Origin: an uncultured bacterium
Lineage (GTDB): Bacteria; Fidelibacterota; Marinisomatia; Marinisomatales; UBA1611
Direction of reading: 5' to 3'
Assembly (NCBI GenBank): GCA_943788175.1
Contig: CALSPG010000005.1
Location: 160,001-224,000, forward strand
DNA length: 64,000 nucleotides
In this document: positions 1 through 64,000 of the stretch, one piece after another
How positions within the stretch are numbered: the first letter of the stretch is position 1
Layout: the number at the start of each line of letters is the position of its first letter
Made by a program: the position numbers and the translations under genes
Notes under the pieces: model-generated
Seen by the model: the letters and a program-made list of their open reading frames with translations, nothing else
Told to the model about the DNA's origin: nothing
Databases searched by the model: none

Positions 1-29
1 TTGTTTATCATTCATTTTATTACCTCATT

Positions 30-296
30 TTATTTATCATTAATATGCTTACAGTCGATAGGGTTTCTAACGCCATCAATCTGACCTTCTTTAACTTTGA
101 CACCGTAGGCCATAATTCTAACTAAATGTTTATTCAACACGTTATAATTAAAGTCAATTTTTTGCTCAATATTATCCAGCTTTTGTATCAGCCTGGCTTG
201 TTCTGAGGAAAGAGAGGAGCTTGTTGCTCCAGATAAAATTATAATAGAGAAACAAAGAAAAAACCCTGATATAAATCCTTTTATGTATGTAGTCAT
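30..296 (-). CDS. Small hypothetical membrane/secreted protein with a short coiled coil
   Basis: ORF 30..350. The likelier start is MTTYIK at 296, with an AGGAG RBS at 304-308 on the minus strand. Hydrophobic N-terminus followed by a heptad-like stretch. Confidence 0.55.
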   Translation of the reverse strand: MTTYIKGFISGFFLCFSIIILSGATSSSLSSEQARLIQKLDNIEQKIDFNYNVLNKHLVRIMAYGVKVKEGQIDGVRNPIDCKHINDK

Positions 297-395
297 AATT
301 AATCTCCTAGTCCTAATTAGATATGAAAGATGATGAAGTATGTTCTTCATACTATCATTTTGATATTACGAACAACCATCTGTTTAAAATTATAT

Positions 396-1601
396 TTAAT
401 TTTGGATTTTATTATTTCTGTAGAGATCTAATCCGGAAGGAATAATTTGATCAAGTTTGCTTCTTGATTCTTTTAGTTCAAAACTAATTGGTAATTCTTT
501 TTCAGCCTCACTCATTGCAAAAAAAGAAAATTCAACTTTTTTCTTTTGATTTTGTTTGATGTCTCCAAGTTCAAAACTGGATTTCCCGGTATTAAATACA
601 AAGTCGCCATATAATACTGCTAGGCTTACATTTTTTGCAATTTGTTGACCATTATTTCTAATATACATTGTCGCTTGGATTACTTCTGCTGGTTCAATTA
701 GGCCATTTTTATTGTTTTGATCATTGATATTAATATCAGTTAATACTAATTCAGGAATCGTTAATGATTTTGTATTGAGCAAAACCATACTTGGTGCATA
801 AATATCATGTCCAAAAGATTCCGTTATATATGCGGAAATTGATACGGGTTCAGTCACCATCATTTCAGTTGCAAAGATTGTTGCAATTATCTTTTTTGTA
901 TCGCCAGGTATTATTTTATGAATGATTTTAAAGCCATCGATATCTAAACCGCCAGAATAGTTGTTTAAATCTAGAAAAACTTCAACTCCTTGGGCATTGC
1001 CTTCACCATTGTTTACTAGATCAATAACCAATTCAGCGCTTTTATTTGTTTCTAAAATTTTTTCGTTACCTGGGATATTTAATTGGATGGATGATATCTT
1101 CAATTGTGGAGAAAGTTTTGATTTTTTATAAGATGGATATGTAGCCTGCAAATACCTTGTTACATTTTTAAGTCTATCTTTTTTGACAAATTCATCTACT
1201 AGCCAAGTACCTGATTTGGTGGTATCATCACGAAATATAATATACCCTTTTCCATCTCGTTTGTTGTTTTTGAATTCCCCTTTAAAAATTTCGCCATTAT
1301 TGTAATTATAAGAACCTAAACCGTGTTGCATATCTCTTTTAAAACTACCGGTATATTTTTCTCCATTTTTAAAAGTATAGATTCCACTCCCTCTCTTAAC
1401 ACCCGCTTTAAACCTTCCTCTGTATATATCACCATCTGGGTGAGTCCACTCACCAAAACCATCTTTTATTCCATTTTTATATGAACCTCGATATCGTTCT
1501 CCATTTACATGCGTTCCCATCTTTTTGGATAGTTGCTGGGCTTGTGTTATATCTATTATTAAACAATAGATTGTCGAGATTATGATTATATTTTTTATCA
1601 T
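396..1601 (-). CDS. Secreted MORN-repeat protein with two CARDB/Ig-like domains
   Basis: Signal peptide, about five 'Y.G.F..G...G.G.Y...NG' MORN repeats, and two 'N.G.G.A..V.V' CARDB-like beta-sandwiches. Confidence 0.8.
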   Translation of the reverse strand: MIKNIIIISTIYCLIIDITQAQQLSKKMGTHVNGERYRGSYKNGIKDGFGEWTHPDGDIYRGRFKAGVKRGSGIYTFKNGEKYTGSFKRDMQHGLGSYNYNNGEIFKGEFKNNKRDGKGYIIFRDDTTKSGTWLVDEFVKKDRLKNVTRYLQATYPSYKKSKLSPQLKISSIQLNIPGNEKILETNKSAELVIDLVNNGEGNAQGVEVFLDLNNYSGGLDIDGFKIIHKIIPGDTKKIIATIFATEMMVTEPVSISAYITESFGHDIYAPSMVLLNTKSLTIPELVLTDININDQNNKNGLIEPAEVIQATMYIRNNGQQIAKNVSLAVLYGDFVFNTGKSSFELGDIKQNQKKKVEFSFFAMSEAEKELPISFELKESRSKLDQIIPSGLDLYRNNKIQN

Positions 1602-1628
1602 AAGGGCAATTAATTTACTACAGGGACT

Positions 1629-2828
1629 TTATGCTATGAGGTTATTTTGGTCTTTTTTATTTTCTAACGTAACTAGGGTTATTTCTGATTCTACCCCTAA
1701 CCTCATTGGAGGTCCCCAATACCCAGTCCCTCTATTCACATAAATCCATGTTCCGTTGTGATTATGAAGACCAGCAGTGTAAGGATTTGCCATTCGCACC
1801 GCATAAATAAATGGCCAGAATTGACCGCCATGAGTATGTCCAGACAATTGTAAGTCTGCTCCAGCATCATGTGCATTAAAAATACTCCAGGGTTGATGGG
1901 CCAATAATATTTTGGGCGTTTCTTTTGAAACATTCCTAAACGCTAAATGTGCATCACTTTTATGAGAGGGTTTGATTGTTTTACTTCTATAGTCTGTAAC
2001 GCCACCTAAAGATATGATTCCATTGCCTCTTTTAATAATTTCATGACTGTCTAATAAGTTTGTAAACCCTAATTGATCTGTCTTATCAAGCCACTGATCT
2101 ACGCCAGAATAGTACTCATGATTTCCAGTCACAAAAAATTTTCCAATATTAGCGCTTAAATCTTTTAGAGGTTCAACATGTTTTGCTAAATAATCAACAG
2201 AGCCATCCACCATATCACCAGTGATAGCGATTAGATCAGGATTTAACTCATTTACTTTGTTTACTACGCTTTCAACGTAACCTTTTTTAATCGTTGGCCC
2301 GACATGCAAATCAGATATTTGTGCTATTGTAAGTCCTTCCATATCTTTGTGTAAATTATTAATTGGCACATTTGTTTTCATTATAGTAGGGCCCTTTCGA
2401 GCGTTATAAAGCCCCGTCAATGTAGAAGCACTTGTCGTCGTGATAATTCCAATGCTTAACATTTTTTGAATAAACTCTCTTCTTTGAGGGTCAGAAGGTT
2501 CAGGAGTATATCCAAATATGCTTGAGTATTTTGCAGCAAAACCTAAGAGTATATAAATAAGATCTTTTGTAATGACTGCCATGAATGTTAGCGCAAAAAA
2601 TCCTAAACTAATATAACCAGCCCAAGAAAACCAATCTACAAACTCTTCCTCATAACCTCTTGATCTTAAAATCATTGGTATAATAGGAAGGATGCCTAAA
2701 ACAACAACGAAACTCCAACTAATAATTTTTAGAGTGTTGTTAAGATTTAAATAGGGGATTATACGCAGTCCTACTACCGCATGCATAGTTACGAGTATTG
2801 TTGTTGCAAAAATAAAAAATAGTTTCAT
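1629..2828 (-). CDS. Membrane-anchored metallophosphoesterase (YkuE/calcineurin-like)
   Basis: Motifs SDLHVG, TGDMVD, GNHEYY, AHQP and GHTHGGQ, with N-terminal TM helices. Confidence 0.92.
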   Translation of the reverse strand: MKLFFIFATTILVTMHAVVGLRIIPYLNLNNTLKIISWSFVVVLGILPIIPMILRSRGYEEEFVDWFSWAGYISLGFFALTFMAVITKDLIYILLGFAAKYSSIFGYTPEPSDPQRREFIQKMLSIGIITTTSASTLTGLYNARKGPTIMKTNVPINNLHKDMEGLTIAQISDLHVGPTIKKGYVESVVNKVNELNPDLIAITGDMVDGSVDYLAKHVEPLKDLSANIGKFFVTGNHEYYSGVDQWLDKTDQLGFTNLLDSHEIIKRGNGIISLGGVTDYRSKTIKPSHKSDAHLAFRNVSKETPKILLAHQPWSIFNAHDAGADLQLSGHTHGGQFWPFIYAVRMANPYTAGLHNHNGTWIYVNRGTGYWGPPMRLGVESEITLVTLENKKDQNNLIA

Positions 2829-2918
2829 TTTAAATGTTTATTTAGGTTAATAAAGGCATAGAATTTAATTCTACTCTGCTAAAAAGTATAAGTATCTATT
2901 TTTTTAGAAGGAGGAAAT

Positions 2919-3290
2919 CTATTTGTTGAAAGTCGGTTGTTTTAGAATAAAGGAAGTACCAATCATACCACATACTACTATGATTATTTTCACCCAAGGA
3001 GCCGCGGTGTAAAGAAAAATGACTACAGAAATTGAAATGAAAAACCACATCATTGATATTGAAAAGTATTTAGCTTTTTTAGGCATTCCCTTTCCTTCTC
3101 TAAATCTCATTACACTTTCACCAAAAAGAGGGTGCCTGACTACCCAGTTGTACATCCTTGTAGAACTATGAAAAAAGCAAGCCGCAGCTATAATCATAAA
3201 TATAGTTGTAGGAAGACCGGGGACAACAATTCCAACAAGCCCAAAACCTGTAAAAAGGATACCTGCTGAGAAATATGCTATTTTTATCAC
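2919..3290 (-). CDS. ybaN: YbaN family (DUF454) inner membrane protein
   Basis: Signature 'GLVGIVVPGLPTTIFMIIAAACF..SS.R...W...HPLFG...GMPKKAK'; GTG start. Confidence 0.88.
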   Translation of the reverse strand: MIKIAYFSAGILFTGFGLVGIVVPGLPTTIFMIIAAACFFHSSTRMYNWVVRHPLFGESVMRFREGKGMPKKAKYFSISMMWFFISISVVIFLYTAAPWVKIIIVVCGMIGTSFILKQPTFNK

Positions 3291-3348
3291 GAAATGGGCT
3301 TTTTTATATGCAAAATTGTTTACGAGATGGAATCAAAATTAATATATT

Positions 3349-3879
3349 TTAAAGACTATTATATTTGAATGATATTACACCACCAACATATTCTACAAAC
3401 TGTATTTTGTATGTTGTGTGGTTTACCGGTTCATAAAAAACAAAAACTCTCTCTGGGTTACTAATCGAGACAGTGTGGCTTTGCATATCATACTGTAGAA
3501 CCTCATTTGTCCCGCCATATTGTACCACTGTTGAATCCTGAAAATAATCTGCCATAAACGTAGCTGGCGAAGACTCTAATTCACTAAATGTCAGGTCTAA
3601 ATATTCAGCAGCATAAACACCTCCTAAAATCAAACTTGGCATCATATAAGTAGACTGCCCCATGGAAACAGGAATCATTTGAAAAGAGAGATGCCATGCA
3701 GAAGATGAGTCAACTTCTGAACCAGATGACAAGTCATAGTAGAACCCGGATGCATTTAATTCATCGATGTCATTGGTGATAACATTCGTACTTGAATCAT
3801 TATTAGTATTTGAATCATTATCCTCACATCCTATGAAAATGAATCCAAGAAGAGATGTGGTTAATATTAGATATTTCAT
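3349..3879 (-). CDS. HmuY-like lipoprotein (heme-binding family)
   Basis: Start at MKYLIL (3879) with lipobox FIGC. Motifs 'FYYDLSSG..V....WHLSF', 'YDMQSHTV' and C-terminal 'VFVF...TYKIQFVEY..GVISFKY'. Lies directly downstream of a TBDR. Confidence 0.7.
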   Translation of the reverse strand: MKYLILTTSLLGFIFIGCEDNDSNTNNDSSTNVITNDIDELNASGFYYDLSSGSEVDSSSAWHLSFQMIPVSMGQSTYMMPSLILGGVYAAEYLDLTFSELESSPATFMADYFQDSTVVQYGGTNEVLQYDMQSHTVSISNPERVFVFYEPVNHTTYKIQFVEYVGGVISFKYNSL

Positions 3880-3886
3880 TGTTTTA

Positions 3887-6019
3887 TTACCTTTCGTAGT
3901 TTGTTTTAATTTCAATAAAAGCGGTTCTTCCAATGTAGGGACCATATGCTTGATTTGTATGATCTCCAATATTTTTTGAACCAAAAATAATTTGATATGA
4001 TGACGAAGCTTTGTAGATGACCTGTATATCACAGGTTAAATATGACTTGACCAATTCATCAGATGATAAATAATCACCTGTAGCAGGATTAAATTCTTGA
4101 GGATAGTATTCTCCTGTGCCTTTAAAATTCAATGCATAAATCATTTTTTGATTTCCCGGAGAATAAGATAACCGTCCTCCTAATGACAGGGGAATAGTAT
4201 TAGGGATTTGGATACCGTCTTCATCTTCGTTTTTGACGTAATTAAATGTGAGACTTGATGAAAACGCATTATTAATAACCCACTTTGAAATAACTTCGAT
4301 ACCTGTGAAATATGCTTTTTCGATATTTCTATAACTAAGTAAGCCAGGTTCAATCGCATAGTCTTTTATTAAGTTTGAAAACGTATTATTATAAATAAGT
4401 GTGCTTAATTGAAAATTTTTTCTGTTTCTATACTCAACGCCAAAAGTAAAACCTTTTGATACTTCTGGTTTGAGTTTTGAATTCCCCTGGACAGTATATC
4501 CAAATTGTAAATGTTGCCAGTCAATCAAAGACTCCATGAAAGATGGTGCCCTGAATCCATGACCATAAGCTAATCGGTATACCCAGGTATCATTGTCTTT
4601 GTAAGATAATGCTAACCTAGGACTAAATACAGTAGTGTCGCCATAGGCGTCGAATCGTAACCCGGAAATAATATTGATATCTGGCGAAAAATTCCAGGCT
4701 ACTTGATTAAAAATACCAACAACATCTTTTTTCTGAACTCCGCCCGTAATCCTATCGCTTCTATACTCCGGTTTTGAGAACTCGACCCCTCCATTATATA
4801 TAATGTTGTTGAAAGATCGATTGAATAATAATTCATATTCTGTATTATTTTCTTCTGTTTTATCTTCAGTAGATACAGAGCCATCACTATTATTTACTTT
4901 ATAGTCTCGAACATAATTAGCGTTTCTTATTGTTTGTTCAATAGAAAAATCGTCTTTTACATTCCATTTATGGTTAGCTGTTATTTGGCTCCGATCAATA
5001 TTTGTTTTGTTTGTATAAAGTATTAATCCACTTGACAGTCTCGTTGCACCTTCATCAATCTGATTATATTTTTGATGAGTGATGCGGAAATAATGGTTTG
5101 TGGCTTTCCAACTAACTTCATTGTTAAAGTTAATTTTATCAATTTGGTCAGCGCTGATGTATTCAAATTGTTGGCCTTTTAAAAAATGTTGGTAAGTCAG
5201 GTCTGTTGAAAAATCGAAATATTTTAATGGAATGCTAATACTGCTTTTTAGGATAGAATTAACGGGGTCATTACTGATTTGTTTAGGTGTTCCGCCAAAA
5301 CTGCTCGCTCTGTAGCTCGTGGATATAATGGGTGAGTCGTTTAAATCCTCAGTAATAATATTAATAACGCCACCCATTGCATCTGTACCGTAAATAGCAG
5401 ATCCGGGACCTTTTGTTATTTCTATTTTTTTTAGATTATTAGTTGAAATATGATTTAGGTCTACTCTGTTGTTGAACTGGCCTGTGATAGGTTGACCATT
5501 TTTCAAAATTAAAATGTAACGAGAATCTAAACCCAGCATATTGAATATGGCTCCGCCATCAACATTTGTAGAAGTGGAAACACCAGCACGCTGTTCTAAA
5601 AGGTCGCTAATTGTAGTTGCGCCAGATTCGCTGATTTCTTTTTTCCCAATCACTTCTGTAGCTATTGGGACATCACGAAGCAAATATCCGCTTCTTGTGC
5701 TAGTCACAACAACATCATTCATATGAATCAACGTTTCATTCATCAGGACAACTAACTCATTTTGATTATTATCAAAAACTTGATAGTAATTATCAAAAGC
5801 AATGTGACTAAACATAAGTTCTGCTATATTTTGATCGTCAAGCTCAATCGAGAACCGTCCACTGTCATCTGTGACAATGCCTCTTTCGGAGACAGAGTCA
5901 TAAATATTTACTAGAGGGATAGGGTCTTTACTCTTATTGTCAATGACAACCCCGCTTAGGACTAGCTCAGAATGAGCAAGTGAAAGTGTTAAAATAAAGA
6001 GTAAGAGCCAGTTTTTCAT
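3887..6019 (-). CDS. TonB-dependent receptor with N-terminal carboxypeptidase-regulatory-like domain, probably heme/iron (HmuR-like)
   Basis: 'DVVVTSTR' TonB-box region, plug motif 'IEITKGPGSAIYGTDAMGGVINIIT', and barrel motifs 'GFRAPSF' and 'LKPEVS'. Confidence 0.92.
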   Translation of the reverse strand: MKNWLLLFILTLSLAHSELVLSGVVIDNKSKDPIPLVNIYDSVSERGIVTDDSGRFSIELDDQNIAELMFSHIAFDNYYQVFDNNQNELVVLMNETLIHMNDVVVTSTRSGYLLRDVPIATEVIGKKEISESGATTISDLLEQRAGVSTSTNVDGGAIFNMLGLDSRYILILKNGQPITGQFNNRVDLNHISTNNLKKIEITKGPGSAIYGTDAMGGVINIITEDLNDSPIISTSYRASSFGGTPKQISNDPVNSILKSSISIPLKYFDFSTDLTYQHFLKGQQFEYISADQIDKINFNNEVSWKATNHYFRITHQKYNQIDEGATRLSSGLILYTNKTNIDRSQITANHKWNVKDDFSIEQTIRNANYVRDYKVNNSDGSVSTEDKTEENNTEYELLFNRSFNNIIYNGGVEFSKPEYRSDRITGGVQKKDVVGIFNQVAWNFSPDINIISGLRFDAYGDTTVFSPRLALSYKDNDTWVYRLAYGHGFRAPSFMESLIDWQHLQFGYTVQGNSKLKPEVSKGFTFGVEYRNRKNFQLSTLIYNNTFSNLIKDYAIEPGLLSYRNIEKAYFTGIEVISKWVINNAFSSSLTFNYVKNEDEDGIQIPNTIPLSLGGRLSYSPGNQKMIYALNFKGTGEYYPQEFNPATGDYLSSDELVKSYLTCDIQVIYKASSSYQIIFGSKNIGDHTNQAYGPYIGRTAFIEIKTNYER

Positions 6020-6030
6020 CTTGAAAGTAA

Positions 6031-6630
6031 TTAATTAGATGAATAATTAGGATCTGTTATCAGTTGATTTAAAAGTTTTTCAACGTCTTTTTCTGAAACA
6101 GGGTCTTTTTTATCACCCATGAAGACAAGACCCATAAATAAGCCGCCTAGGGCTTTAAACATTAGTTCAGGATTTATTTTGGGGAATTCCCCTTCTTTAA
6201 CGCCATCTTCAATTAAGCCTTGTATTACCCCATATAGTCTGTGTTGATATTCTTTCCATGGCTGGCTTTCTAGTTTAATGGTCTTTGGCGCGTTGAAAAG
6301 AAACTCAAAAAGCCCAGGCCTTTCTTGTGCTTTTTCTGCAATCTTAATTAGTAGCTTTATAAAAGAGTTCCTTGGACTCCCAACATCTGCAACAATAGGT
6401 TCCAATGACTCCCAAATATTTTTCCACCCATCTTCTAAAATTTCGCTGAAAACATCTTCTTTTGATTTAAAATAATAGTAAAGAGTGGCTTTGCCAAATC
6501 CAGATTTTTGGGCGATATGGTCCATGGTTGCGCCTTCTATTCCATTTGATTTAAATACTTCTAGAGCACCAGTAAGAATTCGTTGTTTTCTTGCTTCTCT
6601 TTCTTCAATTTGTCTTTGTGATGGAGCCAT
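6031..6630 (-). CDS. TetR/AcrR family transcriptional regulator
   Basis: HTH 'GATMDHIAQKSGFGKATLYYYFKSKEDVF'. Confidence 0.95.
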   Translation of the reverse strand: MAPSQRQIEEREARKQRILTGALEVFKSNGIEGATMDHIAQKSGFGKATLYYYFKSKEDVFSEILEDGWKNIWESLEPIVADVGSPRNSFIKLLIKIAEKAQERPGLFEFLFNAPKTIKLESQPWKEYQHRLYGVIQGLIEDGVKEGEFPKINPELMFKALGGLFMGLVFMGDKKDPVSEKDVEKLLNQLITDPNYSSN

Positions 6631-6653
6631 TTGCGTTTAACCTATAGTTTGTT

Positions 6654-6673
6654 TTTCGAATCATTGGTCGAAA
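6654..6673. promoter_or_regulatory. Candidate TetR operator (inverted repeat TTTCGA-N8-TCGAAA)
   Basis: tttcga atcattgg tcgaaa lies 24 bp upstream of the tetR start, in the divergent intergenic region. Confidence 0.45.
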
Positions 6674-6861
6674 TTAAGTTCTTTGATTATAATATGTCCA
6701 AACATTTTTAATGTTGCTTGAAGGTTTTTTTAATATAATGTTTTTGAACAAATCGACATCAATCATTTGATAAGCTTTCATTGCATCTCTATATTTGTAA
6801 ACAAAATTTTTACCACATACCTAGATTTCATCGCAGTCTATAATATTAATAAGGAGAAATA

Positions 6862-7245
6862 ATGAAAACTACTATACGAACATTAAGTTCTATTTTCATT
6901 GTGTTTACAATTGCTTTTGCTTCAGAAGCAAATTTAAATGAAGAAGCTAAGAGCGTTAACAATTCAAGTAGTGACAAACAAGCGGTTAATTCTGATGTTG
7001 CGCCGATTGACATCAAGTTAATCCAAGAGACTAGAATTAAAAAAGCTATCAAGGATAAGAAGTATGCTGACTCTATACACAATAAGCATCTGCAGGAAAA
7101 AAGCCCTAGTAAAACTGATATCCAGGAAAAAGATGTTTTGAGTAGTTGGGCAAAAGATATTCAATCCAAGCTGACAGTTATAAATTTAAAAAGAGAAAAT
7201 GGTAAAAAAGCTATTGAGCTTCCATCGTCTCCTAAATCAAATTAA
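6862..7245 (+). CDS. Small Lys-rich secreted protein (homolog of 24339..24746)
   Basis: AAGGAG RBS, signal peptide ending AFA, motif 'IDIKLIQETRIKKAIKDKKY'. Confidence 0.75.
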   Translation: MKTTIRTLSSIFIVFTIAFASEANLNEEAKSVNNSSSDKQAVNSDVAPIDIKLIQETRIKKAIKDKKYADSIHNKHLQEKSPSKTDIQEKDVLSSWAKDIQSKLTVINLKRENGKKAIELPSSPKSN

Positions 7246-7257
7246 TTAGGGGCGTAT

Positions 7258-10200
7258 ATGATGAATATTAAAAGAAATAATTTTTGGTCAGCGGCCAAAA
7301 CAATTGCTGCGACTTTGTTCTTTGGGCTTTCAATTGGTAATGCTCAGGGCGTTTTTATTACAGAGATTACTGATCCAAACACCAATAGTCTTGCAACAAA
7401 TGGAGGAAGATTTGTTGAGCTATACAATAACACTGATGCCGATATAGATCTCACTGGTTGGGCTCTCCGTAGATGGACAAACGAACAAATAGATCCTCAG
7501 CCATCTGACCAGGTCCTTTCAGGTTCTATTTCCGCTGGTGGTTTTTATATAATCACTAATATTGCAGAAGGTTTTGAAAGTATTTATGGTTTTGCAGCTG
7601 ATTTAGCAATTGGTTCTGGCGGTCCTGCTGACAGTAATGGCGATGATGACATAGCTCTAATCAATTTAGCTGGAGATGTTGTTGATTTTTATGGTGAAGT
7701 AAATACTAGCTCGGGGACTGATAACACAGGAACTGTTTGGGAATTTGAAGATGGCAGAGCTGAAAGATTAGCGTCAGTTAGTAGCGCTAATGCACTAGGA
7801 ATATCATCTGAATGGAATATTGATAATGATTCTGGCGGTGGAGATGGAGTCCAAGATGTTGACAATATGGATCCTGGTTCATGGATCGGGGAGCCTGTTG
7901 AAGGTAACAGCCCTCCAGTAGTAAATCTTGGGGGTGATAAATATATTTCTGCGAACGATAACGGTGATATAGTAGTAGTGCTTGATGGCTCTGCTGCGTA
8001 TGATGTAGACAATGATGAATTGTCTTATGTTTGGTCTAAAATCCCTTCTTTAGAAGGGGTGGGCGATCTTCCAGTCGTTGAATTAACTTATCCGAATGGG
8101 ACGACAGGTGTTTTCAAATTTCAATTAGCAGTGAGTGACGGGGAGTACACTGTTAAAGACACGATAGTTTTTAACCTTTTAAATTCTTATGAAGTAAAAT
8201 TCATTGTTGATATGTCAGAAGAAACCATTGATGATGATGGTGTTAAGATTACTGGCTTAGGAGATGATTCAGTACCTATGATTGATGAAAATTCTGATGG
8301 GGTTTATTCAGCGATTGTAGATTTATTTGAAGGCGATTATACCTACAACTTTAGAAATGGTTGGAGTTATGAATCTGGTGATAATCTAGGTAATTGTGCT
8401 GGCGGCCAATATGGCAATGATCGAGGTGTTTTTGTAGACCAAGATATGGTATTAGCTTCAGTATGCTGGGAATCATGCGGCCCGTGTTTTCAAGAGCCAG
8501 AAGTTCCTAGCGCAGTTACATTTATACTTGCAGATGGCGCGGATAACACGCTACCTGAAAATCAAGATTATATTACAGAGAGTGTAAAGCTTACTAGAGG
8601 CGCGAGCGGTGCTCTTTTTAACATCGCTATTGAATCCGAATATGAGCAAGGCGTTTCTCCTGAAGGAACAGTTTGGGCCATAGGTTTAACATCTGATAAT
8701 GCATTGGATAATTTTGCTTCCTATTCTAATCTGCACGATGCTGTGAATGGCGCACTTAATGGATTCTCTGAGATTGAAGGTAAAACATTTTCAATGCATG
8801 TTGCTGGCACAGACAAATATTTTGATGTCACTTTTAATTCTTGGACAAATGGCGGAAGTGGCCAAGGTGGTCCTGCAACTCGTGGCTTTAGCTATACTAG
8901 AGTTGCTGTTGAAAATAATGAGTCAGAAGGACCAAGTTTCTCGAATTATACACTCATGGTAAAAGATGCAGAGTCTTATGATGCAGAAGTAGAAGCGACA
9001 TTACCGCCATTAAACGTTGACGGGCAAGGTGTTGTAATCGAAGTTGATTTTGATACATCTGGAGATAATGTTGGTCCTTATGTTGGTGCGTTAGGTCTGT
9101 TTTGGGATGCCAACTTTAGTGGGCAACTCGATGAAGGTGATATGAACATAGCTGATGAATTATTTAGCGATGAAGAGGGAGAGGACGAAGCCACTCCAAA
9201 TAGGGAACATGATGATGAAGATGGACCTGCTGTAATTATGTTAACAGATAACAGCCCAATGGATGAAAGCGATCAGAATGGAAAAGCCGTAGTCCGTTTA
9301 AAGGGTTTAGATTTTATGGCTTTGCAAGGGGCTACTTTCTTTTTTGCTGAGCTTAATAAAGATGGTGAATTAACAGGGACAACGTTCAAAGTTGAACCGT
9401 TCAGTAGTTCGAGTACAATTTTCACTGGTGTAGCTTCAAGAAATGTTGATAATACGAACCAGCCAATCCAGGGCGTATTTGTTTCTGTTGAGAAAGTTGA
9501 TGTGGGTTTTGATGACATGATTAACACAGATTCTGAACCAATGGCTGTCGCTATGGGACTAACGGGCTCTAATGGTGTTTATAGTTTAGGTGCTTCTTCA
9601 TTAATGGCGGGTGATACTGCAGTTGTAGGAGCAGAAACCGTTCTGGATGAAAGATTGATTGTCCTAATGGAAGACCAAGAAGGTGTTGTTGGGCACAGAG
9701 CAGAGTTTATTACAGTTGAGGGTGAAAATCATATGGCTGATATTTCTGTTATTAGATCAAATACGTTAGTTCAAGGCTATGTAACAGATTCTCAAAGCAT
9801 GTCTTTTAATGGTAGCCTTCACGTTCAATTTTTCTTAGGGTCTGACGAAAATCCAATCATGATTGAAGACCATGTTGAAATTGATGAAGGTGGCATGTTT
9901 ACTTTTTGGGCAATGAATGGTGCAGAAGTTGAACTGTCTTATTATGGGATGAGTGGAAATATTAATAGAAACTTCCTCATAGAGGCTGATGACACTATGT
10001 TTAGCGATACAATTGACGCGTATGTTTTTAATTATACTCTTGATTTGACTCCGCCAAGTGAAGCAGTGATAAAAGGTAGAGCCTTTTGGGTTTCCTTAGA
10101 TTCTAGTGGGACCAACATGGACTACACTGACATCCCATTGCCTGGCATGGAGATTAAAATATATAATGAAAATGATATGCTTTTTGCGACAACAGATGCA

Positions 10201-11826
10201 ATGGGTGAGTACAGCATAAATGTTCCGTCTAATCCAACGGCAGGTGTTATTTATTTTGTTAAAACAATAACGATTTTACCTGAGTTAAGAAATGATGCAA
10301 TTGTTGAAGTTACGACATACACTGGTACTCAATCTGAAGTTGACTTTGAATTTTTTCCATATGTCGATGAATATGTGATTTCAGGTCAAATTAAAGATGA
10401 TATTGGGCAGGGCGTTTCTGATGCGGAAGTGAATGTTAGTTCTGTAGATAGCCCAGGTGAAGGTGATCGTGAACACGAGAATGGATGGTATAATTATACC
10501 TACACTGATGCGCAGGGTTATTACGCTATAACCGTTCCAGCTGGTATATATGACATGGATGTTATTGCAGATGGTTTTCTAACAGCAATGCAATCCGGGG
10601 TAGATGCTACTTCAGATATAGTCGTTGATTTTAATTTAACGCCTGTTGGTGATTTTACTGGTTCAGTGCAGGGGGTTGTCTTTTTTCTAGGTGATTATGC
10701 ATCGGAAGATCCAGCCTATATTGAAATATCTAGCGACAGTTACGAAGTGTCAACTTATGCAGATCAAGATGGGTTTTACTCTGTCCAGTTAATTGATGGT
10801 GTTTATGATATTTATGTAAATGCAATGGGGTATGATTCCTATTGGAAACCTGAAGCGTTTGAAATTATGGGTAACACAGTTGTTTTTGATGTGGAGCTAT
10901 TTGCATATGGTTATGCGAATGCGCCTCACATGGTCGACCTATATGATATTCCAAATGATCAAGGCTTACAAATGCGAGCAGTTTGGGATGCGGGAATGCC
11001 AGGTGATTATAATTTTTTCACACAGTTTTCTATTTGGAGAAAAGTAAATAATGCTCCAATTGAACTTTGGGATTACATTGAAACTGTCCCTTGGCATGGA
11101 ATGGATCCATATGCAGCGGTAGTACCGACATTAGGAGATTCGTCTATGCATGGGGTGCATACAAGCACATTTATGGTCACGGCACATACTTCAGATGTAG
11201 GTTCTTGGTTTGACTCTGAACCAATAAGTGGACATTCTATCGATAATCTTCATCCTGGTACTCCAATGGACCTGTCATTTTCCTCAAGTCAAAGTGGAGT
11301 ATCTTTAAGTTGGTCTTCCTCTACAGATGAAGATTTCAGTTATTTCAATATCTATAGACAGGATTTACTTAGTATTGAGTCAGCAGTTGTCTTCACTTCA
11401 ATTGATTCCTTCTATACAGATCTTGAAGTAAGCAGTGTTGGTTCCTATGAATACTGGGTGACAGCTGTCGATCTTTCTGGGTTAGAATCTGAAGCTTCAA
11501 GTTTTGTGTCAGCCGTTCTTTCTGCTGGTGAAGAGATGGGCATGCCTGTAAACTTCGCATTGAAGCAGAACTATCCTAATCCTTTTAACCCCTCTACGCA
11601 GATACAATACGCGTTACCAAGTGAGTCTAAAGTTTTAATCTCTATTTATGACTTAACAGGCCGTAAGGTAAAAACACTTGTGAATGAAGTTCAAAGCGCA
11701 GGGCATAAATCTGTAATGTGGAATGCAACAAATGAGATTGGTAGGCCTGTAAGTGCAGGAATGTATATCTACTCAATACAAGCAGGAAACTTTATACAGA
11801 ATCGTAAGATGGTATTGATGAAGTAA
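7258..11826 (+). CDS. Large secreted modular protein 1: lamin-tail domain, PKD-like, CBM20/glycogen-binding-like, one ENQD repeat, carboxypeptidase-regulatory-like repeats, FN3, T9SS/FlgD-type CTD
   Basis: Signal peptide ending NA|Q; LTD 'FITEI...FVELYNNT..IDLTGW'; CTD 'LKQNYPNPFNPST...SAGMYIY...RKMVLMK'. Confidence 0.88.
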   Translation: MMNIKRNNFWSAAKTIAATLFFGLSIGNAQGVFITEITDPNTNSLATNGGRFVELYNNTDADIDLTGWALRRWTNEQIDPQPSDQVLSGSISAGGFYIITNIAEGFESIYGFAADLAIGSGGPADSNGDDDIALINLAGDVVDFYGEVNTSSGTDNTGTVWEFEDGRAERLASVSSANALGISSEWNIDNDSGGGDGVQDVDNMDPGSWIGEPVEGNSPPVVNLGGDKYISANDNGDIVVVLDGSAAYDVDNDELSYVWSKIPSLEGVGDLPVVELTYPNGTTGVFKFQLAVSDGEYTVKDTIVFNLLNSYEVKFIVDMSEETIDDDGVKITGLGDDSVPMIDENSDGVYSAIVDLFEGDYTYNFRNGWSYESGDNLGNCAGGQYGNDRGVFVDQDMVLASVCWESCGPCFQEPEVPSAVTFILADGADNTLPENQDYITESVKLTRGASGALFNIAIESEYEQGVSPEGTVWAIGLTSDNALDNFASYSNLHDAVNGALNGFSEIEGKTFSMHVAGTDKYFDVTFNSWTNGGSGQGGPATRGFSYTRVAVENNESEGPSFSNYTLMVKDAESYDAEVEATLPPLNVDGQGVVIEVDFDTSGDNVGPYVGALGLFWDANFSGQLDEGDMNIADELFSDEEGEDEATPNREHDDEDGPAVIMLTDNSPMDESDQNGKAVVRLKGLDFMALQGATFFFAELNKDGELTGTTFKVEPFSSSSTIFTGVASRNVDNTNQPIQGVFVSVEKVDVGFDDMINTDSEPMAVAMGLTGSNGVYSLGASSLMAGDTAVVGAETVLDERLIVLMEDQEGVVGHRAEFITVEGENHMADISVIRSNTLVQGYVTDSQSMSFNGSLHVQFFLGSDENPIMIEDHVEIDEGGMFTFWAMNGAEVELSYYGMSGNINRNFLIEADDTMFSDTIDAYVFNYTLDLTPPSEAVIKGRAFWVSLDSSGTNMDYTDIPLPGMEIKIYNENDMLFATTDAMGEYSINVPSNPTAGVIYFVKTITILPELRNDAIVEVTTYTGTQSEVDFEFFPYVDEYVISGQIKDDIGQGVSDAEVNVSSVDSPGEGDREHENGWYNYTYTDAQGYYAITVPAGIYDMDVIADGFLTAMQSGVDATSDIVVDFNLTPVGDFTGSVQGVVFFLGDYASEDPAYIEISSDSYEVSTYADQDGFYSVQLIDGVYDIYVNAMGYDSYWKPEAFEIMGNTVVFDVELFAYGYANAPHMVDLYDIPNDQGLQMRAVWDAGMPGDYNFFTQFSIWRKVNNAPIELWDYIETVPWHGMDPYAAVVPTLGDSSMHGVHTSTFMVTAHTSDVGSWFDSEPISGHSIDNLHPGTPMDLSFSSSQSGVSLSWSSSTDEDFSYFNIYRQDLLSIESAVVFTSIDSFYTDLEVSSVGSYEYWVTAVDLSGLESEASSFVSAVLSAGEEMGMPVNFALKQNYPNPFNPSTQIQYALPSESKVLISIYDLTGRKVKTLVNEVQSAGHKSVMWNATNEIGRPVSAGMYIYSIQAGNFIQNRKMVLMK

Positions 11827-11849
11827 TTAAAACGATTTATCGTTTGTTT

Positions 11850-11885
11850 AGAAAAGGGGTTTCGTTTGAAGCCCCTTCTCTATTT
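11850..11885 (+). terminator. Intrinsic terminator-like hairpin after giant gene 1
   Basis: aaggggtttc-gttt-gaagcccctt stem-loop followed by ctctattt. Confidence 0.7.
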
Positions 11886-11917
11886 AATTTAGACTAAATA
11901 ATTATTAAGGAAATTTT

Positions 11918-12415
11918 ATGATTAAAATTGTAAAAGTACTACTAGCCTCTATGCTGTTTGTTTTATCAACAAAGGTATATGCTCATTGCCAAGTCCCATG
12001 TGGTATTTATGGAGATGCCGTCCGAATCGTACAGATAGAAGAAGATATTACCACTGTACGCAAAGCGATGAATATGATTAATGACCTTGCAGGAAAGTCC
12101 GATGCACAATCATTAAACCAAATCTCTAGGTGGGTTAGAACAAAAGAAGACCATGCTCAAAAAGTTCAAGAGACCGTATTGAATTATTTCTTAGCTCAAC
12201 GAGTAAAAGCAAAAGAAAAAGGGACGAAAGAAAGACAGAAATACGTTGACCAAACGCTCACGCTTCACCAACTCGTTGTCGCTATGATGAAGTGCAAGCA
12301 GACGGTAGAGCAGCGCAATTGTAGTAACGCTTATGAGCTGCTTGATAAGTTCACAAATATATATTTTGATCAGCACGGGATTGACCATTTGAAAAAGCTA
12401 AGAAAAGAAAAATAA
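11918..12415 (+). CDS. sodN: Nickel superoxide dismutase precursor
   Basis: Nickel-hook motif HCQVPCGIY directly after a 22-aa leader; 'RWV..KE.HA' and 'MKCKQ' motifs. Confidence 0.95.
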   Translation: MIKIVKVLLASMLFVLSTKVYAHCQVPCGIYGDAVRIVQIEEDITTVRKAMNMINDLAGKSDAQSLNQISRWVRTKEDHAQKVQETVLNYFLAQRVKAKEKGTKERQKYVDQTLTLHQLVVAMMKCKQTVEQRNCSNAYELLDKFTNIYFDQHGIDHLKKLRKEK

Positions 12416-12437
12416 GCTCTATTTAAGTTCTATTTTT

Positions 12438-12476
12438 AAAGCCTCAATGTTATTTTATTGGGGCTTTTTTGTTTTT
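12438..12476 (+). terminator. Intrinsic terminator after sodN
   Basis: aaagcctcaat-gttatttt-attggggcttt followed by a T-run. Confidence 0.8.
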
Positions 12477-12674
12477 AACCGTGGTGTATAATTCTCTCAG
12501 TATTTTACATATTGTAATTTTTTGTTACACATAGCTTTAAATATGTTTTTAGTTAAATATATTTTTTCATTCGTGAAAAATAAAAATACAATTATATTAT
12601 GCATTATGGCATAAATTTTGATATATATAATTATATTGAGCCATATAATAATTGTAGCAAAAAAATTATCTGAT

Positions 12675-12905
12675 ATGAATAAGTTAATAACTAAATATTT
12701 TTATTTTATTTTACTTAGTGGTAGCTCGCTACTTTATTCCCAAAATTATTCCCTTAGCTTTGATGGGGATGATGATTATGTAAGCATTACAGATGATGAA
12801 TCCCTGACAAGCACTAGCGTGATGACTATCAGTGCCTGGTTCAAAAAAGTGTCCGGCTCCCGGCTGGATGAGCCTTGTTGGGAAAGGGACTTCCGATGCG
12901 AATGA
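12675..12905 (+). CDS. N-terminal fragment of giant protein 2 (signal peptide and start of LamG)
   Basis: MNKLITK...LYS|QNYSLSFDGDDDYV. An extra C in 'ctccc' (~12858-12861) shifts the frame. Confidence 0.65.
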   Translation: MNKLITKYFYFILLSGSSLLYSQNYSLSFDGDDDYVSITDDESLTSTSVMTISAWFKKVSGSRLDEPCWERDFRCE

Positions 12906-15900
12906 GGAATACGTCTTGATGCTCAAGGATGACCAGGTGTATTTTGATGTTGGGCAAGGAGGCGGTCCCTACATCCAGCAAAGCGCAACCATTGATTCTG
13001 AGACTTGGCACCACATCGCTGCCGTTCATACTCGCAGTAATGGTACTTCCATGTTGAAAGTGTATCTAAATGGCGAAGATGTTGGCGGAACAACAATAGG
13101 CGCCACAAGCACCCCCAACGATAATAGCTATCCTCTTACTATCGGTTCCAGGTTTGCCACACCCAGCGCTTTATTCAAAGGCCAAATCGACGATGTTCGC
13201 ATCTGGAGTGATGCATTAGATGGTCAGCAGATCCAAGAAATTATGGATAACAATCTGTCTGGCTACGAAGATGGCTTGGTTGGACATTGGGACTTTAATG
13301 AAGGGGAAGGTTCTTTTTTAACAGACTTAAGTGGTAATGGTAATGATGGTAGTATAAATGGAGCAGTATGGAGTGGGGATGTTTTTGATAATTTAGATGG
13401 TTCTATAACTTTTACGAAAGAAGACTATGCTGACCCAAGTTTAGCAGAGAACCAAGATCGTATTCTTGATAATATATGGATTACTAGAGGCAATGATAAG
13501 CCACTATATAATGCAGCTATAGAAGGTAGTTATAATGATCAGAATAATGATTATAGCATATCACCCGCGGGGACTGAATGGGCTAGCGGGTTAACCGTGA
13601 ACCAATCTTCTATTTTAGATTACAGCGATTTTAAAACTACTGTAGGTAGTAGTATGCAAAATTTACCAGATCAGATATTATCTCTCCACATAATAGGAAC
13701 AGATTTATACTTTGATATAGAGTTCCATTCTTGGACTAATAATCAAAATGGTGGTGGTTTTTCATACACGCGGACTCCTGCGGAAGGACCAGATTTGCCA
13801 GAGGGTTATTTTAGAAAATTAGATTATTCTGATCCTAGTTTAGCAGAGAATCAAGATCGAATTACAGACAATGTTTGGATTACCAGGGGTAGTGACAAGC
13901 CATTATATAATGCAGCATTAGAAGGGAGTTATAACGACCAGAATCGGGACAATAGTATTTCTCCAGCTGGAACTGAATGGGCAAACGGTCCGACGGTGAA
14001 TCATTCTTCTGTTTTTGATTATAAAGGTTTTAAGTCCGCGTTAGGAAATGGACTTCAAAATTTACCGGGGCAAACTCATTCTATGCATATCATCGGCACT
14101 GATATTTATTTTGATGTAGAATTTCATGCTTGGACAAGTGGCAGAAATGGTGGCGGATTTGCATATATTAAAACTCAAGTCCCGGGGCCAGCAGTACCCG
14201 AAGGTTATTTTAGAAAGTCTGACTTTGCCGATCCTTCTTTAGCCGAAAATCAAGATCGCATTACTGATGATATATGGATTGCGAGAAGTAATAGCAGTGA
14301 TACCCAGCAATCATTTTATAATGCTGCTCACGAGAGCAATTATAATAATTCTAGTTATAATGGAGGTCCTTCTCCAGAAGGGACAGAGTGGGCAAGCGGC
14401 CTTACAGAGAATCAGAATTCTATTGAGAGCTATAAGACATTTATAGGTGCTGTAGGAGATGCATACAATCTTCGTAATATTCCAGGGCAGACATATTCCA
14501 TGCATATTATTGGTACAGATCAATATTATGACGTTCAGTTTCACACGTATACTTTTGAACAGGACGGAGGTGGATTTTCGTATGTGAGAACACCAGCAAT
14601 GGGTCCAGAGCTCTTAGATGGTTATTTTAGAAAACCGAGTTATGCGAACCCAAATCTGTCATTTAACCAGGATCGCATCACCGATGAAGTTTGGATTACT
14701 CGAGGGAATGAAAGAGGACTCTACAACGTTTATAATGAAGGTGGTTATAGTGAAAATAATTCTCCTTCAGGTACTCTGTGGTCTATGGGACCTACGTCAA
14801 ATCAAGTATCAACAGATAATTACACTTCATTTCATGATGCGACAGGTGAAAATAATTACGGAGATAACCTAAGCGAATTAGTTGGTGAGATTATGTCAAT
14901 GCATATAATTGGCACTGATATTTATTATGATTTTGAAATCCATAGTTGGGCTGACGGGCATGATGGCGGAGGTGCGTTTTCATATACAAGGACACAAGCT
15001 GAAATAAACACATTTAGTTATCCTGAAAACACAGTTTATTTTGAAAAAGAAGACTATTCAGATCCCAATCTTGAAGAAAACCAAGATAGAGTTAATGATA
15101 GTTTATGGATATCGCGCGGCGATTCTGACCCAATATACAATGTATTTAATGAGAATAGTTTTATAAATGGCATTTCTCCCTCAGGGGCAAAATGGGCACC
15201 TGGGTCAACCTCTTCTCAAAACTCGTATGGTGATTACACAGATTTTATTTCTGCGCTTGATCGAGAACTTAGATTTATTCCAGGGCAAATAATGTCTTTG
15301 AAGCTTGAGGGCAAAGAAGTTTTTTACGATATTTTATTTCATAGTTGGACAAATGACAGTCAAGAAGATTGGAATAATGAAACAAATGGTGGTGGTTTTT
15401 CATATAGTAGAATGCCTGCTGAGATAAGCACTGGATGCACAGATCAATATGCTGACAATTACAGTCCTGATGCTTCGATTGATGATGGTTCATGTATTTT
15501 CTACGAGCAATCGGTTTCTTTTACAAAAACAGATTATAGTGATTATGAATTAGCTGAAAATCAAGATCAAATTGCAGAGGGAGTTTGGATTACAAGAGGT
15601 AATTCTGACCCCCTATTTAATTCATTTTATGAAGATAGTTATGAAGAAGGTCTTTCTCCTAAAGGCACTAAATGGGCTATTGGTTTAACCTCGTCTCAAA
15701 CAGTTTATGAATATCAGTCTCTTAAAGATGCACTTAGTGGTGACTTAAGTAATATTACTGATCAAACTATATCAATGCACCTTGTTGAACTTGATATTTA
15801 TTTTGATGTACAGTTTTATTCTTGGACAAATGGCAACAATGGTGGTGGTTTTTCATATACTAGAATCCCTTCTGATGTTCCTCCGGTTAATGGTTGTATG

Positions 15901-17253
15901 AATCCATATGCAGACAACTATAATCCAAACGCATATTATGATGATGGAAGCTGTATTTATTTTCAAGAGACAGTCACTTTTACGAGGGCAGATAATGTCG
16001 ATCCAAGTATGGCAGAGAATCAAGATCGAATAACAGAGAATGTTTGGATTACCAGGGGTAATGACAAGCCATTATATAATGCAGCATTAGAAGGTAGTTA
16101 TAACGATCAGAATCGAGATAATAGTATTTCTCCAGCTGGAACTGAATGGGCAAACGGTCCGACGGTGAATCATTCTTCTGTTTTTGATTATAAAGGTTTT
16201 AAGTCCGCGTTAGGAAATGGACTTCAAAATTTACCGGGGCAAACTCATTCTATGCATATTATCGGCACTGATATTTATTTTGATGTAGAATTTCATGCTT
16301 GGACAAGTGGCAGAAATGGCGGCGGGTTTTCATATACAAGAACTCCCGTTGATGGTCCAGCATTACCTGAAGGTTATTTTAGAAAGCCTGACTTTGCCGA
16401 TCCTTCTTTAGCAGAGAATCAAGATCGTATTACTGATGATATATGGATTGCGAGGAGTAATAGTAGCGATACCTATCAATCATTTTATAATGCTGCATAT
16501 GAGAGCAGTTTTAATAATTCTAATCACAATGGAGGCCCTTCACCAGAGGGGACAGAGTGGGCGAGCGGCCTTACAGAGAATCAGAATTCCATTGAGGGCT
16601 ATAAGACATTTATAGGTGCTGTAGGAGATGCATACAATCTTCGTAATATTCCAGGGCAGACATATTCCATGCATATTATTGGTACAGATCAATATTATGA
16701 CGTTCAGTTTCACACGTATACTTTTGAGCAGAACGGAGGTGGATTTTCGTATGTGAGAACACCAGCAATGGGTCCAGAACTTGTAGAGGGTTATTTTAGA
16801 AAACCGAGTTATGCGAACCCAAATCTGTCATTTAACCAGGATCGCATCACCGATGAAGTTTGGATTACTCGAGGGGAAAGACAGCCACTATATAATGCTT
16901 TTAATGAAGGTGGTTATAGTGAAAATAATTCTCCTTCAGGAACCCAGTGGTCAATGGGACCTACGTCAAATCATAATTCTTTGTCTGATTATTCTGATTT
17001 TAAGAATGCGACTGGAGGGAATCTTCAAAACATTCCTGGGCAGACGATGTCACTTAATATAACGGGGACAAATCTTTTTTATGATGTAGAGTTTTTATCT
17101 TGGAGTAGAAATGAGGGAGGTGGGTTTTCGTATAGAAGGATTTTAGTCGAGTCTGATATTCCAATTCCGGGTGGAAATAACTCACTAAGTTTTGATGGGA
17201 AGATGATTATGTCGAATTTAATAGCTCATACTTTTGAAAGTATAATAAACTGA
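12832..17253 (+). CDS. Fragment of giant protein 2: LamG plus nine ~125-aa ENQD repeats
   Basis: LamG 'WHHIAAV...YLNG...FKGQIDDVRIW', then repeated 'F.K.DY.DP.LAENQDRITD.VWITRG...SP.GT.W...GGGFSY.R'. Confidence 0.85.
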   Translation: MPGSKKCPAPGWMSLVGKGTSDANEEYVLMLKDDQVYFDVGQGGGPYIQQSATIDSETWHHIAAVHTRSNGTSMLKVYLNGEDVGGTTIGATSTPNDNSYPLTIGSRFATPSALFKGQIDDVRIWSDALDGQQIQEIMDNNLSGYEDGLVGHWDFNEGEGSFLTDLSGNGNDGSINGAVWSGDVFDNLDGSITFTKEDYADPSLAENQDRILDNIWITRGNDKPLYNAAIEGSYNDQNNDYSISPAGTEWASGLTVNQSSILDYSDFKTTVGSSMQNLPDQILSLHIIGTDLYFDIEFHSWTNNQNGGGFSYTRTPAEGPDLPEGYFRKLDYSDPSLAENQDRITDNVWITRGSDKPLYNAALEGSYNDQNRDNSISPAGTEWANGPTVNHSSVFDYKGFKSALGNGLQNLPGQTHSMHIIGTDIYFDVEFHAWTSGRNGGGFAYIKTQVPGPAVPEGYFRKSDFADPSLAENQDRITDDIWIARSNSSDTQQSFYNAAHESNYNNSSYNGGPSPEGTEWASGLTENQNSIESYKTFIGAVGDAYNLRNIPGQTYSMHIIGTDQYYDVQFHTYTFEQDGGGFSYVRTPAMGPELLDGYFRKPSYANPNLSFNQDRITDEVWITRGNERGLYNVYNEGGYSENNSPSGTLWSMGPTSNQVSTDNYTSFHDATGENNYGDNLSELVGEIMSMHIIGTDIYYDFEIHSWADGHDGGGAFSYTRTQAEINTFSYPENTVYFEKEDYSDPNLEENQDRVNDSLWISRGDSDPIYNVFNENSFINGISPSGAKWAPGSTSSQNSYGDYTDFISALDRELRFIPGQIMSLKLEGKEVFYDILFHSWTNDSQEDWNNETNGGGFSYSRMPAEISTGCTDQYADNYSPDASIDDGSCIFYEQSVSFTKTDYSDYELAENQDQIAEGVWITRGNSDPLFNSFYEDSYEEGLSPKGTKWAIGLTSSQTVYEYQSLKDALSGDLSNITDQTISMHLVELDIYFDVQFYSWTNGNNGGGFSYTRIPSDVPPVNGCMNPYADNYNPNAYYDDGSCIYFQETVTFTRADNVDPSMAENQDRITENVWITRGNDKPLYNAALEGSYNDQNRDNSISPAGTEWANGPTVNHSSVFDYKGFKSALGNGLQNLPGQTHSMHIIGTDIYFDVEFHAWTSGRNGGGFSYTRTPVDGPALPEGYFRKPDFADPSLAENQDRITDDIWIARSNSSDTYQSFYNAAYESSFNNSNHNGGPSPEGTEWASGLTENQNSIEGYKTFIGAVGDAYNLRNIPGQTYSMHIIGTDQYYDVQFHTYTFEQNGGGFSYVRTPAMGPELVEGYFRKPSYANPNLSFNQDRITDEVWITRGERQPLYNAFNEGGYSENNSPSGTQWSMGPTSNHNSLSDYSDFKNATGGNLQNIPGQTMSLNITGTNLFYDVEFLSWSRNEGGGFSYRRILVESDIPIPGGNNSLSFDGKMIMSNLIAHTFESIIN
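13843..16973 (+). repeat. ~960-bp in-frame direct duplication (13843-14804 and 16012-16973)
   Basis: Near-identical DNA at a constant offset of 2169 bp, covering repeats 2-4 versus 7-9. Confidence 0.9.
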
Positions 17254-17802
17254 GTATTACGCATACAGGCCTGGATTAAAGTTACCGTCGATGTGACGCA
17301 AACTCCTTCTTATGGTTCCAAAATAGAGATTGTGTGTTGGAATGCTGGTGATGCGTCATCAAAGTTTTGAATTTACAAGGTTATGCGAGTCTGGATGACG
17401 GCATATTTGATTGATAATGCTTTTACACTGCCCATCGAATGAATGGCACTTATGTTGCTATTAGTTTAGCAATGTAATAATGTTCATCAAAATTTACGTA
17501 AATGGTGATATTGTTTTTCACAAGATCATTTTTTCGGTGAAATAGTATCCTCAATAATCATTCTGTTCAAATGGGATACGTATCATCTGGATGCACCTAT
17601 TCTTTCCATGGAATATCAATGGTTTGAAATTTGGGTGATAATTCTCTGAGCAGGAGATGAAGAACAACATGATTGACGTTATTCATCAAAATGATTCCAG
17701 GCTAATTGGATATTGGAACTTTAGATGGTGAAGGCTCAACTTTAACAGATCTAAGTGGTAGTGCAAACATGGTAAATAAATGGTGCAACTTGGAGCGGGG
17801 AT

Positions 17803-18942
17803 GTGCCTATCCCTCCAGTTTATGGATGTACTGATTCTTACGCGTCAAATTTTAATTCAGATGCAAATGCAGATGATGGTAGCTGTGATTATCTGGAAGA
17901 TGGTAATAGTTCTTTAGCTTTTAATGGTGATGCCAATTCAGTAAACATTGATGTAAACACAATTGATGATTATACAATATCTGGCTGGTTTAATTATGAA
18001 ACAGCAGATGATGGGAATTCTATTATCTCAAGTTCTAATGATTATATTCGAATAGTTTCATCATTAGAATCTGAAAACCTTAAAGTACTTGGTTATAATT
18101 CGCCAACAGGTGCAAATCATAGAGGCCAAACTATTTTAGATTCAAATGTTTGGTACCATTTTACTGTAGTCAGGAGTGACGCACAGCTTGCCTTTTACAT
18201 TAACGGCGAATTTGATAGTTATTTTTATGAACCAGGAACAAATATAAATTGGTCAAAAATTGGTCTTCATAGCAATGGTTACCAACATGGGTTCGATGGT
18301 AAAATAGATGAAATTACCATATGGGATGAGGCTTTGAGTGAAACTGATATTCAAGATCTTATGTTTTTAGATTCGCTGCGGGATAATTATAATTCATTTA
18401 AAGCTGATTATAGATTTAATGCTAATAACGGCGACATTTTATATGATCATTCCGGAAATGGGAACCATGGCCAAATTAATGGAGCAACATGGGCTAATGG
18501 ATTTAGAATGCCTTCATCTCAAGTAACTTTTCTTGTAAACATGAGAGAGTTTGCAGAAGATGACGTGCTATCGGAAGGGGTTTATATATCTGGTGGAAAT
18601 ATTGGTTCTCTTGCGGGATCTATTGATGATCAAACAGGGTTCCAGATGTTTGATGATGATGGAGACCATGTATATGAAGTAACATTAAACCTTGATCGTA
18701 ATTCATTTTATAATTACAAATTTCGAATTGGTTTGACAGATGGGAATTGGCAAGGAAACTGGGAAGGTATACCTCAAGATTGTGGATATGGCGAATGGTT
18801 CGATCGTTCTTTGAATACTTCTAGCGCTGGCAGTCAAATAGTTGGGCCATACTGTTTCAGTAGTTGCGACAATTGTGAAGTGCCGAATATGTCTCTCAGC
18901 TTTGATGGGATGGATGATTATGTGAGCTCAAATTCCAAATAG
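17803..18942 (+). CDS. Fragment of giant protein 2: GCTD motif, LamG and CBM20-like domain
   Basis: 'GCTDSYASNFNSDANADDGSC', a LamG, and 'VTFLVNM...DDDGDHVYEV...YKFR...CFSSCDNC'. Confidence 0.75.
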   Translation: MPIPPVYGCTDSYASNFNSDANADDGSCDYLEDGNSSLAFNGDANSVNIDVNTIDDYTISGWFNYETADDGNSIISSSNDYIRIVSSLESENLKVLGYNSPTGANHRGQTILDSNVWYHFTVVRSDAQLAFYINGEFDSYFYEPGTNINWSKIGLHSNGYQHGFDGKIDEITIWDEALSETDIQDLMFLDSLRDNYNSFKADYRFNANNGDILYDHSGNGNHGQINGATWANGFRMPSSQVTFLVNMREFAEDDVLSEGVYISGGNIGSLAGSIDDQTGFQMFDDDGDHVYEVTLNLDRNSFYNYKFRIGLTDGNWQGNWEGIPQDCGYGEWFDRSLNTSSAGSQIVGPYCFSSCDNCEVPNMSLSFDGMDDYVSSNSK

Positions 18943-19216
18943 TGAACTTTATGATTTTACAAATGACTTTTCAGTAGGGGTTCATTTTAAACCTGCCTCT
19001 AATTTTAATGGTGGTTGGTTATTCTCAACAAGGTTATGATGGGCAAGGACAAATGAATCGGATATGGAGCGTATATGCCTATAATGACCGGAATGATTAT
19101 TATCGTTGAATTTGTTACTTCTGATGGATTTCACCAATTTGATGTAGATGCAAATTTTTCACGCAATAGCTGGAATTTGATCATGATGACCTATGATGGA
19201 AGTTACGTAAAGTTTT

Positions 19217-22200
19217 ATGATGAAAATTCATTGTTACATTCAGAACCTATTTCTGCTGAGGTATATAACAGTGATTATGATTTATCAATTGAGTTTCTTA
19301 CCACATGATGATTTGAGTACATATGGAGGTTTTTTTGGAGGTAATATTGATAATTTGAATCTCTGGAATAGAACCTTAATCTTAGATGAAATAATAGATA
19401 ATGACTTCAATTCATTAAGTGGTAATCAAAATGGATTAGTTGGTTTTTGGGATTTTAATGATGGTGAAGGTTCCACATTGACTGATTACAGTGGAAACGG
19501 AAATCATGGCACTATTTACGGTGCCACTTGGACTGATGATTTTCCAATACCACCACATGCAGGGCCTGAATGGTTTGTAGATGAAGATGGGTCAGATGAT
19601 AATAATGGGTCCTATGATTATCCATTTTCTACAATTCAGCATGCGATTAATTCTGCTAATGATGGAGATTCTATTTTTGTTCGTTCAGGAACGTATTATG
19701 AAAACATTAACTTTTATGGAAAAGAAGTAAAAGTTTTCGGTTTAAGCGGGCCAGAAGAAACAATCATTGATGGACAAGCTATGAACAGTGCGGTGGTTGC
19801 TTTCAGGGATTTTGATTATTCAGATGCAGGTATATATGGTTTTACAATTCAAAATGCTGAGTATGGAGTGATGGTATTAAATGGTGGTAGTCCGGAGATT
19901 AAATGGTGTATTGTAAGGGATATTACCTTAGGTGGTGATGGTGGTTTTTACTTAGCAGGAGATGGGATTGGTTCCTCACCGACAGTATCAGAATGTCTGA
20001 TTTATGGGAATGAAAGTAACTCTGGCGAAGGTGGTGGAATTAGAGTTGCGAGTAATAATGGAAGTTCTTCAGCTTTAATTATTAATTGTACAATCGTAGG
20101 CAATAGTCCAGAAGGTATTAGAGTGCATGGTTCTAACACAGTGGTTGATGTTGTAAATACTATCATTTACGATAATCCAACAAGCATCACAAATTTGGGA
20201 ACTATAAACATAACGAATAGTAATGTTCAAGGCGGTTTTGCTGGTGACGGTAATTTCGATGATGACCCTCAATTCTGCAATCCAGTGGCTGGTGATTATT
20301 TGCTCTCTGAGAGCTCTTCTAGTTTATTCTATGTAGAAGACAGCCTATCTGTTGGGTTTTATAATAATCCTGGATGTGAATTTGCATATACAAATTATGC
20401 TCTAAGCCTAAATGGGGATGATGACCAAATTGAACTTGACCCATCGTATTTAGATGGACTTAGTGAATTTACGTTTCAAGCTATGTTTTTTGCGAATCAA
20501 GAACAATCAGGAATTTCAAACATCATTCAGCACGATGGACCAAGCAGTGATTTCTATTTAAGATATGAAGGGAATGGTTTTAAAGCATTTCAAAAAAACA
20601 GTGATTCAGAATATGGGTTCATAAATATAGATGCTCCTAGTTCTAACGTTTGGCACCAAATTACTTTTACCTATGATGGTTCTACTTCTAGACTCTATTT
20701 AGATGGAAATGAGCAAGGTTCATTTGATTTAACTGGGACGTATGTTTCTAATGAAACAATCTACTTAGGCAATTGGGAGCAAAGGGAAGGTTTCAATGGA
20801 GCTATTGATGAGGTATCCTTATTTGATTATGCATTAACCCAAGAAGAAGTTTTAGATTATTCCAACAGAGCTTTGAGTGGTTTAGAGAATGGTGTTCTAG
20901 CTCATTTTAATTTTGATGAAGGCGACGGGAATACACTTTTAGATGTGACTGGTAATGGTAATGATGGGATTATAATAGGTGGATCATGGGTTGATGGAGC
21001 ACCACTTAATGCTCCAGAACCTCCTGAACCTGAAATAACAGCAATTAATGTTGAGATTGATAATAATAATGTAAGTTTTAGTTTCGAGGCCGATACTGCT
21101 GGGTTAGGATTTTTTGATGTGCAATGGGTTTTAGGCTCTGATACCGTAATGTCGTACCAAGGGACTAGTGCCCAGGATTTAAGGCCAGGATTGCATTATG
21201 TTCGCGCGCGGCTTATAGATCAAGGTGGAAATTTAAGAGGGGATGAAGTATTACAGAGTTTTTACATTTTAAATGGTTATGAACAATATTATTATACTGG
21301 ATTTGAAGATACTGTAGACACTGGTCTGCCAGCCGGATGGGGTTCATATTCAAATGGACAAGGGTGGTATGTATCAGACAACCCATTTTTCGAAGTATGG
21401 ACAGCAGAGCCCGGTGTTGGCAATGTTGCAATCTCAAACGATGATGCTGCAGATAACGATGGAGAAAATGATTTCAATAATGGCTCTCAAGACTTTCTTT
21501 ATTTACCGCCATTAGACTTTACTTCATTTGGTGGAGCTGTTGCTTTAGAGTTTGGAAGCTTCTTTACTGGTCATTGGAATCAAACAGCGCATGTTACTTA
21601 CACTACCGATGGTGGTTCTTCGTGGCAAACGCTTGCTGATATTGAACCAAGTTGGAAATGGGAAAGACAATATTTTGATTTAAGTTTTCTTCAGGGTTAT
21701 GAAAATGTTTCAATATCATTTCATAGTAATGATAATAATGATTGGGGTTCTGGTTTAATAATCGATGATGTATCTATTATCGAAAACTATACATTATCGA
21801 CATCATTCATCACTGGATATGTTTATAGTAGTAATGGAGATAACCCCTTAATAGGTGCTTCAATAATAGCGGTTGAAGAAAATAATTATTTTGATCATCA
21901 AACTATAAGCGATAGCACCGGATATTATTCTCTAGAACTTATTTCTGGAACTAACTATTATTTAAATACCAGCCTTTCAGACTATCAGGATAATGTTCAA
22001 TACGTTTCAGTATCTGATGATAGTCTTTATTTAAATATTTATTTAGATGATTTTCAAGAAGTTCAGGATGCAATAGTTGAAGGGAATGTAATTAACTGGT
22101 ACACAAACGAGAGCGTACCAAATGCTTCAGTTCTTTTTGTGTACTCTGATGACGAAATGCAGACCATAGAATTATTAACAGATGAGTCTGGGTATTTTAT

Positions 22201-24322
22201 GGCTCAGGTACCTAGTCAAAAAGATTATGATCTTTTTGTGTATGCTGATGGATATTGGGTGGAGCATGATGCTTTTTATCTAAATGAAAGCGAGCATCAA
22301 GTTTTAAGCGTAGGCATTGCTGAAATGTCCAGCGCATCAAGGTTATATGGAACGATAAGAGATGATGAAACAAATGAATTAATACCCTATGCAGAAGTTT
22401 ATTTGAACTGCGATCAAGCAAGTGACTGGGATCGTACAGGTCAACTAGGTACGTATAGATTATTTAATTATTACCCTGGTGATTGTGATAACGGTGTCTT
22501 GGTTGTCAATGCTCAGGGTTATGAAACGAGCTTACAATCTGTTAGCGATATTGAATTTGAAATAGGTGCTTCTATCAATAAAGACATCTCTCTTTCGCAA
22601 GGCAATAACCCTGAACCAGGAATGCTTTCTGGCACGATAATCTCAAACATAGATGACAATCAAATCCATGGAGCAATATTAAAAGCCTTTAGTATTAATA
22701 GTGGTTTACTCTATGAGACATTTACAGACAGCGGCTACTTTTCTTTTACGTTGCCCGAGTCTGAATATACCGTATCAATTAATGCAGACGGACATCAAGA
22801 AAAACTTGAAAGCATTTATGTTCACTCAGGGTCTCAACTAGACACAGTTATATATCTTGATGAAATATATTCAAACATTTTCTATGGTTTAGTTAGAGAT
22901 AATGATGGAAATCTTATAGATGGTGCGATAATAACTGCTCACTTTGAAGTGGACAATATTTCTTCGGAAATTTCAACTATTTCAAATACGGATGGTTCTT
23001 ATCAGTTAATTGTTCCTGATGGAACTTTTGATTTAGCTGTTTCTCGTACGGGGTATCAAATTTCATGGATTTATGATGTTTCCATTCTCGAAAGTAATAT
23101 TGAACAAGATTTTACGTTAGATCAAATTGGTTCATTTAATGGCGCATTAATGGGCTCAGTGTATTTCTTTGGTAACCTATCAGGTACGGCAACAATTAAT
23201 ATCTGGAATGATACTTATTTTGCTGAAGCTGTAACAGCTGAAAATGGGACTTTCTATATAGATCTCATAAATGGTACATATTCAATTTTTGCTGCAGCAA
23301 ATGGCTATACAAGCGTGGTTATTCCTGATGCAATAACAATCCAAGATAATGTAGTTAATTATGATATTCATTTTAGTCAGCCAGGCTTTGTTGAACCACC
23401 GGTAATATCATCCTTAAGTGATGTCCCGAATGATCAAGGAAGAAAGTTAGATATGTCATGGCTTCCAGGCGACCCTCAGGATTTTGAAAATTTTACCCAA
23501 TATTCTATTTGGAGAAAAATAACGAGCCTGCCTACTGGCTCACCAGAATTATGGCATTACATTGCAACAGAAGACTATGTGCAAGGTTCAGATATCTACG
23601 AAAGGTCTGTGCCAACTTTGATTGACGCAAACCCTGATACGGTTAATCAAAGTACTTTCATGGTTACTGCACATACAGAAGACCCTTTTGTCTTTTTTGA
23701 CTCCCCGCCATTTTCAGGTTTCTCAGTTGACAACCTTTTTCCAGAAGTACCTAGCAATATTAGTGTTTCGTCTTCGATGGCAGATAATTCAATGTATGAA
23801 GTTTCACTATCATGGTCTGAGGCGGGCGATGAAGATTTTGCTTTTTATAATGTTTATAGATCGGACATTAACAGTGACGAATCAGCAATGGTATTTCAAG
23901 TCGTTGAATCTACTTTTACAGATGTTGTTTCCGAGTGGGGTAATTATGAATACTGGGTAACGGCTGTAGATCATAATGGAAATGAAAGTGAGCCTTCTGA
24001 AATTGCGGGAATTCAATTGTCAGTTGAAGAAGAACTTATTCCAGATGAATTTGCATTAAGTCAGAACTATCCAAACCCATTTAATCCATCTACTCAAATA
24101 CGATATGCCTTAGCGGAAAATACAAAAGTGACTGTGACCATCTATAATATGCTGGGTAGTAGGGTTCGTACTCTTGTTAATAATTATCAAGATGCCGGAT
24201 TTAAGAATGTATTATGGAATGCAACCAATGACAACGGTGCCTCTGTATCTGCTGGTATGTATATCTATACAATCCAAGCTGGTAACTTTTATCAAGCTAA
24301 GAAAATGATTTTATTAAAATAA
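19217..24322 (+). CDS. C-terminal fragment of giant protein 2: DUF1565/right-handed beta-helix, LamG, MAM/cleaved-adhesin-like, carboxypeptidase-regulatory-like repeats, FN3, CTD
   Basis: 'PFSTIQHAI...GTYYENINF' and 'NYPNPFNPST...KKMILLK'. The first ~30 aa of the ORF are out of frame. Confidence 0.85.
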   Translation: MMKIHCYIQNLFLLRYITVIMIYQLSFLPHDDLSTYGGFFGGNIDNLNLWNRTLILDEIIDNDFNSLSGNQNGLVGFWDFNDGEGSTLTDYSGNGNHGTIYGATWTDDFPIPPHAGPEWFVDEDGSDDNNGSYDYPFSTIQHAINSANDGDSIFVRSGTYYENINFYGKEVKVFGLSGPEETIIDGQAMNSAVVAFRDFDYSDAGIYGFTIQNAEYGVMVLNGGSPEIKWCIVRDITLGGDGGFYLAGDGIGSSPTVSECLIYGNESNSGEGGGIRVASNNGSSSALIINCTIVGNSPEGIRVHGSNTVVDVVNTIIYDNPTSITNLGTINITNSNVQGGFAGDGNFDDDPQFCNPVAGDYLLSESSSSLFYVEDSLSVGFYNNPGCEFAYTNYALSLNGDDDQIELDPSYLDGLSEFTFQAMFFANQEQSGISNIIQHDGPSSDFYLRYEGNGFKAFQKNSDSEYGFINIDAPSSNVWHQITFTYDGSTSRLYLDGNEQGSFDLTGTYVSNETIYLGNWEQREGFNGAIDEVSLFDYALTQEEVLDYSNRALSGLENGVLAHFNFDEGDGNTLLDVTGNGNDGIIIGGSWVDGAPLNAPEPPEPEITAINVEIDNNNVSFSFEADTAGLGFFDVQWVLGSDTVMSYQGTSAQDLRPGLHYVRARLIDQGGNLRGDEVLQSFYILNGYEQYYYTGFEDTVDTGLPAGWGSYSNGQGWYVSDNPFFEVWTAEPGVGNVAISNDDAADNDGENDFNNGSQDFLYLPPLDFTSFGGAVALEFGSFFTGHWNQTAHVTYTTDGGSSWQTLADIEPSWKWERQYFDLSFLQGYENVSISFHSNDNNDWGSGLIIDDVSIIENYTLSTSFITGYVYSSNGDNPLIGASIIAVEENNYFDHQTISDSTGYYSLELISGTNYYLNTSLSDYQDNVQYVSVSDDSLYLNIYLDDFQEVQDAIVEGNVINWYTNESVPNASVLFVYSDDEMQTIELLTDESGYFMAQVPSQKDYDLFVYADGYWVEHDAFYLNESEHQVLSVGIAEMSSASRLYGTIRDDETNELIPYAEVYLNCDQASDWDRTGQLGTYRLFNYYPGDCDNGVLVVNAQGYETSLQSVSDIEFEIGASINKDISLSQGNNPEPGMLSGTIISNIDDNQIHGAILKAFSINSGLLYETFTDSGYFSFTLPESEYTVSINADGHQEKLESIYVHSGSQLDTVIYLDEIYSNIFYGLVRDNDGNLIDGAIITAHFEVDNISSEISTISNTDGSYQLIVPDGTFDLAVSRTGYQISWIYDVSILESNIEQDFTLDQIGSFNGALMGSVYFFGNLSGTATINIWNDTYFAEAVTAENGTFYIDLINGTYSIFAAANGYTSVVIPDAITIQDNVVNYDIHFSQPGFVEPPVISSLSDVPNDQGRKLDMSWLPGDPQDFENFTQYSIWRKITSLPTGSPELWHYIATEDYVQGSDIYERSVPTLIDANPDTVNQSTFMVTAHTEDPFVFFDSPPFSGFSVDNLFPEVPSNISVSSSMADNSMYEVSLSWSEAGDEDFAFYNVYRSDINSDESAMVFQVVESTFTDVVSEWGNYEYWVTAVDHNGNESEPSEIAGIQLSVEEELIPDEFALSQNYPNPFNPSTQIRYALAENTKVTVTIYNMLGSRVRTLVNNYQDAGFKNVLWNATNDNGASVSAGMYIYTIQAGNFYQAKKMILLK

Positions 24323-24338
24323 TTATATGGAGTTGAAC

Positions 24339-24746
24339 ATGAAAAAAATAATCATACTATCAACATCACTTTTATTAACGTTCGCTTTAGGGCAAAAACA
24401 GATTCCTGGAGACAATGGTGAAGGAAAACTATTTGATGAGAGATCAAATGGGAAGAAGTCATTAGCGATAGATACTGAAATGATTCAAAACATTAGGACT
24501 ATTAAGTCAATTAAGGAAAAAACATTTATTAAAAAACAAATAATGAACGCGGCTCCTAGCGAGAAAAAGTCTTTTAAAGTTTTAAATAGCGATAGCAAGT
24601 TTATGGCGATTAAGAAAATCATTGATCAGATTAAAAGTCAAGACCAAACTATTTCTTCAGAAAAAATAAATACAAATAAGAATAGTACAATATCTAAAGA
24701 TTCGAATAAGATAATTAATTACAAAAAAGGGAACAACACCAAGTAA
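24339..24746 (+). CDS. Small Lys-rich secreted protein (homolog of 6862..7245)
   Basis: GGAG RBS before MKKIII, signal peptide ending ALG|Q, motif 'IDTEMIQNIRTIKSIKEKTF'. Confidence 0.75.
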   Translation: MKKIIILSTSLLLTFALGQKQIPGDNGEGKLFDERSNGKKSLAIDTEMIQNIRTIKSIKEKTFIKKQIMNAAPSEKKSFKVLNSDSKFMAIKKIIDQIKSQDQTISSEKINTNKNSTISKDSNKIINYKKGNNTK

Positions 24747-24766
24747 CCTGCTAAGGCTTTAAAAGC

Positions 24767-26185
24767 ATGAAGAAAAACTTAAATAAAATATTAATATTAT
24801 TTTTTGCAACTCTAACTATAGGGTTTTCTCAAAATAACTATTCTCTCAGCTTTGATGGGGTTGATGATTACGTCAATATCTCTTCTGGTGATGATTTTAA
24901 TGTATCTGATGATCAAGAATTAACTATATCAGCATATATAAAAACAAATGAAAATGGATATTTGTTTAATGCGGAATTTAGCTTTGGGTATTATTTTTAT
25001 ATTTCACAATCATCTGAATTAGCACTATGGTATAACGGCACAGGTAATGGTTGTGGCGCAAATACTGATATAAGAGATGGGGATTGGCATCATGTGGTTG
25101 CTTCATACGACGGCAATTCAATTAAAATTTATATTGATGGTCAATTAGATAACAATTGTGAAAATATGGGATCATTAGAATCTCGCGATGGTTCTATTGA
25201 TATAACAATAGGTAATAGACCTGGCTCTACTCATTTTAATGGAGGAATTGATGAGGTCTCAATCTGGAATAAAGCATTAACTCAAGAGGAAGTCGAAAAT
25301 ACTATCCAGGTCGAACTTAATGGCGATGAAGAAGGTCTAATTGGATATTGGAATTTCAATGATGGAGAGGGTACCACATTAACTGACTTAAGTGGCAATG
25401 GGAATAATGGTACAATCAGCGGTGCTACTTGGAGTAATGATGTGCCAATTTTGCCAACTCCACCAGTAATTGGCGGGAACAATTCATTTAGTTTTGATGG
25501 TGATGATGATAGAGTTGAATTACCTAATCAAATAACAGAAGGATTAACCAGTGTCACTTTCATGGCATGGTTCAATACTACAGATCATTCTGGTTATTCA
25601 AATATTGTCCAAGATGATGGGCCTAGCGGAGCTTTATACATACGGTATAATCCTGATGGTAGTTTTAAATATGTTTTTAAAGCATCGCAAGGTTGGAGAT
25701 CAATTTCAATTAGTCCTCCTTCTTACGGTGTGTGGCATCATGTTGCTATGAGCTGGGATGGGAACAATATAAAGGCTTATCTAGATGGGGAAGAAGTTGG
25801 TAGTTCTAGTGGGTCAGGTACAATGAGTGGTGGAGGGCCGATATATATTGGTAATTGGCAACAGCAAGAGGGCTTTTCAGGGAAAATTGACGATGTCCAA
25901 TATTGGAATATTGCTCTAAGTGAATCTGAAATTCAAACGCACATGAATACAGAGCCAACAGGAAATGAAGAAGGTTTAATTGGATATTGGAATTTCAATG
26001 AGAGTGAGGGATCTGAATTAATAGATTTAAGTGGCAATGGTTATAATGGTACGGTCTATGGTGCTACTTGGTCAGGAGATGGTGCGCCGGTTGAAGCTCC
26101 AGTTTTAGGTTGTACAGATCTATATGCTGAAAATTATGATTCTGAGGCGAATTCAGATGATGGCAGTTGTTCTGGACTACCCTGA
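24767..26185 (+). CDS. Giant protein 3 fragment: signal peptide and 2 LamG domains
   Basis: GFS|QNNYSLSFDG, then two 'WHHV...G.ID.V..WN...GYWNFN' units. Confidence 0.8.
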   Translation: MKKNLNKILILFFATLTIGFSQNNYSLSFDGVDDYVNISSGDDFNVSDDQELTISAYIKTNENGYLFNAEFSFGYYFYISQSSELALWYNGTGNGCGANTDIRDGDWHHVVASYDGNSIKIYIDGQLDNNCENMGSLESRDGSIDITIGNRPGSTHFNGGIDEVSIWNKALTQEEVENTIQVELNGDEEGLIGYWNFNDGEGTTLTDLSGNGNNGTISGATWSNDVPILPTPPVIGGNNSFSFDGDDDRVELPNQITEGLTSVTFMAWFNTTDHSGYSNIVQDDGPSGALYIRYNPDGSFKYVFKASQGWRSISISPPSYGVWHHVAMSWDGNNIKAYLDGEEVGSSSGSGTMSGGGPIYIGNWQQQEGFSGKIDDVQYWNIALSESEIQTHMNTEPTGNEEGLIGYWNFNESEGSELIDLSGNGYNGTVYGATWSGDGAPVEAPVLGCTDLYAENYDSEANSDDGSCSGLP

Positions 26186-26961
26186 TAATGGAAACTATGC
26201 ATTAAGTTTTACTGAATCTGAAGATTATATTGAGCTGGCGGAGGATGGATTTGGCTCAGGTATTCCATTACTCTCACTGTTCTTTTTAAATCTTAATCAG
26301 CTCGATGACCTGATCAATAATGCAGCTGTCATTCACAGAGTGGGGATAGAAGTACTTCTGATTTTCACATCTACTATTATCAAATGGGATTAATCTCTTT
26401 TGGTGGGCACATGTCTGAACTAGCTGTGCAAATCAATCGGCAATACCCTTCGCAATTGGCTACAGGAATAATGGCTGGAATAATTCAGCTATTACATGGC
26501 ATGGTTTCAGCAATGGCGATCCTTTATAGGCGGTCGATATTGCGGAAGTCATTTATCCTCCGTACAATGCCACTGATGGTACAATGTCGATCGCGTACGA
26601 TTTACGATCTGGTGAGTACGGGTTCTAAGGAGATCTATCTGAAATGGATGAACTCCAGAGTATGGAATCAAGCTCTGGTTACTGCAGAATTACCCCTCTT
26701 TATCCAAATCAATAATTTAAATGATTCTGCATATGGTGGGCTACTGGAAAATGGATTCTGGTGAAGATGAAATCTTGTATGACCATTCTGGGAATCAAAA
26801 CCACGGATCAATTGTAGGAGCAACCTGGGTAGAAGTTACTTCTGGCTGCACAGGATCCCTATGCTGAAAATTATGATTCTGAGGCTAATTCAGATGACGG
26901 CAGTTGCTCAGGTTATCCAGATAATGGCCAATTTTCTCTGAGTTTTGATGGGATAGATGAT

Positions 26962-28245
26962 TTGGTTCAAATTAATGAGCCTTTGTTTAACCCAAATGAA
27001 TTTTCAATTGTATTTTATATTAAAACTAGTGTGAATGGGAAACAGCTCTTTTGGAGCGGCAGGACAATCACTGCATCACAACATACAGAGAACTCTTTTA
27101 ATTTTGATTTAAATGAAATTGATAATTTTTATACAGGTTTTTTCAATAATAACGATGGTCAATCTTTATGGTCGTATCAAAATATATATGATAACGATTA
27201 TCATCAAATTGTAGTGACATTTGAAAATGGTTTAGCAAAACATTACATTGATGGCAATCTAACAGCCTCTACTGATCTTAATTTTAATTCAATTAATGTT
27301 ACTGATGGCAATTTCTCTACTATAGGCAGGGGTATTGGTCAACCAGGTATTTGGGGAGCAAGGTTTTATGAAGGTAATATAGATGAAATTATAATATTTA
27401 ATAAATCACTAACTGAATCAGATCTTCCTCAATTGCTATCTGGAATTGAATATTCTGATGATATATCAGGACATTATAAATTTAATGCTGGTAATGGTGA
27501 CATTCTATTCGATCACTCTGGAAATCAAAATCACGGTTCAATAAATGGAGCAACTTGGAGTGAAGATGTTTATGTCCCTCCAGCCCCACCGGTCATTGGA
27601 GGTAATAATTCACTCAGTTTCGATGGGGTAGATGACTATGTAGAGATAGATGATGCTGATATTCTTGATGGTATGAATAATTTAACATTACAAACATGGA
27701 TAAAATTTAATTCTTACAATGATTATTCGGGGGAAGAAAAAGCATACAACCTTATTTCTAAACAGCAATATGGGGCAAATGCAAATGCTGGAATATCATA
27801 TGCTTTATACACTCATCATGATGCAAATCAATTAACATTTCTTATTAGCACAAATCAAAATCAACAAAAAGGTGCAAATCTTTTTGATTACGAATCATTT
27901 ATTAATCTTGATCAATGGCATCATATTGCTGGCGTTTATGATGGTTCTTTTGTTTACCTTTATATTGATGGAAATCTTGTTGCGCAAAGCGATGTGATAA
28001 ATGGTGAAATCGTAGGCACTGGCTATCCCTTAAGGATTGCCTCTAATTTGGGGGTAGATAGAATCGCATTTTTTGATGGTTCTTTTGATAATACATCTAT
28101 TTTATCTACCGCACTAAGTAGTGATGAAATTCAAAATCATATGAATATCTCATTTTCTGGTGAAGAACAAAATTTAGTTGGTTACTGGAACTTTAATGAA
28201 GGTGATGGCACAACTTTTTCGGATTTAAGTAGTAATGGAAAATAA
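26962..28245 (+). CDS. Giant protein 3 fragment: 2 LamG domains
   Basis: Two LamG units joined by PPAPPVIGGNNSLSFDG. Confidence 0.75.
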   Translation: MVQINEPLFNPNEFSIVFYIKTSVNGKQLFWSGRTITASQHTENSFNFDLNEIDNFYTGFFNNNDGQSLWSYQNIYDNDYHQIVVTFENGLAKHYIDGNLTASTDLNFNSINVTDGNFSTIGRGIGQPGIWGARFYEGNIDEIIIFNKSLTESDLPQLLSGIEYSDDISGHYKFNAGNGDILFDHSGNQNHGSINGATWSEDVYVPPAPPVIGGNNSLSFDGVDDYVEIDDADILDGMNNLTLQTWIKFNSYNDYSGEEKAYNLISKQQYGANANAGISYALYTHHDANQLTFLISTNQNQQKGANLFDYESFINLDQWHHIAGVYDGSFVYLYIDGNLVAQSDVINGEIVGTGYPLRIASNLGVDRIAFFDGSFDNTSILSTALSSDEIQNHMNISFSGEEQNLVGYWNFNEGDGTTFSDLSSNGK

Positions 28246-31054
28246 TGGTACAATTTATGGTGCTACTTGGTCAGGAGATGGTGCGCCTGTTGAAGCTCCA
28301 GTTTCTGGTTGTACAGATATATATGCTGAAAATTATGATTCTGAGGCGAATATAGATGATGGCAATTGTACTGGATATCCTAATAATGGAGATTACTCTT
28401 TATACTTTGATAGAGATTTAGTAAACGTAGGTGAAATTGGAGACTACAGTTCACAGGTTACGGTAATGGGTTGGGTCAGAACTACAGATGATCAATCTTA
28501 TCATGCTATCATGTCAGGGGATTGTGGAAATATTATGCTTACAATGCATGGGGGTAAAATTCTTTTTGGTTCTCAATGCAGCTCGCCAATTCAGCATGAT
28601 ACATATGGTACCACCGATATAAACAATGGCGAGTGGTATCACGTTGCGGCAACTTATGATGAATATGGCGGAGAAAATAATCTTAAGGTTTATGTTAATG
28701 GTAATTTGGAAGGGCAGTCAACAAAATCTGGGCAATTCTCTGGAGCTACTGGAAACTTCGCAATTGGTAGTAGATCCGGTGGTGGTGAATACATAAATGG
28801 AAATCTGGACATGGTTCGTATCTGGAAGACTGCTTTGACTCAAGATCAAATTAAAGAAAATATGTTGTCAGTTAATGCATTAGTAGATGATGGTCTTCTT
28901 GCGGATTGGCAGGTTAGTGCCGGTGAGGGTAACATTTTATATGATCACTCTGGTAATGGTAATCATGGCTCAATAGACGGAGCAAGTTATTTTGGTGAAT
29001 TTCCTTCATTTGGCTGCATAGATCCTTATGCAGAAAATTATGATCCTGAAGCTGATGTAGATGATGGCGATTGTTCTGGATATCCTGATAATGGAGAATA
29101 TGCTCTTAGCTTTGGAGCAAGTCAAGATCATGTCGATCTAGGTGGTAATATGGATTCAGATGAGCAATTTTCAATTGCTACGTGGGTTTATATAGATGAA
29201 AACATTATTCCTCTTAATGGACAAAGGACATTTATAAATAAAGTTAACAGCTCAAACGGGGACAAGAGTATCTTCCTAGGTAGCTATCAGAGTAAGATTG
29301 GTTTTACCGTTCTTACAGGTGAACAATCAAATATTATGTATGGTAGTAACAACCAAAATGGTTCTCTGGGATTTACTGAAACTCCTCTGGTTCCAGGTTG
29401 GCAGCATATTGGTGCTGTATTTACTGGAGATAGTATGTTGGTATACATTAATGGTGAGCTTGATGCGAATGTCGTTGTATTTCAAAATCCTGGTTCAGTA
29501 AATGATTATGATAATTCTGTTTGGCATATGGCTGATGTATTAGGTGGTTCTGGTAATGTAGGTGGAAAGATTAGTTCAATGAGTCTTTGGAGTATATCTC
29601 TTCAGCAAACTGATATTCAAAATTTAATGTCTGAGTCTCCTGATCCACTTTCTGCTGGGTTAATGGGTATGTGGAAGTTTTCTGAAGGAGAAGGGAGTTT
29701 GTTACATGATCATTCTGGGAATGGGAATCACGGTACAATTACGGGTGCAACATGGAGCGATGATGTTCCATATGTAGGTCCTGAATGGTTTGTAAGTATC
29801 AGTGGTGATGATTTAAATATTGGTTCTCAAGATGAGCCTTTCGCAACTATCCAGCATGGAATAAATGCAGCGCATAATGGTCATATCGTTCTTGTCTCAC
29901 CTGGTACATATACTGAAAACATAAATTATAATGGTAGAAATATTCTGGTTATTTCAGAAATGGGGCCGAGTGAAACAATTATTGATGGAGGTCAAAATGG
30001 ATCTGTTGTTACTTTCAATAGTGGTGAAACAGATGCAGCAACATTAGACGGTTTTACTATTACAAATGGACTCACAGAAAATGGTAATGGAGGCGGAATT
30101 TTTATTGATAATTCAAGTCCAAATATTTTCAATGTAATTGTTGAAAATAATCATGCAAATAGTGGCGGGGGTATTGATCTCAAAGGGGAAACTCAAACGG
30201 TTATTTCAAATAGTATCGTACGCAATAATTCCGCAGAGTGGGGAGCAGGAATTTATTGCCACTCAAATAGTCCAACGATTGAAAATGTAGTGGTTAGTAG
30301 TAATCATGCTACTGTGAATGCTGGAGGTGTTTATGCTCGCGAATATGCTTCCCCTACTATAATAAATTGTACAATCGTTAATAATTCAACGGATGGACAA
30401 GGTGGGGGAATTTTAACGTGGTTTAATTCTACCGTTGATGTGAAAAATTCTATTATCAGAGATAATTATCCTAATGAGTTAGGACATGTCTCTGGTGGTT
30501 CAGTTACACTAAATTATTCAAATATAAGCGGAAACCATGAAGGCTTTTCAGGGTCAAATAATATTAATGCTGATCCTATGTTTTGTAACCAAAGTAATAA
30601 TGATTTTCGAATTACTCAGAATTCACCATGTTTTGGTGCTGGTGAGTCAGGAATAGATATTGGCGCTATTTTCGACGGTGATTACTGTCAAGAACCATTT
30701 GTTAATCATTCTCTCAGCTTTGATGGGGTGGATGACAATGTTGAACTTGCGAATAGACCAATTACTGGAAGTGTAGATGCCTTTACAATTCTTACCTCTT
30801 TTAAAACAAATAGGTTGAATTCCGATCAACAAATTATTTATGAGCAGTGTGGTAATTATAAAGATTATTCATTATCACTAAATAGTAATTATCACGATTC
30901 TGAAAACCCTAACTCTGATTACACATTAGGATTTTATTTAGCCGTATCTCAAGGAGGGCAGGGGCATGCATACGCTCCTTGGAATCAATTAGTGAGAATA
31001 CTTGGCATAAAGCAGCGATTGTATGGGATGGAGCATATGTTCATATTTATGTAG
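28235..31054 (+). CDS. Giant protein 3 fragment: 2 LamG, GCTD motifs and DUF1565/beta-helix
   Basis: LamG motifs, 'PFATIQHGI...PGTYTENINY' and GGGI beta-helix repeats. Confidence 0.8.
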   Translation: MENNGTIYGATWSGDGAPVEAPVSGCTDIYAENYDSEANIDDGNCTGYPNNGDYSLYFDRDLVNVGEIGDYSSQVTVMGWVRTTDDQSYHAIMSGDCGNIMLTMHGGKILFGSQCSSPIQHDTYGTTDINNGEWYHVAATYDEYGGENNLKVYVNGNLEGQSTKSGQFSGATGNFAIGSRSGGGEYINGNLDMVRIWKTALTQDQIKENMLSVNALVDDGLLADWQVSAGEGNILYDHSGNGNHGSIDGASYFGEFPSFGCIDPYAENYDPEADVDDGDCSGYPDNGEYALSFGASQDHVDLGGNMDSDEQFSIATWVYIDENIIPLNGQRTFINKVNSSNGDKSIFLGSYQSKIGFTVLTGEQSNIMYGSNNQNGSLGFTETPLVPGWQHIGAVFTGDSMLVYINGELDANVVVFQNPGSVNDYDNSVWHMADVLGGSGNVGGKISSMSLWSISLQQTDIQNLMSESPDPLSAGLMGMWKFSEGEGSLLHDHSGNGNHGTITGATWSDDVPYVGPEWFVSISGDDLNIGSQDEPFATIQHGINAAHNGHIVLVSPGTYTENINYNGRNILVISEMGPSETIIDGGQNGSVVTFNSGETDAATLDGFTITNGLTENGNGGGIFIDNSSPNIFNVIVENNHANSGGGIDLKGETQTVISNSIVRNNSAEWGAGIYCHSNSPTIENVVVSSNHATVNAGGVYAREYASPTIINCTIVNNSTDGQGGGILTWFNSTVDVKNSIIRDNYPNELGHVSGGSVTLNYSNISGNHEGFSGSNNINADPMFCNQSNNDFRITQNSPCFGAGESGIDIGAIFDGDYCQEPFVNHSLSFDGVDDNVELANRPITGSVDAFTILTSFKTNRLNSDQQIIYEQCGNYKDYSLSLNSNYHDSENPNSDYTLGFYLAVSQGGQGHAYAPWNQLVRILGIKQRLYGMEHMFIFM

Positions 31055-33327
31055 ATAGTGTTTTAGTCTCCACGATAAACTATAACATCGGAGGAAGTTT
31101 TGATATGGATGCTGCTCCTGAGGATGGTCATATAGGATTAGGATGTGTTGATAATCTACCTTTTGATGGTAATTTAGATGAAATTTCATTTTGGGATAGA
31201 GCTTTAACAAATGAAGAATTACTACTTTATATGTCCGAACCACCATCAGGGAATGAAGAAAACTTATCTTCTTACTATAATTTTGATGAAGGCGAGGGAA
31301 CTACCTTAACCGATTTAAGTGGTAATGGAAACAATGGAATTATTAATGGAGCTTTGTGGGATAATTATGGCGCACCAATTGGTCCGACAGGCGGCGAAAA
31401 CAATGAGCCAAATATAAATGGAAGACTTTCTGGAATCATTTCAGCATCGTCTGATAACGCTTTATTAGAAGGTGCTCATATTATAGCTATTTCAGAAGAC
31501 AATAGTTTTAGTGCTGAAGTATATAGTGATACAAATGGTACATATAGTTTAGATCTTGTCGGCTCTTTAAATTATTTTGTTAATATTTCTTATGAAGGGT
31601 TAGTAGATCACAACGAATATCTTTATGTCGCTCCTTTCGAAGAGACGAATCTCAATGCTTCCTTAAATGTACTTGAAGACGCTATTGTCGAAGGTACGGT
31701 TACAGACTGGTATACGAACACACCGTTAGCAAGTGCATCGGTACTCCTTGCTTACACAGATGAAGAAATGGAAACAATTGAATCTATGACAGATGAGAAT
31801 GGTTATTTCATGGTTCAAGTACCAGGTGAAAAAGATTATGATTTATTTGTGTATGCGGATGGATACTGGGTAGAGCATGATGCCTTTTTTCTAAGTTCTG
31901 GTTCGCAGGAAGAAATAAATGTTGGTATTGCTGAGATGTCTTCTGCCTCCAGGTTGTACGGAACAATTAAGGATATTGAAACGAATGAGTTAATTCCGTA
32001 TGCAGAAATTCAACTTAACTGTGATCAAGCAAGCGATTGGGATCACACAGGCGCACTTGGTACCTATCGTTTATTTAATTATTACTCTGGTGATTGTGAT
32101 GATGGGGTATTGATTGTAAGTGCTAATGGTTATGAAACAAGTGTTCAATCTGCTAGTGATATAGCGTTTGAAGTAGGGTCTTCCCATGAAATGGATATTA
32201 CTTTAATGCAAGGTGATGATCCTGATCCTGGTATGATTTCCGGGACAGTATTTTCAAATATTGATCAAAGTACAATAGGCTCCGCTACTATCAACGCTTA
32301 CAATGTTAACACTACACAGTTGTTTTCAATTGAAACATCAGAAGAGGGTTCTTATCAATTATTTTTACCTGAATCAGAATACTATATATCTATTACTGCT
32401 AATAATCATGAAGAACATTTTGACACATTATCAGTTGTTTCTGGGCAATCATTTACTCGCGATTTTTATTTAGACGAAGTCTATCTCAATACAGTTTCTG
32501 GAATTGTTGCTGGCCCGAGCGGAAATGGTCTGTTTGATATAGAAGTATTTGTATCTCCGGAAGGGGAAAGATATACGATTGCAAGCACCTTCACAAATGA
32601 ATCTGGTGAATATACGTTACAAGTTCCAAACGGTCGTTATGATTTTGGAGCTGGTAATACAAACTATTATATGACTTTTGAATATAGTGTTGAGCTTTCT
32701 GGTAGCGATCAAAACATTGATTTTACCCTTACTCCAGTTGCTCAATTTGATGGGGGATTCGCAGGTTTAGTCCATTTAAATGAAGGAGATAACTCAACGG
32801 TTTGGTTAAATATTTGGAATTCAGATTTAACTTATCAAGCGTACATATCTTCCGATGAAAATGGAGCGTACACGCTTGCATTAATAAATGGGACATATAG
32901 TTTATATGCTTGGGTACCTGGTTCAAATTATCAATCTGTCTATGTGCCGAATGCATTTACGATTGAAGATAATGTCATTAATTATGATATTTATTTTGTA
33001 GCGCCAGACGCTCCGGAACCGCCTACGGTTGTATTTTTAGAAGACGTTCCAAATGATCAAGGTGGGCAATTAGAATTAGCTTGGACGCCTGGTGATCCTC
33101 GCGAGTATGAAATCTTTCCTCAATATAGTATTTGGAGAATGGACGAAGAATGGAACTTGATTTCAACGGTTCCATATAGAGGTTCTGATGTGTATAGTAT
33201 GGTTGTTCCAACCTTAGGTGATTCAACTCAAGAAGGTATTTTTGAAAGTACATTTATGGTGACAGCGCACACGATTAATCAAAATATCTTTTTTGATTCA
33301 GACTCCAGTCACAAGTTACTCTATTGA
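30979..33327 (+). CDS. Giant protein 3 fragment: end of LamG, carboxypeptidase-regulatory-like repeats and DVPNDQG domain
   Basis: Colinear and similar to the 21790-23740 region of protein 2. Confidence 0.8.
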   Translation: MESISENTWHKAAIVWDGAYVHIYVDSVLVSTINYNIGGSFDMDAAPEDGHIGLGCVDNLPFDGNLDEISFWDRALTNEELLLYMSEPPSGNEENLSSYYNFDEGEGTTLTDLSGNGNNGIINGALWDNYGAPIGPTGGENNEPNINGRLSGIISASSDNALLEGAHIIAISEDNSFSAEVYSDTNGTYSLDLVGSLNYFVNISYEGLVDHNEYLYVAPFEETNLNASLNVLEDAIVEGTVTDWYTNTPLASASVLLAYTDEEMETIESMTDENGYFMVQVPGEKDYDLFVYADGYWVEHDAFFLSSGSQEEINVGIAEMSSASRLYGTIKDIETNELIPYAEIQLNCDQASDWDHTGALGTYRLFNYYSGDCDDGVLIVSANGYETSVQSASDIAFEVGSSHEMDITLMQGDDPDPGMISGTVFSNIDQSTIGSATINAYNVNTTQLFSIETSEEGSYQLFLPESEYYISITANNHEEHFDTLSVVSGQSFTRDFYLDEVYLNTVSGIVAGPSGNGLFDIEVFVSPEGERYTIASTFTNESGEYTLQVPNGRYDFGAGNTNYYMTFEYSVELSGSDQNIDFTLTPVAQFDGGFAGLVHLNEGDNSTVWLNIWNSDLTYQAYISSDENGAYTLALINGTYSLYAWVPGSNYQSVYVPNAFTIEDNVINYDIYFVAPDAPEPPTVVFLEDVPNDQGGQLELAWTPGDPREYEIFPQYSIWRMDEEWNLISTVPYRGSDVYSMVVPTLGDSTQEGIFESTFMVTAHTINQNIFFDSDSSHKLLY

Positions 33328-33904
33328 TAATATTTTTCCAGGAATACCTCAGCAGCTTGTTGCAAGTTTCTCTGGAGAAGTTGTTGATCTCGATTGGGTT
33401 CATTCTGAAGCAGAAGATTTAAGTCACTACAACTTATATAGACAAAATGTTATCGCAGGTGGATCTGCTACTATTATTTCAACGGAAACCAATTTCTACT
33501 CAGATAATGTTAATCAATCTGGTGAATTTGAATATTGGGTGACAGCTGTTGATGTAAGTGGAAATGAAAGCGATCCATCTAATGCTGCTATGGTGACGCT
33601 TGGAGTTGAAGAAGAAATGATACCGATGGAATTTGCACTACTTCAAAATTATCCAAACCCTTTTAACCCAAGCACTCAGATCATGTACACACTTCCTAAA
33701 ACTAGTGCTGTAGAAATTGTGATCTATGACATGCTAGGTTCTAAGGTTCGTACGTTATTTAGTGGTTCGCAAGATGCTGGATATAAAAACGTATTATGGA
33801 ATGCTACTAATGAAAAAGGTGATCCTGTTTCAGCTGGTATGTATATCTATACAATTGAAGCAAGCGGCTTTTTTGCTTCAAAGAAAATGATTTTATTAAA
33901 ATAG
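33293..33904 (+). CDS. Giant protein 3 fragment: FN3 and T9SS/FlgD-type CTD
   Basis: 'EYWVTAVDVSGNES' and 'NYPNPFNPST...KKMILLK'. Confidence 0.8.
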   Translation: MIQTPVTSYSIDNIFPGIPQQLVASFSGEVVDLDWVHSEAEDLSHYNLYRQNVIAGGSATIISTETNFYSDNVNQSGEFEYWVTAVDVSGNESDPSNAAMVTLGVEEEMIPMEFALLQNYPNPFNPSTQIMYTLPKTSAVEIVIYDMLGSKVRTLFSGSQDAGYKNVLWNATNEKGDPVSAGMYIYTIEASGFFASKKMILLK

Positions 33905-33974
33905 AATCAAATCATCATTTATTAAATCATAATATCTTCTTATTTTCATTTCTCTTTTTGAATAAGATTTTCCT

Positions 33975-36881
33975 ATGATTAATTATAAAAAATATAATTT
34001 ATTTTTATTAGCAGCTGCGCTTTTATCTTCATGCTCAATTGAGCCTGATCTGGACAAATTACCTATTATTCAACCTGAATTAGGATTTTCCGTTTATCAA
34101 GAATCGATTACGCTAAATGATGTTGATATCTTAACAGGTGATTCAAGCATCACAAAAGAGTCATATGGTTTAAGCGATTCAATATTTGTGTTTAATAAAA
34201 CAGTAAATATTGAAAAGCAAGAAGTTGGGGACAAGCTTTCTATTGAAGATATCAATAAACAGTTTTCTCAGAATGTTGACAATGTGACAATTGAAGATTC
34301 AGAAGTGGAAGAAAAAATTGGATTTGATCCCGTTGGTATTGATGCTGTTGAAAATAAAGTAGTTTCAGAGGTAGGGTTAATTACGCTAGATAACATCGAA
34401 CCTCAATCAACAGAACCCTATTTATTTTCATCTATCTATCCAAGCGTTTCAGACATTCCAAATGGGAACACGGTTACTATCCCCTCTTTTGACTTAGAGC
34501 CTGTTACAAATAGTTTTAGTTTCAATGACTTCTCTGAAGCCGCATTTAATTCAGGCTCTCTTTCTATTACAATTATAAATAATCTTGTTATCCCTCTTGG
34601 TGATGTGGACGTTAAATTAAAAAAGTCAGACGGATCAGATATAACAGGCGGAACAACAACTATTCAAGGACCAATTAATAGTAGTTCGCAGCAGTCAGCT
34701 CTTTTAGATTTATCTGGACTTACACTTCCGGGTAATATCATTGTTGAGGTCACAGGAAGTAGTCCAGGTGAAGCCAATGTATTGATTAATGAGGCCGCAA
34801 AAATTTCTTCATTTTCTGTAGAGATATCTGGAAGCGGATTAGAGGTTACTTCAGCGAATGCAAAAATACCTGCTCAAACCATTTCAGAATCCAGTTCAAT
34901 AAGTTTAGCAGCAGATTCAAACAAGGTTGTGCTGGCAACAATTAGTGGTGGAAAATTATCAATAGATATTGATAATTATATGAGCGTTGCTAGTAATATG
35001 ATTTTATCTATACCGTCTTTAAAAGCTGCAAATGGTAATAATTTTCAGACGAATATCAATATATCTGCAAACTCAGAAAATATTTTAAATGAAACTGATA
35101 TTTCTGGCTACACGCTTTCAATGGCGATTGATAATCAGTCCGTTATTTATTCATATGACGTTACAACAAATGATTCGGGCGATGATTTTGTTGAGATTAA
35201 ATCCATAGATAGTATAATAGTTAATATTGTTTTAGAAGGTTCAGTTGAAGGCCAGCAGTTATTATTTTCAAACTTTGAAGGAATGGTAACGCCTCAAGAT
35301 CTTGGTTTTGAGGGAGAAATAAATATTGAAAGTGATTCTGATATTCTTGAGGCAAACTTAAATAGTGGAAGCCTCATTCTGGATGTCGCTAATAGTATTA
35401 ACACTAGTTCTGAAGGTGCGCCAACAGCAGTGATTACTATAAATGAAATTATAAATGTCTCAAGCAATGAACCTTTAGTTATAAACACAGGTGCAATGTT
35501 TGGAGTTTTAGACCCGATAGAAGTTGATTTAAATGGATATAAAATTGTTATGCCTCGAGATAGCCAATCTCTTAACTATACCGCTGATGTCCAGACGGTG
35601 TATGAGGTAGGGACTTACAGCTTATTAGATTCTATGGATATTGATATTACTGTTACAGGTTTAGGGTTCTCGACGGTTCGAGGGTTTTTTGCGCAAGATG
35701 CAATGTCAGATTCAAACTCGATATCGTTAGATGATTCAACGATCGTTCACAATGCACTTTTAAAATCAGGCGAGCTTTCGCTGTCAATTAATAATAGTAT
35801 TGGGGTCGTTGCTGATGTGTTTTTTCAAATTACTGAATTTTATAAGAACTCTATTTCGCTAGACACTACTTTTACAATTAACTCAGGAATATCTGAGGTC
35901 CAGATAGATTTAAGTGGTTATAATTTAGTTTTACCCTCAGACGTTGATACTCAAAAAGTAAACTATGTCTCAAATATTTCATTGCCTTCAGATCAAGAAA
36001 TGACTTTGTCTTTGAGTGACTCTATTTCTATCTCTGTAAATATGACTGATATGGCTTTCCAATCTGTTACTGGTCAAATTAATCCAGTTTTCATTGATAT
36101 TGATCCTGTTGAACAAACCATTGATGCTCTTCCAGAAGAACTTGATGGGTTTGATTTTAATGATGTTGAGATGTTTCTTGATTTTAATTCTAGTATTGAT
36201 CTTCCTGTTTACTTAAATCTAAGTATCACTGCGTATAATGATACAAACGGTGATTCAATAACTAGAATGGTTAACCAAAATATCCATGCAAATCCTAACA
36301 TTGAAATCTCAAATGCATCTGAACTTATTAATATTAGACCTGACCGCATCGTAGCAAGAGGTTCAGCGAAGGTTGGAGACTTAGACTCTGTTGGTACAGT
36401 CGCAAGTGATGATTCTCTTTCTGGCGTTATGTCTGTTAGAGCCCCATTAATGTTCTTGGTAGATGATGGTGCATTGATAAGTCCAGACCCGGTTGAATTT
36501 GTTGAACAAGGAGATAGTCTAGGTATTCCTGATGGAATTATTGATGCAGCGCTTGTTATGACAATCAATAATCAATGGGAATTTGGTGCAAGCGTATCCG
36601 TCCTTTTAGGTCCTGATTCACTAGCTATCGAAAATGGAGAAGTTGATACGTTATTATCTGGGTTTACCTTTTCTCCTGATGCGAGTATTGTTGATACTAT
36701 ATATTTAGATGAAGACGCATTTCAGTTATTGAAACGATCTCCTAGTTGGATACAGCCACAAATCAGTGTCATTTCAAATGAAGGTACACCCGTAAAATTT
36801 TTGAGTACAGACACACTTAAAATAACAATTGATGGTGTATCATCTTCAATTGATTTATCTACATTGGCGGACGAAGAATAA
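33975..36881 (+). CDS. Large acidic beta-rich lipoprotein with about 6 internal repeats
   Basis: Lipobox LSSC and a recurring 'A..NSG.L.I.I.N.I' unit. Confidence 0.8.
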   Translation: MINYKKYNLFLLAAALLSSCSIEPDLDKLPIIQPELGFSVYQESITLNDVDILTGDSSITKESYGLSDSIFVFNKTVNIEKQEVGDKLSIEDINKQFSQNVDNVTIEDSEVEEKIGFDPVGIDAVENKVVSEVGLITLDNIEPQSTEPYLFSSIYPSVSDIPNGNTVTIPSFDLEPVTNSFSFNDFSEAAFNSGSLSITIINNLVIPLGDVDVKLKKSDGSDITGGTTTIQGPINSSSQQSALLDLSGLTLPGNIIVEVTGSSPGEANVLINEAAKISSFSVEISGSGLEVTSANAKIPAQTISESSSISLAADSNKVVLATISGGKLSIDIDNYMSVASNMILSIPSLKAANGNNFQTNINISANSENILNETDISGYTLSMAIDNQSVIYSYDVTTNDSGDDFVEIKSIDSIIVNIVLEGSVEGQQLLFSNFEGMVTPQDLGFEGEINIESDSDILEANLNSGSLILDVANSINTSSEGAPTAVITINEIINVSSNEPLVINTGAMFGVLDPIEVDLNGYKIVMPRDSQSLNYTADVQTVYEVGTYSLLDSMDIDITVTGLGFSTVRGFFAQDAMSDSNSISLDDSTIVHNALLKSGELSLSINNSIGVVADVFFQITEFYKNSISLDTTFTINSGISEVQIDLSGYNLVLPSDVDTQKVNYVSNISLPSDQEMTLSLSDSISISVNMTDMAFQSVTGQINPVFIDIDPVEQTIDALPEELDGFDFNDVEMFLDFNSSIDLPVYLNLSITAYNDTNGDSITRMVNQNIHANPNIEISNASELINIRPDRIVARGSAKVGDLDSVGTVASDDSLSGVMSVRAPLMFLVDDGALISPDPVEFVEQGDSLGIPDGIIDAALVMTINNQWEFGASVSVLLGPDSLAIENGEVDTLLSGFTFSPDASIVDTIYLDEDAFQLLKRSPSWIQPQISVISNEGTPVKFLSTDTLKITIDGVSSSIDLSTLADEE

Positions 36882-36882
36882 A

Positions 36883-38392
36883 ATGAAAAATTTAATTAAA
36901 TTTTCTTTAGTATTGTCTTTCATCTTTTGTCAAACTAGTCCAGTAGATATAGCGACCTCAGGTGCTAATAAATTAAGAATGCATGGGCAATTGAATGTTT
37001 TTCATAACCCTGCTACTTTAGGGTATAAAGCAGCTCAATTAGATAGTGAAGCCACAGTTAATAATCTGCCATTAGAAGAATCGGGTGAGTTAGTTAATGC
37101 ATTTCAAGATATAAACACCACGGATAGTGATAGCCTAGATAATGAGTTTTCAGAATTTGAAAGTGCTGATGAAGGTGGTCCTGATTCCCTTTCAATAAAA
37201 ATAGAAGATATCATTGCATCCGCGGACTCATTGCTAGCGGATTCATTAGATCTCTGAATCTAATTTTAGTATGAGTCTTTTTAACGTGTCCTTTGGTTTG
37301 GGGAGTGGTTCAATTACACCGAATTGGATTAGTAATCAATTATTTGGTGGAAAAGATTTAAGGAATGCACAAGAAAGAAAAGACTTTTTAAAAGGTATCT
37401 CTAATGATATTAATATTCAAGTTCCTGTTTTCTCTAGTCTCCCATTAATAAATTTTAGTTTTGGATCAAATGTGGTAAGCCTTGGACAAGTAGTTAGCTA
37501 TACTTCTGTAAACATTCCAAGCGGGCTTGCTCAAGTTCCATTTATAGGATTAGAAAAAGGAAAAGAATTAAATATTAGCTCTTTAGAAATGGAGCACATT
37601 ACTTACTTGCCGATATCTTATTCAAAAGGGTTTATACTTAAACCAGGTATTATTCCATTTGGGCAGAAAAGTTATGCTGGCTTAAGATCTAACCTGCTTA
37701 TTGGCCTTGCGGAAGTACATACAGCAAGCGTTAATGGAAAAATCCAAGGAACCGATGCCAATACTCTAATTGATGCTGATATAGAATTAGGTGCATCGCT
37801 TCCAGTTTCCATAGATGATTCTATTCCAAAAGGTTCTTTTCCAATTGGGATTGGTTTTGATCTAGGTATTATAACAGAAATTGATGAGAAACTAACTATT
37901 GGTGCTAGCATCGATAATATTTTTGCTTCATTTAAGTGGAGTGGTGCAACCGTATATACAGCTAGTGTATTAGGAGAGCTTACACCGGAAGATATAGCGG
38001 AAGCAGATTCTATAACAAATCTTTTAAATCAATCTGAAGTAAAAGAGAGTTCTAGCTATAAAACAAGTTTACCAACTTCTATAAATATTAGCGGTACCTA
38101 TAAAGCGGTAGAATGGGTGACCTTAGATGCAAATATTCGAATTGATTTTGGGAAAAGTTATTGGGCCAGCAGTACGCCACTCATATCTTTAGGATCAGAA
38201 TTTTATCCTAACTCTAAATCTCCAATCTATTTCGGATTATCATTCGGAGGCGAAAATAGTTTTGGATGGGGGACTGGAATGAGCCTTAAAATGGGCTCAG
38301 TAATTTTCGATATCAGTGGAGGTCAGTTAGGTGGAATATTTAATAACGCGACCGGCATGCAACTTGGATTTGGATTAAGGATACAAAAATAA
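36883..38392 (+). CDS. Outer-membrane beta-barrel (FadL/PorV/DUF5723-like), frameshifted near 37250 (ORFs 36883-37257 and 37271-38392)
   Basis: Signal peptide, N-terminal 'IATSGA...FHNPATLG', 'IGFDLG', 'IGASIDNI', 'LPTSINISG' and a terminal beta-strand 'MQLGFGLRIQK'. Confidence 0.65.
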
Positions 38393-38396
38393 TTAT

Positions 38397-38855
38397 TTAT
38401 TTTGCAGCGTAAGCTTTTGCCCATTTTGACTCTGGAGCAAGAGTAATCAGTTCTTGTTCTTTAGCTCTAGCGGTTTTCTCATCACCTAGCTTCCGATATA
38501 TTTGAATCATATAATGCCTAACTTCAGGAATTTTAGCATGGTCCTTATTTTTTTTCTCTAACCTGCTAAGTGTTTTCATAAGTTTTCCTAAAGCCGACTG
38601 CAGTTCCATTTTATTAGGGCCTTTCATGGATTTTCTATAATAAAGATGATGTAGAGCTTCATCCTCAGCTTCAGCTCCGCGAACACCAGCCACAGTTATT
38701 ACTTGTTCAACTTCCCCTTCAACTTCATTTATTTCTTCGATTTCTTCCCAAACGGTAGTGTCCCAAAGATCATCCATGTTGATGTCTTCTTCGTCTTCTT
38801 GAGCAGTTACTAGAGAAAAGAATAATATAGGTAATATATAATAGAACTTTTTCAT
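38397..38855 (-). CDS. Small secreted protein with acidic N-terminus, 'TVAGVRGAEA' motif and a TPR-like C-terminus
   Basis: Signal peptide ending VTA|Q; 'PEVRHYMIQIYRKLGD...APESKWA' TPR-like end. Confidence 0.75.
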   Translation of the reverse strand: MKKFYYILPILFFSLVTAQEDEEDINMDDLWDTTVWEEIEEINEVEGEVEQVITVAGVRGAEAEDEALHHLYYRKSMKGPNKMELQSALGKLMKTLSRLEKKNKDHAKIPEVRHYMIQIYRKLGDEKTARAKEQELITLAPESKWAKAYAAK

Positions 38856-38880
38856 TATTTAAATATTACGACATTGTGCA

Positions 38881-41622
38881 CTATGAATCAAATTTTTTGT
38901 ATTTAGATGGTTTTTCGCCCATACTTTCTATAAAGCTCACTTGCCCCACCAATTCTGGACTCTTCAGTTTGACTTCTTCAAAAAGTTGGAAAGCGCTATC
39001 GTAGCTTCGGATGCGGTATAAGGCTACAGCTAGATTGATTTTGTATTCATCATTTTCCGGATCTTTGTCCATCGCTTTTCTAAAATAATCTACTGCCATT
39101 GCATTATTTCCAATTTGCGCAAAGGTAATTCCAACGGCATTATCACTCTTTGCTCTGCGAGCTCTATATGAAGCACGTTGGACAGCTTCTGGCTCAAGCT
39201 TAGGAGCGGAGTCTTTTAGTTCATTTAATCCTTTTGAAGATTCTGCATCAAGATCCGCCTCCAGATCCGCAGATAGACTAATTGTATTTGAGCTGGCCAT
39301 TGGTCCCATTGATGCTTTTGCTGCGCCAAGAATATCCTCTAGTTTACCTGAAAAGGAAGGAGCAATCTGAACAACCTCATCATAGGTCTGTTTTGCTAAT
39401 CCTTTATTTCCTAGCATGAACTGTGAAATTGCAATATTTAACATAAAGCCAGGATGGTTTGATTGTTGCTCTAAGGCTTTATTATAAAATTCGATAGATT
39501 TTTCATATTCTTCCTGCTTCGTATAGCAAACACCTAAGGTATTTAATGCATCAGGGAAATTTGGTGTGATATTCATTGCCGTATTTAGATTGTCAATTGC
39601 GCTCTGGTATCTTCCAAACTCCATATAAAGAACAGCCACATCATAATAATCATCAGCCGTTTCTAATTTGCCTTCAATACCTTTTGCCACTACTTGATCA
39701 AGCCACTTTATGTATTGTCTAATATCTTCTTCAAGAAGCTCACTAACCCCTGTTGGGTCAGGTATATAAACTTCCTCAGGAGCAATGGAGCCAGGCAAAT
39801 ATTTTGCCATGGCTTTTGTCATGTTTATTTCATTTACAAATTGATCTGCTTTCATTTGAGAATATTTTAGTGCTCCTTGTTTCCAGGCACTAAAAAATGG
39901 TTTGCCGACCAAGGTAGCTTCAACAGGAATCCATACCTTATCATCAAATACCGCAACTTCATTTCTATCTAAAAATAATCGATCAACATCATCTGGGTCG
40001 ACGCCACTATCAAACATTAAAAAAACATGACCTTCCCCAGGTTTAAAGACATCAAGCCACATAGTTTCAATACCAATATTATTTAATAAAGTACTATATA
40101 GAGTAGCAAGGTCATCACAATCACCAATTTTATCGTCTAAAAGTTCCCAGGGGTATTTAACAGTATCAAAAGCTGATTTATCATCAGATATTTGAAGGAA
40201 GGGAGTAGAAGGGTCGACATTATAAACTAAGCCAAATGTTCCCAAAGCATCATACAAAATGATAGCTCTTCCTAAATTCGTTTTTCCAAAATATTTTTTT
40301 AGGACTTCAGAATATGCTTGAATATTTGTTCTAGCAAATTTATCTACGACAACATCTTGGGTTGTAAAATAGGAAGCAATCATTTCAGGATCACTCCAAG
40401 TTAATTTTCCTTTTCCAAGAACATAGGATGATTCTAATTTTTTCTGAGCAAGTTTTTCTTCGCCGTCTTGTTTGTAAGTGACTTTTATATCAGGCTGAAC
40501 AAGATTATCAAATGAAGCTTTTGCTGATGTTAAAACGTCTGAAGAAAAAGAGACACCCAGATTATACGTTTCATCAGATTTTGGCGGAAGAGTAATTGAT
40601 TCAGTATGTGGGTTCTCCATCATCGTAGGGATGAAAAACGAAATATCAACAGGGAGTTCAGCATCTGAAATGTTTTTGATATTTGTTTTCACAAAAGGAG
40701 TTCCTTCATAATATCTATGTAAAGATCTAAATATAGGATTATGATTTATTTTTGCTGAATTGATACTGACAACAGCTGGACTCAACTGTAATGATAATGA
40801 ATATCTGTATGTTGGTTCTAAATAAGGATGTGATTCGTATCCGTATTCAAAAACGATACTTTTAAATTTTAAGGTAATACCCGCAGAAGGGATTAATAGT
40901 TTTTCTTCTCCATTAAGATCTTGTTGAAAACCCGCTCTGAATCCAATTCGATTTTTTACAAAATATTCTCCACCAACATGAGCCCTATCATTATCTATAT
41001 CCATCGCAAGCGTTAAACCATCTATTGGGAAATAGGCGATACCAAGTTTAAATGCTTGCCCTAAGAGTTGTTCATCTACTTTATTTTGTTTGTAGGTAAC
41101 ATCTGTGCCACCAAGATCATAAACACCGAGACCAAATCGCAATTTTTTGTGTGGAGAAACTAGAAGTCCCAAATCATATCCAATTCCAGTTGACTTTCCG
41201 TATGACGTTCCATCAAGACCCATATCTCTGGATATATATTTAAATGTTCCACCAATTGAAACAAGTTTAAACGGTTGATATCCTATGGAGAAGTTTAATT
41301 TATTTTCACTATAGTTAAGCTCTTGATCATCATAACCAATATTAGACCAATCAAACCCTACGGCAACACGGTCACCAAATGGCCAAACGATACCGGTATA
41401 TGAATGTGTAATATCCATAGCATAAAGGTCAGCATAGCTTGATGTAAATTCTTTTCTTCGCAAGCGAGGAAGTCCCGCAGGGTTCCAGGTAATTGTATTA
41501 CCATCATCAGCTACAGCGATGAAAGCACCACCCATTCCTAGTGGCCGCGTTCCAACGAATATTTGTTCTTGGGATAAGAGCGCTGAAGAAATAACAAAAA
41601 AAGTAAAAATTAATTTTTTCAT
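38881..41622 (-). CDS. PorV-like beta-barrel fused to a transglutaminase-like domain and TPR repeats
   Basis: 'GTRPLGMGGAFIAVADDG..ITWNPAGL', 'GDCDDLATLY...GHVFLMFD' and TPRs such as 'PDALNTLGVCY'. Confidence 0.82.
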   Translation of the reverse strand: MKKLIFTFFVISSALLSQEQIFVGTRPLGMGGAFIAVADDGNTITWNPAGLPRLRRKEFTSSYADLYAMDITHSYTGIVWPFGDRVAVGFDWSNIGYDDQELNYSENKLNFSIGYQPFKLVSIGGTFKYISRDMGLDGTSYGKSTGIGYDLGLLVSPHKKLRFGLGVYDLGGTDVTYKQNKVDEQLLGQAFKLGIAYFPIDGLTLAMDIDNDRAHVGGEYFVKNRIGFRAGFQQDLNGEEKLLIPSAGITLKFKSIVFEYGYESHPYLEPTYRYSLSLQLSPAVVSINSAKINHNPIFRSLHRYYEGTPFVKTNIKNISDAELPVDISFFIPTMMENPHTESITLPPKSDETYNLGVSFSSDVLTSAKASFDNLVQPDIKVTYKQDGEEKLAQKKLESSYVLGKGKLTWSDPEMIASYFTTQDVVVDKFARTNIQAYSEVLKKYFGKTNLGRAIILYDALGTFGLVYNVDPSTPFLQISDDKSAFDTVKYPWELLDDKIGDCDDLATLYSTLLNNIGIETMWLDVFKPGEGHVFLMFDSGVDPDDVDRLFLDRNEVAVFDDKVWIPVEATLVGKPFFSAWKQGALKYSQMKADQFVNEINMTKAMAKYLPGSIAPEEVYIPDPTGVSELLEEDIRQYIKWLDQVVAKGIEGKLETADDYYDVAVLYMEFGRYQSAIDNLNTAMNITPNFPDALNTLGVCYTKQEEYEKSIEFYNKALEQQSNHPGFMLNIAISQFMLGNKGLAKQTYDEVVQIAPSFSGKLEDILGAAKASMGPMASSNTISLSADLEADLDAESSKGLNELKDSAPKLEPEAVQRASYRARRAKSDNAVGITFAQIGNNAMAVDYFRKAMDKDPENDEYKINLAVALYRIRSYDSAFQLFEEVKLKSPELVGQVSFIESMGEKPSKYKKFDS

Positions 41623-44600
41623 CGATTCAGGACCCCGACAGTAGTTCTGAATATCGATTCAGAAGATTCAAGAGTCACAATATATAAACCGCTAGGTACC
41701 ACGCTACCATCAAAGTCTTTACCGTCCCAGACAATCACATTGCTTCCAGGCCCTAATTTCTGTTCAGGCTTTAATGTCCTCTTTATCTTTCCAGAAACAT
41801 TGAATATTCTTGCAGTTACATTATCTGAACTAGGTAGATCAAATAAAATATTTGTATGTGGAAACTCAAATACAGAGCCCGCAGGAGAGAATATCCTTGG
41901 TTGACATATTATCTTATCCGTTTTTAGTGAATCAACACTGATTGTACTATCAGATTTGAACGCTGCAAAAACGCCTAACTGTGATAATTGCGATTGTAAG
42001 TATGGAGTTCCATTTACACTTATGATTGACCCGCCTATAGTTGTTTTTTCTCCAGTTATTGTATTTAACCTTCCAATATGTAAGTTTTGATTTTGTTGAC
42101 TGCCGTCTATTTCATTAGCAGGAACTGCTATTCTTATTATAGTTGGTTTTTTTAATTCTAAATCAGAGGGTGATATTGTATAAAAATTTGATATAAGATT
42201 TGTGTCGATGGCTGCTATTTCAATTAATGGATTTATTGAAATAGAAACATCTTCATTCACAGCATTTTGAGGAAATAAAATTGAAACATTCCCGTCTGAG
42301 CTTACAACACTTCCTCCTGCCTGTGATATGATTTTTTGAGGAGTTTTAAAGTATACAGAATGCTTCATGATATTTCCACGCATATCTTTCGCATTTGAGA
42401 TATGTAATTTTATTGATTTTCCAATATAATTATCTGGAAGGCTAAGGAGCCCGGTCCATACAGTGGCACTATAACTTTGTTTAACCACAACTAAAGTATC
42501 GCTTATCTGGTCACCATCAATATCATTCATATCTGGATGTACGGCATAGATAAATGGTTCAGCTTCTGAAGAATTATTCATTTCAAATTCTTCTTTAAAA
42601 TTGACGATAATAATTATTTGACCACCAACACCATAATTAACTTGAATTGTATCAACTTCTGGAGGGGTTTGGTCAATATAGTAATAATCCCAATTAGACC
42701 ATTCTGAGGAACCTAAACTGTGGTCAATAGACCTCACTCTCCATTGATACCTGCCTTCTGGTAAGCTATTTATTACATGGTTTGTCCCTGATCTAGAACC
42801 CATTCTCCCCGTTCCATATTTTCCTGAGATTATTGAATGAGTATTTCCTGCAAGGCTATAATTTTGGTCTTCGCCCATTTGCAATTGATATTTCAAAGCG
42901 ATATCAGAAGTTCTTCCTGATCCACTTTGATTATCAGTATCGATACCACCCTGCCAACTGATGTAAACAGAATCTATATTTACGTCACTTAAAAGCATTA
43001 TTGGTTTTGTGGGTTTATTGTTAGGGTTTGTAAAGCCTTCTAAATTTTCATAGACTCTAGTAATAAGCTCTTTTTCTTCTGTCTCTCCAGTTACTAATAA
43101 GTCGAGATCTCCATCATTATCATAGTCACCCCATTGGGTAGAAGAGAGGCCGACGCTGTCTAGCATATATAATGAAGAGTCTAATATAAATTGGCCATTT
43201 TCATTTTGTTGATAAATGTTTGTTATAGGATTGATATACTCTGTTTGCCCTAAGTCAGTAATTAATGTTCCGGTATACCCACTGCTTACTAAGTCAAGAT
43301 CGCCATCATTGTCATAGTCACCCCAGTCTAAGCTTGAATAGGTTGCTCCTTCGAGCTCTTGTTGAAGCGTGAATCTTGTTCCATTCTCGTTAGTATAAAT
43401 GTTTGTATGCATATTTGAACCATCAAGGTGTGCGACGGCGATATCATCAAAGCTATCATTATTATAATCTCCTACAGAAATAGCATGCAATGTAGAGGGA
43501 ATTGAAAATGGTTGTTCTGATGATAGCGTTAAATTTCCTGTGCTATCATTAATATACATGTGCGAAATGCCGTCAGAGCCTAGCCGTCCCAAAGCCAACA
43601 AGTCTAAATGATTGTCACGATTTATATCAATCCACACAACTGCGGAGGGGAATAAGGGCACCAAATCAGTTTGTGTTGTATCAATTGATAATAGTCCATT
43701 TGAATTGTTAAATACGTTTAGATAATTAGTATTGTCAAAAATACTTATACCTCCACTAACTAAATCGAGGTCTCCATCATTATCATAGTCACCCCAATCG
43801 TGGTTGTATTGACCGCCCCAATACCCGCTGGAAGCAGATAGCTGATTCTCTTGCTCATCTAACACGAAGTTTCCGTTTTCATATTTATATAGCAGAAGAG
43901 CTGTAAATGTTGAAAAGTTTATTGTGGCAATCCCTGTCATGGAGATATCCAAAAACCCATCATTGTTATAATCAACAAAGCTTAGGTGACCGCCATAGAC
44001 ATTTGCCATGCGAGGCTGGAGGTTATCAACATTTAAAATTCCATCATCATTTAAATATATTTGTGTTTTACTCGACCCTGTATAAAGGTTCCCTGTTATG
44101 GCTAAATCTAAAAGTTCATCATCATTAATATCGCTCCACCTAGAAATACCATAAGAGTAACCAGGAATAGATTGAAAGGATTTTACTAATCGAGGTATGA
44201 ATAGTTCTTTTTCTTCAGACCAATCAGAAATAACACCTGATGGATCAATAGTTTGAACCTTCCAATTGTAATTACCCCATGGGATATTGGTAAACTCCCT
44301 TATGAGTCTAGTCCCGACGTTAGAATTATTATAAGCAACAATCTCTGGAATTAGTGCCTTGGTTTCATTTCCATCTAATACTCTTGCGATCGAAAGGTTA
44401 TAGTGGAGAGTCTGGGCAGGTGCGATGTCATCACTGCCAGCACCCCAATTAAAAATAGCTCTATTACTAATTGCGAATGACTCTAAAATTGTTGGGGGTG
44501 TTGGCTTATTATTTGAACCAACCGAAACATTTAACAGAACCGATACAAAAGAGCTATCACTATCTCCAACCTCAGTAGTTCCAGAAGCAATAATATCCGG

Positions 44601-45890
44601 TTTTTTATCTTGGTTAACATCAACAAAGGAGATAGTTCGAGCACCTTCAATTGTTTGAATATCATTGAATTCAAGTTCACCATTACCACTATTTAAAAAT
44701 ATTTTTCCTTCTAATGCCCAAACACTATCTCTCGGGTTAAGCAAAAGCACCGTAGTATCTGCTTCTAAAACATCGCCTTGTTCACTCATTTGAAGTGTGT
44801 CAATTAGATATATACTATCATAATTAATACTATGTTGAACAGCTCCACTTATCGCAATATCTTTAAATCCATCCATGTTAATATCGATTGCTTTAATAGA
44901 ACCAAATATGGTTCCAAAATTAATTTGTTCATCAGCTAGTCTAAAGTTTCCCGTGGGTTCATTAATATATATCAATGTCTTTAATGAAGAATCTATAGGA
45001 CTATAACCAGAAATAATTAAATCTGAATCTGTGTCATTGTCTAAATCTGAAAAACAAATTGCTGTTCCTTTTAATGCTGCAATTTCTTGATTTGTATCTT
45101 CGCCTAATCTTCCTAGGGGGTCATTTAGGTATAATTTAGTTACGCCAGATTCAACAGTAAGTTGTTGCCCACTTGTAAGCAGATCAAGATCTCCATCTAA
45201 ATCTATATCTTCCCAAGCAAGTGCCCCATTACGTAGGTCAGGCATTACAATCGAATTATCAAACGCCCAATTTGTATTCCCTTCAAAATCTATTTGATTA
45301 AGAAGAAGCTTATTTGTTATTGTTGTTCTTCCATTTTTTAATCCCATCCAAAAAAGATCAAGATCTCCATCATTATCAACATCGCCCCATTGCAAAGAGC
45401 TCTCGCCTAAACTTTCACTAAAGTCACCAGGCATATAATTATTTGTAGATAGGTTACCACCTAAGTTTCGTGTCAAAAGCATAAACTCAGCGCCATGGAT
45501 TAATACATCAATTAGTCCATCTCTATCATAATCGCCAAGTGATAATCCACCATCCCCGCCTATATATTTTGATGAATGGTTTTCAGGGATGTAAGTAAAA
45601 TAATTACTAAGTAGGTTCATCTGAAGTGTGTCGATTACACCTGTAGATGAAATACTGTAGGTATTTAAAAATAACCCTTCTTGATTTCCAATTTTATTAT
45701 AACCAGAAAGTATAATGTCATTAACACCATCATTATTTAAATCTGCAATACCAATATCTGAGGATATTATATTTTGTAATATGGAGCTACGGTCAGCATC
45801 TATCTCGAATACCTCTTCACTAAAAACTGCTCTTTGAACGAGAAGGATTAAAAAAGATATTTTAAAGAAAAAATTTCTATTTAGGAACAT
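41619..45890 (-). CDS. Secreted FG-GAP/VCBS repeat protein with FN3-like, ZU5-like and FlgD/CTD domains
   Basis: Many 'WGDYDNDGDLDL' repeats in two blocks, 'GGSVVSSDGNVSILFPQNA' and 'VWDGKDFDGSVVPSGLYIV'. Likely start MFLNRN at 45890. Confidence 0.85.
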   Translation of the reverse strand: MFLNRNFFFKISFLILLVQRAVFSEEVFEIDADRSSILQNIISSDIGIADLNNDGVNDIILSGYNKIGNQEGLFLNTYSISSTGVIDTLQMNLLSNYFTYIPENHSSKYIGGDGGLSLGDYDRDGLIDVLIHGAEFMLLTRNLGGNLSTNNYMPGDFSESLGESSLQWGDVDNDGDLDLFWMGLKNGRTTITNKLLLNQIDFEGNTNWAFDNSIVMPDLRNGALAWEDIDLDGDLDLLTSGQQLTVESGVTKLYLNDPLGRLGEDTNQEIAALKGTAICFSDLDNDTDSDLIISGYSPIDSSLKTLIYINEPTGNFRLADEQINFGTIFGSIKAIDINMDGFKDIAISGAVQHSINYDSIYLIDTLQMSEQGDVLEADTTVLLLNPRDSVWALEGKIFLNSGNGELEFNDIQTIEGARTISFVDVNQDKKPDIIASGTTEVGDSDSSFVSVLLNVSVGSNNKPTPPTILESFAISNRAIFNWGAGSDDIAPAQTLHYNLSIARVLDGNETKALIPEIVAYNNSNVGTRLIREFTNIPWGNYNWKVQTIDPSGVISDWSEEKELFIPRLVKSFQSIPGYSYGISRWSDINDDELLDLAITGNLYTGSSKTQIYLNDDGILNVDNLQPRMANVYGGHLSFVDYNNDGFLDISMTGIATINFSTFTALLLYKYENGNFVLDEQENQLSASSGYWGGQYNHDWGDYDNDGDLDLVSGGISIFDNTNYLNVFNNSNGLLSIDTTQTDLVPLFPSAVVWIDINRDNHLDLLALGRLGSDGISHMYINDSTGNLTLSSEQPFSIPSTLHAISVGDYNNDSFDDIAVAHLDGSNMHTNIYTNENGTRFTLQQELEGATYSSLDWGDYDNDGDLDLVSSGYTGTLITDLGQTEYINPITNIYQQNENGQFILDSSLYMLDSVGLSSTQWGDYDNDGDLDLLVTGETEEKELITRVYENLEGFTNPNNKPTKPIMLLSDVNIDSVYISWQGGIDTDNQSGSGRTSDIALKYQLQMGEDQNYSLAGNTHSIISGKYGTGRMGSRSGTNHVINSLPEGRYQWRVRSIDHSLGSSEWSNWDYYYIDQTPPEVDTIQVNYGVGGQIIIIVNFKEEFEMNNSSEAEPFIYAVHPDMNDIDGDQISDTLVVVKQSYSATVWTGLLSLPDNYIGKSIKLHISNAKDMRGNIMKHSVYFKTPQKIISQAGGSVVSSDGNVSILFPQNAVNEDVSISINPLIEIAAIDTNLISNFYTISPSDLELKKPTIIRIAVPANEIDGSQQNQNLHIGRLNTITGEKTTIGGSIISVNGTPYLQSQLSQLGVFAAFKSDSTISVDSLKTDKIICQPRIFSPAGSVFEFPHTNILFDLPSSDNVTARIFNVSGKIKRTLKPEQKLGPGSNVIVWDGKDFDGSVVPSGLYIVTLESSESIFRTTVGVLNR

Positions 45891-45894
45891 AGAC

Positions 45895-48798
45895 CTATTT
45901 AGAGGTTTGAGTCCAGACACCGTCCCAATCATCTCCAGGGGGATTCGCTTTAAAATTCTGACAGCGAGGAATATATATTCTGCTAGGATTCGTTTTTCTT
46001 CCTGGAAACATTTCTTCTAATTCATCAGCTGTTTTAAACGCTTCAATTGCTTTGTCCCAATCTTGTTTGAAATAATTTTCTAAGCCCTCATGAAATATTG
46101 GAAGAATTTTTTTGTATGGTTCTGGTTCTTGTCCTTTTTCAGAGATTAATTCAAAGACCTTTACGGGTTCTGTTTTACCCATGACTCTTACGAAATCAAG
46201 GGCTCGAACAACCACTTGATCTTTTACTGCTTCATAGGTACTGTCAGATAGCTGTATATAAACTCCATATTGCTTTGCTGAGCTTTCAAGCCTTGCAGCA
46301 AGATTTACAGTATCACCCATCATTGTATAATTCATTCTTGATTCAGAACCCATATTTCCAGTCACCATTTTGCCTGTATTTATACCTATCCGATTTTGCA
46401 TATGATGAACTATTTCTGGCCAACGGTCACCTTCTTCTTGCCATTGCTGTCTTAATACAGCTAAGCGTTCTTGCATTTTTATTGCAGTCCTGCAAGCCAT
46501 CAGTTCATGGTTTTTTAAATCAAGTGGAGCGCCATAAAAGGCTACGATAGCGTCCCCAATATATTTATCTAATGTTCCGTTATTCTCCATTAGGATGTCA
46601 GTCATTTCTGTTAGGTAATCATTTAATAAACTGACTAAGTCACTTGCAGAAAGTTTTTCAGAAAAGGCCGAGAAACTTTGAATATCGGTAAAGAATGCGG
46701 TGTGATAACCTTCTTCTCCACCGAGTTCAGGCTCTTTCCCACTTTCATACATTTCATCAATTAGCTCAGGAGATATATATGTTCCAAATGAGGATTTTAA
46801 GAATTGTTTATTTTTTTCTTCTTGGATATAGTTGTAGACCGTTATTCCTAGATAACCAAGTCCTATGGTCGCAATTGGAGCAAATAAATCTAACCATAAG
46901 TAATAATTTGAAAATGCCCAAAAAGCTGATGCAGTATATGTTATTATAAGTCCTAAAACAGCGATTCCACCAATTGCAGGGCTAAGTCTTTGAATTCCAA
47001 ATGCTAATAACGCCGCTAAAAACAATAGGATTATTGAAACAATAATCTTTGAAGTCCTGGTTATAAAAATATCAGATAAGATTGTATTTAAAGCGTTTGC
47101 GTGAAGTCCAACCATAGGATAACTACCATTAAATGGTTGTGAACCAAGATCTGATGTACCAGCAGCTGTTAAACCATACAATAATTTTTTCTTATAAAAT
47201 TCAAAAGGTACAATTCTACGAGCTGTATTTTTTTTAATATTCCCAACTGTGATTCTGTCCTTGTTTTGGAAAAAATATAGAGGTCTTTGTTGATCAGTAA
47301 TACTGTGCTTGTTCAGATTTTGAACGATTAAAAAATTTCTTTCAAGCTGGGATATTTCTACAAGGGATTTTTTTAAGGTCTTTTTATAATTTTTATCTTT
47401 AGTTGTCTTCGATAAAGAGCTGACATCTTTTTTAAGTTTGTCAAAGCTACTTATGCTGTATCCTTTAATAGGTGCTTCAAATACGATTTTTTTTGATGTT
47501 AAAAGATCATTGAGACTGATATTTGAATCTGATAATAGTTCTTTGGAAATGATATTTGCATTCTTTATTTCATTATACATTTTTATCATTTGAGGTTTCG
47601 CTTTTCGGCCCATGCTTTCAAAAAACTGTTCACCCGTATTTAAATTATTTGTTTTTTGTATGTATGATTCCATTTGACCAGCCATTGCTAGCTGTTTCAC
47701 TGCCTTAATCACATCTTTTTTACTCGCAAATTTTGCTTTAAATGCTGCACGCATTAGAGCTTTTAAATTTTTTGCCCCTTGAAGAGTTGAATCAGAGAAG
47801 GCTATTTTCTTCACATTAGCCATTACAAAATTATCATACTCAGTTTCTCTGAATTTTTTTAAAACCCAATAAGGGTAGTGCGTAAAATCAAAGTTTCCAT
47901 TTTCATCTTCCCATTGACCAGCCCAGTTAACTTGCATTAGACCTCGTTTATCAATAGGAATTTCGATAGCATCTCGGCCGTGTTCATCCTGATAAGGTAG
48001 GGGGATGGATAAATGTTTTCCTGGAATGATTTCAACATCATTAAAATTGACATTATAATGATCGAGCGCTAAAGCTAATCCAGCATTAGGAAATAGTCCA
48101 TCTTCATATTTACCAAATAAGGGATATTTTCTACTTACTCCGTCATCTTCAGCAACAGTTTGAAAAAAGTAAGTGCCTTTGCTTGATTTTATTAGTTCAT
48201 CAACAGGAGGGTCAATATCATAAAAATCATTTACTGTTTTATATTCGTTTGGAGAAATTTGTCGATAGAATTTTCTTTCTTTTAAAATTTGTAAGCGTTT
48301 TTCTTTATCGTTTGTTCGCTTTTTGATGGACATTTTCTTTGAAGGTTGAGGGAAAAAAGTGTATCCAAAATAAATATTACCAGCATCTTCAGCGGCATTT
48401 GCTACCTCAATATCAGGATCAGGGAAAAGGTTTTTAACTTCTTTTAGAGTTAGTACACTATCATTTATTGTTGAAATATCTTCAAATTCCAACTTTCTTT
48501 CTTGTCTTTCAATAAAAAAAATATCAAAAGCTAAGGCATCCATTCCATGCTCTTTTGCAGCTAAGATTGAAGGAATATGTTTCTCTCTACTCCATGGCCA
48601 CCTTCCAGTTACTTGTAAACTCTTCGCATCCATGTCCAAAGTTGCAATATCACTTCTAGTCTCAATTTTCCCTCTATTTAAAAACCTTAGGTCTAGAAGT
48701 TTGTTTTCAAGCCCTTCGCCAAGCCCAAATAGAGTTAAAAGAATGAAAACAACAGCAACGCTAAAAGAAATAATAATATATGGATAATCTTTTTGCAT
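45895..48798 (-). CDS. CHASE2-domain class III adenylate cyclase
   Basis: CHASE2 'GRWPWSR...FDIFF', 'DDGVSR' and 'VGLHANALNTIL'; 3 TMs; catalytic 'FTDIQSFS', 'DKYIGDAI' and 'YTMMGDTVNLAARLE' (Lys/Thr, consistent with ATP specificity). Confidence 0.93.
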   Translation of the reverse strand: MQKDYPYIIISFSVAVVFILLTLFGLGEGLENKLLDLRFLNRGKIETRSDIATLDMDAKSLQVTGRWPWSREKHIPSILAAKEHGMDALAFDIFFIERQERKLEFEDISTINDSVLTLKEVKNLFPDPDIEVANAAEDAGNIYFGYTFFPQPSKKMSIKKRTNDKEKRLQILKERKFYRQISPNEYKTVNDFYDIDPPVDELIKSSKGTYFFQTVAEDDGVSRKYPLFGKYEDGLFPNAGLALALDHYNVNFNDVEIIPGKHLSIPLPYQDEHGRDAIEIPIDKRGLMQVNWAGQWEDENGNFDFTHYPYWVLKKFRETEYDNFVMANVKKIAFSDSTLQGAKNLKALMRAAFKAKFASKKDVIKAVKQLAMAGQMESYIQKTNNLNTGEQFFESMGRKAKPQMIKMYNEIKNANIISKELLSDSNISLNDLLTSKKIVFEAPIKGYSISSFDKLKKDVSSLSKTTKDKNYKKTLKKSLVEISQLERNFLIVQNLNKHSITDQQRPLYFFQNKDRITVGNIKKNTARRIVPFEFYKKKLLYGLTAAGTSDLGSQPFNGSYPMVGLHANALNTILSDIFITRTSKIIVSIILLFLAALLAFGIQRLSPAIGGIAVLGLIITYTASAFWAFSNYYLWLDLFAPIATIGLGYLGITVYNYIQEEKNKQFLKSSFGTYISPELIDEMYESGKEPELGGEEGYHTAFFTDIQSFSAFSEKLSASDLVSLLNDYLTEMTDILMENNGTLDKYIGDAIVAFYGAPLDLKNHELMACRTAIKMQERLAVLRQQWQEEGDRWPEIVHHMQNRIGINTGKMVTGNMGSESRMNYTMMGDTVNLAARLESSAKQYGVYIQLSDSTYEAVKDQVVVRALDFVRVMGKTEPVKVFELISEKGQEPEPYKKILPIFHEGLENYFKQDWDKAIEAFKTADELEEMFPGRKTNPSRIYIPRCQNFKANPPGDDWDGVWTQTSK

Positions 48799-48809
48799 AA
48801 TGATTCTAT

Positions 48810-50129
48810 CTAATCGTAAATAGTTGGAGTGATGAACATAAGCAACTCGCGTTGCTCTTTCTGAACAGAAGTAGTTTTAAAAAAATAACCTACAATAGGT
48901 ATAGCACTAAGAATCGGAACATATTTTTTATTCCTAATAATATTATCGGCAATGAGTCCACCAATTATAACAGTTTCTCCGTTAAAGACTGAAACTTGTG
49001 TAGTTACAGTTCTCTTTGTTGAACGCGGCTTATCCGTAGAAATTTCTGCGGCCGAAAGTAAAGCTTCTACGGTTGCATCTACTAAAAGGGTAATTATGTT
49101 ATTTTCATTGATTCTTGGAGTTACTTGTAATTTTATACCAATATCTTTTTCTTGGACTGTTGTTGTATTCCCATAGAGTGATAAACCTTGGACACCACCT
49201 ACAGCATTTCCTTGATTGTTTCCCCCGCTATTGTTTCCACCAGAGTTTAGCCCTTCGATGTAGACAGTTGTAGAAACTTCCGTTGTGGCTTGATGATTAT
49301 CAAGTGTCGTTACTTGAGGACTTGATAATAATTTGCTTCGTCCTCTAGCTTGCATGATCTTCAGAGCGGAAGCAAACTGGGTTGGATTAAGCGTTGCAAT
49401 GGTAATATTGCTAAGGTTTATTGGGAAATTAACTGTATCATCAGGGCTACCACCTAATTGTATCGGGCTATTAGTCCAATCAACGCCGTAAGCTTTAGAG
49501 GTATCCATTTGTGTTTCAATAAATTTGACAGCAATGTTTATATTTTTTATAGGCTTATCCAACTGTTTAACCATGCTCAAAACCCTTGGGATGTTCTCTT
49601 GAACATCGGATACAATTGCCATATTAGGAGGACCTGTTTGGCCCGCCATCGAGGCAACGGGGAGGAAGGATTGGACCGTTCCTCTTGATGTTAAAATAGT
49701 TGAAAGTGGCGCCTGGAGGTCATTTGAATTGATATATTTAAGTCTAATGACGACAGATTCTAGTTCACCAATTAACTGAGTATCCAAGTCTTTAACAATT
49801 ATGATATTATCTTGAACAAAATAGCTGTAGTTATTTGGCTTTAAAATAGCATCTAAGGCTGCTTTTACAGTAACGTTTTCCAAGTTTGCGGTGATGGTAT
49901 CTTGAATATTGGGACTGATAACAATATTTAATCCCGTAAGTTCACCAATCATAGTTAAAACATTCCTAATGTCTGACTCTTTTAGATTGATAGACATTTT
50001 ATCCATTAATTTATAGCGTTCATTTTCCTGATCACTCTGCGTAATCCTTGAATAAGCGGGGTCGTCCCATTGAGACATCGCCAAAGCTTGCATAATAATT
50101 AGAATAAGTAAATATTTATTTCTTATCAT
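48810..50129 (-). CDS. Secretin (PilQ/GspD/MshL family)
   Basis: 'LLSSPQVTTLDN', 'DIGIKLQVTPRI', 'GETVIIGGLI...VPILSAIPIVGYFFK...RELLMFITP'. Confidence 0.93.
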   Translation of the reverse strand: MIRNKYLLILIIMQALAMSQWDDPAYSRITQSDQENERYKLMDKMSINLKESDIRNVLTMIGELTGLNIVISPNIQDTITANLENVTVKAALDAILKPNNYSYFVQDNIIIVKDLDTQLIGELESVVIRLKYINSNDLQAPLSTILTSRGTVQSFLPVASMAGQTGPPNMAIVSDVQENIPRVLSMVKQLDKPIKNINIAVKFIETQMDTSKAYGVDWTNSPIQLGGSPDDTVNFPINLSNITIATLNPTQFASALKIMQARGRSKLLSSPQVTTLDNHQATTEVSTTVYIEGLNSGGNNSGGNNQGNAVGGVQGLSLYGNTTTVQEKDIGIKLQVTPRINENNIITLLVDATVEALLSAAEISTDKPRSTKRTVTTQVSVFNGETVIIGGLIADNIIRNKKYVPILSAIPIVGYFFKTTSVQKEQRELLMFITPTIYD

Positions 50130-50672
50130 TTAGTTTCCAACATTTCTAGTAACAGTTGTACTACCATTTCGAAAAGTAATTTGATCATTTTCAATTCTAT
50201 CAATTAGTATTTCATCGTTTAGGTATTCACCTTGCCTGAACCTTCGACTATCAATCAATACGATTTTCTCATTATTAAACTCAGCAACGATTTCGACATT
50301 ATACCGCTCAAGATTTTTCAAAAGAATTGATTTTTCAATATCTTTTTCTTGCTCCGAACTAATTGATGAACCATCAATGTCAGCCTCGCTATTTATGGCG
50401 ACAGTATTAAAAGGGTTTCTTTGCCAGCCAACAAGCTGAGAAGACCGATTAGACCTTTTTCGGATATTGGTGATAGAAGCAATATTTTTAGAACTGGGCG
50501 CACTATTAGCCTGTACAGATTTTTGCACAACTACCTTTTTAGGCTTTCTAGTTTTTGCTTGTTTCGAAGCGTTAGAACTGCTGGATCCAGATGACTGGTT
50601 AAAATGATCAAAAATCATGATCGCCACTGAAATCCCCAATCCAATTAACAGGTTTCTAAGTCTAGGGGTCAT
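50130..50672 (-). CDS. PilP-like pilus assembly protein
   Basis: N-terminal TM, low-complexity linker, 'RNPF' motif and a small C-terminal beta domain; lies between pilO and the secretin. Confidence 0.6.
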   Translation of the reverse strand: MTPRLRNLLIGLGISVAIMIFDHFNQSSGSSSSNASKQAKTRKPKKVVVQKSVQANSAPSSKNIASITNIRKRSNRSSQLVGWQRNPFNTVAINSEADIDGSSISSEQEKDIEKSILLKNLERYNVEIVAEFNNEKIVLIDSRRFRQGEYLNDEILIDRIENDQITFRNGSTTVTRNVGN

Positions 50673-50754
50673 GTCGACTATTAATTTAAACTAAATAGAG
50701 GTTTAACTAACGGAAAATCTTACAAAAGCTAAAAATTGAAAAAATAGTAATTAC

Positions 50755-51567
50755 CTATAAGTTTTTAAGCCTTTTTTGAAGCAAAGATAATACAAGATTC
50801 TCATCAATGTCTTTTCCTGAGTTGTCTTTAATATGTTTTATTATCTTAACAATATCAACCAAACTGGTAGCTCCAGTAGTTTGTATTGCTTCTGTGATAA
50901 GGTCTTCTTCGGATTGATCTGTTAAACCAGAGTTATTCTGAACCTTGTTGGAAGTACTTGCGTAGTTTTGGTCATTTTGGATTAGGCTAATGTCATTGCT
51001 ACTGTTTTTTGTATAAATGTAAGATATGAAAGATATTTTTTGTTCGCCTTCCGAATACTGGTTTTGTGATATTTGGATATTTCCTATTGTTAGATAATAA
51101 TTTGAAAAAGCTAGTTGATCTAAAAAGTTGCCAAAGTTGATAAAACTTCCTCTCAATTCAACATCAATTGGATATTTCTCGACTAAAATCATTTCTTGAG
51201 TCTCAGGACTTATAATTTGTTTTTCGTCGAGTGGTGCAAGAGAAGGGTTAAAGTTATCAATCGCGAGTTTATTTTTTTCTAAAAGGCTAAATAGCATTTT
51301 AGTGACGTTATCGAATTGTGAATCTGTTGGAATTTTATTGATTAGAGCAGTTAGTTCTTTTTTAAGGTCCTTCCATTCTTTCTCAATCGTGGGGAACTTA
51401 TTTTTTATTTGAGAATATTTATTTTTTTCATTTTGTAGTTGCTTATAATTATTGCTCATTGATTCTAGTGATTTATTTAGTTCACTGAAATACATGAAAT
51501 ACCAAACTCCACATGATAAAATGACGAAAGCTATGGTTCCTATAAAAAGATTTTTTTGCTTATCCAT
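50755..51567 (-). CDS. pilO: Type IV pilus assembly protein PilO with a C-terminal helical extension
   Basis: TM plus coiled coil, 'KIP', and 'YPIDVELRGSFINFGNFLDQL'. Confidence 0.82.
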   Translation of the reverse strand: MDKQKNLFIGTIAFVILSCGVWYFMYFSELNKSLESMSNNYKQLQNEKNKYSQIKNKFPTIEKEWKDLKKELTALINKIPTDSQFDNVTKMLFSLLEKNKLAIDNFNPSLAPLDEKQIISPETQEMILVEKYPIDVELRGSFINFGNFLDQLAFSNYYLTIGNIQISQNQYSEGEQKISFISYIYTKNSSNDISLIQNDQNYASTSNKVQNNSGLTDQSEEDLITEAIQTTGATSLVDIVKIIKHIKDNSGKDIDENLVLSLLQKRLKNL

Positions 51568-51572
51568 ACTAA

Positions 51573-54452
51573 TTATAATTCACACTTTAGTTCAAATGTC
51601 ATATTGTCAATATCCATACCGCTTGTAGTTTTTTTATTAATGACATCAATTTTTTTAAAAAGACCAGAATTCTCAACTTGAGTAATGAAGTTTGAAAAGT
51701 ATCTTTCTTTTAATGCCGGGTTAGCGGTGATTGCCCCAGCAACTTTTGCAAAATCTTTATTTTCATCAACAATGGTAATTACTTTTTCAAGCGAATTCCC
51801 AACATGGATCCAGTCTCCACGTTCCCAGCCGCGTTGAAAAGAAATCATATCTAATGTTATTTCTTTTGGCGTATTGTAGCTAAAAAATCGCATGACACTA
51901 ATAGATAAATTGGAAAGTTTCGATTCTTTTAGAAGTACATCGAGCTGTTTCACAATAGTATTCTTTTCAGAGGAAACTTTTTCATATTTATTTTTTATTG
52001 GAGCAATACTTGAAGCTTGAGATCTCATCGAATTGAGCTTCGAGCGCATATCATCATGGTTTACTGATGTCCAACCCGATAAAGAAATAACTCCAAAGAA
52101 AATTGCCGCAGCTGCAGGAATACTAAACTTATTACCCAGTCTAAATTTTTCAGACTCTTTAAACATATCTGGTAGAAGACTTATAGATTTATCAAGATTA
52201 AGAGCGGCCCCAACAGCAGTGGTAAGAGCTGTTTTTGAAAAATCAAAATTTTCTCTCTCTTCTTCATCAGGAAAAAATGCTATATTTTTAAAAGGGTCCA
52301 AATATTCGACGGTTACGTCTAATTGATTGTGCAGGTACTCATCAAGAAACAACACTTCTTCTGCGCAGCCACTTAAGAAAATTTCAGAAATGTTATCAAC
52401 AGGAAAAGATTGCGCCATGCTATTTAACGCTCTTTCAAGCTCTTGATCCCAACCTTCAATTACAGGACGCATTGCATCGTCTTGCGGTTTTTTCTGTTTA
52501 TTTGTAGAATTATCTTTTATTTCAGATTTTAAAATTGACGGAGGGACTCTACAGTAATCTCTTTTATCCCATTTTGCTTTAGATGCGGTAGAACGATATT
52601 TCCATGCATCTGTAAGGTTCTGAATACCAAGGTCTAGTGGAACGATTGCGTCTGGGTACCCTTGATTATAACCTAGTAAAAAACTTTCAATTTCTCCAAT
52701 ATGAAAAATTAAAATGATATCGTGTTTTTTCCCAGGGTAGTTCCAGCGAAATGAATTTAAAACGGTTTGAGCTGCAGGAGGCCAAAAGCGAACATCCCAC
52801 TTTTTTTCTGATAAAGTTTGTGCGGGGGCATCTATGTATTCGGCATTTGCAACACCAATGATGTTTTTGCCCTGCTCTAATTCAACCGAGTCAAAAATAA
52901 TATCATCTGAATTGAAAGGAAGATTTTTTTTCGCATCATACTCAATAATCATCTTCCGCTCTTTTTTATTTTCTTGAGGGACAAGAACAGTTTTTAATAA
53001 GCTTGAAGTATTGTTAATTGTAAAAGCTATCGGTACTCCGGCATGAAGTTTTTTAGTAATACTTCGCGGAACTTTACTTCCTTTTTTTTCAAGCTTTGTT
53101 GTTAATTGTTCATACGCTTTTCCTAAAGCAACAGAAAACCCGGTTGGGTTTCTTTTTGGATCTAACTTTGCTTTAGTTGCAGAAAAAATATCAGCCCCAA
53201 TGAGTGATTTAATACCGCCTTTATCTTGCACTAATGCTGAGTATATATGTCCTTGATCCATTGCAATGCCTAAAAGCAATTTTTCTTTCTTAAGAGCAGG
53301 AGGATTTATGTTTGCAGGATAAGCACCAATGTTCTTTTTTAATCTTTGTTTACGCCGTTGGAACCATTTGCTTTCTTCTTCTTCTTCAACGATTTCCTCT
53401 TCTAATTCGTCATCTTCATCATCTTCATCAGTTTCGCCATATAGATCGCCAATGATATCGTCTTCAGATACTGATTCTCCAATTTTACCGCTACCGCTAT
53501 CTTTTTTCCCGCTCTTTCTTAAAATATCAAAGAGTTTATTTGCGGCAACATCTTTCTTTTCTTCAGGCTCTTCTTCTTTTTCCTCTTTTATGGCTACTAC
53601 TTCTTCAGGCTCTTCTTGATCTATAAGTCCATCAGGCACTTTTCCACCAATTGTATTTTCAACAATTCCGAGGGATACCATCTCAGCTTTCTCACTCATC
53701 ATATTTAGCAGCAGCTGATGGCATAACTTATTAATCTTTCTTGGATAGCCTTGGGTTTGATTATGTATCGCACGAATAGCATCGGTAGTGAAATACTCAC
53801 GGCCACCACCACCTTTTTCAGTTAATCGATGTTTTATTATACCTTCCACAGATTCAAAATCAAGTGGACCAAGTTCAAAATTAAATGTAATTCTGTCTTC
53901 AAAATTTGGATACTCATGAATGATAGAAGTCATTTCAGGTTGGCCAAAAATCACTAATTGAAGCAGTTTGAAATCATCTGTTTCAAAATTTAATAATGTT
54001 CTGAAAACATCTAAAAATTCACCTTTTAAATTTTGACCTTCGTCGATTACTAGGACTAGTACTCGACCATCTTCTACGCCTGCTTTGATAAGATGGTGTT
54101 CAATTTGATTCCTACATTCGATTACAGCTGAGCCGGCATCCTCTTCAATTCCGAATAAGTCTACTAGATGTTGTAAAAGAACTAGTTCAGATTCAAATTT
54201 TGGATCTAGAACTGGATAAAATTCAAATTTGACATCTTCATCTGATGAGAAGTTTTGGATTAGTTTTCTACTTATTGTCGTCTTTCCAGTTCCGATACCT
54301 CCTCTAACGACGGATAATCCTCTGCGCATTCTAATTGCGAGCTCAAGGCCTTCGAGACATTGTTTATGCTCTTTTGCAGGAAAAAATAAATCAGGGTTTG
54401 GGGAGGTTGTAAATGGATCGGCTTTAAGACCAATTGATTCAAATAATTCCAA
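51573..54452 (-). CDS. ExeA/MshM-type AAA ATPase fused through an acidic linker to PilM-like and PilN-like domains
   Basis: 'DPF..SPNPDLFF', Walker A 'GGIGTGKTT', 'IDEGQNL', 'LFGQPE'-like, 'GYPRKINKLC'. PilM-like 'IFLSG...DPFKNI...TAVGAAL', then 'SLLP', a TM, a coiled coil and a PilN-like domain. Confidence 0.8.
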   Translation of the reverse strand: MELFESIGLKADPFTTSPNPDLFFPAKEHKQCLEGLELAIRMRRGLSVVRGGIGTGKTTISRKLIQNFSSDEDVKFEFYPVLDPKFESELVLLQHLVDLFGIEEDAGSAVIECRNQIEHHLIKAGVEDGRVLVLVIDEGQNLKGEFLDVFRTLLNFETDDFKLLQLVIFGQPEMTSIIHEYPNFEDRITFNFELGPLDFESVEGIIKHRLTEKGGGGREYFTTDAIRAIHNQTQGYPRKINKLCHQLLLNMMSEKAEMVSLGIVENTIGGKVPDGLIDQEEPEEVVAIKEEKEEEPEEKKDVAANKLFDILRKSGKKDSGSGKIGESVSEDDIIGDLYGETDEDDEDDELEEEIVEEEEESKWFQRRKQRLKKNIGAYPANINPPALKKEKLLLGIAMDQGHIYSALVQDKGGIKSLIGADIFSATKAKLDPKRNPTGFSVALGKAYEQLTTKLEKKGSKVPRSITKKLHAGVPIAFTINNTSSLLKTVLVPQENKKERKMIIEYDAKKNLPFNSDDIIFDSVELEQGKNIIGVANAEYIDAPAQTLSEKKWDVRFWPPAAQTVLNSFRWNYPGKKHDIILIFHIGEIESFLLGYNQGYPDAIVPLDLGIQNLTDAWKYRSTASKAKWDKRDYCRVPPSILKSEIKDNSTNKQKKPQDDAMRPVIEGWDQELERALNSMAQSFPVDNISEIFLSGCAEEVLFLDEYLHNQLDVTVEYLDPFKNIAFFPDEEERENFDFSKTALTTAVGAALNLDKSISLLPDMFKESEKFRLGNKFSIPAAAAIFFGVISLSGWTSVNHDDMRSKLNSMRSQASSIAPIKNKYEKVSSEKNTIVKQLDVLLKESKLSNLSISVMRFFSYNTPKEITLDMISFQRGWERGDWIHVGNSLEKVITIVDENKDFAKVAGAITANPALKERYFSNFITQVENSGLFKKIDVINKKTTSGMDIDNMTFELKCEL

Positions 54453-54473
54453 GGCTAAATTGACCCTTTTATT

Positions 54474-54884
54474 TTAAAAATAACCAATGCTTGAATATAT
54501 CATGAAAGCTCCAGATAAAAGCAAAAAGATACCAAAAGGCACACGATATTTCATAAATGTTGGGTCTGTCATATAGACCCTATTAGCTTGCCTTTCTAGA
54601 GAAAATATTGCTTTTGGAGTTAGCAACAACATCAAGCTGAAAATTAGGGCTAAGACTCCAATGATTATCAAGTATTCTGTAGATTCATTAATTAAAGAAT
54701 AAATAATAAATATAGAGGCAGCAAAAAGACCGACCCCAAACGGCACTCGATACTGCATGAAAGTTGGATCTGTCATGTATATCTTATTAGCTCTTCTTTC
54801 GATAGATAAAATAGTATTTGGGGCAGCTAAAAGTAGGAACCCAAAAAAAACTGAAATACTTCCAATGCTAAGTATGTATATCAT
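54474..54884 (-). CDS. Small membrane protein made of two internal repeats
   Basis: The unit 'P..I.S.ER.AN..YMTDPTFM.YRVPFG' occurs twice. Confidence 0.75.
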   Translation of the reverse strand: MIYILSIGSISVFFGFLLLAAPNTILSIERRANKIYMTDPTFMQYRVPFGVGLFAASIFIIYSLINESTEYLIIIGVLALIFSLMLLLTPKAIFSLERQANRVYMTDPTFMKYRVPFGIFLLLSGAFMIYSSIGYF

Positions 54885-54967
54885 AAAATAATTTAGTTAA
54901 AATTTTTCAATTTAAGTTAGCTATAATAGTATTTTATACCTCATAGCAATTTCCATAAAAATAAATA

Positions 54968-55330
54968 TTATTCTAAGCCAAGAATTGAGTTTAATATCAT
55001 CGGATCAACTTGCCCTTGAGCTTGAATAGAAATTGTATTACCATCTATTAATTGATTCATAATTGAAGGCTCCGTTACACACATTTCTATTATTGGGTCT
55101 AATTTTTTTAGAAGGGTTTCTCTTTGGTCGTCTTCAAAATTATGTTTTGTATTTAAATAGTCAAAAACACCATTTATTATTGCCTGCTTTAAACAAAGGT
55201 CTACAGCTTCATAAATACCAACTCCATTACCTTGTGTAAGAGTATGACTACCTTCAACTCTAACTGTAGGGGATTGTGCTGAGACTATGTTTATAATGAT
55301 TAAAGGTATGATAAGTTTAATGTATGTCAT
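54968..55330 (-). CDS. Secreted hypothetical protein (weakly FlgT-N/LPP20-like)
   Basis: GGAG RBS, signal peptide ending VSA|Q, two Cys. Confidence 0.65.
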   Translation of the reverse strand: MTYIKLIIPLIIINIVSAQSPTVRVEGSHTLTQGNGVGIYEAVDLCLKQAIINGVFDYLNTKHNFEDDQRETLLKKLDPIIEMCVTEPSIMNQLIDGNTISIQAQGQVDPMILNSILGLE

Positions 55331-55339
55331 AATTACTCC

Positions 55340-57793
55340 TTAGTATTCTAGGTAGCTTCCTGGGATTACGGAACTATTTAATCCAATGTTCTTTCCATAA
55401 AATGAAGGAAGATTTCCTTTTGTTATGCTTGAGCTATTATCCATTGCAACAAGATAGTTAGAAACGATAGAACCTACGATACTTGTATTGTTACTTAGTA
55501 TGAAATTAGAACTATAATTCAATATTGCTCCATTAATACTTGAATTATTTATTGTAAGGGTACCAGAGTTATTTGAATCATTATTAATTATAAGACCTGA
55601 TATATTATTTGAATTAGATATTAGACCTCCATTTTCGATATATATAATTACAGGACCGCTAGAACTATTAAATAAAGATGGCTCTCCCATTGAAACATCA
55701 ATGATTTCAATATCATTTGCAATGAAAGTAACGCCTCCACCAACTGTGCTGTTTTGATTTATAGTTATTTTCCCAGTCGCCACTATAATTCCAGAACCTG
55801 ATATATCTGTATCATTAAAAATTATATTTTGGTTTACTGCAATTTTATTATTCACGCAAATAGATGTATGGTCAGATCCACAATTTGGAGAATTGAGGTT
55901 TAACTGAGTGCCAGAATTAAAAACTAGAGGACCAATTTGTGATTGTGTATGACTTCCAGTATTCCATGTTGCTCCATAGTTTGTCCCATTTTTCCCATTT
56001 CCACTATTATCAGATAGGGATGAGCCAGCACCATCATTGAATTTCCAATAGCCTCTTAAATTATTTTCCGAAATGTAATCTCCTGAATTTGAAGATGCGT
56101 CTAATCCTGCTCCATTATTATACAAAGCTAATATTTCAGAATTTGCTAAAGCCTTATTCCAAACAGCCACTTCATCTATCCCCCCCCGAAAATAGTTTCT
56201 AAAAGAAGATCCATTATTCGTCGTTTCTCCACCGATAAAAAGTTCACTTATTTGAGTATTAAATCCATTCAGTGTCGTTTCTTCCCAAACGCCATTAACA
56301 AATGCTCGAACTTTACTTCCATTATATGTCACAGCAATAAATGACCATTGATCTTTCGGAATGGTTAGATTTGAGGCCCAGTCTTTGCATCCTCCCCAAA
56401 AAAACAACTTTCCTCCGCTTCTTCCAATGGCGAACATTTTCCCTGTGCAATCGCCTGTTCCAGAAGTTAAGATTCCACCACCAGTATTGTGATCATCAGA
56501 AGGTTTGACCCATGCGACAAATGTTCTATTCTCATTAAATTTTGGTAGAGTGGTCGTTGTTGTACTCGTCGTAACAGGAGTCGTCGTCGTTGTCGTTGTC
56601 GACGGGCTAGTTTTTGTCCAGCGGAAGTTATCAAATGCTACATGGTTACCGCTGTTCGAAAAAATAATTTTATCTACATCATAAAAATCACAGGTTAATT
56701 TTTGTCTAGTCGTTTTATAAATAGTGAACGATTTATTATATTTTTGAGAACCATTTTTATAGCCTCTTACGTAAAGAGTTTGGCTATTATACCATGCAGA
56801 TGCACAATAAAAATCTCGGAAATCAAATTCTGAACCATTACTTGATTCAAAATAAACATTTTGCTCATTCCAAGCATTATAGGCAACTTGAGTTCCTGAA
56901 GTTACCGCTGTTTGATATCCAGAGTTACCATACCCAGAACCATTTAATACGTAGAGTCTTCCATGCCAATTCATACCCATGTAACCACTTCCACCTAAAG
57001 AGCCGCTTCTACCCTCAAAAGTAGCTGTGTAATTTGTTGTTGTTCCTGGTATGGTTGTGGTTGTAGTCTCATAAGTGGTTGTGGTTGTGGTATTTGAATA
57101 GATCACTTTTACGTAGTCGTTCCCATCAAAATTTAAAAACTTATTATTTGGGTTATTTCCTGGGTTCGACGAATTGATTTCTACATTATTTTGAGTCCAA
57201 ATGATTTCATCATCATACATGTTATTAAATTGAGGCATACCTTCTTTTATACCTTCCATATTTATCTGAGTACCATTATGGAAAAAGTTTCCATTCTTTT
57301 TTATAAGGTGACCGCCATTTATAATACCACCATCAAAAGATTGGTCGGATATGTTTTCACCATAAAATGCTGGATTGAATCCGCTTGGAAACGAAGAAAG
57401 AAATATTCTGGTTTTTCTTTGGGAATCACTGATTTCAGCATCAGATTTCAGCATCGTATAATGAGAATAGGGTAGAGGATCTCCTATCTCATCAGCTACC
57501 CCATCGTATGAAATAGCATAGTTACCATTATTGAGATTACCAGTTTGTGAAGTAATATTTCTTAAATTTCCAAATTGAAAAATTCCTCGACCCATAGCAG
57601 AATGTGCAAGATTTCTTGTTTTAATATCTAAAGCATGATATAAAGACATATTGTTTTCTTTTACAACTAGCTTCATTAGAAAGAATGTAAAAATACTTAT
57701 AATCACGAAAATACCTAAAGACATAGAAATTAAGATGACACCATCACTTGTTTTTTTTAGAGTATTAAAAGAAATAGTTTTCACCTTACTCAT
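55340..57793 (-). CDS. PilX-like minor pilin carrying a LamG domain and a C-terminal beta-helix (putative tip adhesin)
   Basis: 'DG|VILISM' leader lacking Glu5, 'RNLAHSAMGRG' PilX-N motif, LamG 'GGIDEVAVWNKAL...GYWKFNDG'. Start MSKVK at 57793 overlaps the upstream stop. Confidence 0.78.
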   Translation of the reverse strand: MSKVKTISFNTLKKTSDGVILISMSLGIFVIISIFTFFLMKLVVKENNMSLYHALDIKTRNLAHSAMGRGIFQFGNLRNITSQTGNLNNGNYAISYDGVADEIGDPLPYSHYTMLKSDAEISDSQRKTRIFLSSFPSGFNPAFYGENISDQSFDGGIINGGHLIKKNGNFFHNGTQINMEGIKEGMPQFNNMYDDEIIWTQNNVEINSSNPGNNPNNKFLNFDGNDYVKVIYSNTTTTTTYETTTTTIPGTTTNYTATFEGRSGSLGGSGYMGMNWHGRLYVLNGSGYGNSGYQTAVTSGTQVAYNAWNEQNVYFESSNGSEFDFRDFYCASAWYNSQTLYVRGYKNGSQKYNKSFTIYKTTRQKLTCDFYDVDKIIFSNSGNHVAFDNFRWTKTSPSTTTTTTTPVTTSTTTTTLPKFNENRTFVAWVKPSDDHNTGGGILTSGTGDCTGKMFAIGRSGGKLFFWGGCKDWASNLTIPKDQWSFIAVTYNGSKVRAFVNGVWEETTLNGFNTQISELFIGGETTNNGSSFRNYFRGGIDEVAVWNKALANSEILALYNNGAGLDASSNSGDYISENNLRGYWKFNDGAGSSLSDNSGNGKNGTNYGATWNTGSHTQSQIGPLVFNSGTQLNLNSPNCGSDHTSICVNNKIAVNQNIIFNDTDISGSGIIVATGKITINQNSTVGGGVTFIANDIEIIDVSMGEPSLFNSSSGPVIIYIENGGLISNSNNISGLIINNDSNNSGTLTINNSSINGAILNYSSNFILSNNTSIVGSIVSNYLVAMDNSSSITKGNLPSFYGKNIGLNSSVIPGSYLEY

Positions 57794-58361
57794 GATAGTC
57801 CATTGGTTTCCCAAACTGATAATTATAAGGAGAAATATAACTTTCAAAATTCATTAGATATCCATCACCTGAACTATTAAATAAAATATTTATTTTGTTT
57901 AAAGTAATATTATCAGAGTACAAGTCATCAATAATGAAATTATTTTGAGCATCATAATAGAAAATGTTTGACGAATTAAAGTCTGTAATTGTGGATAAGG
58001 TTTGTGAAGTAGGCTCTAAATTAGGATGTTGATAAATACTAAAACGAAGCTCACTATTACTTAAAAAACTATATTGTAATCGAGTATTATTTGCACTTTT
58101 GATATCAATTGTTTTTGAATTTATAATATTGTCATTAGTAGGCCACGTTTGCAAACTTAGATTCCTATTTAGTTGAAAAAAAGATGATCTTGCCTCAGAG
58201 ACAAATTTTTGTTTTTTTAAAGTCTCTGAATATATTTTTGAAGCATTTGCTAAGATATTTGCAGTAATCCCTCCGAATATACCGATTGCAACCACTGTGA
58301 TAATTAATTCAATAAGAGTAAAGCCTTTTGATGTGATTTTAATATGTTTGTTATTATTCAT
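57786..58361 (-). CDS. Minor pilin (PilW/MshO-like)
   Basis: KG|FTLIELII prepilin motif. Confidence 0.8.
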   Translation of the reverse strand: MNNNKHIKITSKGFTLIELIITVVAIGIFGGITANILANASKIYSETLKKQKFVSEARSSFFQLNRNLSLQTWPTNDNIINSKTIDIKSANNTRLQYSFLSNSELRFSIYQHPNLEPTSQTLSTITDFNSSNIFYYDAQNNFIIDDLYSDNITLNKINILFNSSGDGYLMNFESYISPYNYQFGKPMDYHE

Positions 58362-58375
58362 TCATCCTTCACTAT

Positions 58376-58786
58376 CTAAATAATATTACTGACAACAAAA
58401 GTATCGCTCAAGATTGGAGCCACCTCTTGAGCTGGTCCATGTCTGATTTCTATAGTGATTAATTTAAAATCTGTTGTCATATTATCGTATATTGTTGTAA
58501 AGGTTTGATCAGTGTGCTTTACACTAACTTTATAAAAATAACCAGGGTTGCTTTCAAATTCTAAAAAGTTATTTATAGAAGCAATAGCAATGAATTGAGT
58601 ATTGCGGATTTGGTTTATTTTACTATTTAAAAGAACGGTCTGAATTGTTTTTACTTCAGATTTAACTTGCATTTTTTTAGTATGGTTTAGAGCCTCGATA
58701 AAAACAATAAAAGCACCGCCGAGAAGCAGAGCGACAACTACAATTTCTACCAAAGCAAAACCGGAAATAGTTTTTTTGATAATCAT
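58376..58786 (-). CDS. Minor pilin (PilV/MshD-like)
   Basis: SG|FALVEIVV; C-terminal 'FKLITIEI'; ATGA overlap with the upstream gene. Confidence 0.75.
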   Translation of the reverse strand: MIIKKTISGFALVEIVVVALLLGGAFIVFIEALNHTKKMQVKSEVKTIQTVLLNSKINQIRNTQFIAIASINNFLEFESNPGYFYKVSVKHTDQTFTTIYDNMTTDFKLITIEIRHGPAQEVAPILSDTFVVSNII

Positions 58787-59280
58787 AAATTTTTTATTTC
58801 CCAAAAACCCGTGATTTTTTTCACATGAATTTCTTTATATTGATTTAGTATAATTGTCCCTCCTTGGAGACATGTTCCCCATTTATCAAAAGTTAAAATA
58901 TTTGTACCATTTAAATTCACGGAAGTAATGTCTACACCAGAATTATTGGTTTCGGACAGGCTAACTACACCATTAAGGCTTCCTGGGTAATCAGTAAATA
59001 AATTATTTTCTTCATAAATAGTATATGTCTCATTATTTTGATTAAATACAAATTTTATTTGTTTTCTACGACCCATAGACATGCTTTTTGCTTGGTCAAT
59101 ATCTGAAGTTATTTGATTGGCAGCAGAGTTAATTCTAACATTAACTGTGATGTCGCGTAACCTAGATGAAGAAGCTGCTATGATGATACCTAGAATTATC
59201 ATAACTATAACTAGTTCAATTAAAGAAAAACCTTTTGAGGATAATAATGAAGATTGTTTTGTGTGTTTTATTATTTTCAT
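58783..59280 (-). CDS. Minor pilin (FimT/GspH-like)
   Basis: KG|FSLIELVI, 'AANQITSDIDQAKSMSM' and 'LTFDKWG'. Confidence 0.85.
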   Translation of the reverse strand: MKIIKHTKQSSLLSSKGFSLIELVIVMIILGIIIAASSSRLRDITVNVRINSAANQITSDIDQAKSMSMGRRKQIKFVFNQNNETYTIYEENNLFTDYPGSLNGVVSLSETNNSGVDITSVNLNGTNILTFDKWGTCLQGGTIILNQYKEIHVKKITGFWEIKNL

Positions 59281-59320
59281 ACCCTAATTAAATCTAAGGC
59301 TTGATATAAAAAAACAATAG

Positions 59321-59791
59321 TTAGATTGTAAATAAAAGAAATTCACCATAGGATGGACTGTCTGCGTCACTATCCTTAATCAGAATCTTTCTTTTTTGTC
59401 TGCCATCAATTTCTGTATCAATCCAACTGCGATAAACAAAAGGAACATGATTTGAGTTCTTTGGTATTTCACCTGTACCAAATAGTTCATTTGGCGTTTT
59501 AAAATTAATTGAAGAGTCCATTGGCGTATTACACCAAACATCTGTCATTAAACTATCGACAGGGGGAGGAGGGACTTGAGGCGCGCCGATTGCATACGTG
59601 GTATAGTAATGGTTTAAAAATGCTTCTTGAATAATTTTCATATTTGATAAATTTCTACTGACTTGTGATTTATGTTGAAGTTGACTGAACATAGGAACAA
59701 CGGTAACTGCAAGGATACCCATGATCGCTAATACAATCACGAGTTCTATCATAGTAACGCCAGAATTTGATTTTAATTTTTTAAACAACAT
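59321..59791 (-). CDS. Type IV pilin-like protein (divergent class)
   Basis: SG|VTMIELVIVLAIMGILAVTVVP. Confidence 0.85.
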   Translation of the reverse strand: MLFKKLKSNSGVTMIELVIVLAIMGILAVTVVPMFSQLQHKSQVSRNLSNMKIIQEAFLNHYYTTYAIGAPQVPPPPVDSLMTDVWCNTPMDSSINFKTPNELFGTGEIPKNSNHVPFVYRSWIDTEIDGRQKRKILIKDSDADSPSYGEFLLFTI

Positions 59792-59871
59792 TTACTCCAA
59801 AAATTACAAAGGCTTCGCTATTATTAACGAAGCCTTAAATGATAATATCAATAAAATTGAATTTTTATTTA

Positions 59872-60366
59872 TTATTGAAAACGTACTTCAGACCCCGCTG
59901 TACCAAGCTCGGTTCTAATATAAAGAGTACCGGTTACATCTTTGTCTGTTCCGTGATTAATACCCGCATTGTAAGACCACTGCCATCTTGTGTTGTCAGC
60001 TCTCTGATGCGTAATCCTTCCAGAAACGCCTCCAGAATTTTCATCGCCAGAATACCAATTTACAAATGTCCACTCATTATCAGTATCGCTGTCGTTACCG
60101 TCAGTGGTATACGTCTGAGGTAACGTTTCTAAAGCTTCGAATGGGTTTTCCGGCCAGTATCGTCTTCCTTTAGTTAGCATTTTATGCTGAGCATAATTCT
60201 CAAGAGCAGCACAGAGTTTATCTATTACAGCATCTTCTGCTGTGATCTCAGATTTTTGTATGGTTTCTAAGTATCTTGGAATAGCCACTGCAGACAAAAT
60301 ACCCAAGATGATCATAACCATTATTAATTCAATTAAGGTAAAACCATTTTTATTATTTTTCTTCAT
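59872..60366 (-). CDS. Type IV pilin, class A
   Basis: NG|FTLIELI, WPENPF and RITHQRADN. Confidence 0.9.
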   Translation of the reverse strand: MKKNNKNGFTLIELIMVMIILGILSAVAIPRYLETIQKSEITAEDAVIDKLCAALENYAQHKMLTKGRRYWPENPFEALETLPQTYTTDGNDSDTDNEWTFVNWYSGDENSGGVSGRITHQRADNTRWQWSYNAGINHGTDKDVTGTLYIRTELGTAGSEVRFQ

Positions 60367-60394
60367 GATAATAATTCCTTATTTATAAATATTT

Positions 60395-60877
60395 CTAATT
60401 ACCGCCAGTACCATTCACTCTATGAACGATGTTGATAGGACCAAATGGAGCGCCATTATGTTCAATTTTTCCATCGTTAGGATTGTATTTCCAAACCGCA
60501 ATGCTATCAGATTTTCTTAAATGGGCTATTGCAAGGTTGTAGGTAGGGTTGTTTCCTTCGCCTGTAAAAATCCAGTCCCTATCTTTCATTTGAGATAGTA
60601 CAAAAAGGTCAGCATCATAATCTGGTGGAAGTTTAGATAGTGCTACGAATGGATTTTCTGGCCAGGAACGAACACCGTTCGCAATGTATTGCTCACGAGC
60701 ATAGGTCTCCAAACCATCATAGATAGTATTCAATATTCGTTGTTCTACAGCAACTTCACTTTCAATTACAATATCTTGAAACCGTGGAATAGCGACTGCC
60801 GCTAAAACTCCGATTATGATCATGACCATGATAAGCTCTATTATCGTAAATCCGTTTTTATTTTTCATATGTTGCAT
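60395..60877 (-). CDS. Type IV pilin, class B
   Basis: NG|FTIIELI, GLET, SWPENPF and AIAHLRKSDS. Confidence 0.9.
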   Translation of the reverse strand: MQHMKNKNGFTIIELIMVMIIIGVLAAVAIPRFQDIVIESEVAVEQRILNTIYDGLETYAREQYIANGVRSWPENPFVALSKLPPDYDADLFVLSQMKDRDWIFTGEGNNPTYNLAIAHLRKSDSIAVWKYNPNDGKIEHNGAPFGPINIVHRVNGTGGN

Positions 60878-60906
60878 TTAATTGCCTCATTCTTATTTTG
60901 TTAAAT

Positions 60907-61326
60907 TTAATTTATTTCCCCGTTACTAGAGTTATAGCTCCAAAAATAACTTGTGCCATTTCTCCTATGATAAACTTTATCTGCTGAAAACCACCATGCA
61001 TCTTCTTGACCAGAATCAGTACCATTTGTGTAACCTGATGGCGTTTTCTCTAACTCGTTAAAAGGATTCGAAGGATATGTTTTATACCCTGTTAATAAAA
61101 CATTGTCCAATGCTTTGATCTCCGCAGCAGATTCTAGCTGGGCAAGTATAGCATTTTCAGCAGCTTCAGCGGATTGAGATATAATGTTACCCATTTTTGG
61201 TACTGCGACTGCTGCCATAATTCCTAGGATAACCATTACAATAATTAGCTCAACTAGCGTAAAACCTTCACGCAATTTTTTTGATGCGACCATTTTAAAA
61301 CTTTCTTTTTGTTGTAATAAATTCAT
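60907..61326 (-). CDS. Type IV pilin, class C (divergent)
   Basis: EG|FTLVELI, YPSNPF and HRRNG. The start may be 61293. Confidence 0.88.
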   Translation of the reverse strand: MNLLQQKESFKMVASKKLREGFTLVELIIVMVILGIMAAVAVPKMGNIISQSAEAAENAILAQLESAAEIKALDNVLLTGYKTYPSNPFNELEKTPSGYTNGTDSGQEDAWWFSADKVYHRRNGTSYFWSYNSSNGEIN

Positions 61327-61343
61327 AAAAATCTCTATCGAGT

Positions 61344-61748
61344 TTAGTAATCAACTCTAGCTCCAAATAAACCAGTGCTTACATCATAATACCATTTGTG
61401 CCGAGTGTTGTCATTTCTTTGGTGAGCAATGTAATTATCAGATGTAAATATCCATTCACCATCTGCATCAAGGTAGCCATCATTCGTGTAACCTTCTGGC
61501 AATTTATCAAGCTCGTCAAAAGGATTGTACGGATAGCTTTTATTTGAGTTTTTGACCACTTGGTCCATTGCATAGACTTCAACAGCAGTTCGAAGAGAAG
61601 CTAAAACCGTATTTTCAGCAGCTTCTTCAGACGATGCAATTGTGTTACCCATTCTAGGGACAGCAACTGCTGCTAAAATTCCAAGTACTACCATGATGAT
61701 TACTAATTCAATCAGTGTGAATCCTTCGTTAAACAATTTTTTCATCAA
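61344..61748 (-). CDS. Type IV pilin, class C
   Basis: EG|FTLIELV, EVYAMDQVV, YPYNPF and HQRNDN. Confidence 0.9.
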   Translation of the reverse strand: MMKKLFNEGFTLIELVIIMVVLGILAAVAVPRMGNTIASSEEAAENTVLASLRTAVEVYAMDQVVKNSNKSYPYNPFDELDKLPEGYTNDGYLDADGEWIFTSDNYIAHQRNDNTRHKWYYDVSTGLFGARVDY

Positions 61749-62113
61749 TTAATCTCTCCAGTTGATGTATTGTATCCCCAGGTTAATTCACTGCCATCAT
61801 TTCTAGTATGTCGAATATTCCCGTTGCTAAACCACCAGCCTTTTGAAAATAGAAGATCATTTTTACTTTTTGTATCTAATGCATCAAACGGGTTTAACGG
61901 GTAACTCTTTACTGAGTTTAAAACTACTTGATCCATTGCGTAAACTTCTATAGCTGAGCTGAGACTTCCAATGACTGCTTCTTCAGCAGCTTCTTCAGAA
62001 GAATCAATTGTATTCCCTAACCTTGGAACTGCTACGGCAGCTAAGACACCTAAGATTACCATGATAATTACTAATTCTATTAGCGTAAAACCGCTGTTTA
62101 AGTTTTTCTTCAT
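61745..62113 (-). CDS. Type IV pilin, class C
   Basis: SG|FTLIELV, EVYAMDQVV and YPLNPF. Confidence 0.9.
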   Translation of the reverse strand: MKKNLNSGFTLIELVIIMVILGVLAAVAVPRLGNTIDSSEEAAEEAVIGSLSSAIEVYAMDQVVLNSVKSYPLNPFDALDTKSKNDLLFSKGWWFSNGNIRHTRNDGSELTWGYNTSTGEIN

Positions 62114-62502
62114 TATTGCGTGTATCCGAACTGAATTTCGCCATTATCAGAGTTATAGCTCCAGAATGATCTCGATCCATCATTTCTGACATGATTTATG
62201 CCGTCATTACCAAATCCGCCTATTTGCCAATTATTGTTATATAAATCATTTTTGCTCTTATCGTCAAGTGCCTCAAATGGGTTATCAGGATAACTTTTGT
62301 TTGAATTATTTACAACTTGGTCCATTGCATAGACTTCTAAAGCAGATCTTAGGTTTCCAATGACTGCTTCTTCAGCTGATTGTTCAGAAGAATCAATTGT
62401 ATTCCCTAACCTTGGAACTGCTACAGCAGCTAAAACACCTAAGATTACCATGATTATTACTAGTTCTATTAGTGTAAAACCACTATTTAAATTTTTCTTC
62501 AT
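62113..62502 (-). CDS. Type IV pilin, class C
   Basis: First 40 aa identical to 61745..62113; YPDNPF. Confidence 0.9.
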   Translation of the reverse strand: MKKNLNSGFTLIELVIIMVILGVLAAVAVPRLGNTIDSSEQSAEEAVIGNLRSALEVYAMDQVVNNSNKSYPDNPFEALDDKSKNDLYNNNWQIGGFGNDGINHVRNDGSRSFWSYNSDNGEIQFGYTQ

Positions 62503-62529
62503 TTTTAAATCTTATTATGTAGTTTTTAA

Positions 62530-62994
62530 TTATAATTCTTGTCTGTTTCCAAGAGAACCAATACTAGCATTGTCACCAGCCTGAACCCCTCTATCATAAT
62601 TCCAAAAATATCTAGAATTATCAGCACGTTGATGCGTTATTCTAGAGTTATTCATATCGAAAGTCCACTCACCATCCTGATCAGCAACACCATCAAGTTG
62701 CCCTATCTCAGATTCGTTTCCATTGTCGTTCGAATCATACCCAACTGGCAACTCTGAAAGAGCATCAAAAGGGTTTGTCGGCCAAATGGCTCTACCTTCA
62801 CTATATAGCTTATTATTTGCATATTGCTTTAAGCCAGATTTTATGCTGCTTATTACAGCATTTTCTGCAGATTCTTCTGCATTAGAAATACTATCTAGGT
62901 ATCTTGGAACCGCTACGGCCGCCATGATTCCAAGAATAACCATTACAATGATTAACTCGATCAGTGTAAAACCTTTATTATACTTGTTCTTCAT
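62530..62994 (-). CDS. Type IV pilin, class A
   Basis: KG|FTLIELI, WPTNPF and RITHQRADNSR. Confidence 0.9.
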   Translation of the reverse strand: MKNKYNKGFTLIELIIVMVILGIMAAVAVPRYLDSISNAEESAENAVISSIKSGLKQYANNKLYSEGRAIWPTNPFDALSELPVGYDSNDNGNESEIGQLDGVADQDGEWTFDMNNSRITHQRADNSRYFWNYDRGVQAGDNASIGSLGNRQEL

Positions 62995-63019
62995 AATCAG
63001 ACTCCTTTTTAAACTCTAT

Positions 63020-63508
63020 TTATTGGGCTAAATCGCCTTTAAATATTTTAGTGAAAGGTAAATAGGGTGAATCTCCATGACTTATAGCACCATTAGCGGG
63101 GTCATAAATCCAAACAGATAGACTATCTTCAACACGCCTGTGCACAATTGCATTTGCTAAAGATATGTTGCCAAATGTTCTTTCTGTCTGGCCTGTAAAA
63201 ATCCATTCACCACCAACCAAACTAGTCATGTCAGTATTGGTACTATCGTATTCAAAAGAGATAGATGTTAGTACGCTGAAAGGGTTCTCAGGCCAAGATT
63301 TAATTCCTGTATCCATAAACTCTTCCATTGCCCATGTTTCTAAACCTTCGACAACTTGTGTTATAATACCTTGCTCAGATGCTGCTTCGCCCTGCCTAAT
63401 GACAACAGCAAACCTAGGTATTGAAACTGCTGCTAGAATACCAATAATGATAATAACCATTATTAATTCTATTAAAGTAAAACCATTTTTATTTGTTGAA
63501 TTCATCAT
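63020..63508 (-). CDS. Type IV pilin, class B
   Basis: NG|FTLIELI, GLET, SWPENPF and AIVHRRVEDS. Confidence 0.9.
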   Translation of the reverse strand: MMNSTNKNGFTLIELIMVIIIIGILAAVSIPRFAVVIRQGEAASEQGIITQVVEGLETWAMEEFMDTGIKSWPENPFSVLTSISFEYDSTNTDMTSLVGGEWIFTGQTERTFGNISLANAIVHRRVEDSLSVWIYDPANGAISHGDSPYLPFTKIFKGDLAQ

Positions 63509-63533
63509 TTACTCCTATTAATTCTTATAGTTT

Positions 63534-63971
63534 TTATTGCGCAATTGCAGTTCTATTACCCAGCGTACCAATTTTAGCGTCATCTCCGCCACCTTGTGTA
63601 CCTGGCTCATAAGACCACTCAAATCTGCTATTATCCGCTCTCTGATGTGTGATCCTGCCACTACTAAAAGTCCATTCGCCATCAGTATCTGCATCAGTTA
63701 CGTCTGTTGAGTAACCAGCTGGTTTTTCTGAAAGAGCATCAAAAGGGTTCGTAGGCCACTCTGCTCTACCGCTCTCATATAGAGAGTTATTAGCATATTG
63801 TGCAAGGCCTGATCTGACACTAGAGATCATAGCGTCTTCTGCAGATTCTTCTGCATTAGAGATGCTGTCTAAATATCTTGGTACAGCTACTGCTGCCATG
63901 ATTCCGAGTATGACCATTACAATGATTAACTCAATTAATGTAAAACCGTTGTGCGATGTTACTTTTTTCAT
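63534..63971 (-). CDS. Type IV pilin, class A
   Basis: NG|FTLIELI, WPTNPF and RITHQRADNSR. Confidence 0.9.
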   Translation of the reverse strand: MKKVTSHNGFTLIELIIVMVILGIMAAVAVPRYLDSISNAEESAEDAMISSVRSGLAQYANNSLYESGRAEWPTNPFDALSEKPAGYSTDVTDADTDGEWTFSSGRITHQRADNSRFEWSYEPGTQGGGDDAKIGTLGNRTAIAQ

Positions 63972-64000
63972 ATTATTACCACTTTCTTTTATTTTATTAC

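Follow-up and report, generated by a model that had tools for sequence, protein, structure and literature searches.

How do two neighbouring surface-protein genes come to carry LamG modules that are conserved at their edges and highly divergent in between? The question is raised by a 64,000-nt stretch of DNA (the window) from an uncultured Fidelibacterota bacterium (CALSPG010000005.1, positions 160,001-224,000, forward strand), in which the host of the two genes, here genes 2 and 3, is a Marinimicrobia-like bacterium of the FCB group. A preliminary description had seen conserved borders around divergent cores in 12740-31360 and had proposed that recombination at the linkers swaps the modules. 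In this study, we find both the pattern and its motifs where they had been placed, and we consider it likely that the LamG cores are shuffled by recombination in the conserved borders of two paralogous T9SS surface proteins.

Architecture of the two genes

Genes 2 and 3 are tandem paralogues with a common plan, namely a signal peptide, a LamG array, a beta-helix, a further LamG, CarboxypepD_reg repeats and a T9SS sorting domain. An HMM built from the window's own modules found 11 LamG modules in 12740-31360, and a unit HMM, run on short frame pieces, added two degenerate ones (about 17167-17817 and 26178-26834), which gives the 13 modules, five in gene 2 and eight in gene 3, of the preliminary description. 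Pfam Laminin_G_3 matches exceed the gathering score. The spacing of the 5' borders in gene 3 (642-787 bp) is slightly longer than the 600-650 bp first put forward for the unit. Close relatives carry P-numbers when they are proteins predicted from metagenome assemblies, read at protein level; L001, a Marinimicrobia single-cell genome, is the sole close relative compared at DNA level. The features are as follows.

12675..24322, + strand: gene 2, from Pfam/NCBIfam matches and the N-terminus of P0001
12744..13251, + strand: LamG core u01, adjoining the signal peptide, with a single +1 frame change around 12851-12865
17167..17817, + strand: degenerate LamG module u02; frame path 1>3>1>2>3>1, stops in all frames
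17902..18363, + strand: LamG core u03; a different core in this slot in P0031
18886..19399, + strand: LamG core u04; four window insertions against intact P0031, 94-95% identical
20393..20866, + strand: LamG core u05, after the gene 2 beta-helix; 100% identical in P0031
24327..24746, + strand: small ORF between genes 2 and 3, 139 aa, signal-peptide-like N-terminus
24767..33904, + strand: gene 3, paralogue of gene 2; orthologue intact in L001
24836..25309, + strand: LamG core u06, first module of gene 3; 100% identical in P0080
25310..25474, + strand: L6, the u06 C-terminal hairpin (GLIGYWNFNDGEGTTLTDLSGNGNNGTISGATW) and a short Pro-rich spacer
25475..25948, + strand: LamG core u07; 92-100% identical copies in four different contexts
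25949..26176, + strand: L7, the u07 hairpin and a Cys mini-motif spacer (GCTDLYAENYDSEANSDDGSC)
26178..26834, + strand: degenerate LamG module u08; frame path 2>3>1>2>3>1
26926..27438, + strand: LamG core u09; copies of 88-94% identity in P0020, P0021 and P0023, with other neighbours
27601..28146, + strand: LamG core u10; a copy of 97% identity in P0147, preceded by another core
28147..28387, + strand: L10, the u10 hairpin and a Cys mini-motif spacer, twin of L7
28388..28864, + strand: LamG core u11; 89-90% identical in P0020/P0021, 62% in L001
28865..29092, + strand: L11, the u11 hairpin and a Cys mini-motif spacer
29093..29632, + strand: LamG core u12; identity to L001 of 91% in amino acids and 83% in nucleotides
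29780..30690, + strand: right-handed beta-helix of gene 3 (DUF1565/Beta_helix, Pfam)
30704..31236, + strand: LamG core u13, after the gene 3 beta-helix; another core in this slot in P0018 and L001

Gene 2 runs from the signal peptide through u01, about 3.7 kb of ~400-bp repeats, u02, u03, an unnamed domain and u04 to the beta-helix, u05, the CarboxypepD_reg repeats and the FlgD_ig/T9SS sorting domain (TIGR04183, 36.9 bits for a cut-off of 23); at its start, 12675-12791 is 90% identical to residues 1-39 of P0001. In the case of gene 3, the signal peptide is followed by u06-u12, the beta-helix, u13, the CarboxypepD_reg repeats and the T9SS sorting domain. Its L001 orthologue is a single intact ORF of 3504 aa, compared with about 3046 codons in the window; its beta-helix is 95% identical in P0018, 44% in L001 and of low identity in P0022, and the small ORF upstream is syntenic in L001 (6942-7364, 55% amino-acid identity). 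This domain order suggests that the products are giant cell-surface proteins, exported and anchored by the T9SS, in which the LamG arrays would probably form the outward part and serve as putative glycan- or ligand-binding modules. A search of the 49 ORF translations of the window for reverse transcriptase, recombinase and transposase families returned none, as the preliminary description had reported for the first two.

As assembled, full-length protein is impossible from either gene. Under table 11, gene 2 falls into five frame pieces (12615-12905, 12826-17253, 17776-18942, 19057-19308 and 19211-24322) and gene 3 into at least eight (24755-26185, 26109-26393, 26321-26764, 26721-26867, 26833-28245, 28229-31054, 30919-33327 and 33263-33904). 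The frame changes, about 18 in total and 16 of them +1, are concentrated in u02, u04 and u08; in u08, five successive +1 changes begin where the spacer meets the module (near 26172) and end in the following spacer (near 26850), and u13 has one -1 change in its core, between about 30895 and 31000. Such a number of breaks, the stops in all frames of u02 and the lack of a full-length product under table 11 are what would be seen if both genes were decaying, with the borders as leftovers and the variability arising from relaxed selection. However, bacterial gene decay is deletion-biased, and the nine breaks checked by nucleotide (in u01, four in u04, and at 26172, ~26850, 28240 and 33303) are all window insertions relative to intact relatives or sister linkers. 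The breaks cluster in few modules, and elsewhere in genes 2 and 3 stretches of 3.7 kb and 4.9 kb are open; the sites of breaks differ in a near-identical assembly, whose protein P0080 stops inside u07 where the window stays open; the gene 3 orthologue is intact in L001; and the stalk, u11 and u12 have dN/dS values of 0.08-0.12 relative to L001. We give decay hardly any credence. Because the changes are mostly +1, the checked ones are insertions, the other long ORFs of the window (~23 kb) are unbroken and the near-identical assembly breaks elsewhere, we attribute them, as the most likely cause, to errors of sequencing or assembly in segments that vary between strains and are poorly covered. P0031 also contains an out-of-frame stretch, which is compensated.

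Conserved borders and hypervariable cores

Each LamG module is laid out in three parts: a first strand that is conserved (..YSLSFDGxDDYV), a hypervariable core some 150 residues long, and a conserved C-terminal hairpin with the consensus GLxGYWNFNEGEGxxLxDxSGNGNxGxIxGATW. What follows the domain is a short Pro-rich spacer in some cases and a small Cys-bridged mini-motif (GCTDxYAENYDxxAxxDDGxC) in the others. At the DNA level, the motifs of the preliminary description are all present. The 5' border TCTCTCAGCTTTGATGGG, which codes for S-L-S-F-D-G, is exact at 18892, 24842 and 30710 and has 2-3 mismatches at 12750, 17182, 26935 and 27610; these seven matches compare with 0.03 expected, and 0 of 100 shuffles reached seven. 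The 3' border GGATATTGGAAYTT, coding for G-Y-W-N-F, is exact at 17708, 25343 and 25982, and at up to two mismatches it is weakly above chance (7 vs 2.6 expected, with 2 of 100 shuffles reaching 7). The linker of about 140 bp is identical at 127 of 139 positions between 26057-26196 and 28256-28394 (107/114 over the first 114 nt), and its partial copy at 26842-26908 at 58 of 65.

Comparison of the 10 readable units (45 pairs) gives identities of 21% (amino acid) and 40% (nucleotide) for the cores, 45% and 56% for the 5' border, and 52% and 61% for the linker. Exact repeats of at least 16 nt between LamG units are confined to linkers or 5' borders (14 of 14), the longest measuring 32, 32, 26, 26, 25 and 22 nt; L7 and L10, with 91-94% identity, have two exact 32-nt blocks in common.

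The 3' piece, previously taken for an inter-domain linker, is better described as a conserved hairpin that forms the C-terminal part of every LamG domain. In an AlphaFold2 model of L6-u07-L7 (pLDDT 75.7), the jelly-roll core reaches 81-93 per ten-residue block, with one loop block at 74-75, and the top Foldseek matches are the Bacteroides ovatus putative carbohydrate-binding protein 4dqa, the PAPP-A LamG and pentraxins, in alignments of 216-244 columns that exceed the 160-residue core. The hairpin copy after the core has a pLDDT of 78-89 and the copy before it 49-78; u01 and u06, with which the two genes begin their modules, come after the signal peptide with no preceding hairpin, and the last ones, u05 and u13, keep theirs. 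On the basis of pLDDT and of these positions, the hairpin is predicted to belong to the preceding core.

Synonymous sites had also been reported as shared between borders, which holds for particular pieces and fails as a general rule. Where residues are identical, the fraction encoded by the same codon is 0.436 in cores, for which codon usage predicts 0.44-0.46, and in a broad test of the 5' border it is 0.518 for 0.46-0.49 expected, with 0 of 45 pairs at p<0.05; linkers show 0.517 vs 0.42-0.45 expected, five of the 45 pairs having p<0.05. Sharing is marked for L7 and L10 (40 of 49 codons, 23 expected, p=9e-7), for L6 and L7 (21 of 27, p=5e-4), and for the SLSFDG 18-mer, built from rare codons (CTC 6%, AGC 10%, GGG 16%), for which at least three identical copies in seven have a probability of about 6e-4 under codon usage in a test chosen post hoc.

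The codon figures for cores and 5' borders are compatible with an old tandem domain duplication in which the borders remain alike through fold and codon bias, the linkers through short-tract intragenic conversion, and the cores have never been exchanged. Conversion alone would yield the L7/L10 and L6/L7 similarity, and the border motifs extend across the family: a two-module query matches, at 29-42% identity, multi-LamG proteins that bear the labels Microcystis, Paceibacterota and Alphaproteobacteria. Duplication without exchange is nevertheless disfavoured by the module arrangements and synonymous distances described below, and we regard it as very improbable.

Mosaic arrangements among relatives

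The core scan took in 181 proteins and 462 cores, 21 of which reach 80% identity or more to one of the window's cores. The genome collection searched holds one genome per species, and the P-numbered relatives, mostly from short contigs of 1.2-4.3 kb, may be alleles of genes 2 and 3 or further paralogues elsewhere in their genomes. At the junctions beside the cores that are at least 80% identical, the neighbour differs from that of the window in 20 of 22 cases and matches in 2, which speaks against cores that have stayed in place since a duplication. The preliminary description had anticipated that a given slot would hold different cores and that the breakpoints would lie in the linkers, and this is what the reachable relatives (P0031, P0018, P0147 and L001) display. 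P0031 is 97-100% identical to 18403-21115, including u04 and u05, and the core in its u03 slot is 12-30% identical, and the switch coincides with the GYWNF-equivalent border (18403). P0018 matches the window at 93-95% identity in three segments (25343-26176, 29708-30736 and 31282-31527), and its u13 slot contains unrelated cores. Slots u03, u09 and u13 are filled by unrelated cores in proteins with a backbone identity of 95-100%, and P0020 and P0021 place u11 before u09, an order that is not collinear with the u09-u10-u11 of the window; both observations again speak against duplication alone. Cores resembling u01 (87-92% identical) occur in other contexts in P0027 and P0103. For u02, the search found no relative above 25% identity.

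The ends of the high-identity blocks, placed from protein alignments for the metagenomic relatives, fall in linkers or spacers in 12 of 15 cases and 6-35 nt into a module in the other three; none lies in a core interior, though interiors make up 66% of the array length. L6 holds the P0018 block end at 25343, and in L7 the identity to P0018 stops at 26176, close to the window insertion near 26172. The P0020 and P0021 blocks begin in L10 at 28298-28307, downstream of the +1 insertion at ~28240 (GGAAAATAATGG), and the high-identity blocks of u12 start in L11 (28994 and 29012), which is also the site of a one-module indel relative to L001.

Assemblers can mis-join strains across repeats, and therefore single adjacencies in relatives could be artefacts; the joining of strains or paralogues across linkers might have affected the relatives, and perhaps the window too. 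The short contigs of most relatives and the exact repeats of up to 32 nt in linkers agree with this possibility, as do the many indel errors of genes 2 and 3 in both the window and a near-identical assembly, whose concentration in these genes indicates a region that is hard to assemble. Yet the confusable linkers of the window have 73-82% identity and no exact run longer than 32 nt, a length below that of the k-mers and reads commonly used by assemblers, and an x-u11-u09 rearrangement is common to two different clusters, P0020 and P0021, which diverge afterwards. In single-cell L001, with its intact ORF, a module indel, non-orthologous cores and gene-2-type repeats inside gene 3 nevertheless set the array apart from that of the window. 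An assembly origin of the mosaic is, in our view, unlikely.

The comparison with L001 also bears on the age of the modules. Cores in corresponding positions are at most 43% identical, except for u11 and u12, and the C-terminal stalk is 75% identical. For u12, dS is 0.53 (pS 0.38, 180 codons) vs 1.45-2.8 (pS 0.64-0.73) in five backbone segments, a difference that counts further against duplication without exchange. This low dS, which concerns one module in one genome pair, points to a lateral origin of u12 and supports a pool of modules that extends beyond a single lineage.

Longer ancestral arrays holding all module types, trimmed by unequal crossing-over between linkers and with no import, would account for the indel relative to L001, the ends of which align to two linkers, for the two modules of P0018 where the window has five, and for the different lengths of the L001 and window orthologues. 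Deletion alone cannot invert the order of u09 and u11, however, and the window, P0018 and L001 have cores unrelated to one another in the single slot between beta-helix and stalk. Arrangements carrying u01, u03-like and u07 cores mix gene-2 and gene-3 parts, and u12 is far younger at synonymous sites than its flanks. Differential loss as the whole explanation is accordingly quite improbable.

Some slot differences between near-identical backbones could reflect differential deletion from a longer ancestral array, rather than import.

A proposed model of module exchange

Module exchange at the conserved borders of the LamG arrays is supported by these comparisons of sequence. In the mechanism that we propose, border DNA would owe its similarity in part to structural constraint and in part to recurrent gene conversion, and the conserved pieces would provide the sole homology (exact runs of at most 32 nt) between otherwise unalignable modules. 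Recombination in these pieces could delete, duplicate and reorder modules, transfer them between genes 2 and 3, and bring in cores from other strains, even from other species. The outcome would be a population with a conserved stalk and anchor, and with varying sets and orders of LamG cores. The joints may be made by ordinary RecA-type homologous recombination, presumably with no dedicated enzyme, as far as the search of the window extends. Diversification of the surface would be the purpose, and varied binding specificity, escape from phages and grazers, or both, the benefit. Mosaic surface proteins are of an already known kind, to which genes 2 and 3 add a further variant.

Two tandem genes with LamG arrays

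Two tandem genes occupy 12.6–33.9 kb on the + strand of the window, gene 2 starting at 12675 and gene 3 at 24767. Both open with a hydrophobic, signal-peptide-like N-terminus, as judged by eye, with the first module directly after it (MNKLITKYFYFILLSGSSLLYSQ / MKKNLNKILILFFATLTIGFSQ), and P0001, a protein predicted from metagenome assemblies, shows 90% identity to the N-terminus of gene 2 (12675–12791). The two genes share one plan, in which a Laminin_G_3 array is followed by a right-handed β-helix (DUF1565/Beta_helix), one LamG, five to six CarboxypepD_reg domains and a terminal FlgD_ig/Por_Secre_tail region, and their C-terminal halves are 72–73% identical in DNA. The C-terminal sorting domain of gene 2 scores 36.9 bits with TIGR04183 (cut-off 23) and 29.1 with PF18962 (cut-off 27), and that of gene 3 scores 29.0 against 27 with PF18962, at residues 120–200 of the final 203-aa piece; by this C-terminal criterion, namely a type A sorting domain at the protein end, both products are predicted cargo of the type IX secretion system (T9SS). 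The 968-aa protein and the DUF5723 protein that follow gene 3 are possible partners of such cargo. The neighbours also include another T9SS-type protein, a Ni superoxide dismutase, a TonB-dependent receptor, an FG-GAP/T9SS-like protein, a CHASE2 cyclase, secretin/PilO/PilM-like genes and twelve pilin-like genes. The small ORF between genes 2 and 3 keeps its position (6942–7364) in L001, the syntenic locus of a Marinimicrobia single-cell genome, with 55% amino-acid identity and a dN/dS of 0.22.

Features adjoining genes 2 and 3
24327–24746: small ORF between genes 2 and 3, secreted-looking, 139–140 aa, no family
33975–36881: 968-aa protein following gene 3, no family; syntenic in L001, 82% identical
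37271–38392: DUF5723 protein following gene 3, unassigned

An HMM built on the modules of the window itself detects 11 LamG modules here, and a unit HMM applied to short frame pieces recovers two degenerate ones, u02 (17167–17817) and u08 (26178–26834). The arrays comprise five modules in gene 2 (u01–u05) and eight in gene 3 (u06–u13), 13 in all, as counted in the preliminary description of this DNA. PF13385 (Laminin_G_3) scores 47.5–192 bits in eight ORF pieces (cut-off 27.6), and by this Pfam gathering score the modules are assigned to the Laminin_G_3 / concanavalin A-like lectin-glucanase superfamily. The AlphaFold2 model of L6-u07-L7, that is, u07 with the linkers on either side, is all-β (pLDDT 75.7); its Foldseek matches (4dqa, the PAPP-A LamG and pentraxins, E values 5e-12 to 1e-9) point to a predicted jelly-roll β-sandwich fold for the LamG module, the best of them, 4dqa, being annotated as a 'putative carbohydrate binding protein'.

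No single open frame spans gene 2, which is cut into five pieces, or gene 3, which is cut into eight or more. The frame path requires ~18 frame changes, 16 of them +1, with some of the short path-defining pieces scoring weakly. The breaks span 12850–33303 and are dense in 17167–17817, 18927–19300 and 26172–26850.

Frame changes along genes 2 and 3
u01: one
u02: five
u04: four
spacer/u08 junction (near 26172) up to the following spacer (near 26850): five
28240: one
u13 (between ~30895 and 31000): one
33303: one

Wherever a break can be set against an intact relative or a sister linker, it is the window that carries an insertion. The surplus is one base in u01 relative to P0027, +4, +1, +1 and +1 in u04 relative to P0031, +1 at 33303 relative to L001 and, by comparison with sister linkers, +1 each near 26172, near 26850 and at 28240. 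Broken frames might be read as pseudogene decay of genes 2 and 3, but the breaks cluster and are biased towards insertion, dN/dS is low and the orthologue is intact, all of which contradict that reading. Three metagenomic proteins (P0031, P0080 and P0147), which probably come from one contig because the longest contig given for each is 91,852 bp, are 95–100% identical to the window, yet broken at other positions: P0080 terminates within u07, where the window's frame stays open; P0147 also has an indel at the SNGNNG site, but not the one seen in the window; and P0031 contains a compensated out-of-frame stretch. Since the other long ORFs of the window are unbroken over ~23 kb, gene 3 of L001 is intact (a single 3504-aa ORF), and near-identical proteins break elsewhere, the breaks are better read as errors than as decay; probably they arose in sequencing or assembly, mainly in segments that vary between strains and have thin coverage. 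An alternative genetic code is ruled out as their source: the ~23 kb of long ORFs read through without interruption under table 11, and what breaks genes 2 and 3 is a set of frame changes, not recurring single stops. Assemblies break and gather errors in such genes, and none should be called a pseudogene on appearance alone.

Conserved borders and divergent cores

In codon alignments of ten readable units, identity in protein and in DNA is 21% and 40% for the cores, and 52% and 61% for the linkers (C-terminal hairpin plus spacer). The preliminary description had proposed that the modules are exchangeable cassettes between conserved DNA linkers, and the borders that it named are at the coordinates it gave: the 18-mer of the 5' border is present in three exact and four near-exact copies, against 0.03 expected, and the ~140-bp linker is identical at 127 of 139 positions between 26057 and 28256, and at 58 of 65 at 26842. 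The 14-mer of the 3' border is exact at three sites, but with up to two mismatches it occurs barely above chance. Exact repeats of at least 16 nt common to LamG units lie, without exception (14/14), in linkers or 5' borders, the longest measuring 32, 32, 26, 26, 25 and 22 nt.

The 3' border and linker had been taken for an inter-domain linker; they are instead the C-terminal hairpin of the preceding LamG domain. The first modules, u01 and u06, have no GYWNF..GATW stretch (GYWNF being residues of the 3' motif) between putative signal peptide and module, and in the last modules, u05 and u13, the stretch is still present after the core. In the L6-u07-L7 model, the hairpin after the core has a pLDDT of 78–89 versus 49–78 for the copy before it, and the Foldseek alignments to LamG/pentraxin jelly-rolls span 216–244 columns, more than the 160-residue core. 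The structural domain therefore appears to be composed of a first strand, a variable core and a conserved C-terminal hairpin. After each domain there is a Pro-rich spacer or a Cys mini-motif (GCTDxYAENYDxxAxxDDGxC) of ~25 residues with two Cys, the latter serving as spacer between some LamG modules. The mini-motif matches no Pfam family and is of low confidence in the AlphaFold2 model (pLDDT below 50); its DNA is conserved across species (26099–26191 versus L001 10037–10128, 85%).

Sites of the Cys mini-motif
26096–26170
26842–26913
28295–28369
28990–29065
17815–17890

Same-codon fraction at residues identical between units
Cores: 0.436; codon-usage expectation 0.44–0.46
Linkers: 0.517; codon-usage expectation 0.42–0.45
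5' border: 0.518; codon-usage expectation 0.46–0.49

Tested pair by pair, no excess of codon sharing is significant in the cores (0/45) or, in a broad 18-codon test, at the 5' border (0/45), and five of the 45 linker pairs are significant. L7 and L10, the linkers after u07 and u10, have 40 of 49 codons in common against 23 expected (p=9e-7), and L6/L7 21 of 27 (p=5e-4). The SLSFDG 18-mer of the 5' border uses rare codons (CTC 6%, AGC 10% and GGG 16% of their families), and the probability of three identical copies among seven under codon usage alone is ~6e-4 in a motif-level, post hoc test. The earlier claim that synonymous sites are shared thus stands for these five linker pairs and, post hoc, for the SLSFDG 18-mer, but not for the cores or for the 5' border in the broad test. 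Codon sharing in certain linkers and in SLSFDG argues that some borders have a more recent common ancestry than the cores that they flank.

Rearranged cores among relatives

The metagenomic relatives, 181 proteins with 462 LamG cores, were compared as protein sequences, and their cores form a mosaic pattern. At least 80% identity to a window core is found for 21 of the 462, and the core-core junctions beside such cores are as in the window in 2 of 22 cases and different in 20.

Arrangement of window-like cores in metagenomic proteins
P0031: 97–100% identical over 18403–21115; in the u03 slot, a core 12–30% identical
P0018: 93–95% identical over u07 with L7, over the β-helix and over the stretch after u13; u13 slot filled by another core; two modules versus five in the window
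P0147: u10 at 97%; a different core ahead of u10
P0020, P0021: u11 at 89–90%, u09 at 92–94%; order u11 then u09 (window, u09-u10-u11)
P0023: has u09 and u12; order u09-x-u12
P0027, P0103: u01 at 87–92%, behind other modules
P0081: u07 directly after the signal peptide
P0082, P0085: u07, then a u03-like core

The ends of 15 high-identity blocks were located, from change-point estimates on alignment diagonals plus one from a 24-residue paint; they are partly common to related proteins, not all independent, and represent at least ten distinct sites. None of the 15 falls within a core interior, though interiors make up 66% of the gene 3 array, and three (25343, 18403 and 31282) lie exactly on the 3' motif or its equivalent. 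Slots with differing cores and breakpoints in the linkers are what the preliminary description had led one to expect.

Ends of high-identity blocks
In linkers or spacers (12): 18403, 25343, 26176, 26884, 27460, 28298, 28994, 29012, 29641, 29708, 29761, 31282
6–35 nt into a module, on SLSFDGxDD (3): 12750, 27636, 30736

A search of genome contigs returned two loci, L001 and an unrelated Dysgonomonas LamG protein (L002, 32% identity), and did not recover the genome of the window itself. L001, labelled uncultured Candidatus Marinimicrobia, is the closest retrievable relative; a search with the C-terminal piece gave relatives at most 48% identical, the L001 protein not being among the matches. The order gene 2, small ORF, gene 3, downstream gene is kept in L001, and the stalks, i.e., the C-terminal halves of genes 2 and 3, are 70–75% identical in protein and 72–75% in DNA. 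Counterparts exist for two of the ten readable window cores: u12 (window 29093–29632, L001 11465–12004), at 91% amino-acid identity and 83% nucleotide identity over 835 bp, and u11, at 62%. For the other readable window cores, no L001 core exceeds 43% identity, the level between random paralogues. With the same genomic position, conserved flanks (72–75% in nucleotides) and differing content (most cores at or below 43%), the locus has, in this one genome, the marks of a replacement island. L001 carries one additional module between its u11 and u12 counterparts, and window 28899–28983 aligns to both of the linkers that flank it, a double alignment that looks to be the footprint of unequal exchange. 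The ~400-bp repeats are found in gene 2 in the window, but in gene 3 in L001 (protein residues 2094–2725).

Substitution estimates, window versus L001
u12 core (180 codons): dS 0.53, pS 0.38, dN/dS 0.08
Gene 3 stalk: dS 1.77, dN/dS ~0.09
Sorting domain: dS 1.46, dN/dS ~0.10
Downstream gene: dS 2.77
Gene 2 stalk: dS 1.79, dN/dS ~0.11
Small ORF: dS 1.45

Between window and L001, u12 is more conserved than any of the five backbone segments (dS 0.53 versus 1.45 or more; backbone pS 0.64–0.73), and the β-helix adjoining it is merely 44% identical. Stronger purifying selection alone does not account for the low dS of u12, because such selection would not lower dS; the simplest reading of these values is that u12 passed between the two lineages after their split. 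Simpler histories cover part of the pattern. Differential deletion explains the indels, but fails on the order inversion, on the single-slot replacements and on u12. Apparent shuffling might also arise from assembly chimeras, a real caveat for individual short contigs, but chimeras account neither for a single-cell genome such as L001 nor for the same rearrangement in two clusters. Duplication plus constraint, or conversion of the linkers only, does not explain the data, as it leaves the changed neighbours, the order inversion and the u12 dS unaccounted for.

A proposed mechanism and its likeness to known systems

In the mechanism that we consider most likely, the conserved strands, hairpins and spacers would be the sole DNA alike enough for two modules to pair. 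Exact runs within these pieces reach 22–32 nt, about the minimum run for RecA-dependent exchange. Exchange in the conserved pieces would delete, duplicate, reorder or replace whole cores, each product keeping a complete structural frame, and repeated conversion would keep the borders alike and so sustain the system; the L7/L10 and L6/L7 pairs and the SLSFDG codons would result from such conversion. Reverse transcriptase, recombinase and transposase families are absent from the 49 ORF translations of the window, which bears out the earlier remark that it holds no recombinase or reverse transcriptase. The mosaic pattern itself is observed; the enzymology, the display at the cell surface, what is bound and what drives selection, whether binding range or evasion of phages and grazers, we infer.

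Inside gene 2, 13408–17094 consists of ~3.7 kb of ~400-bp repeats with no Pfam family. The only near-identical repeat pair, 13831–14804 / 16000–16973, is 93% identical over 975 bp, with 68 differences, 44 of them at third codon positions. A diversity-generating retroelement was considered and rejected, as there is no reverse transcriptase in the 49 translations and the 68 differences of this pair show no adenine bias.

More tentatively, and with some doubt on our part, the locus might be an evolved enzyme-free cassette system, in which the first strand and last hairpin act both as structural frame and as portable recombination sites, allowing any core into any slot. Borders would then be kept alike at synonymous positions, with the rare SLSFDG codons in common, and cores from the species pool, or from other species as for u12, would fit either paralogue and still fold. 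The outcome would be a lectin-like surface array of framework and variable regions, upheld by selection for evolvability.

Mosaic surface proteins are already known; what appears new here is that the cassettes are the cores of single domains, set in a lectin-like array of many slots, and that the joints lie within the frame of the domain itself. In Alteromonas macleodii, giant surface-protein genes and flexible genomic islands are reported to be replaced by homologous recombination (PMC3698932, PMC4033161). Like the window, that case involves free-living marine bacteria with surface proteins of very great size, identical versions in divergent genomic backgrounds, and a proposed recombination in conserved flanks with phage evasion as driver (PMC3698932). 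The exchanged unit in Alteromonas is reported to be the whole gene or its repeat region, whereas in the window it would be a single LamG core, with many per gene, and the joints are intragenic, within structural strands that are conserved.

Cassette-type antigenic variation (Neisseria pilE/pilS, Borrelia vlsE, Mycoplasma MgPa/RepMP) draws on silent, promoterless donors in the same genome, by unidirectional gene conversion within a clone. There too, variable segments between conserved, recombination-guiding DNA give a mosaic surface protein (PMC3472980), but the variation of the window system lies between genomes and over evolutionary time, and that of antigenic cassettes within a clone. The window holds no silent LamG cassettes, its only other LamG module being in an intact 835-aa ORF. 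Polymorphic toxin loci (CDI/Rhs) swap C-terminal modules at a conserved motif, with one terminal toxin module and an immunity gene. They share with the window a short motif, conserved at the DNA level, that bounds an exchangeable and highly divergent module, and differ in that the window has putative binding-type domains in internal position, many slots and two conserved borders per cassette, and lacks both toxin and immunity genes. Phage receptor-binding proteins and tail fibres exchange divergent binding modules at conserved junctions across lineages; unlike these, the window encodes a cellular, predicted T9SS-anchored protein with a many-cassette array. Periscope proteins have near-identical repeats of which the number alone varies (PMC8201768). 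These and other adhesins of variable repeat number, surface proteins in which recombination among the repeats alters the array, resemble the ~400-bp repeats of gene 2 (93% identical copies), unlike the LamG cores, which are ~21% identical and vary in identity and order. In the literature searched we found no description of Marinimicrobia LamG arrays, nothing pertinent on type IX secretion in Marinimicrobia, and nothing pertinent on the shuffling of LamG domains in surface proteins.

Marinimicrobia (SAR406) are among the ocean's most abundant uncultured phyla, and little is known, so far as we are aware, of their contacts with particles, polysaccharides and phages. A stalk-and-anchor protein with interchangeable LamG cores, if true, would be a concrete source of strain-level surface diversity, and its module types, countable in long-read metagenomes, would offer a handle on microdiversity. 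It would also be a clean natural example of recombination joints inside a protein domain, with strands framing a swappable core, a feature relevant to the engineering of domains.

A second repeat-rich surface-structure locus, a pilin-like array adjoining secretin, PilO-like and PilM-like genes, lies further along the window.

Other surface-structure features
57786–63998, minus strand: twelve tandem pilin-like genes with an N-terminal methylation motif and DNA repeats in common (for example, 61516–62117 versus 61884–62506, 71%)
55340–57847, minus strand: 835-aa protein with one LamG; pilin-like ORF 57786–58361 immediately upstream, 62-nt overlap

The 835-aa ORF may encode a pilus protein tipped with LamG, or else represent a frame-split gene, and its hairpin DNA resembles L6, the linker after u06 (25343–25439 versus 56053–55957, 71%).
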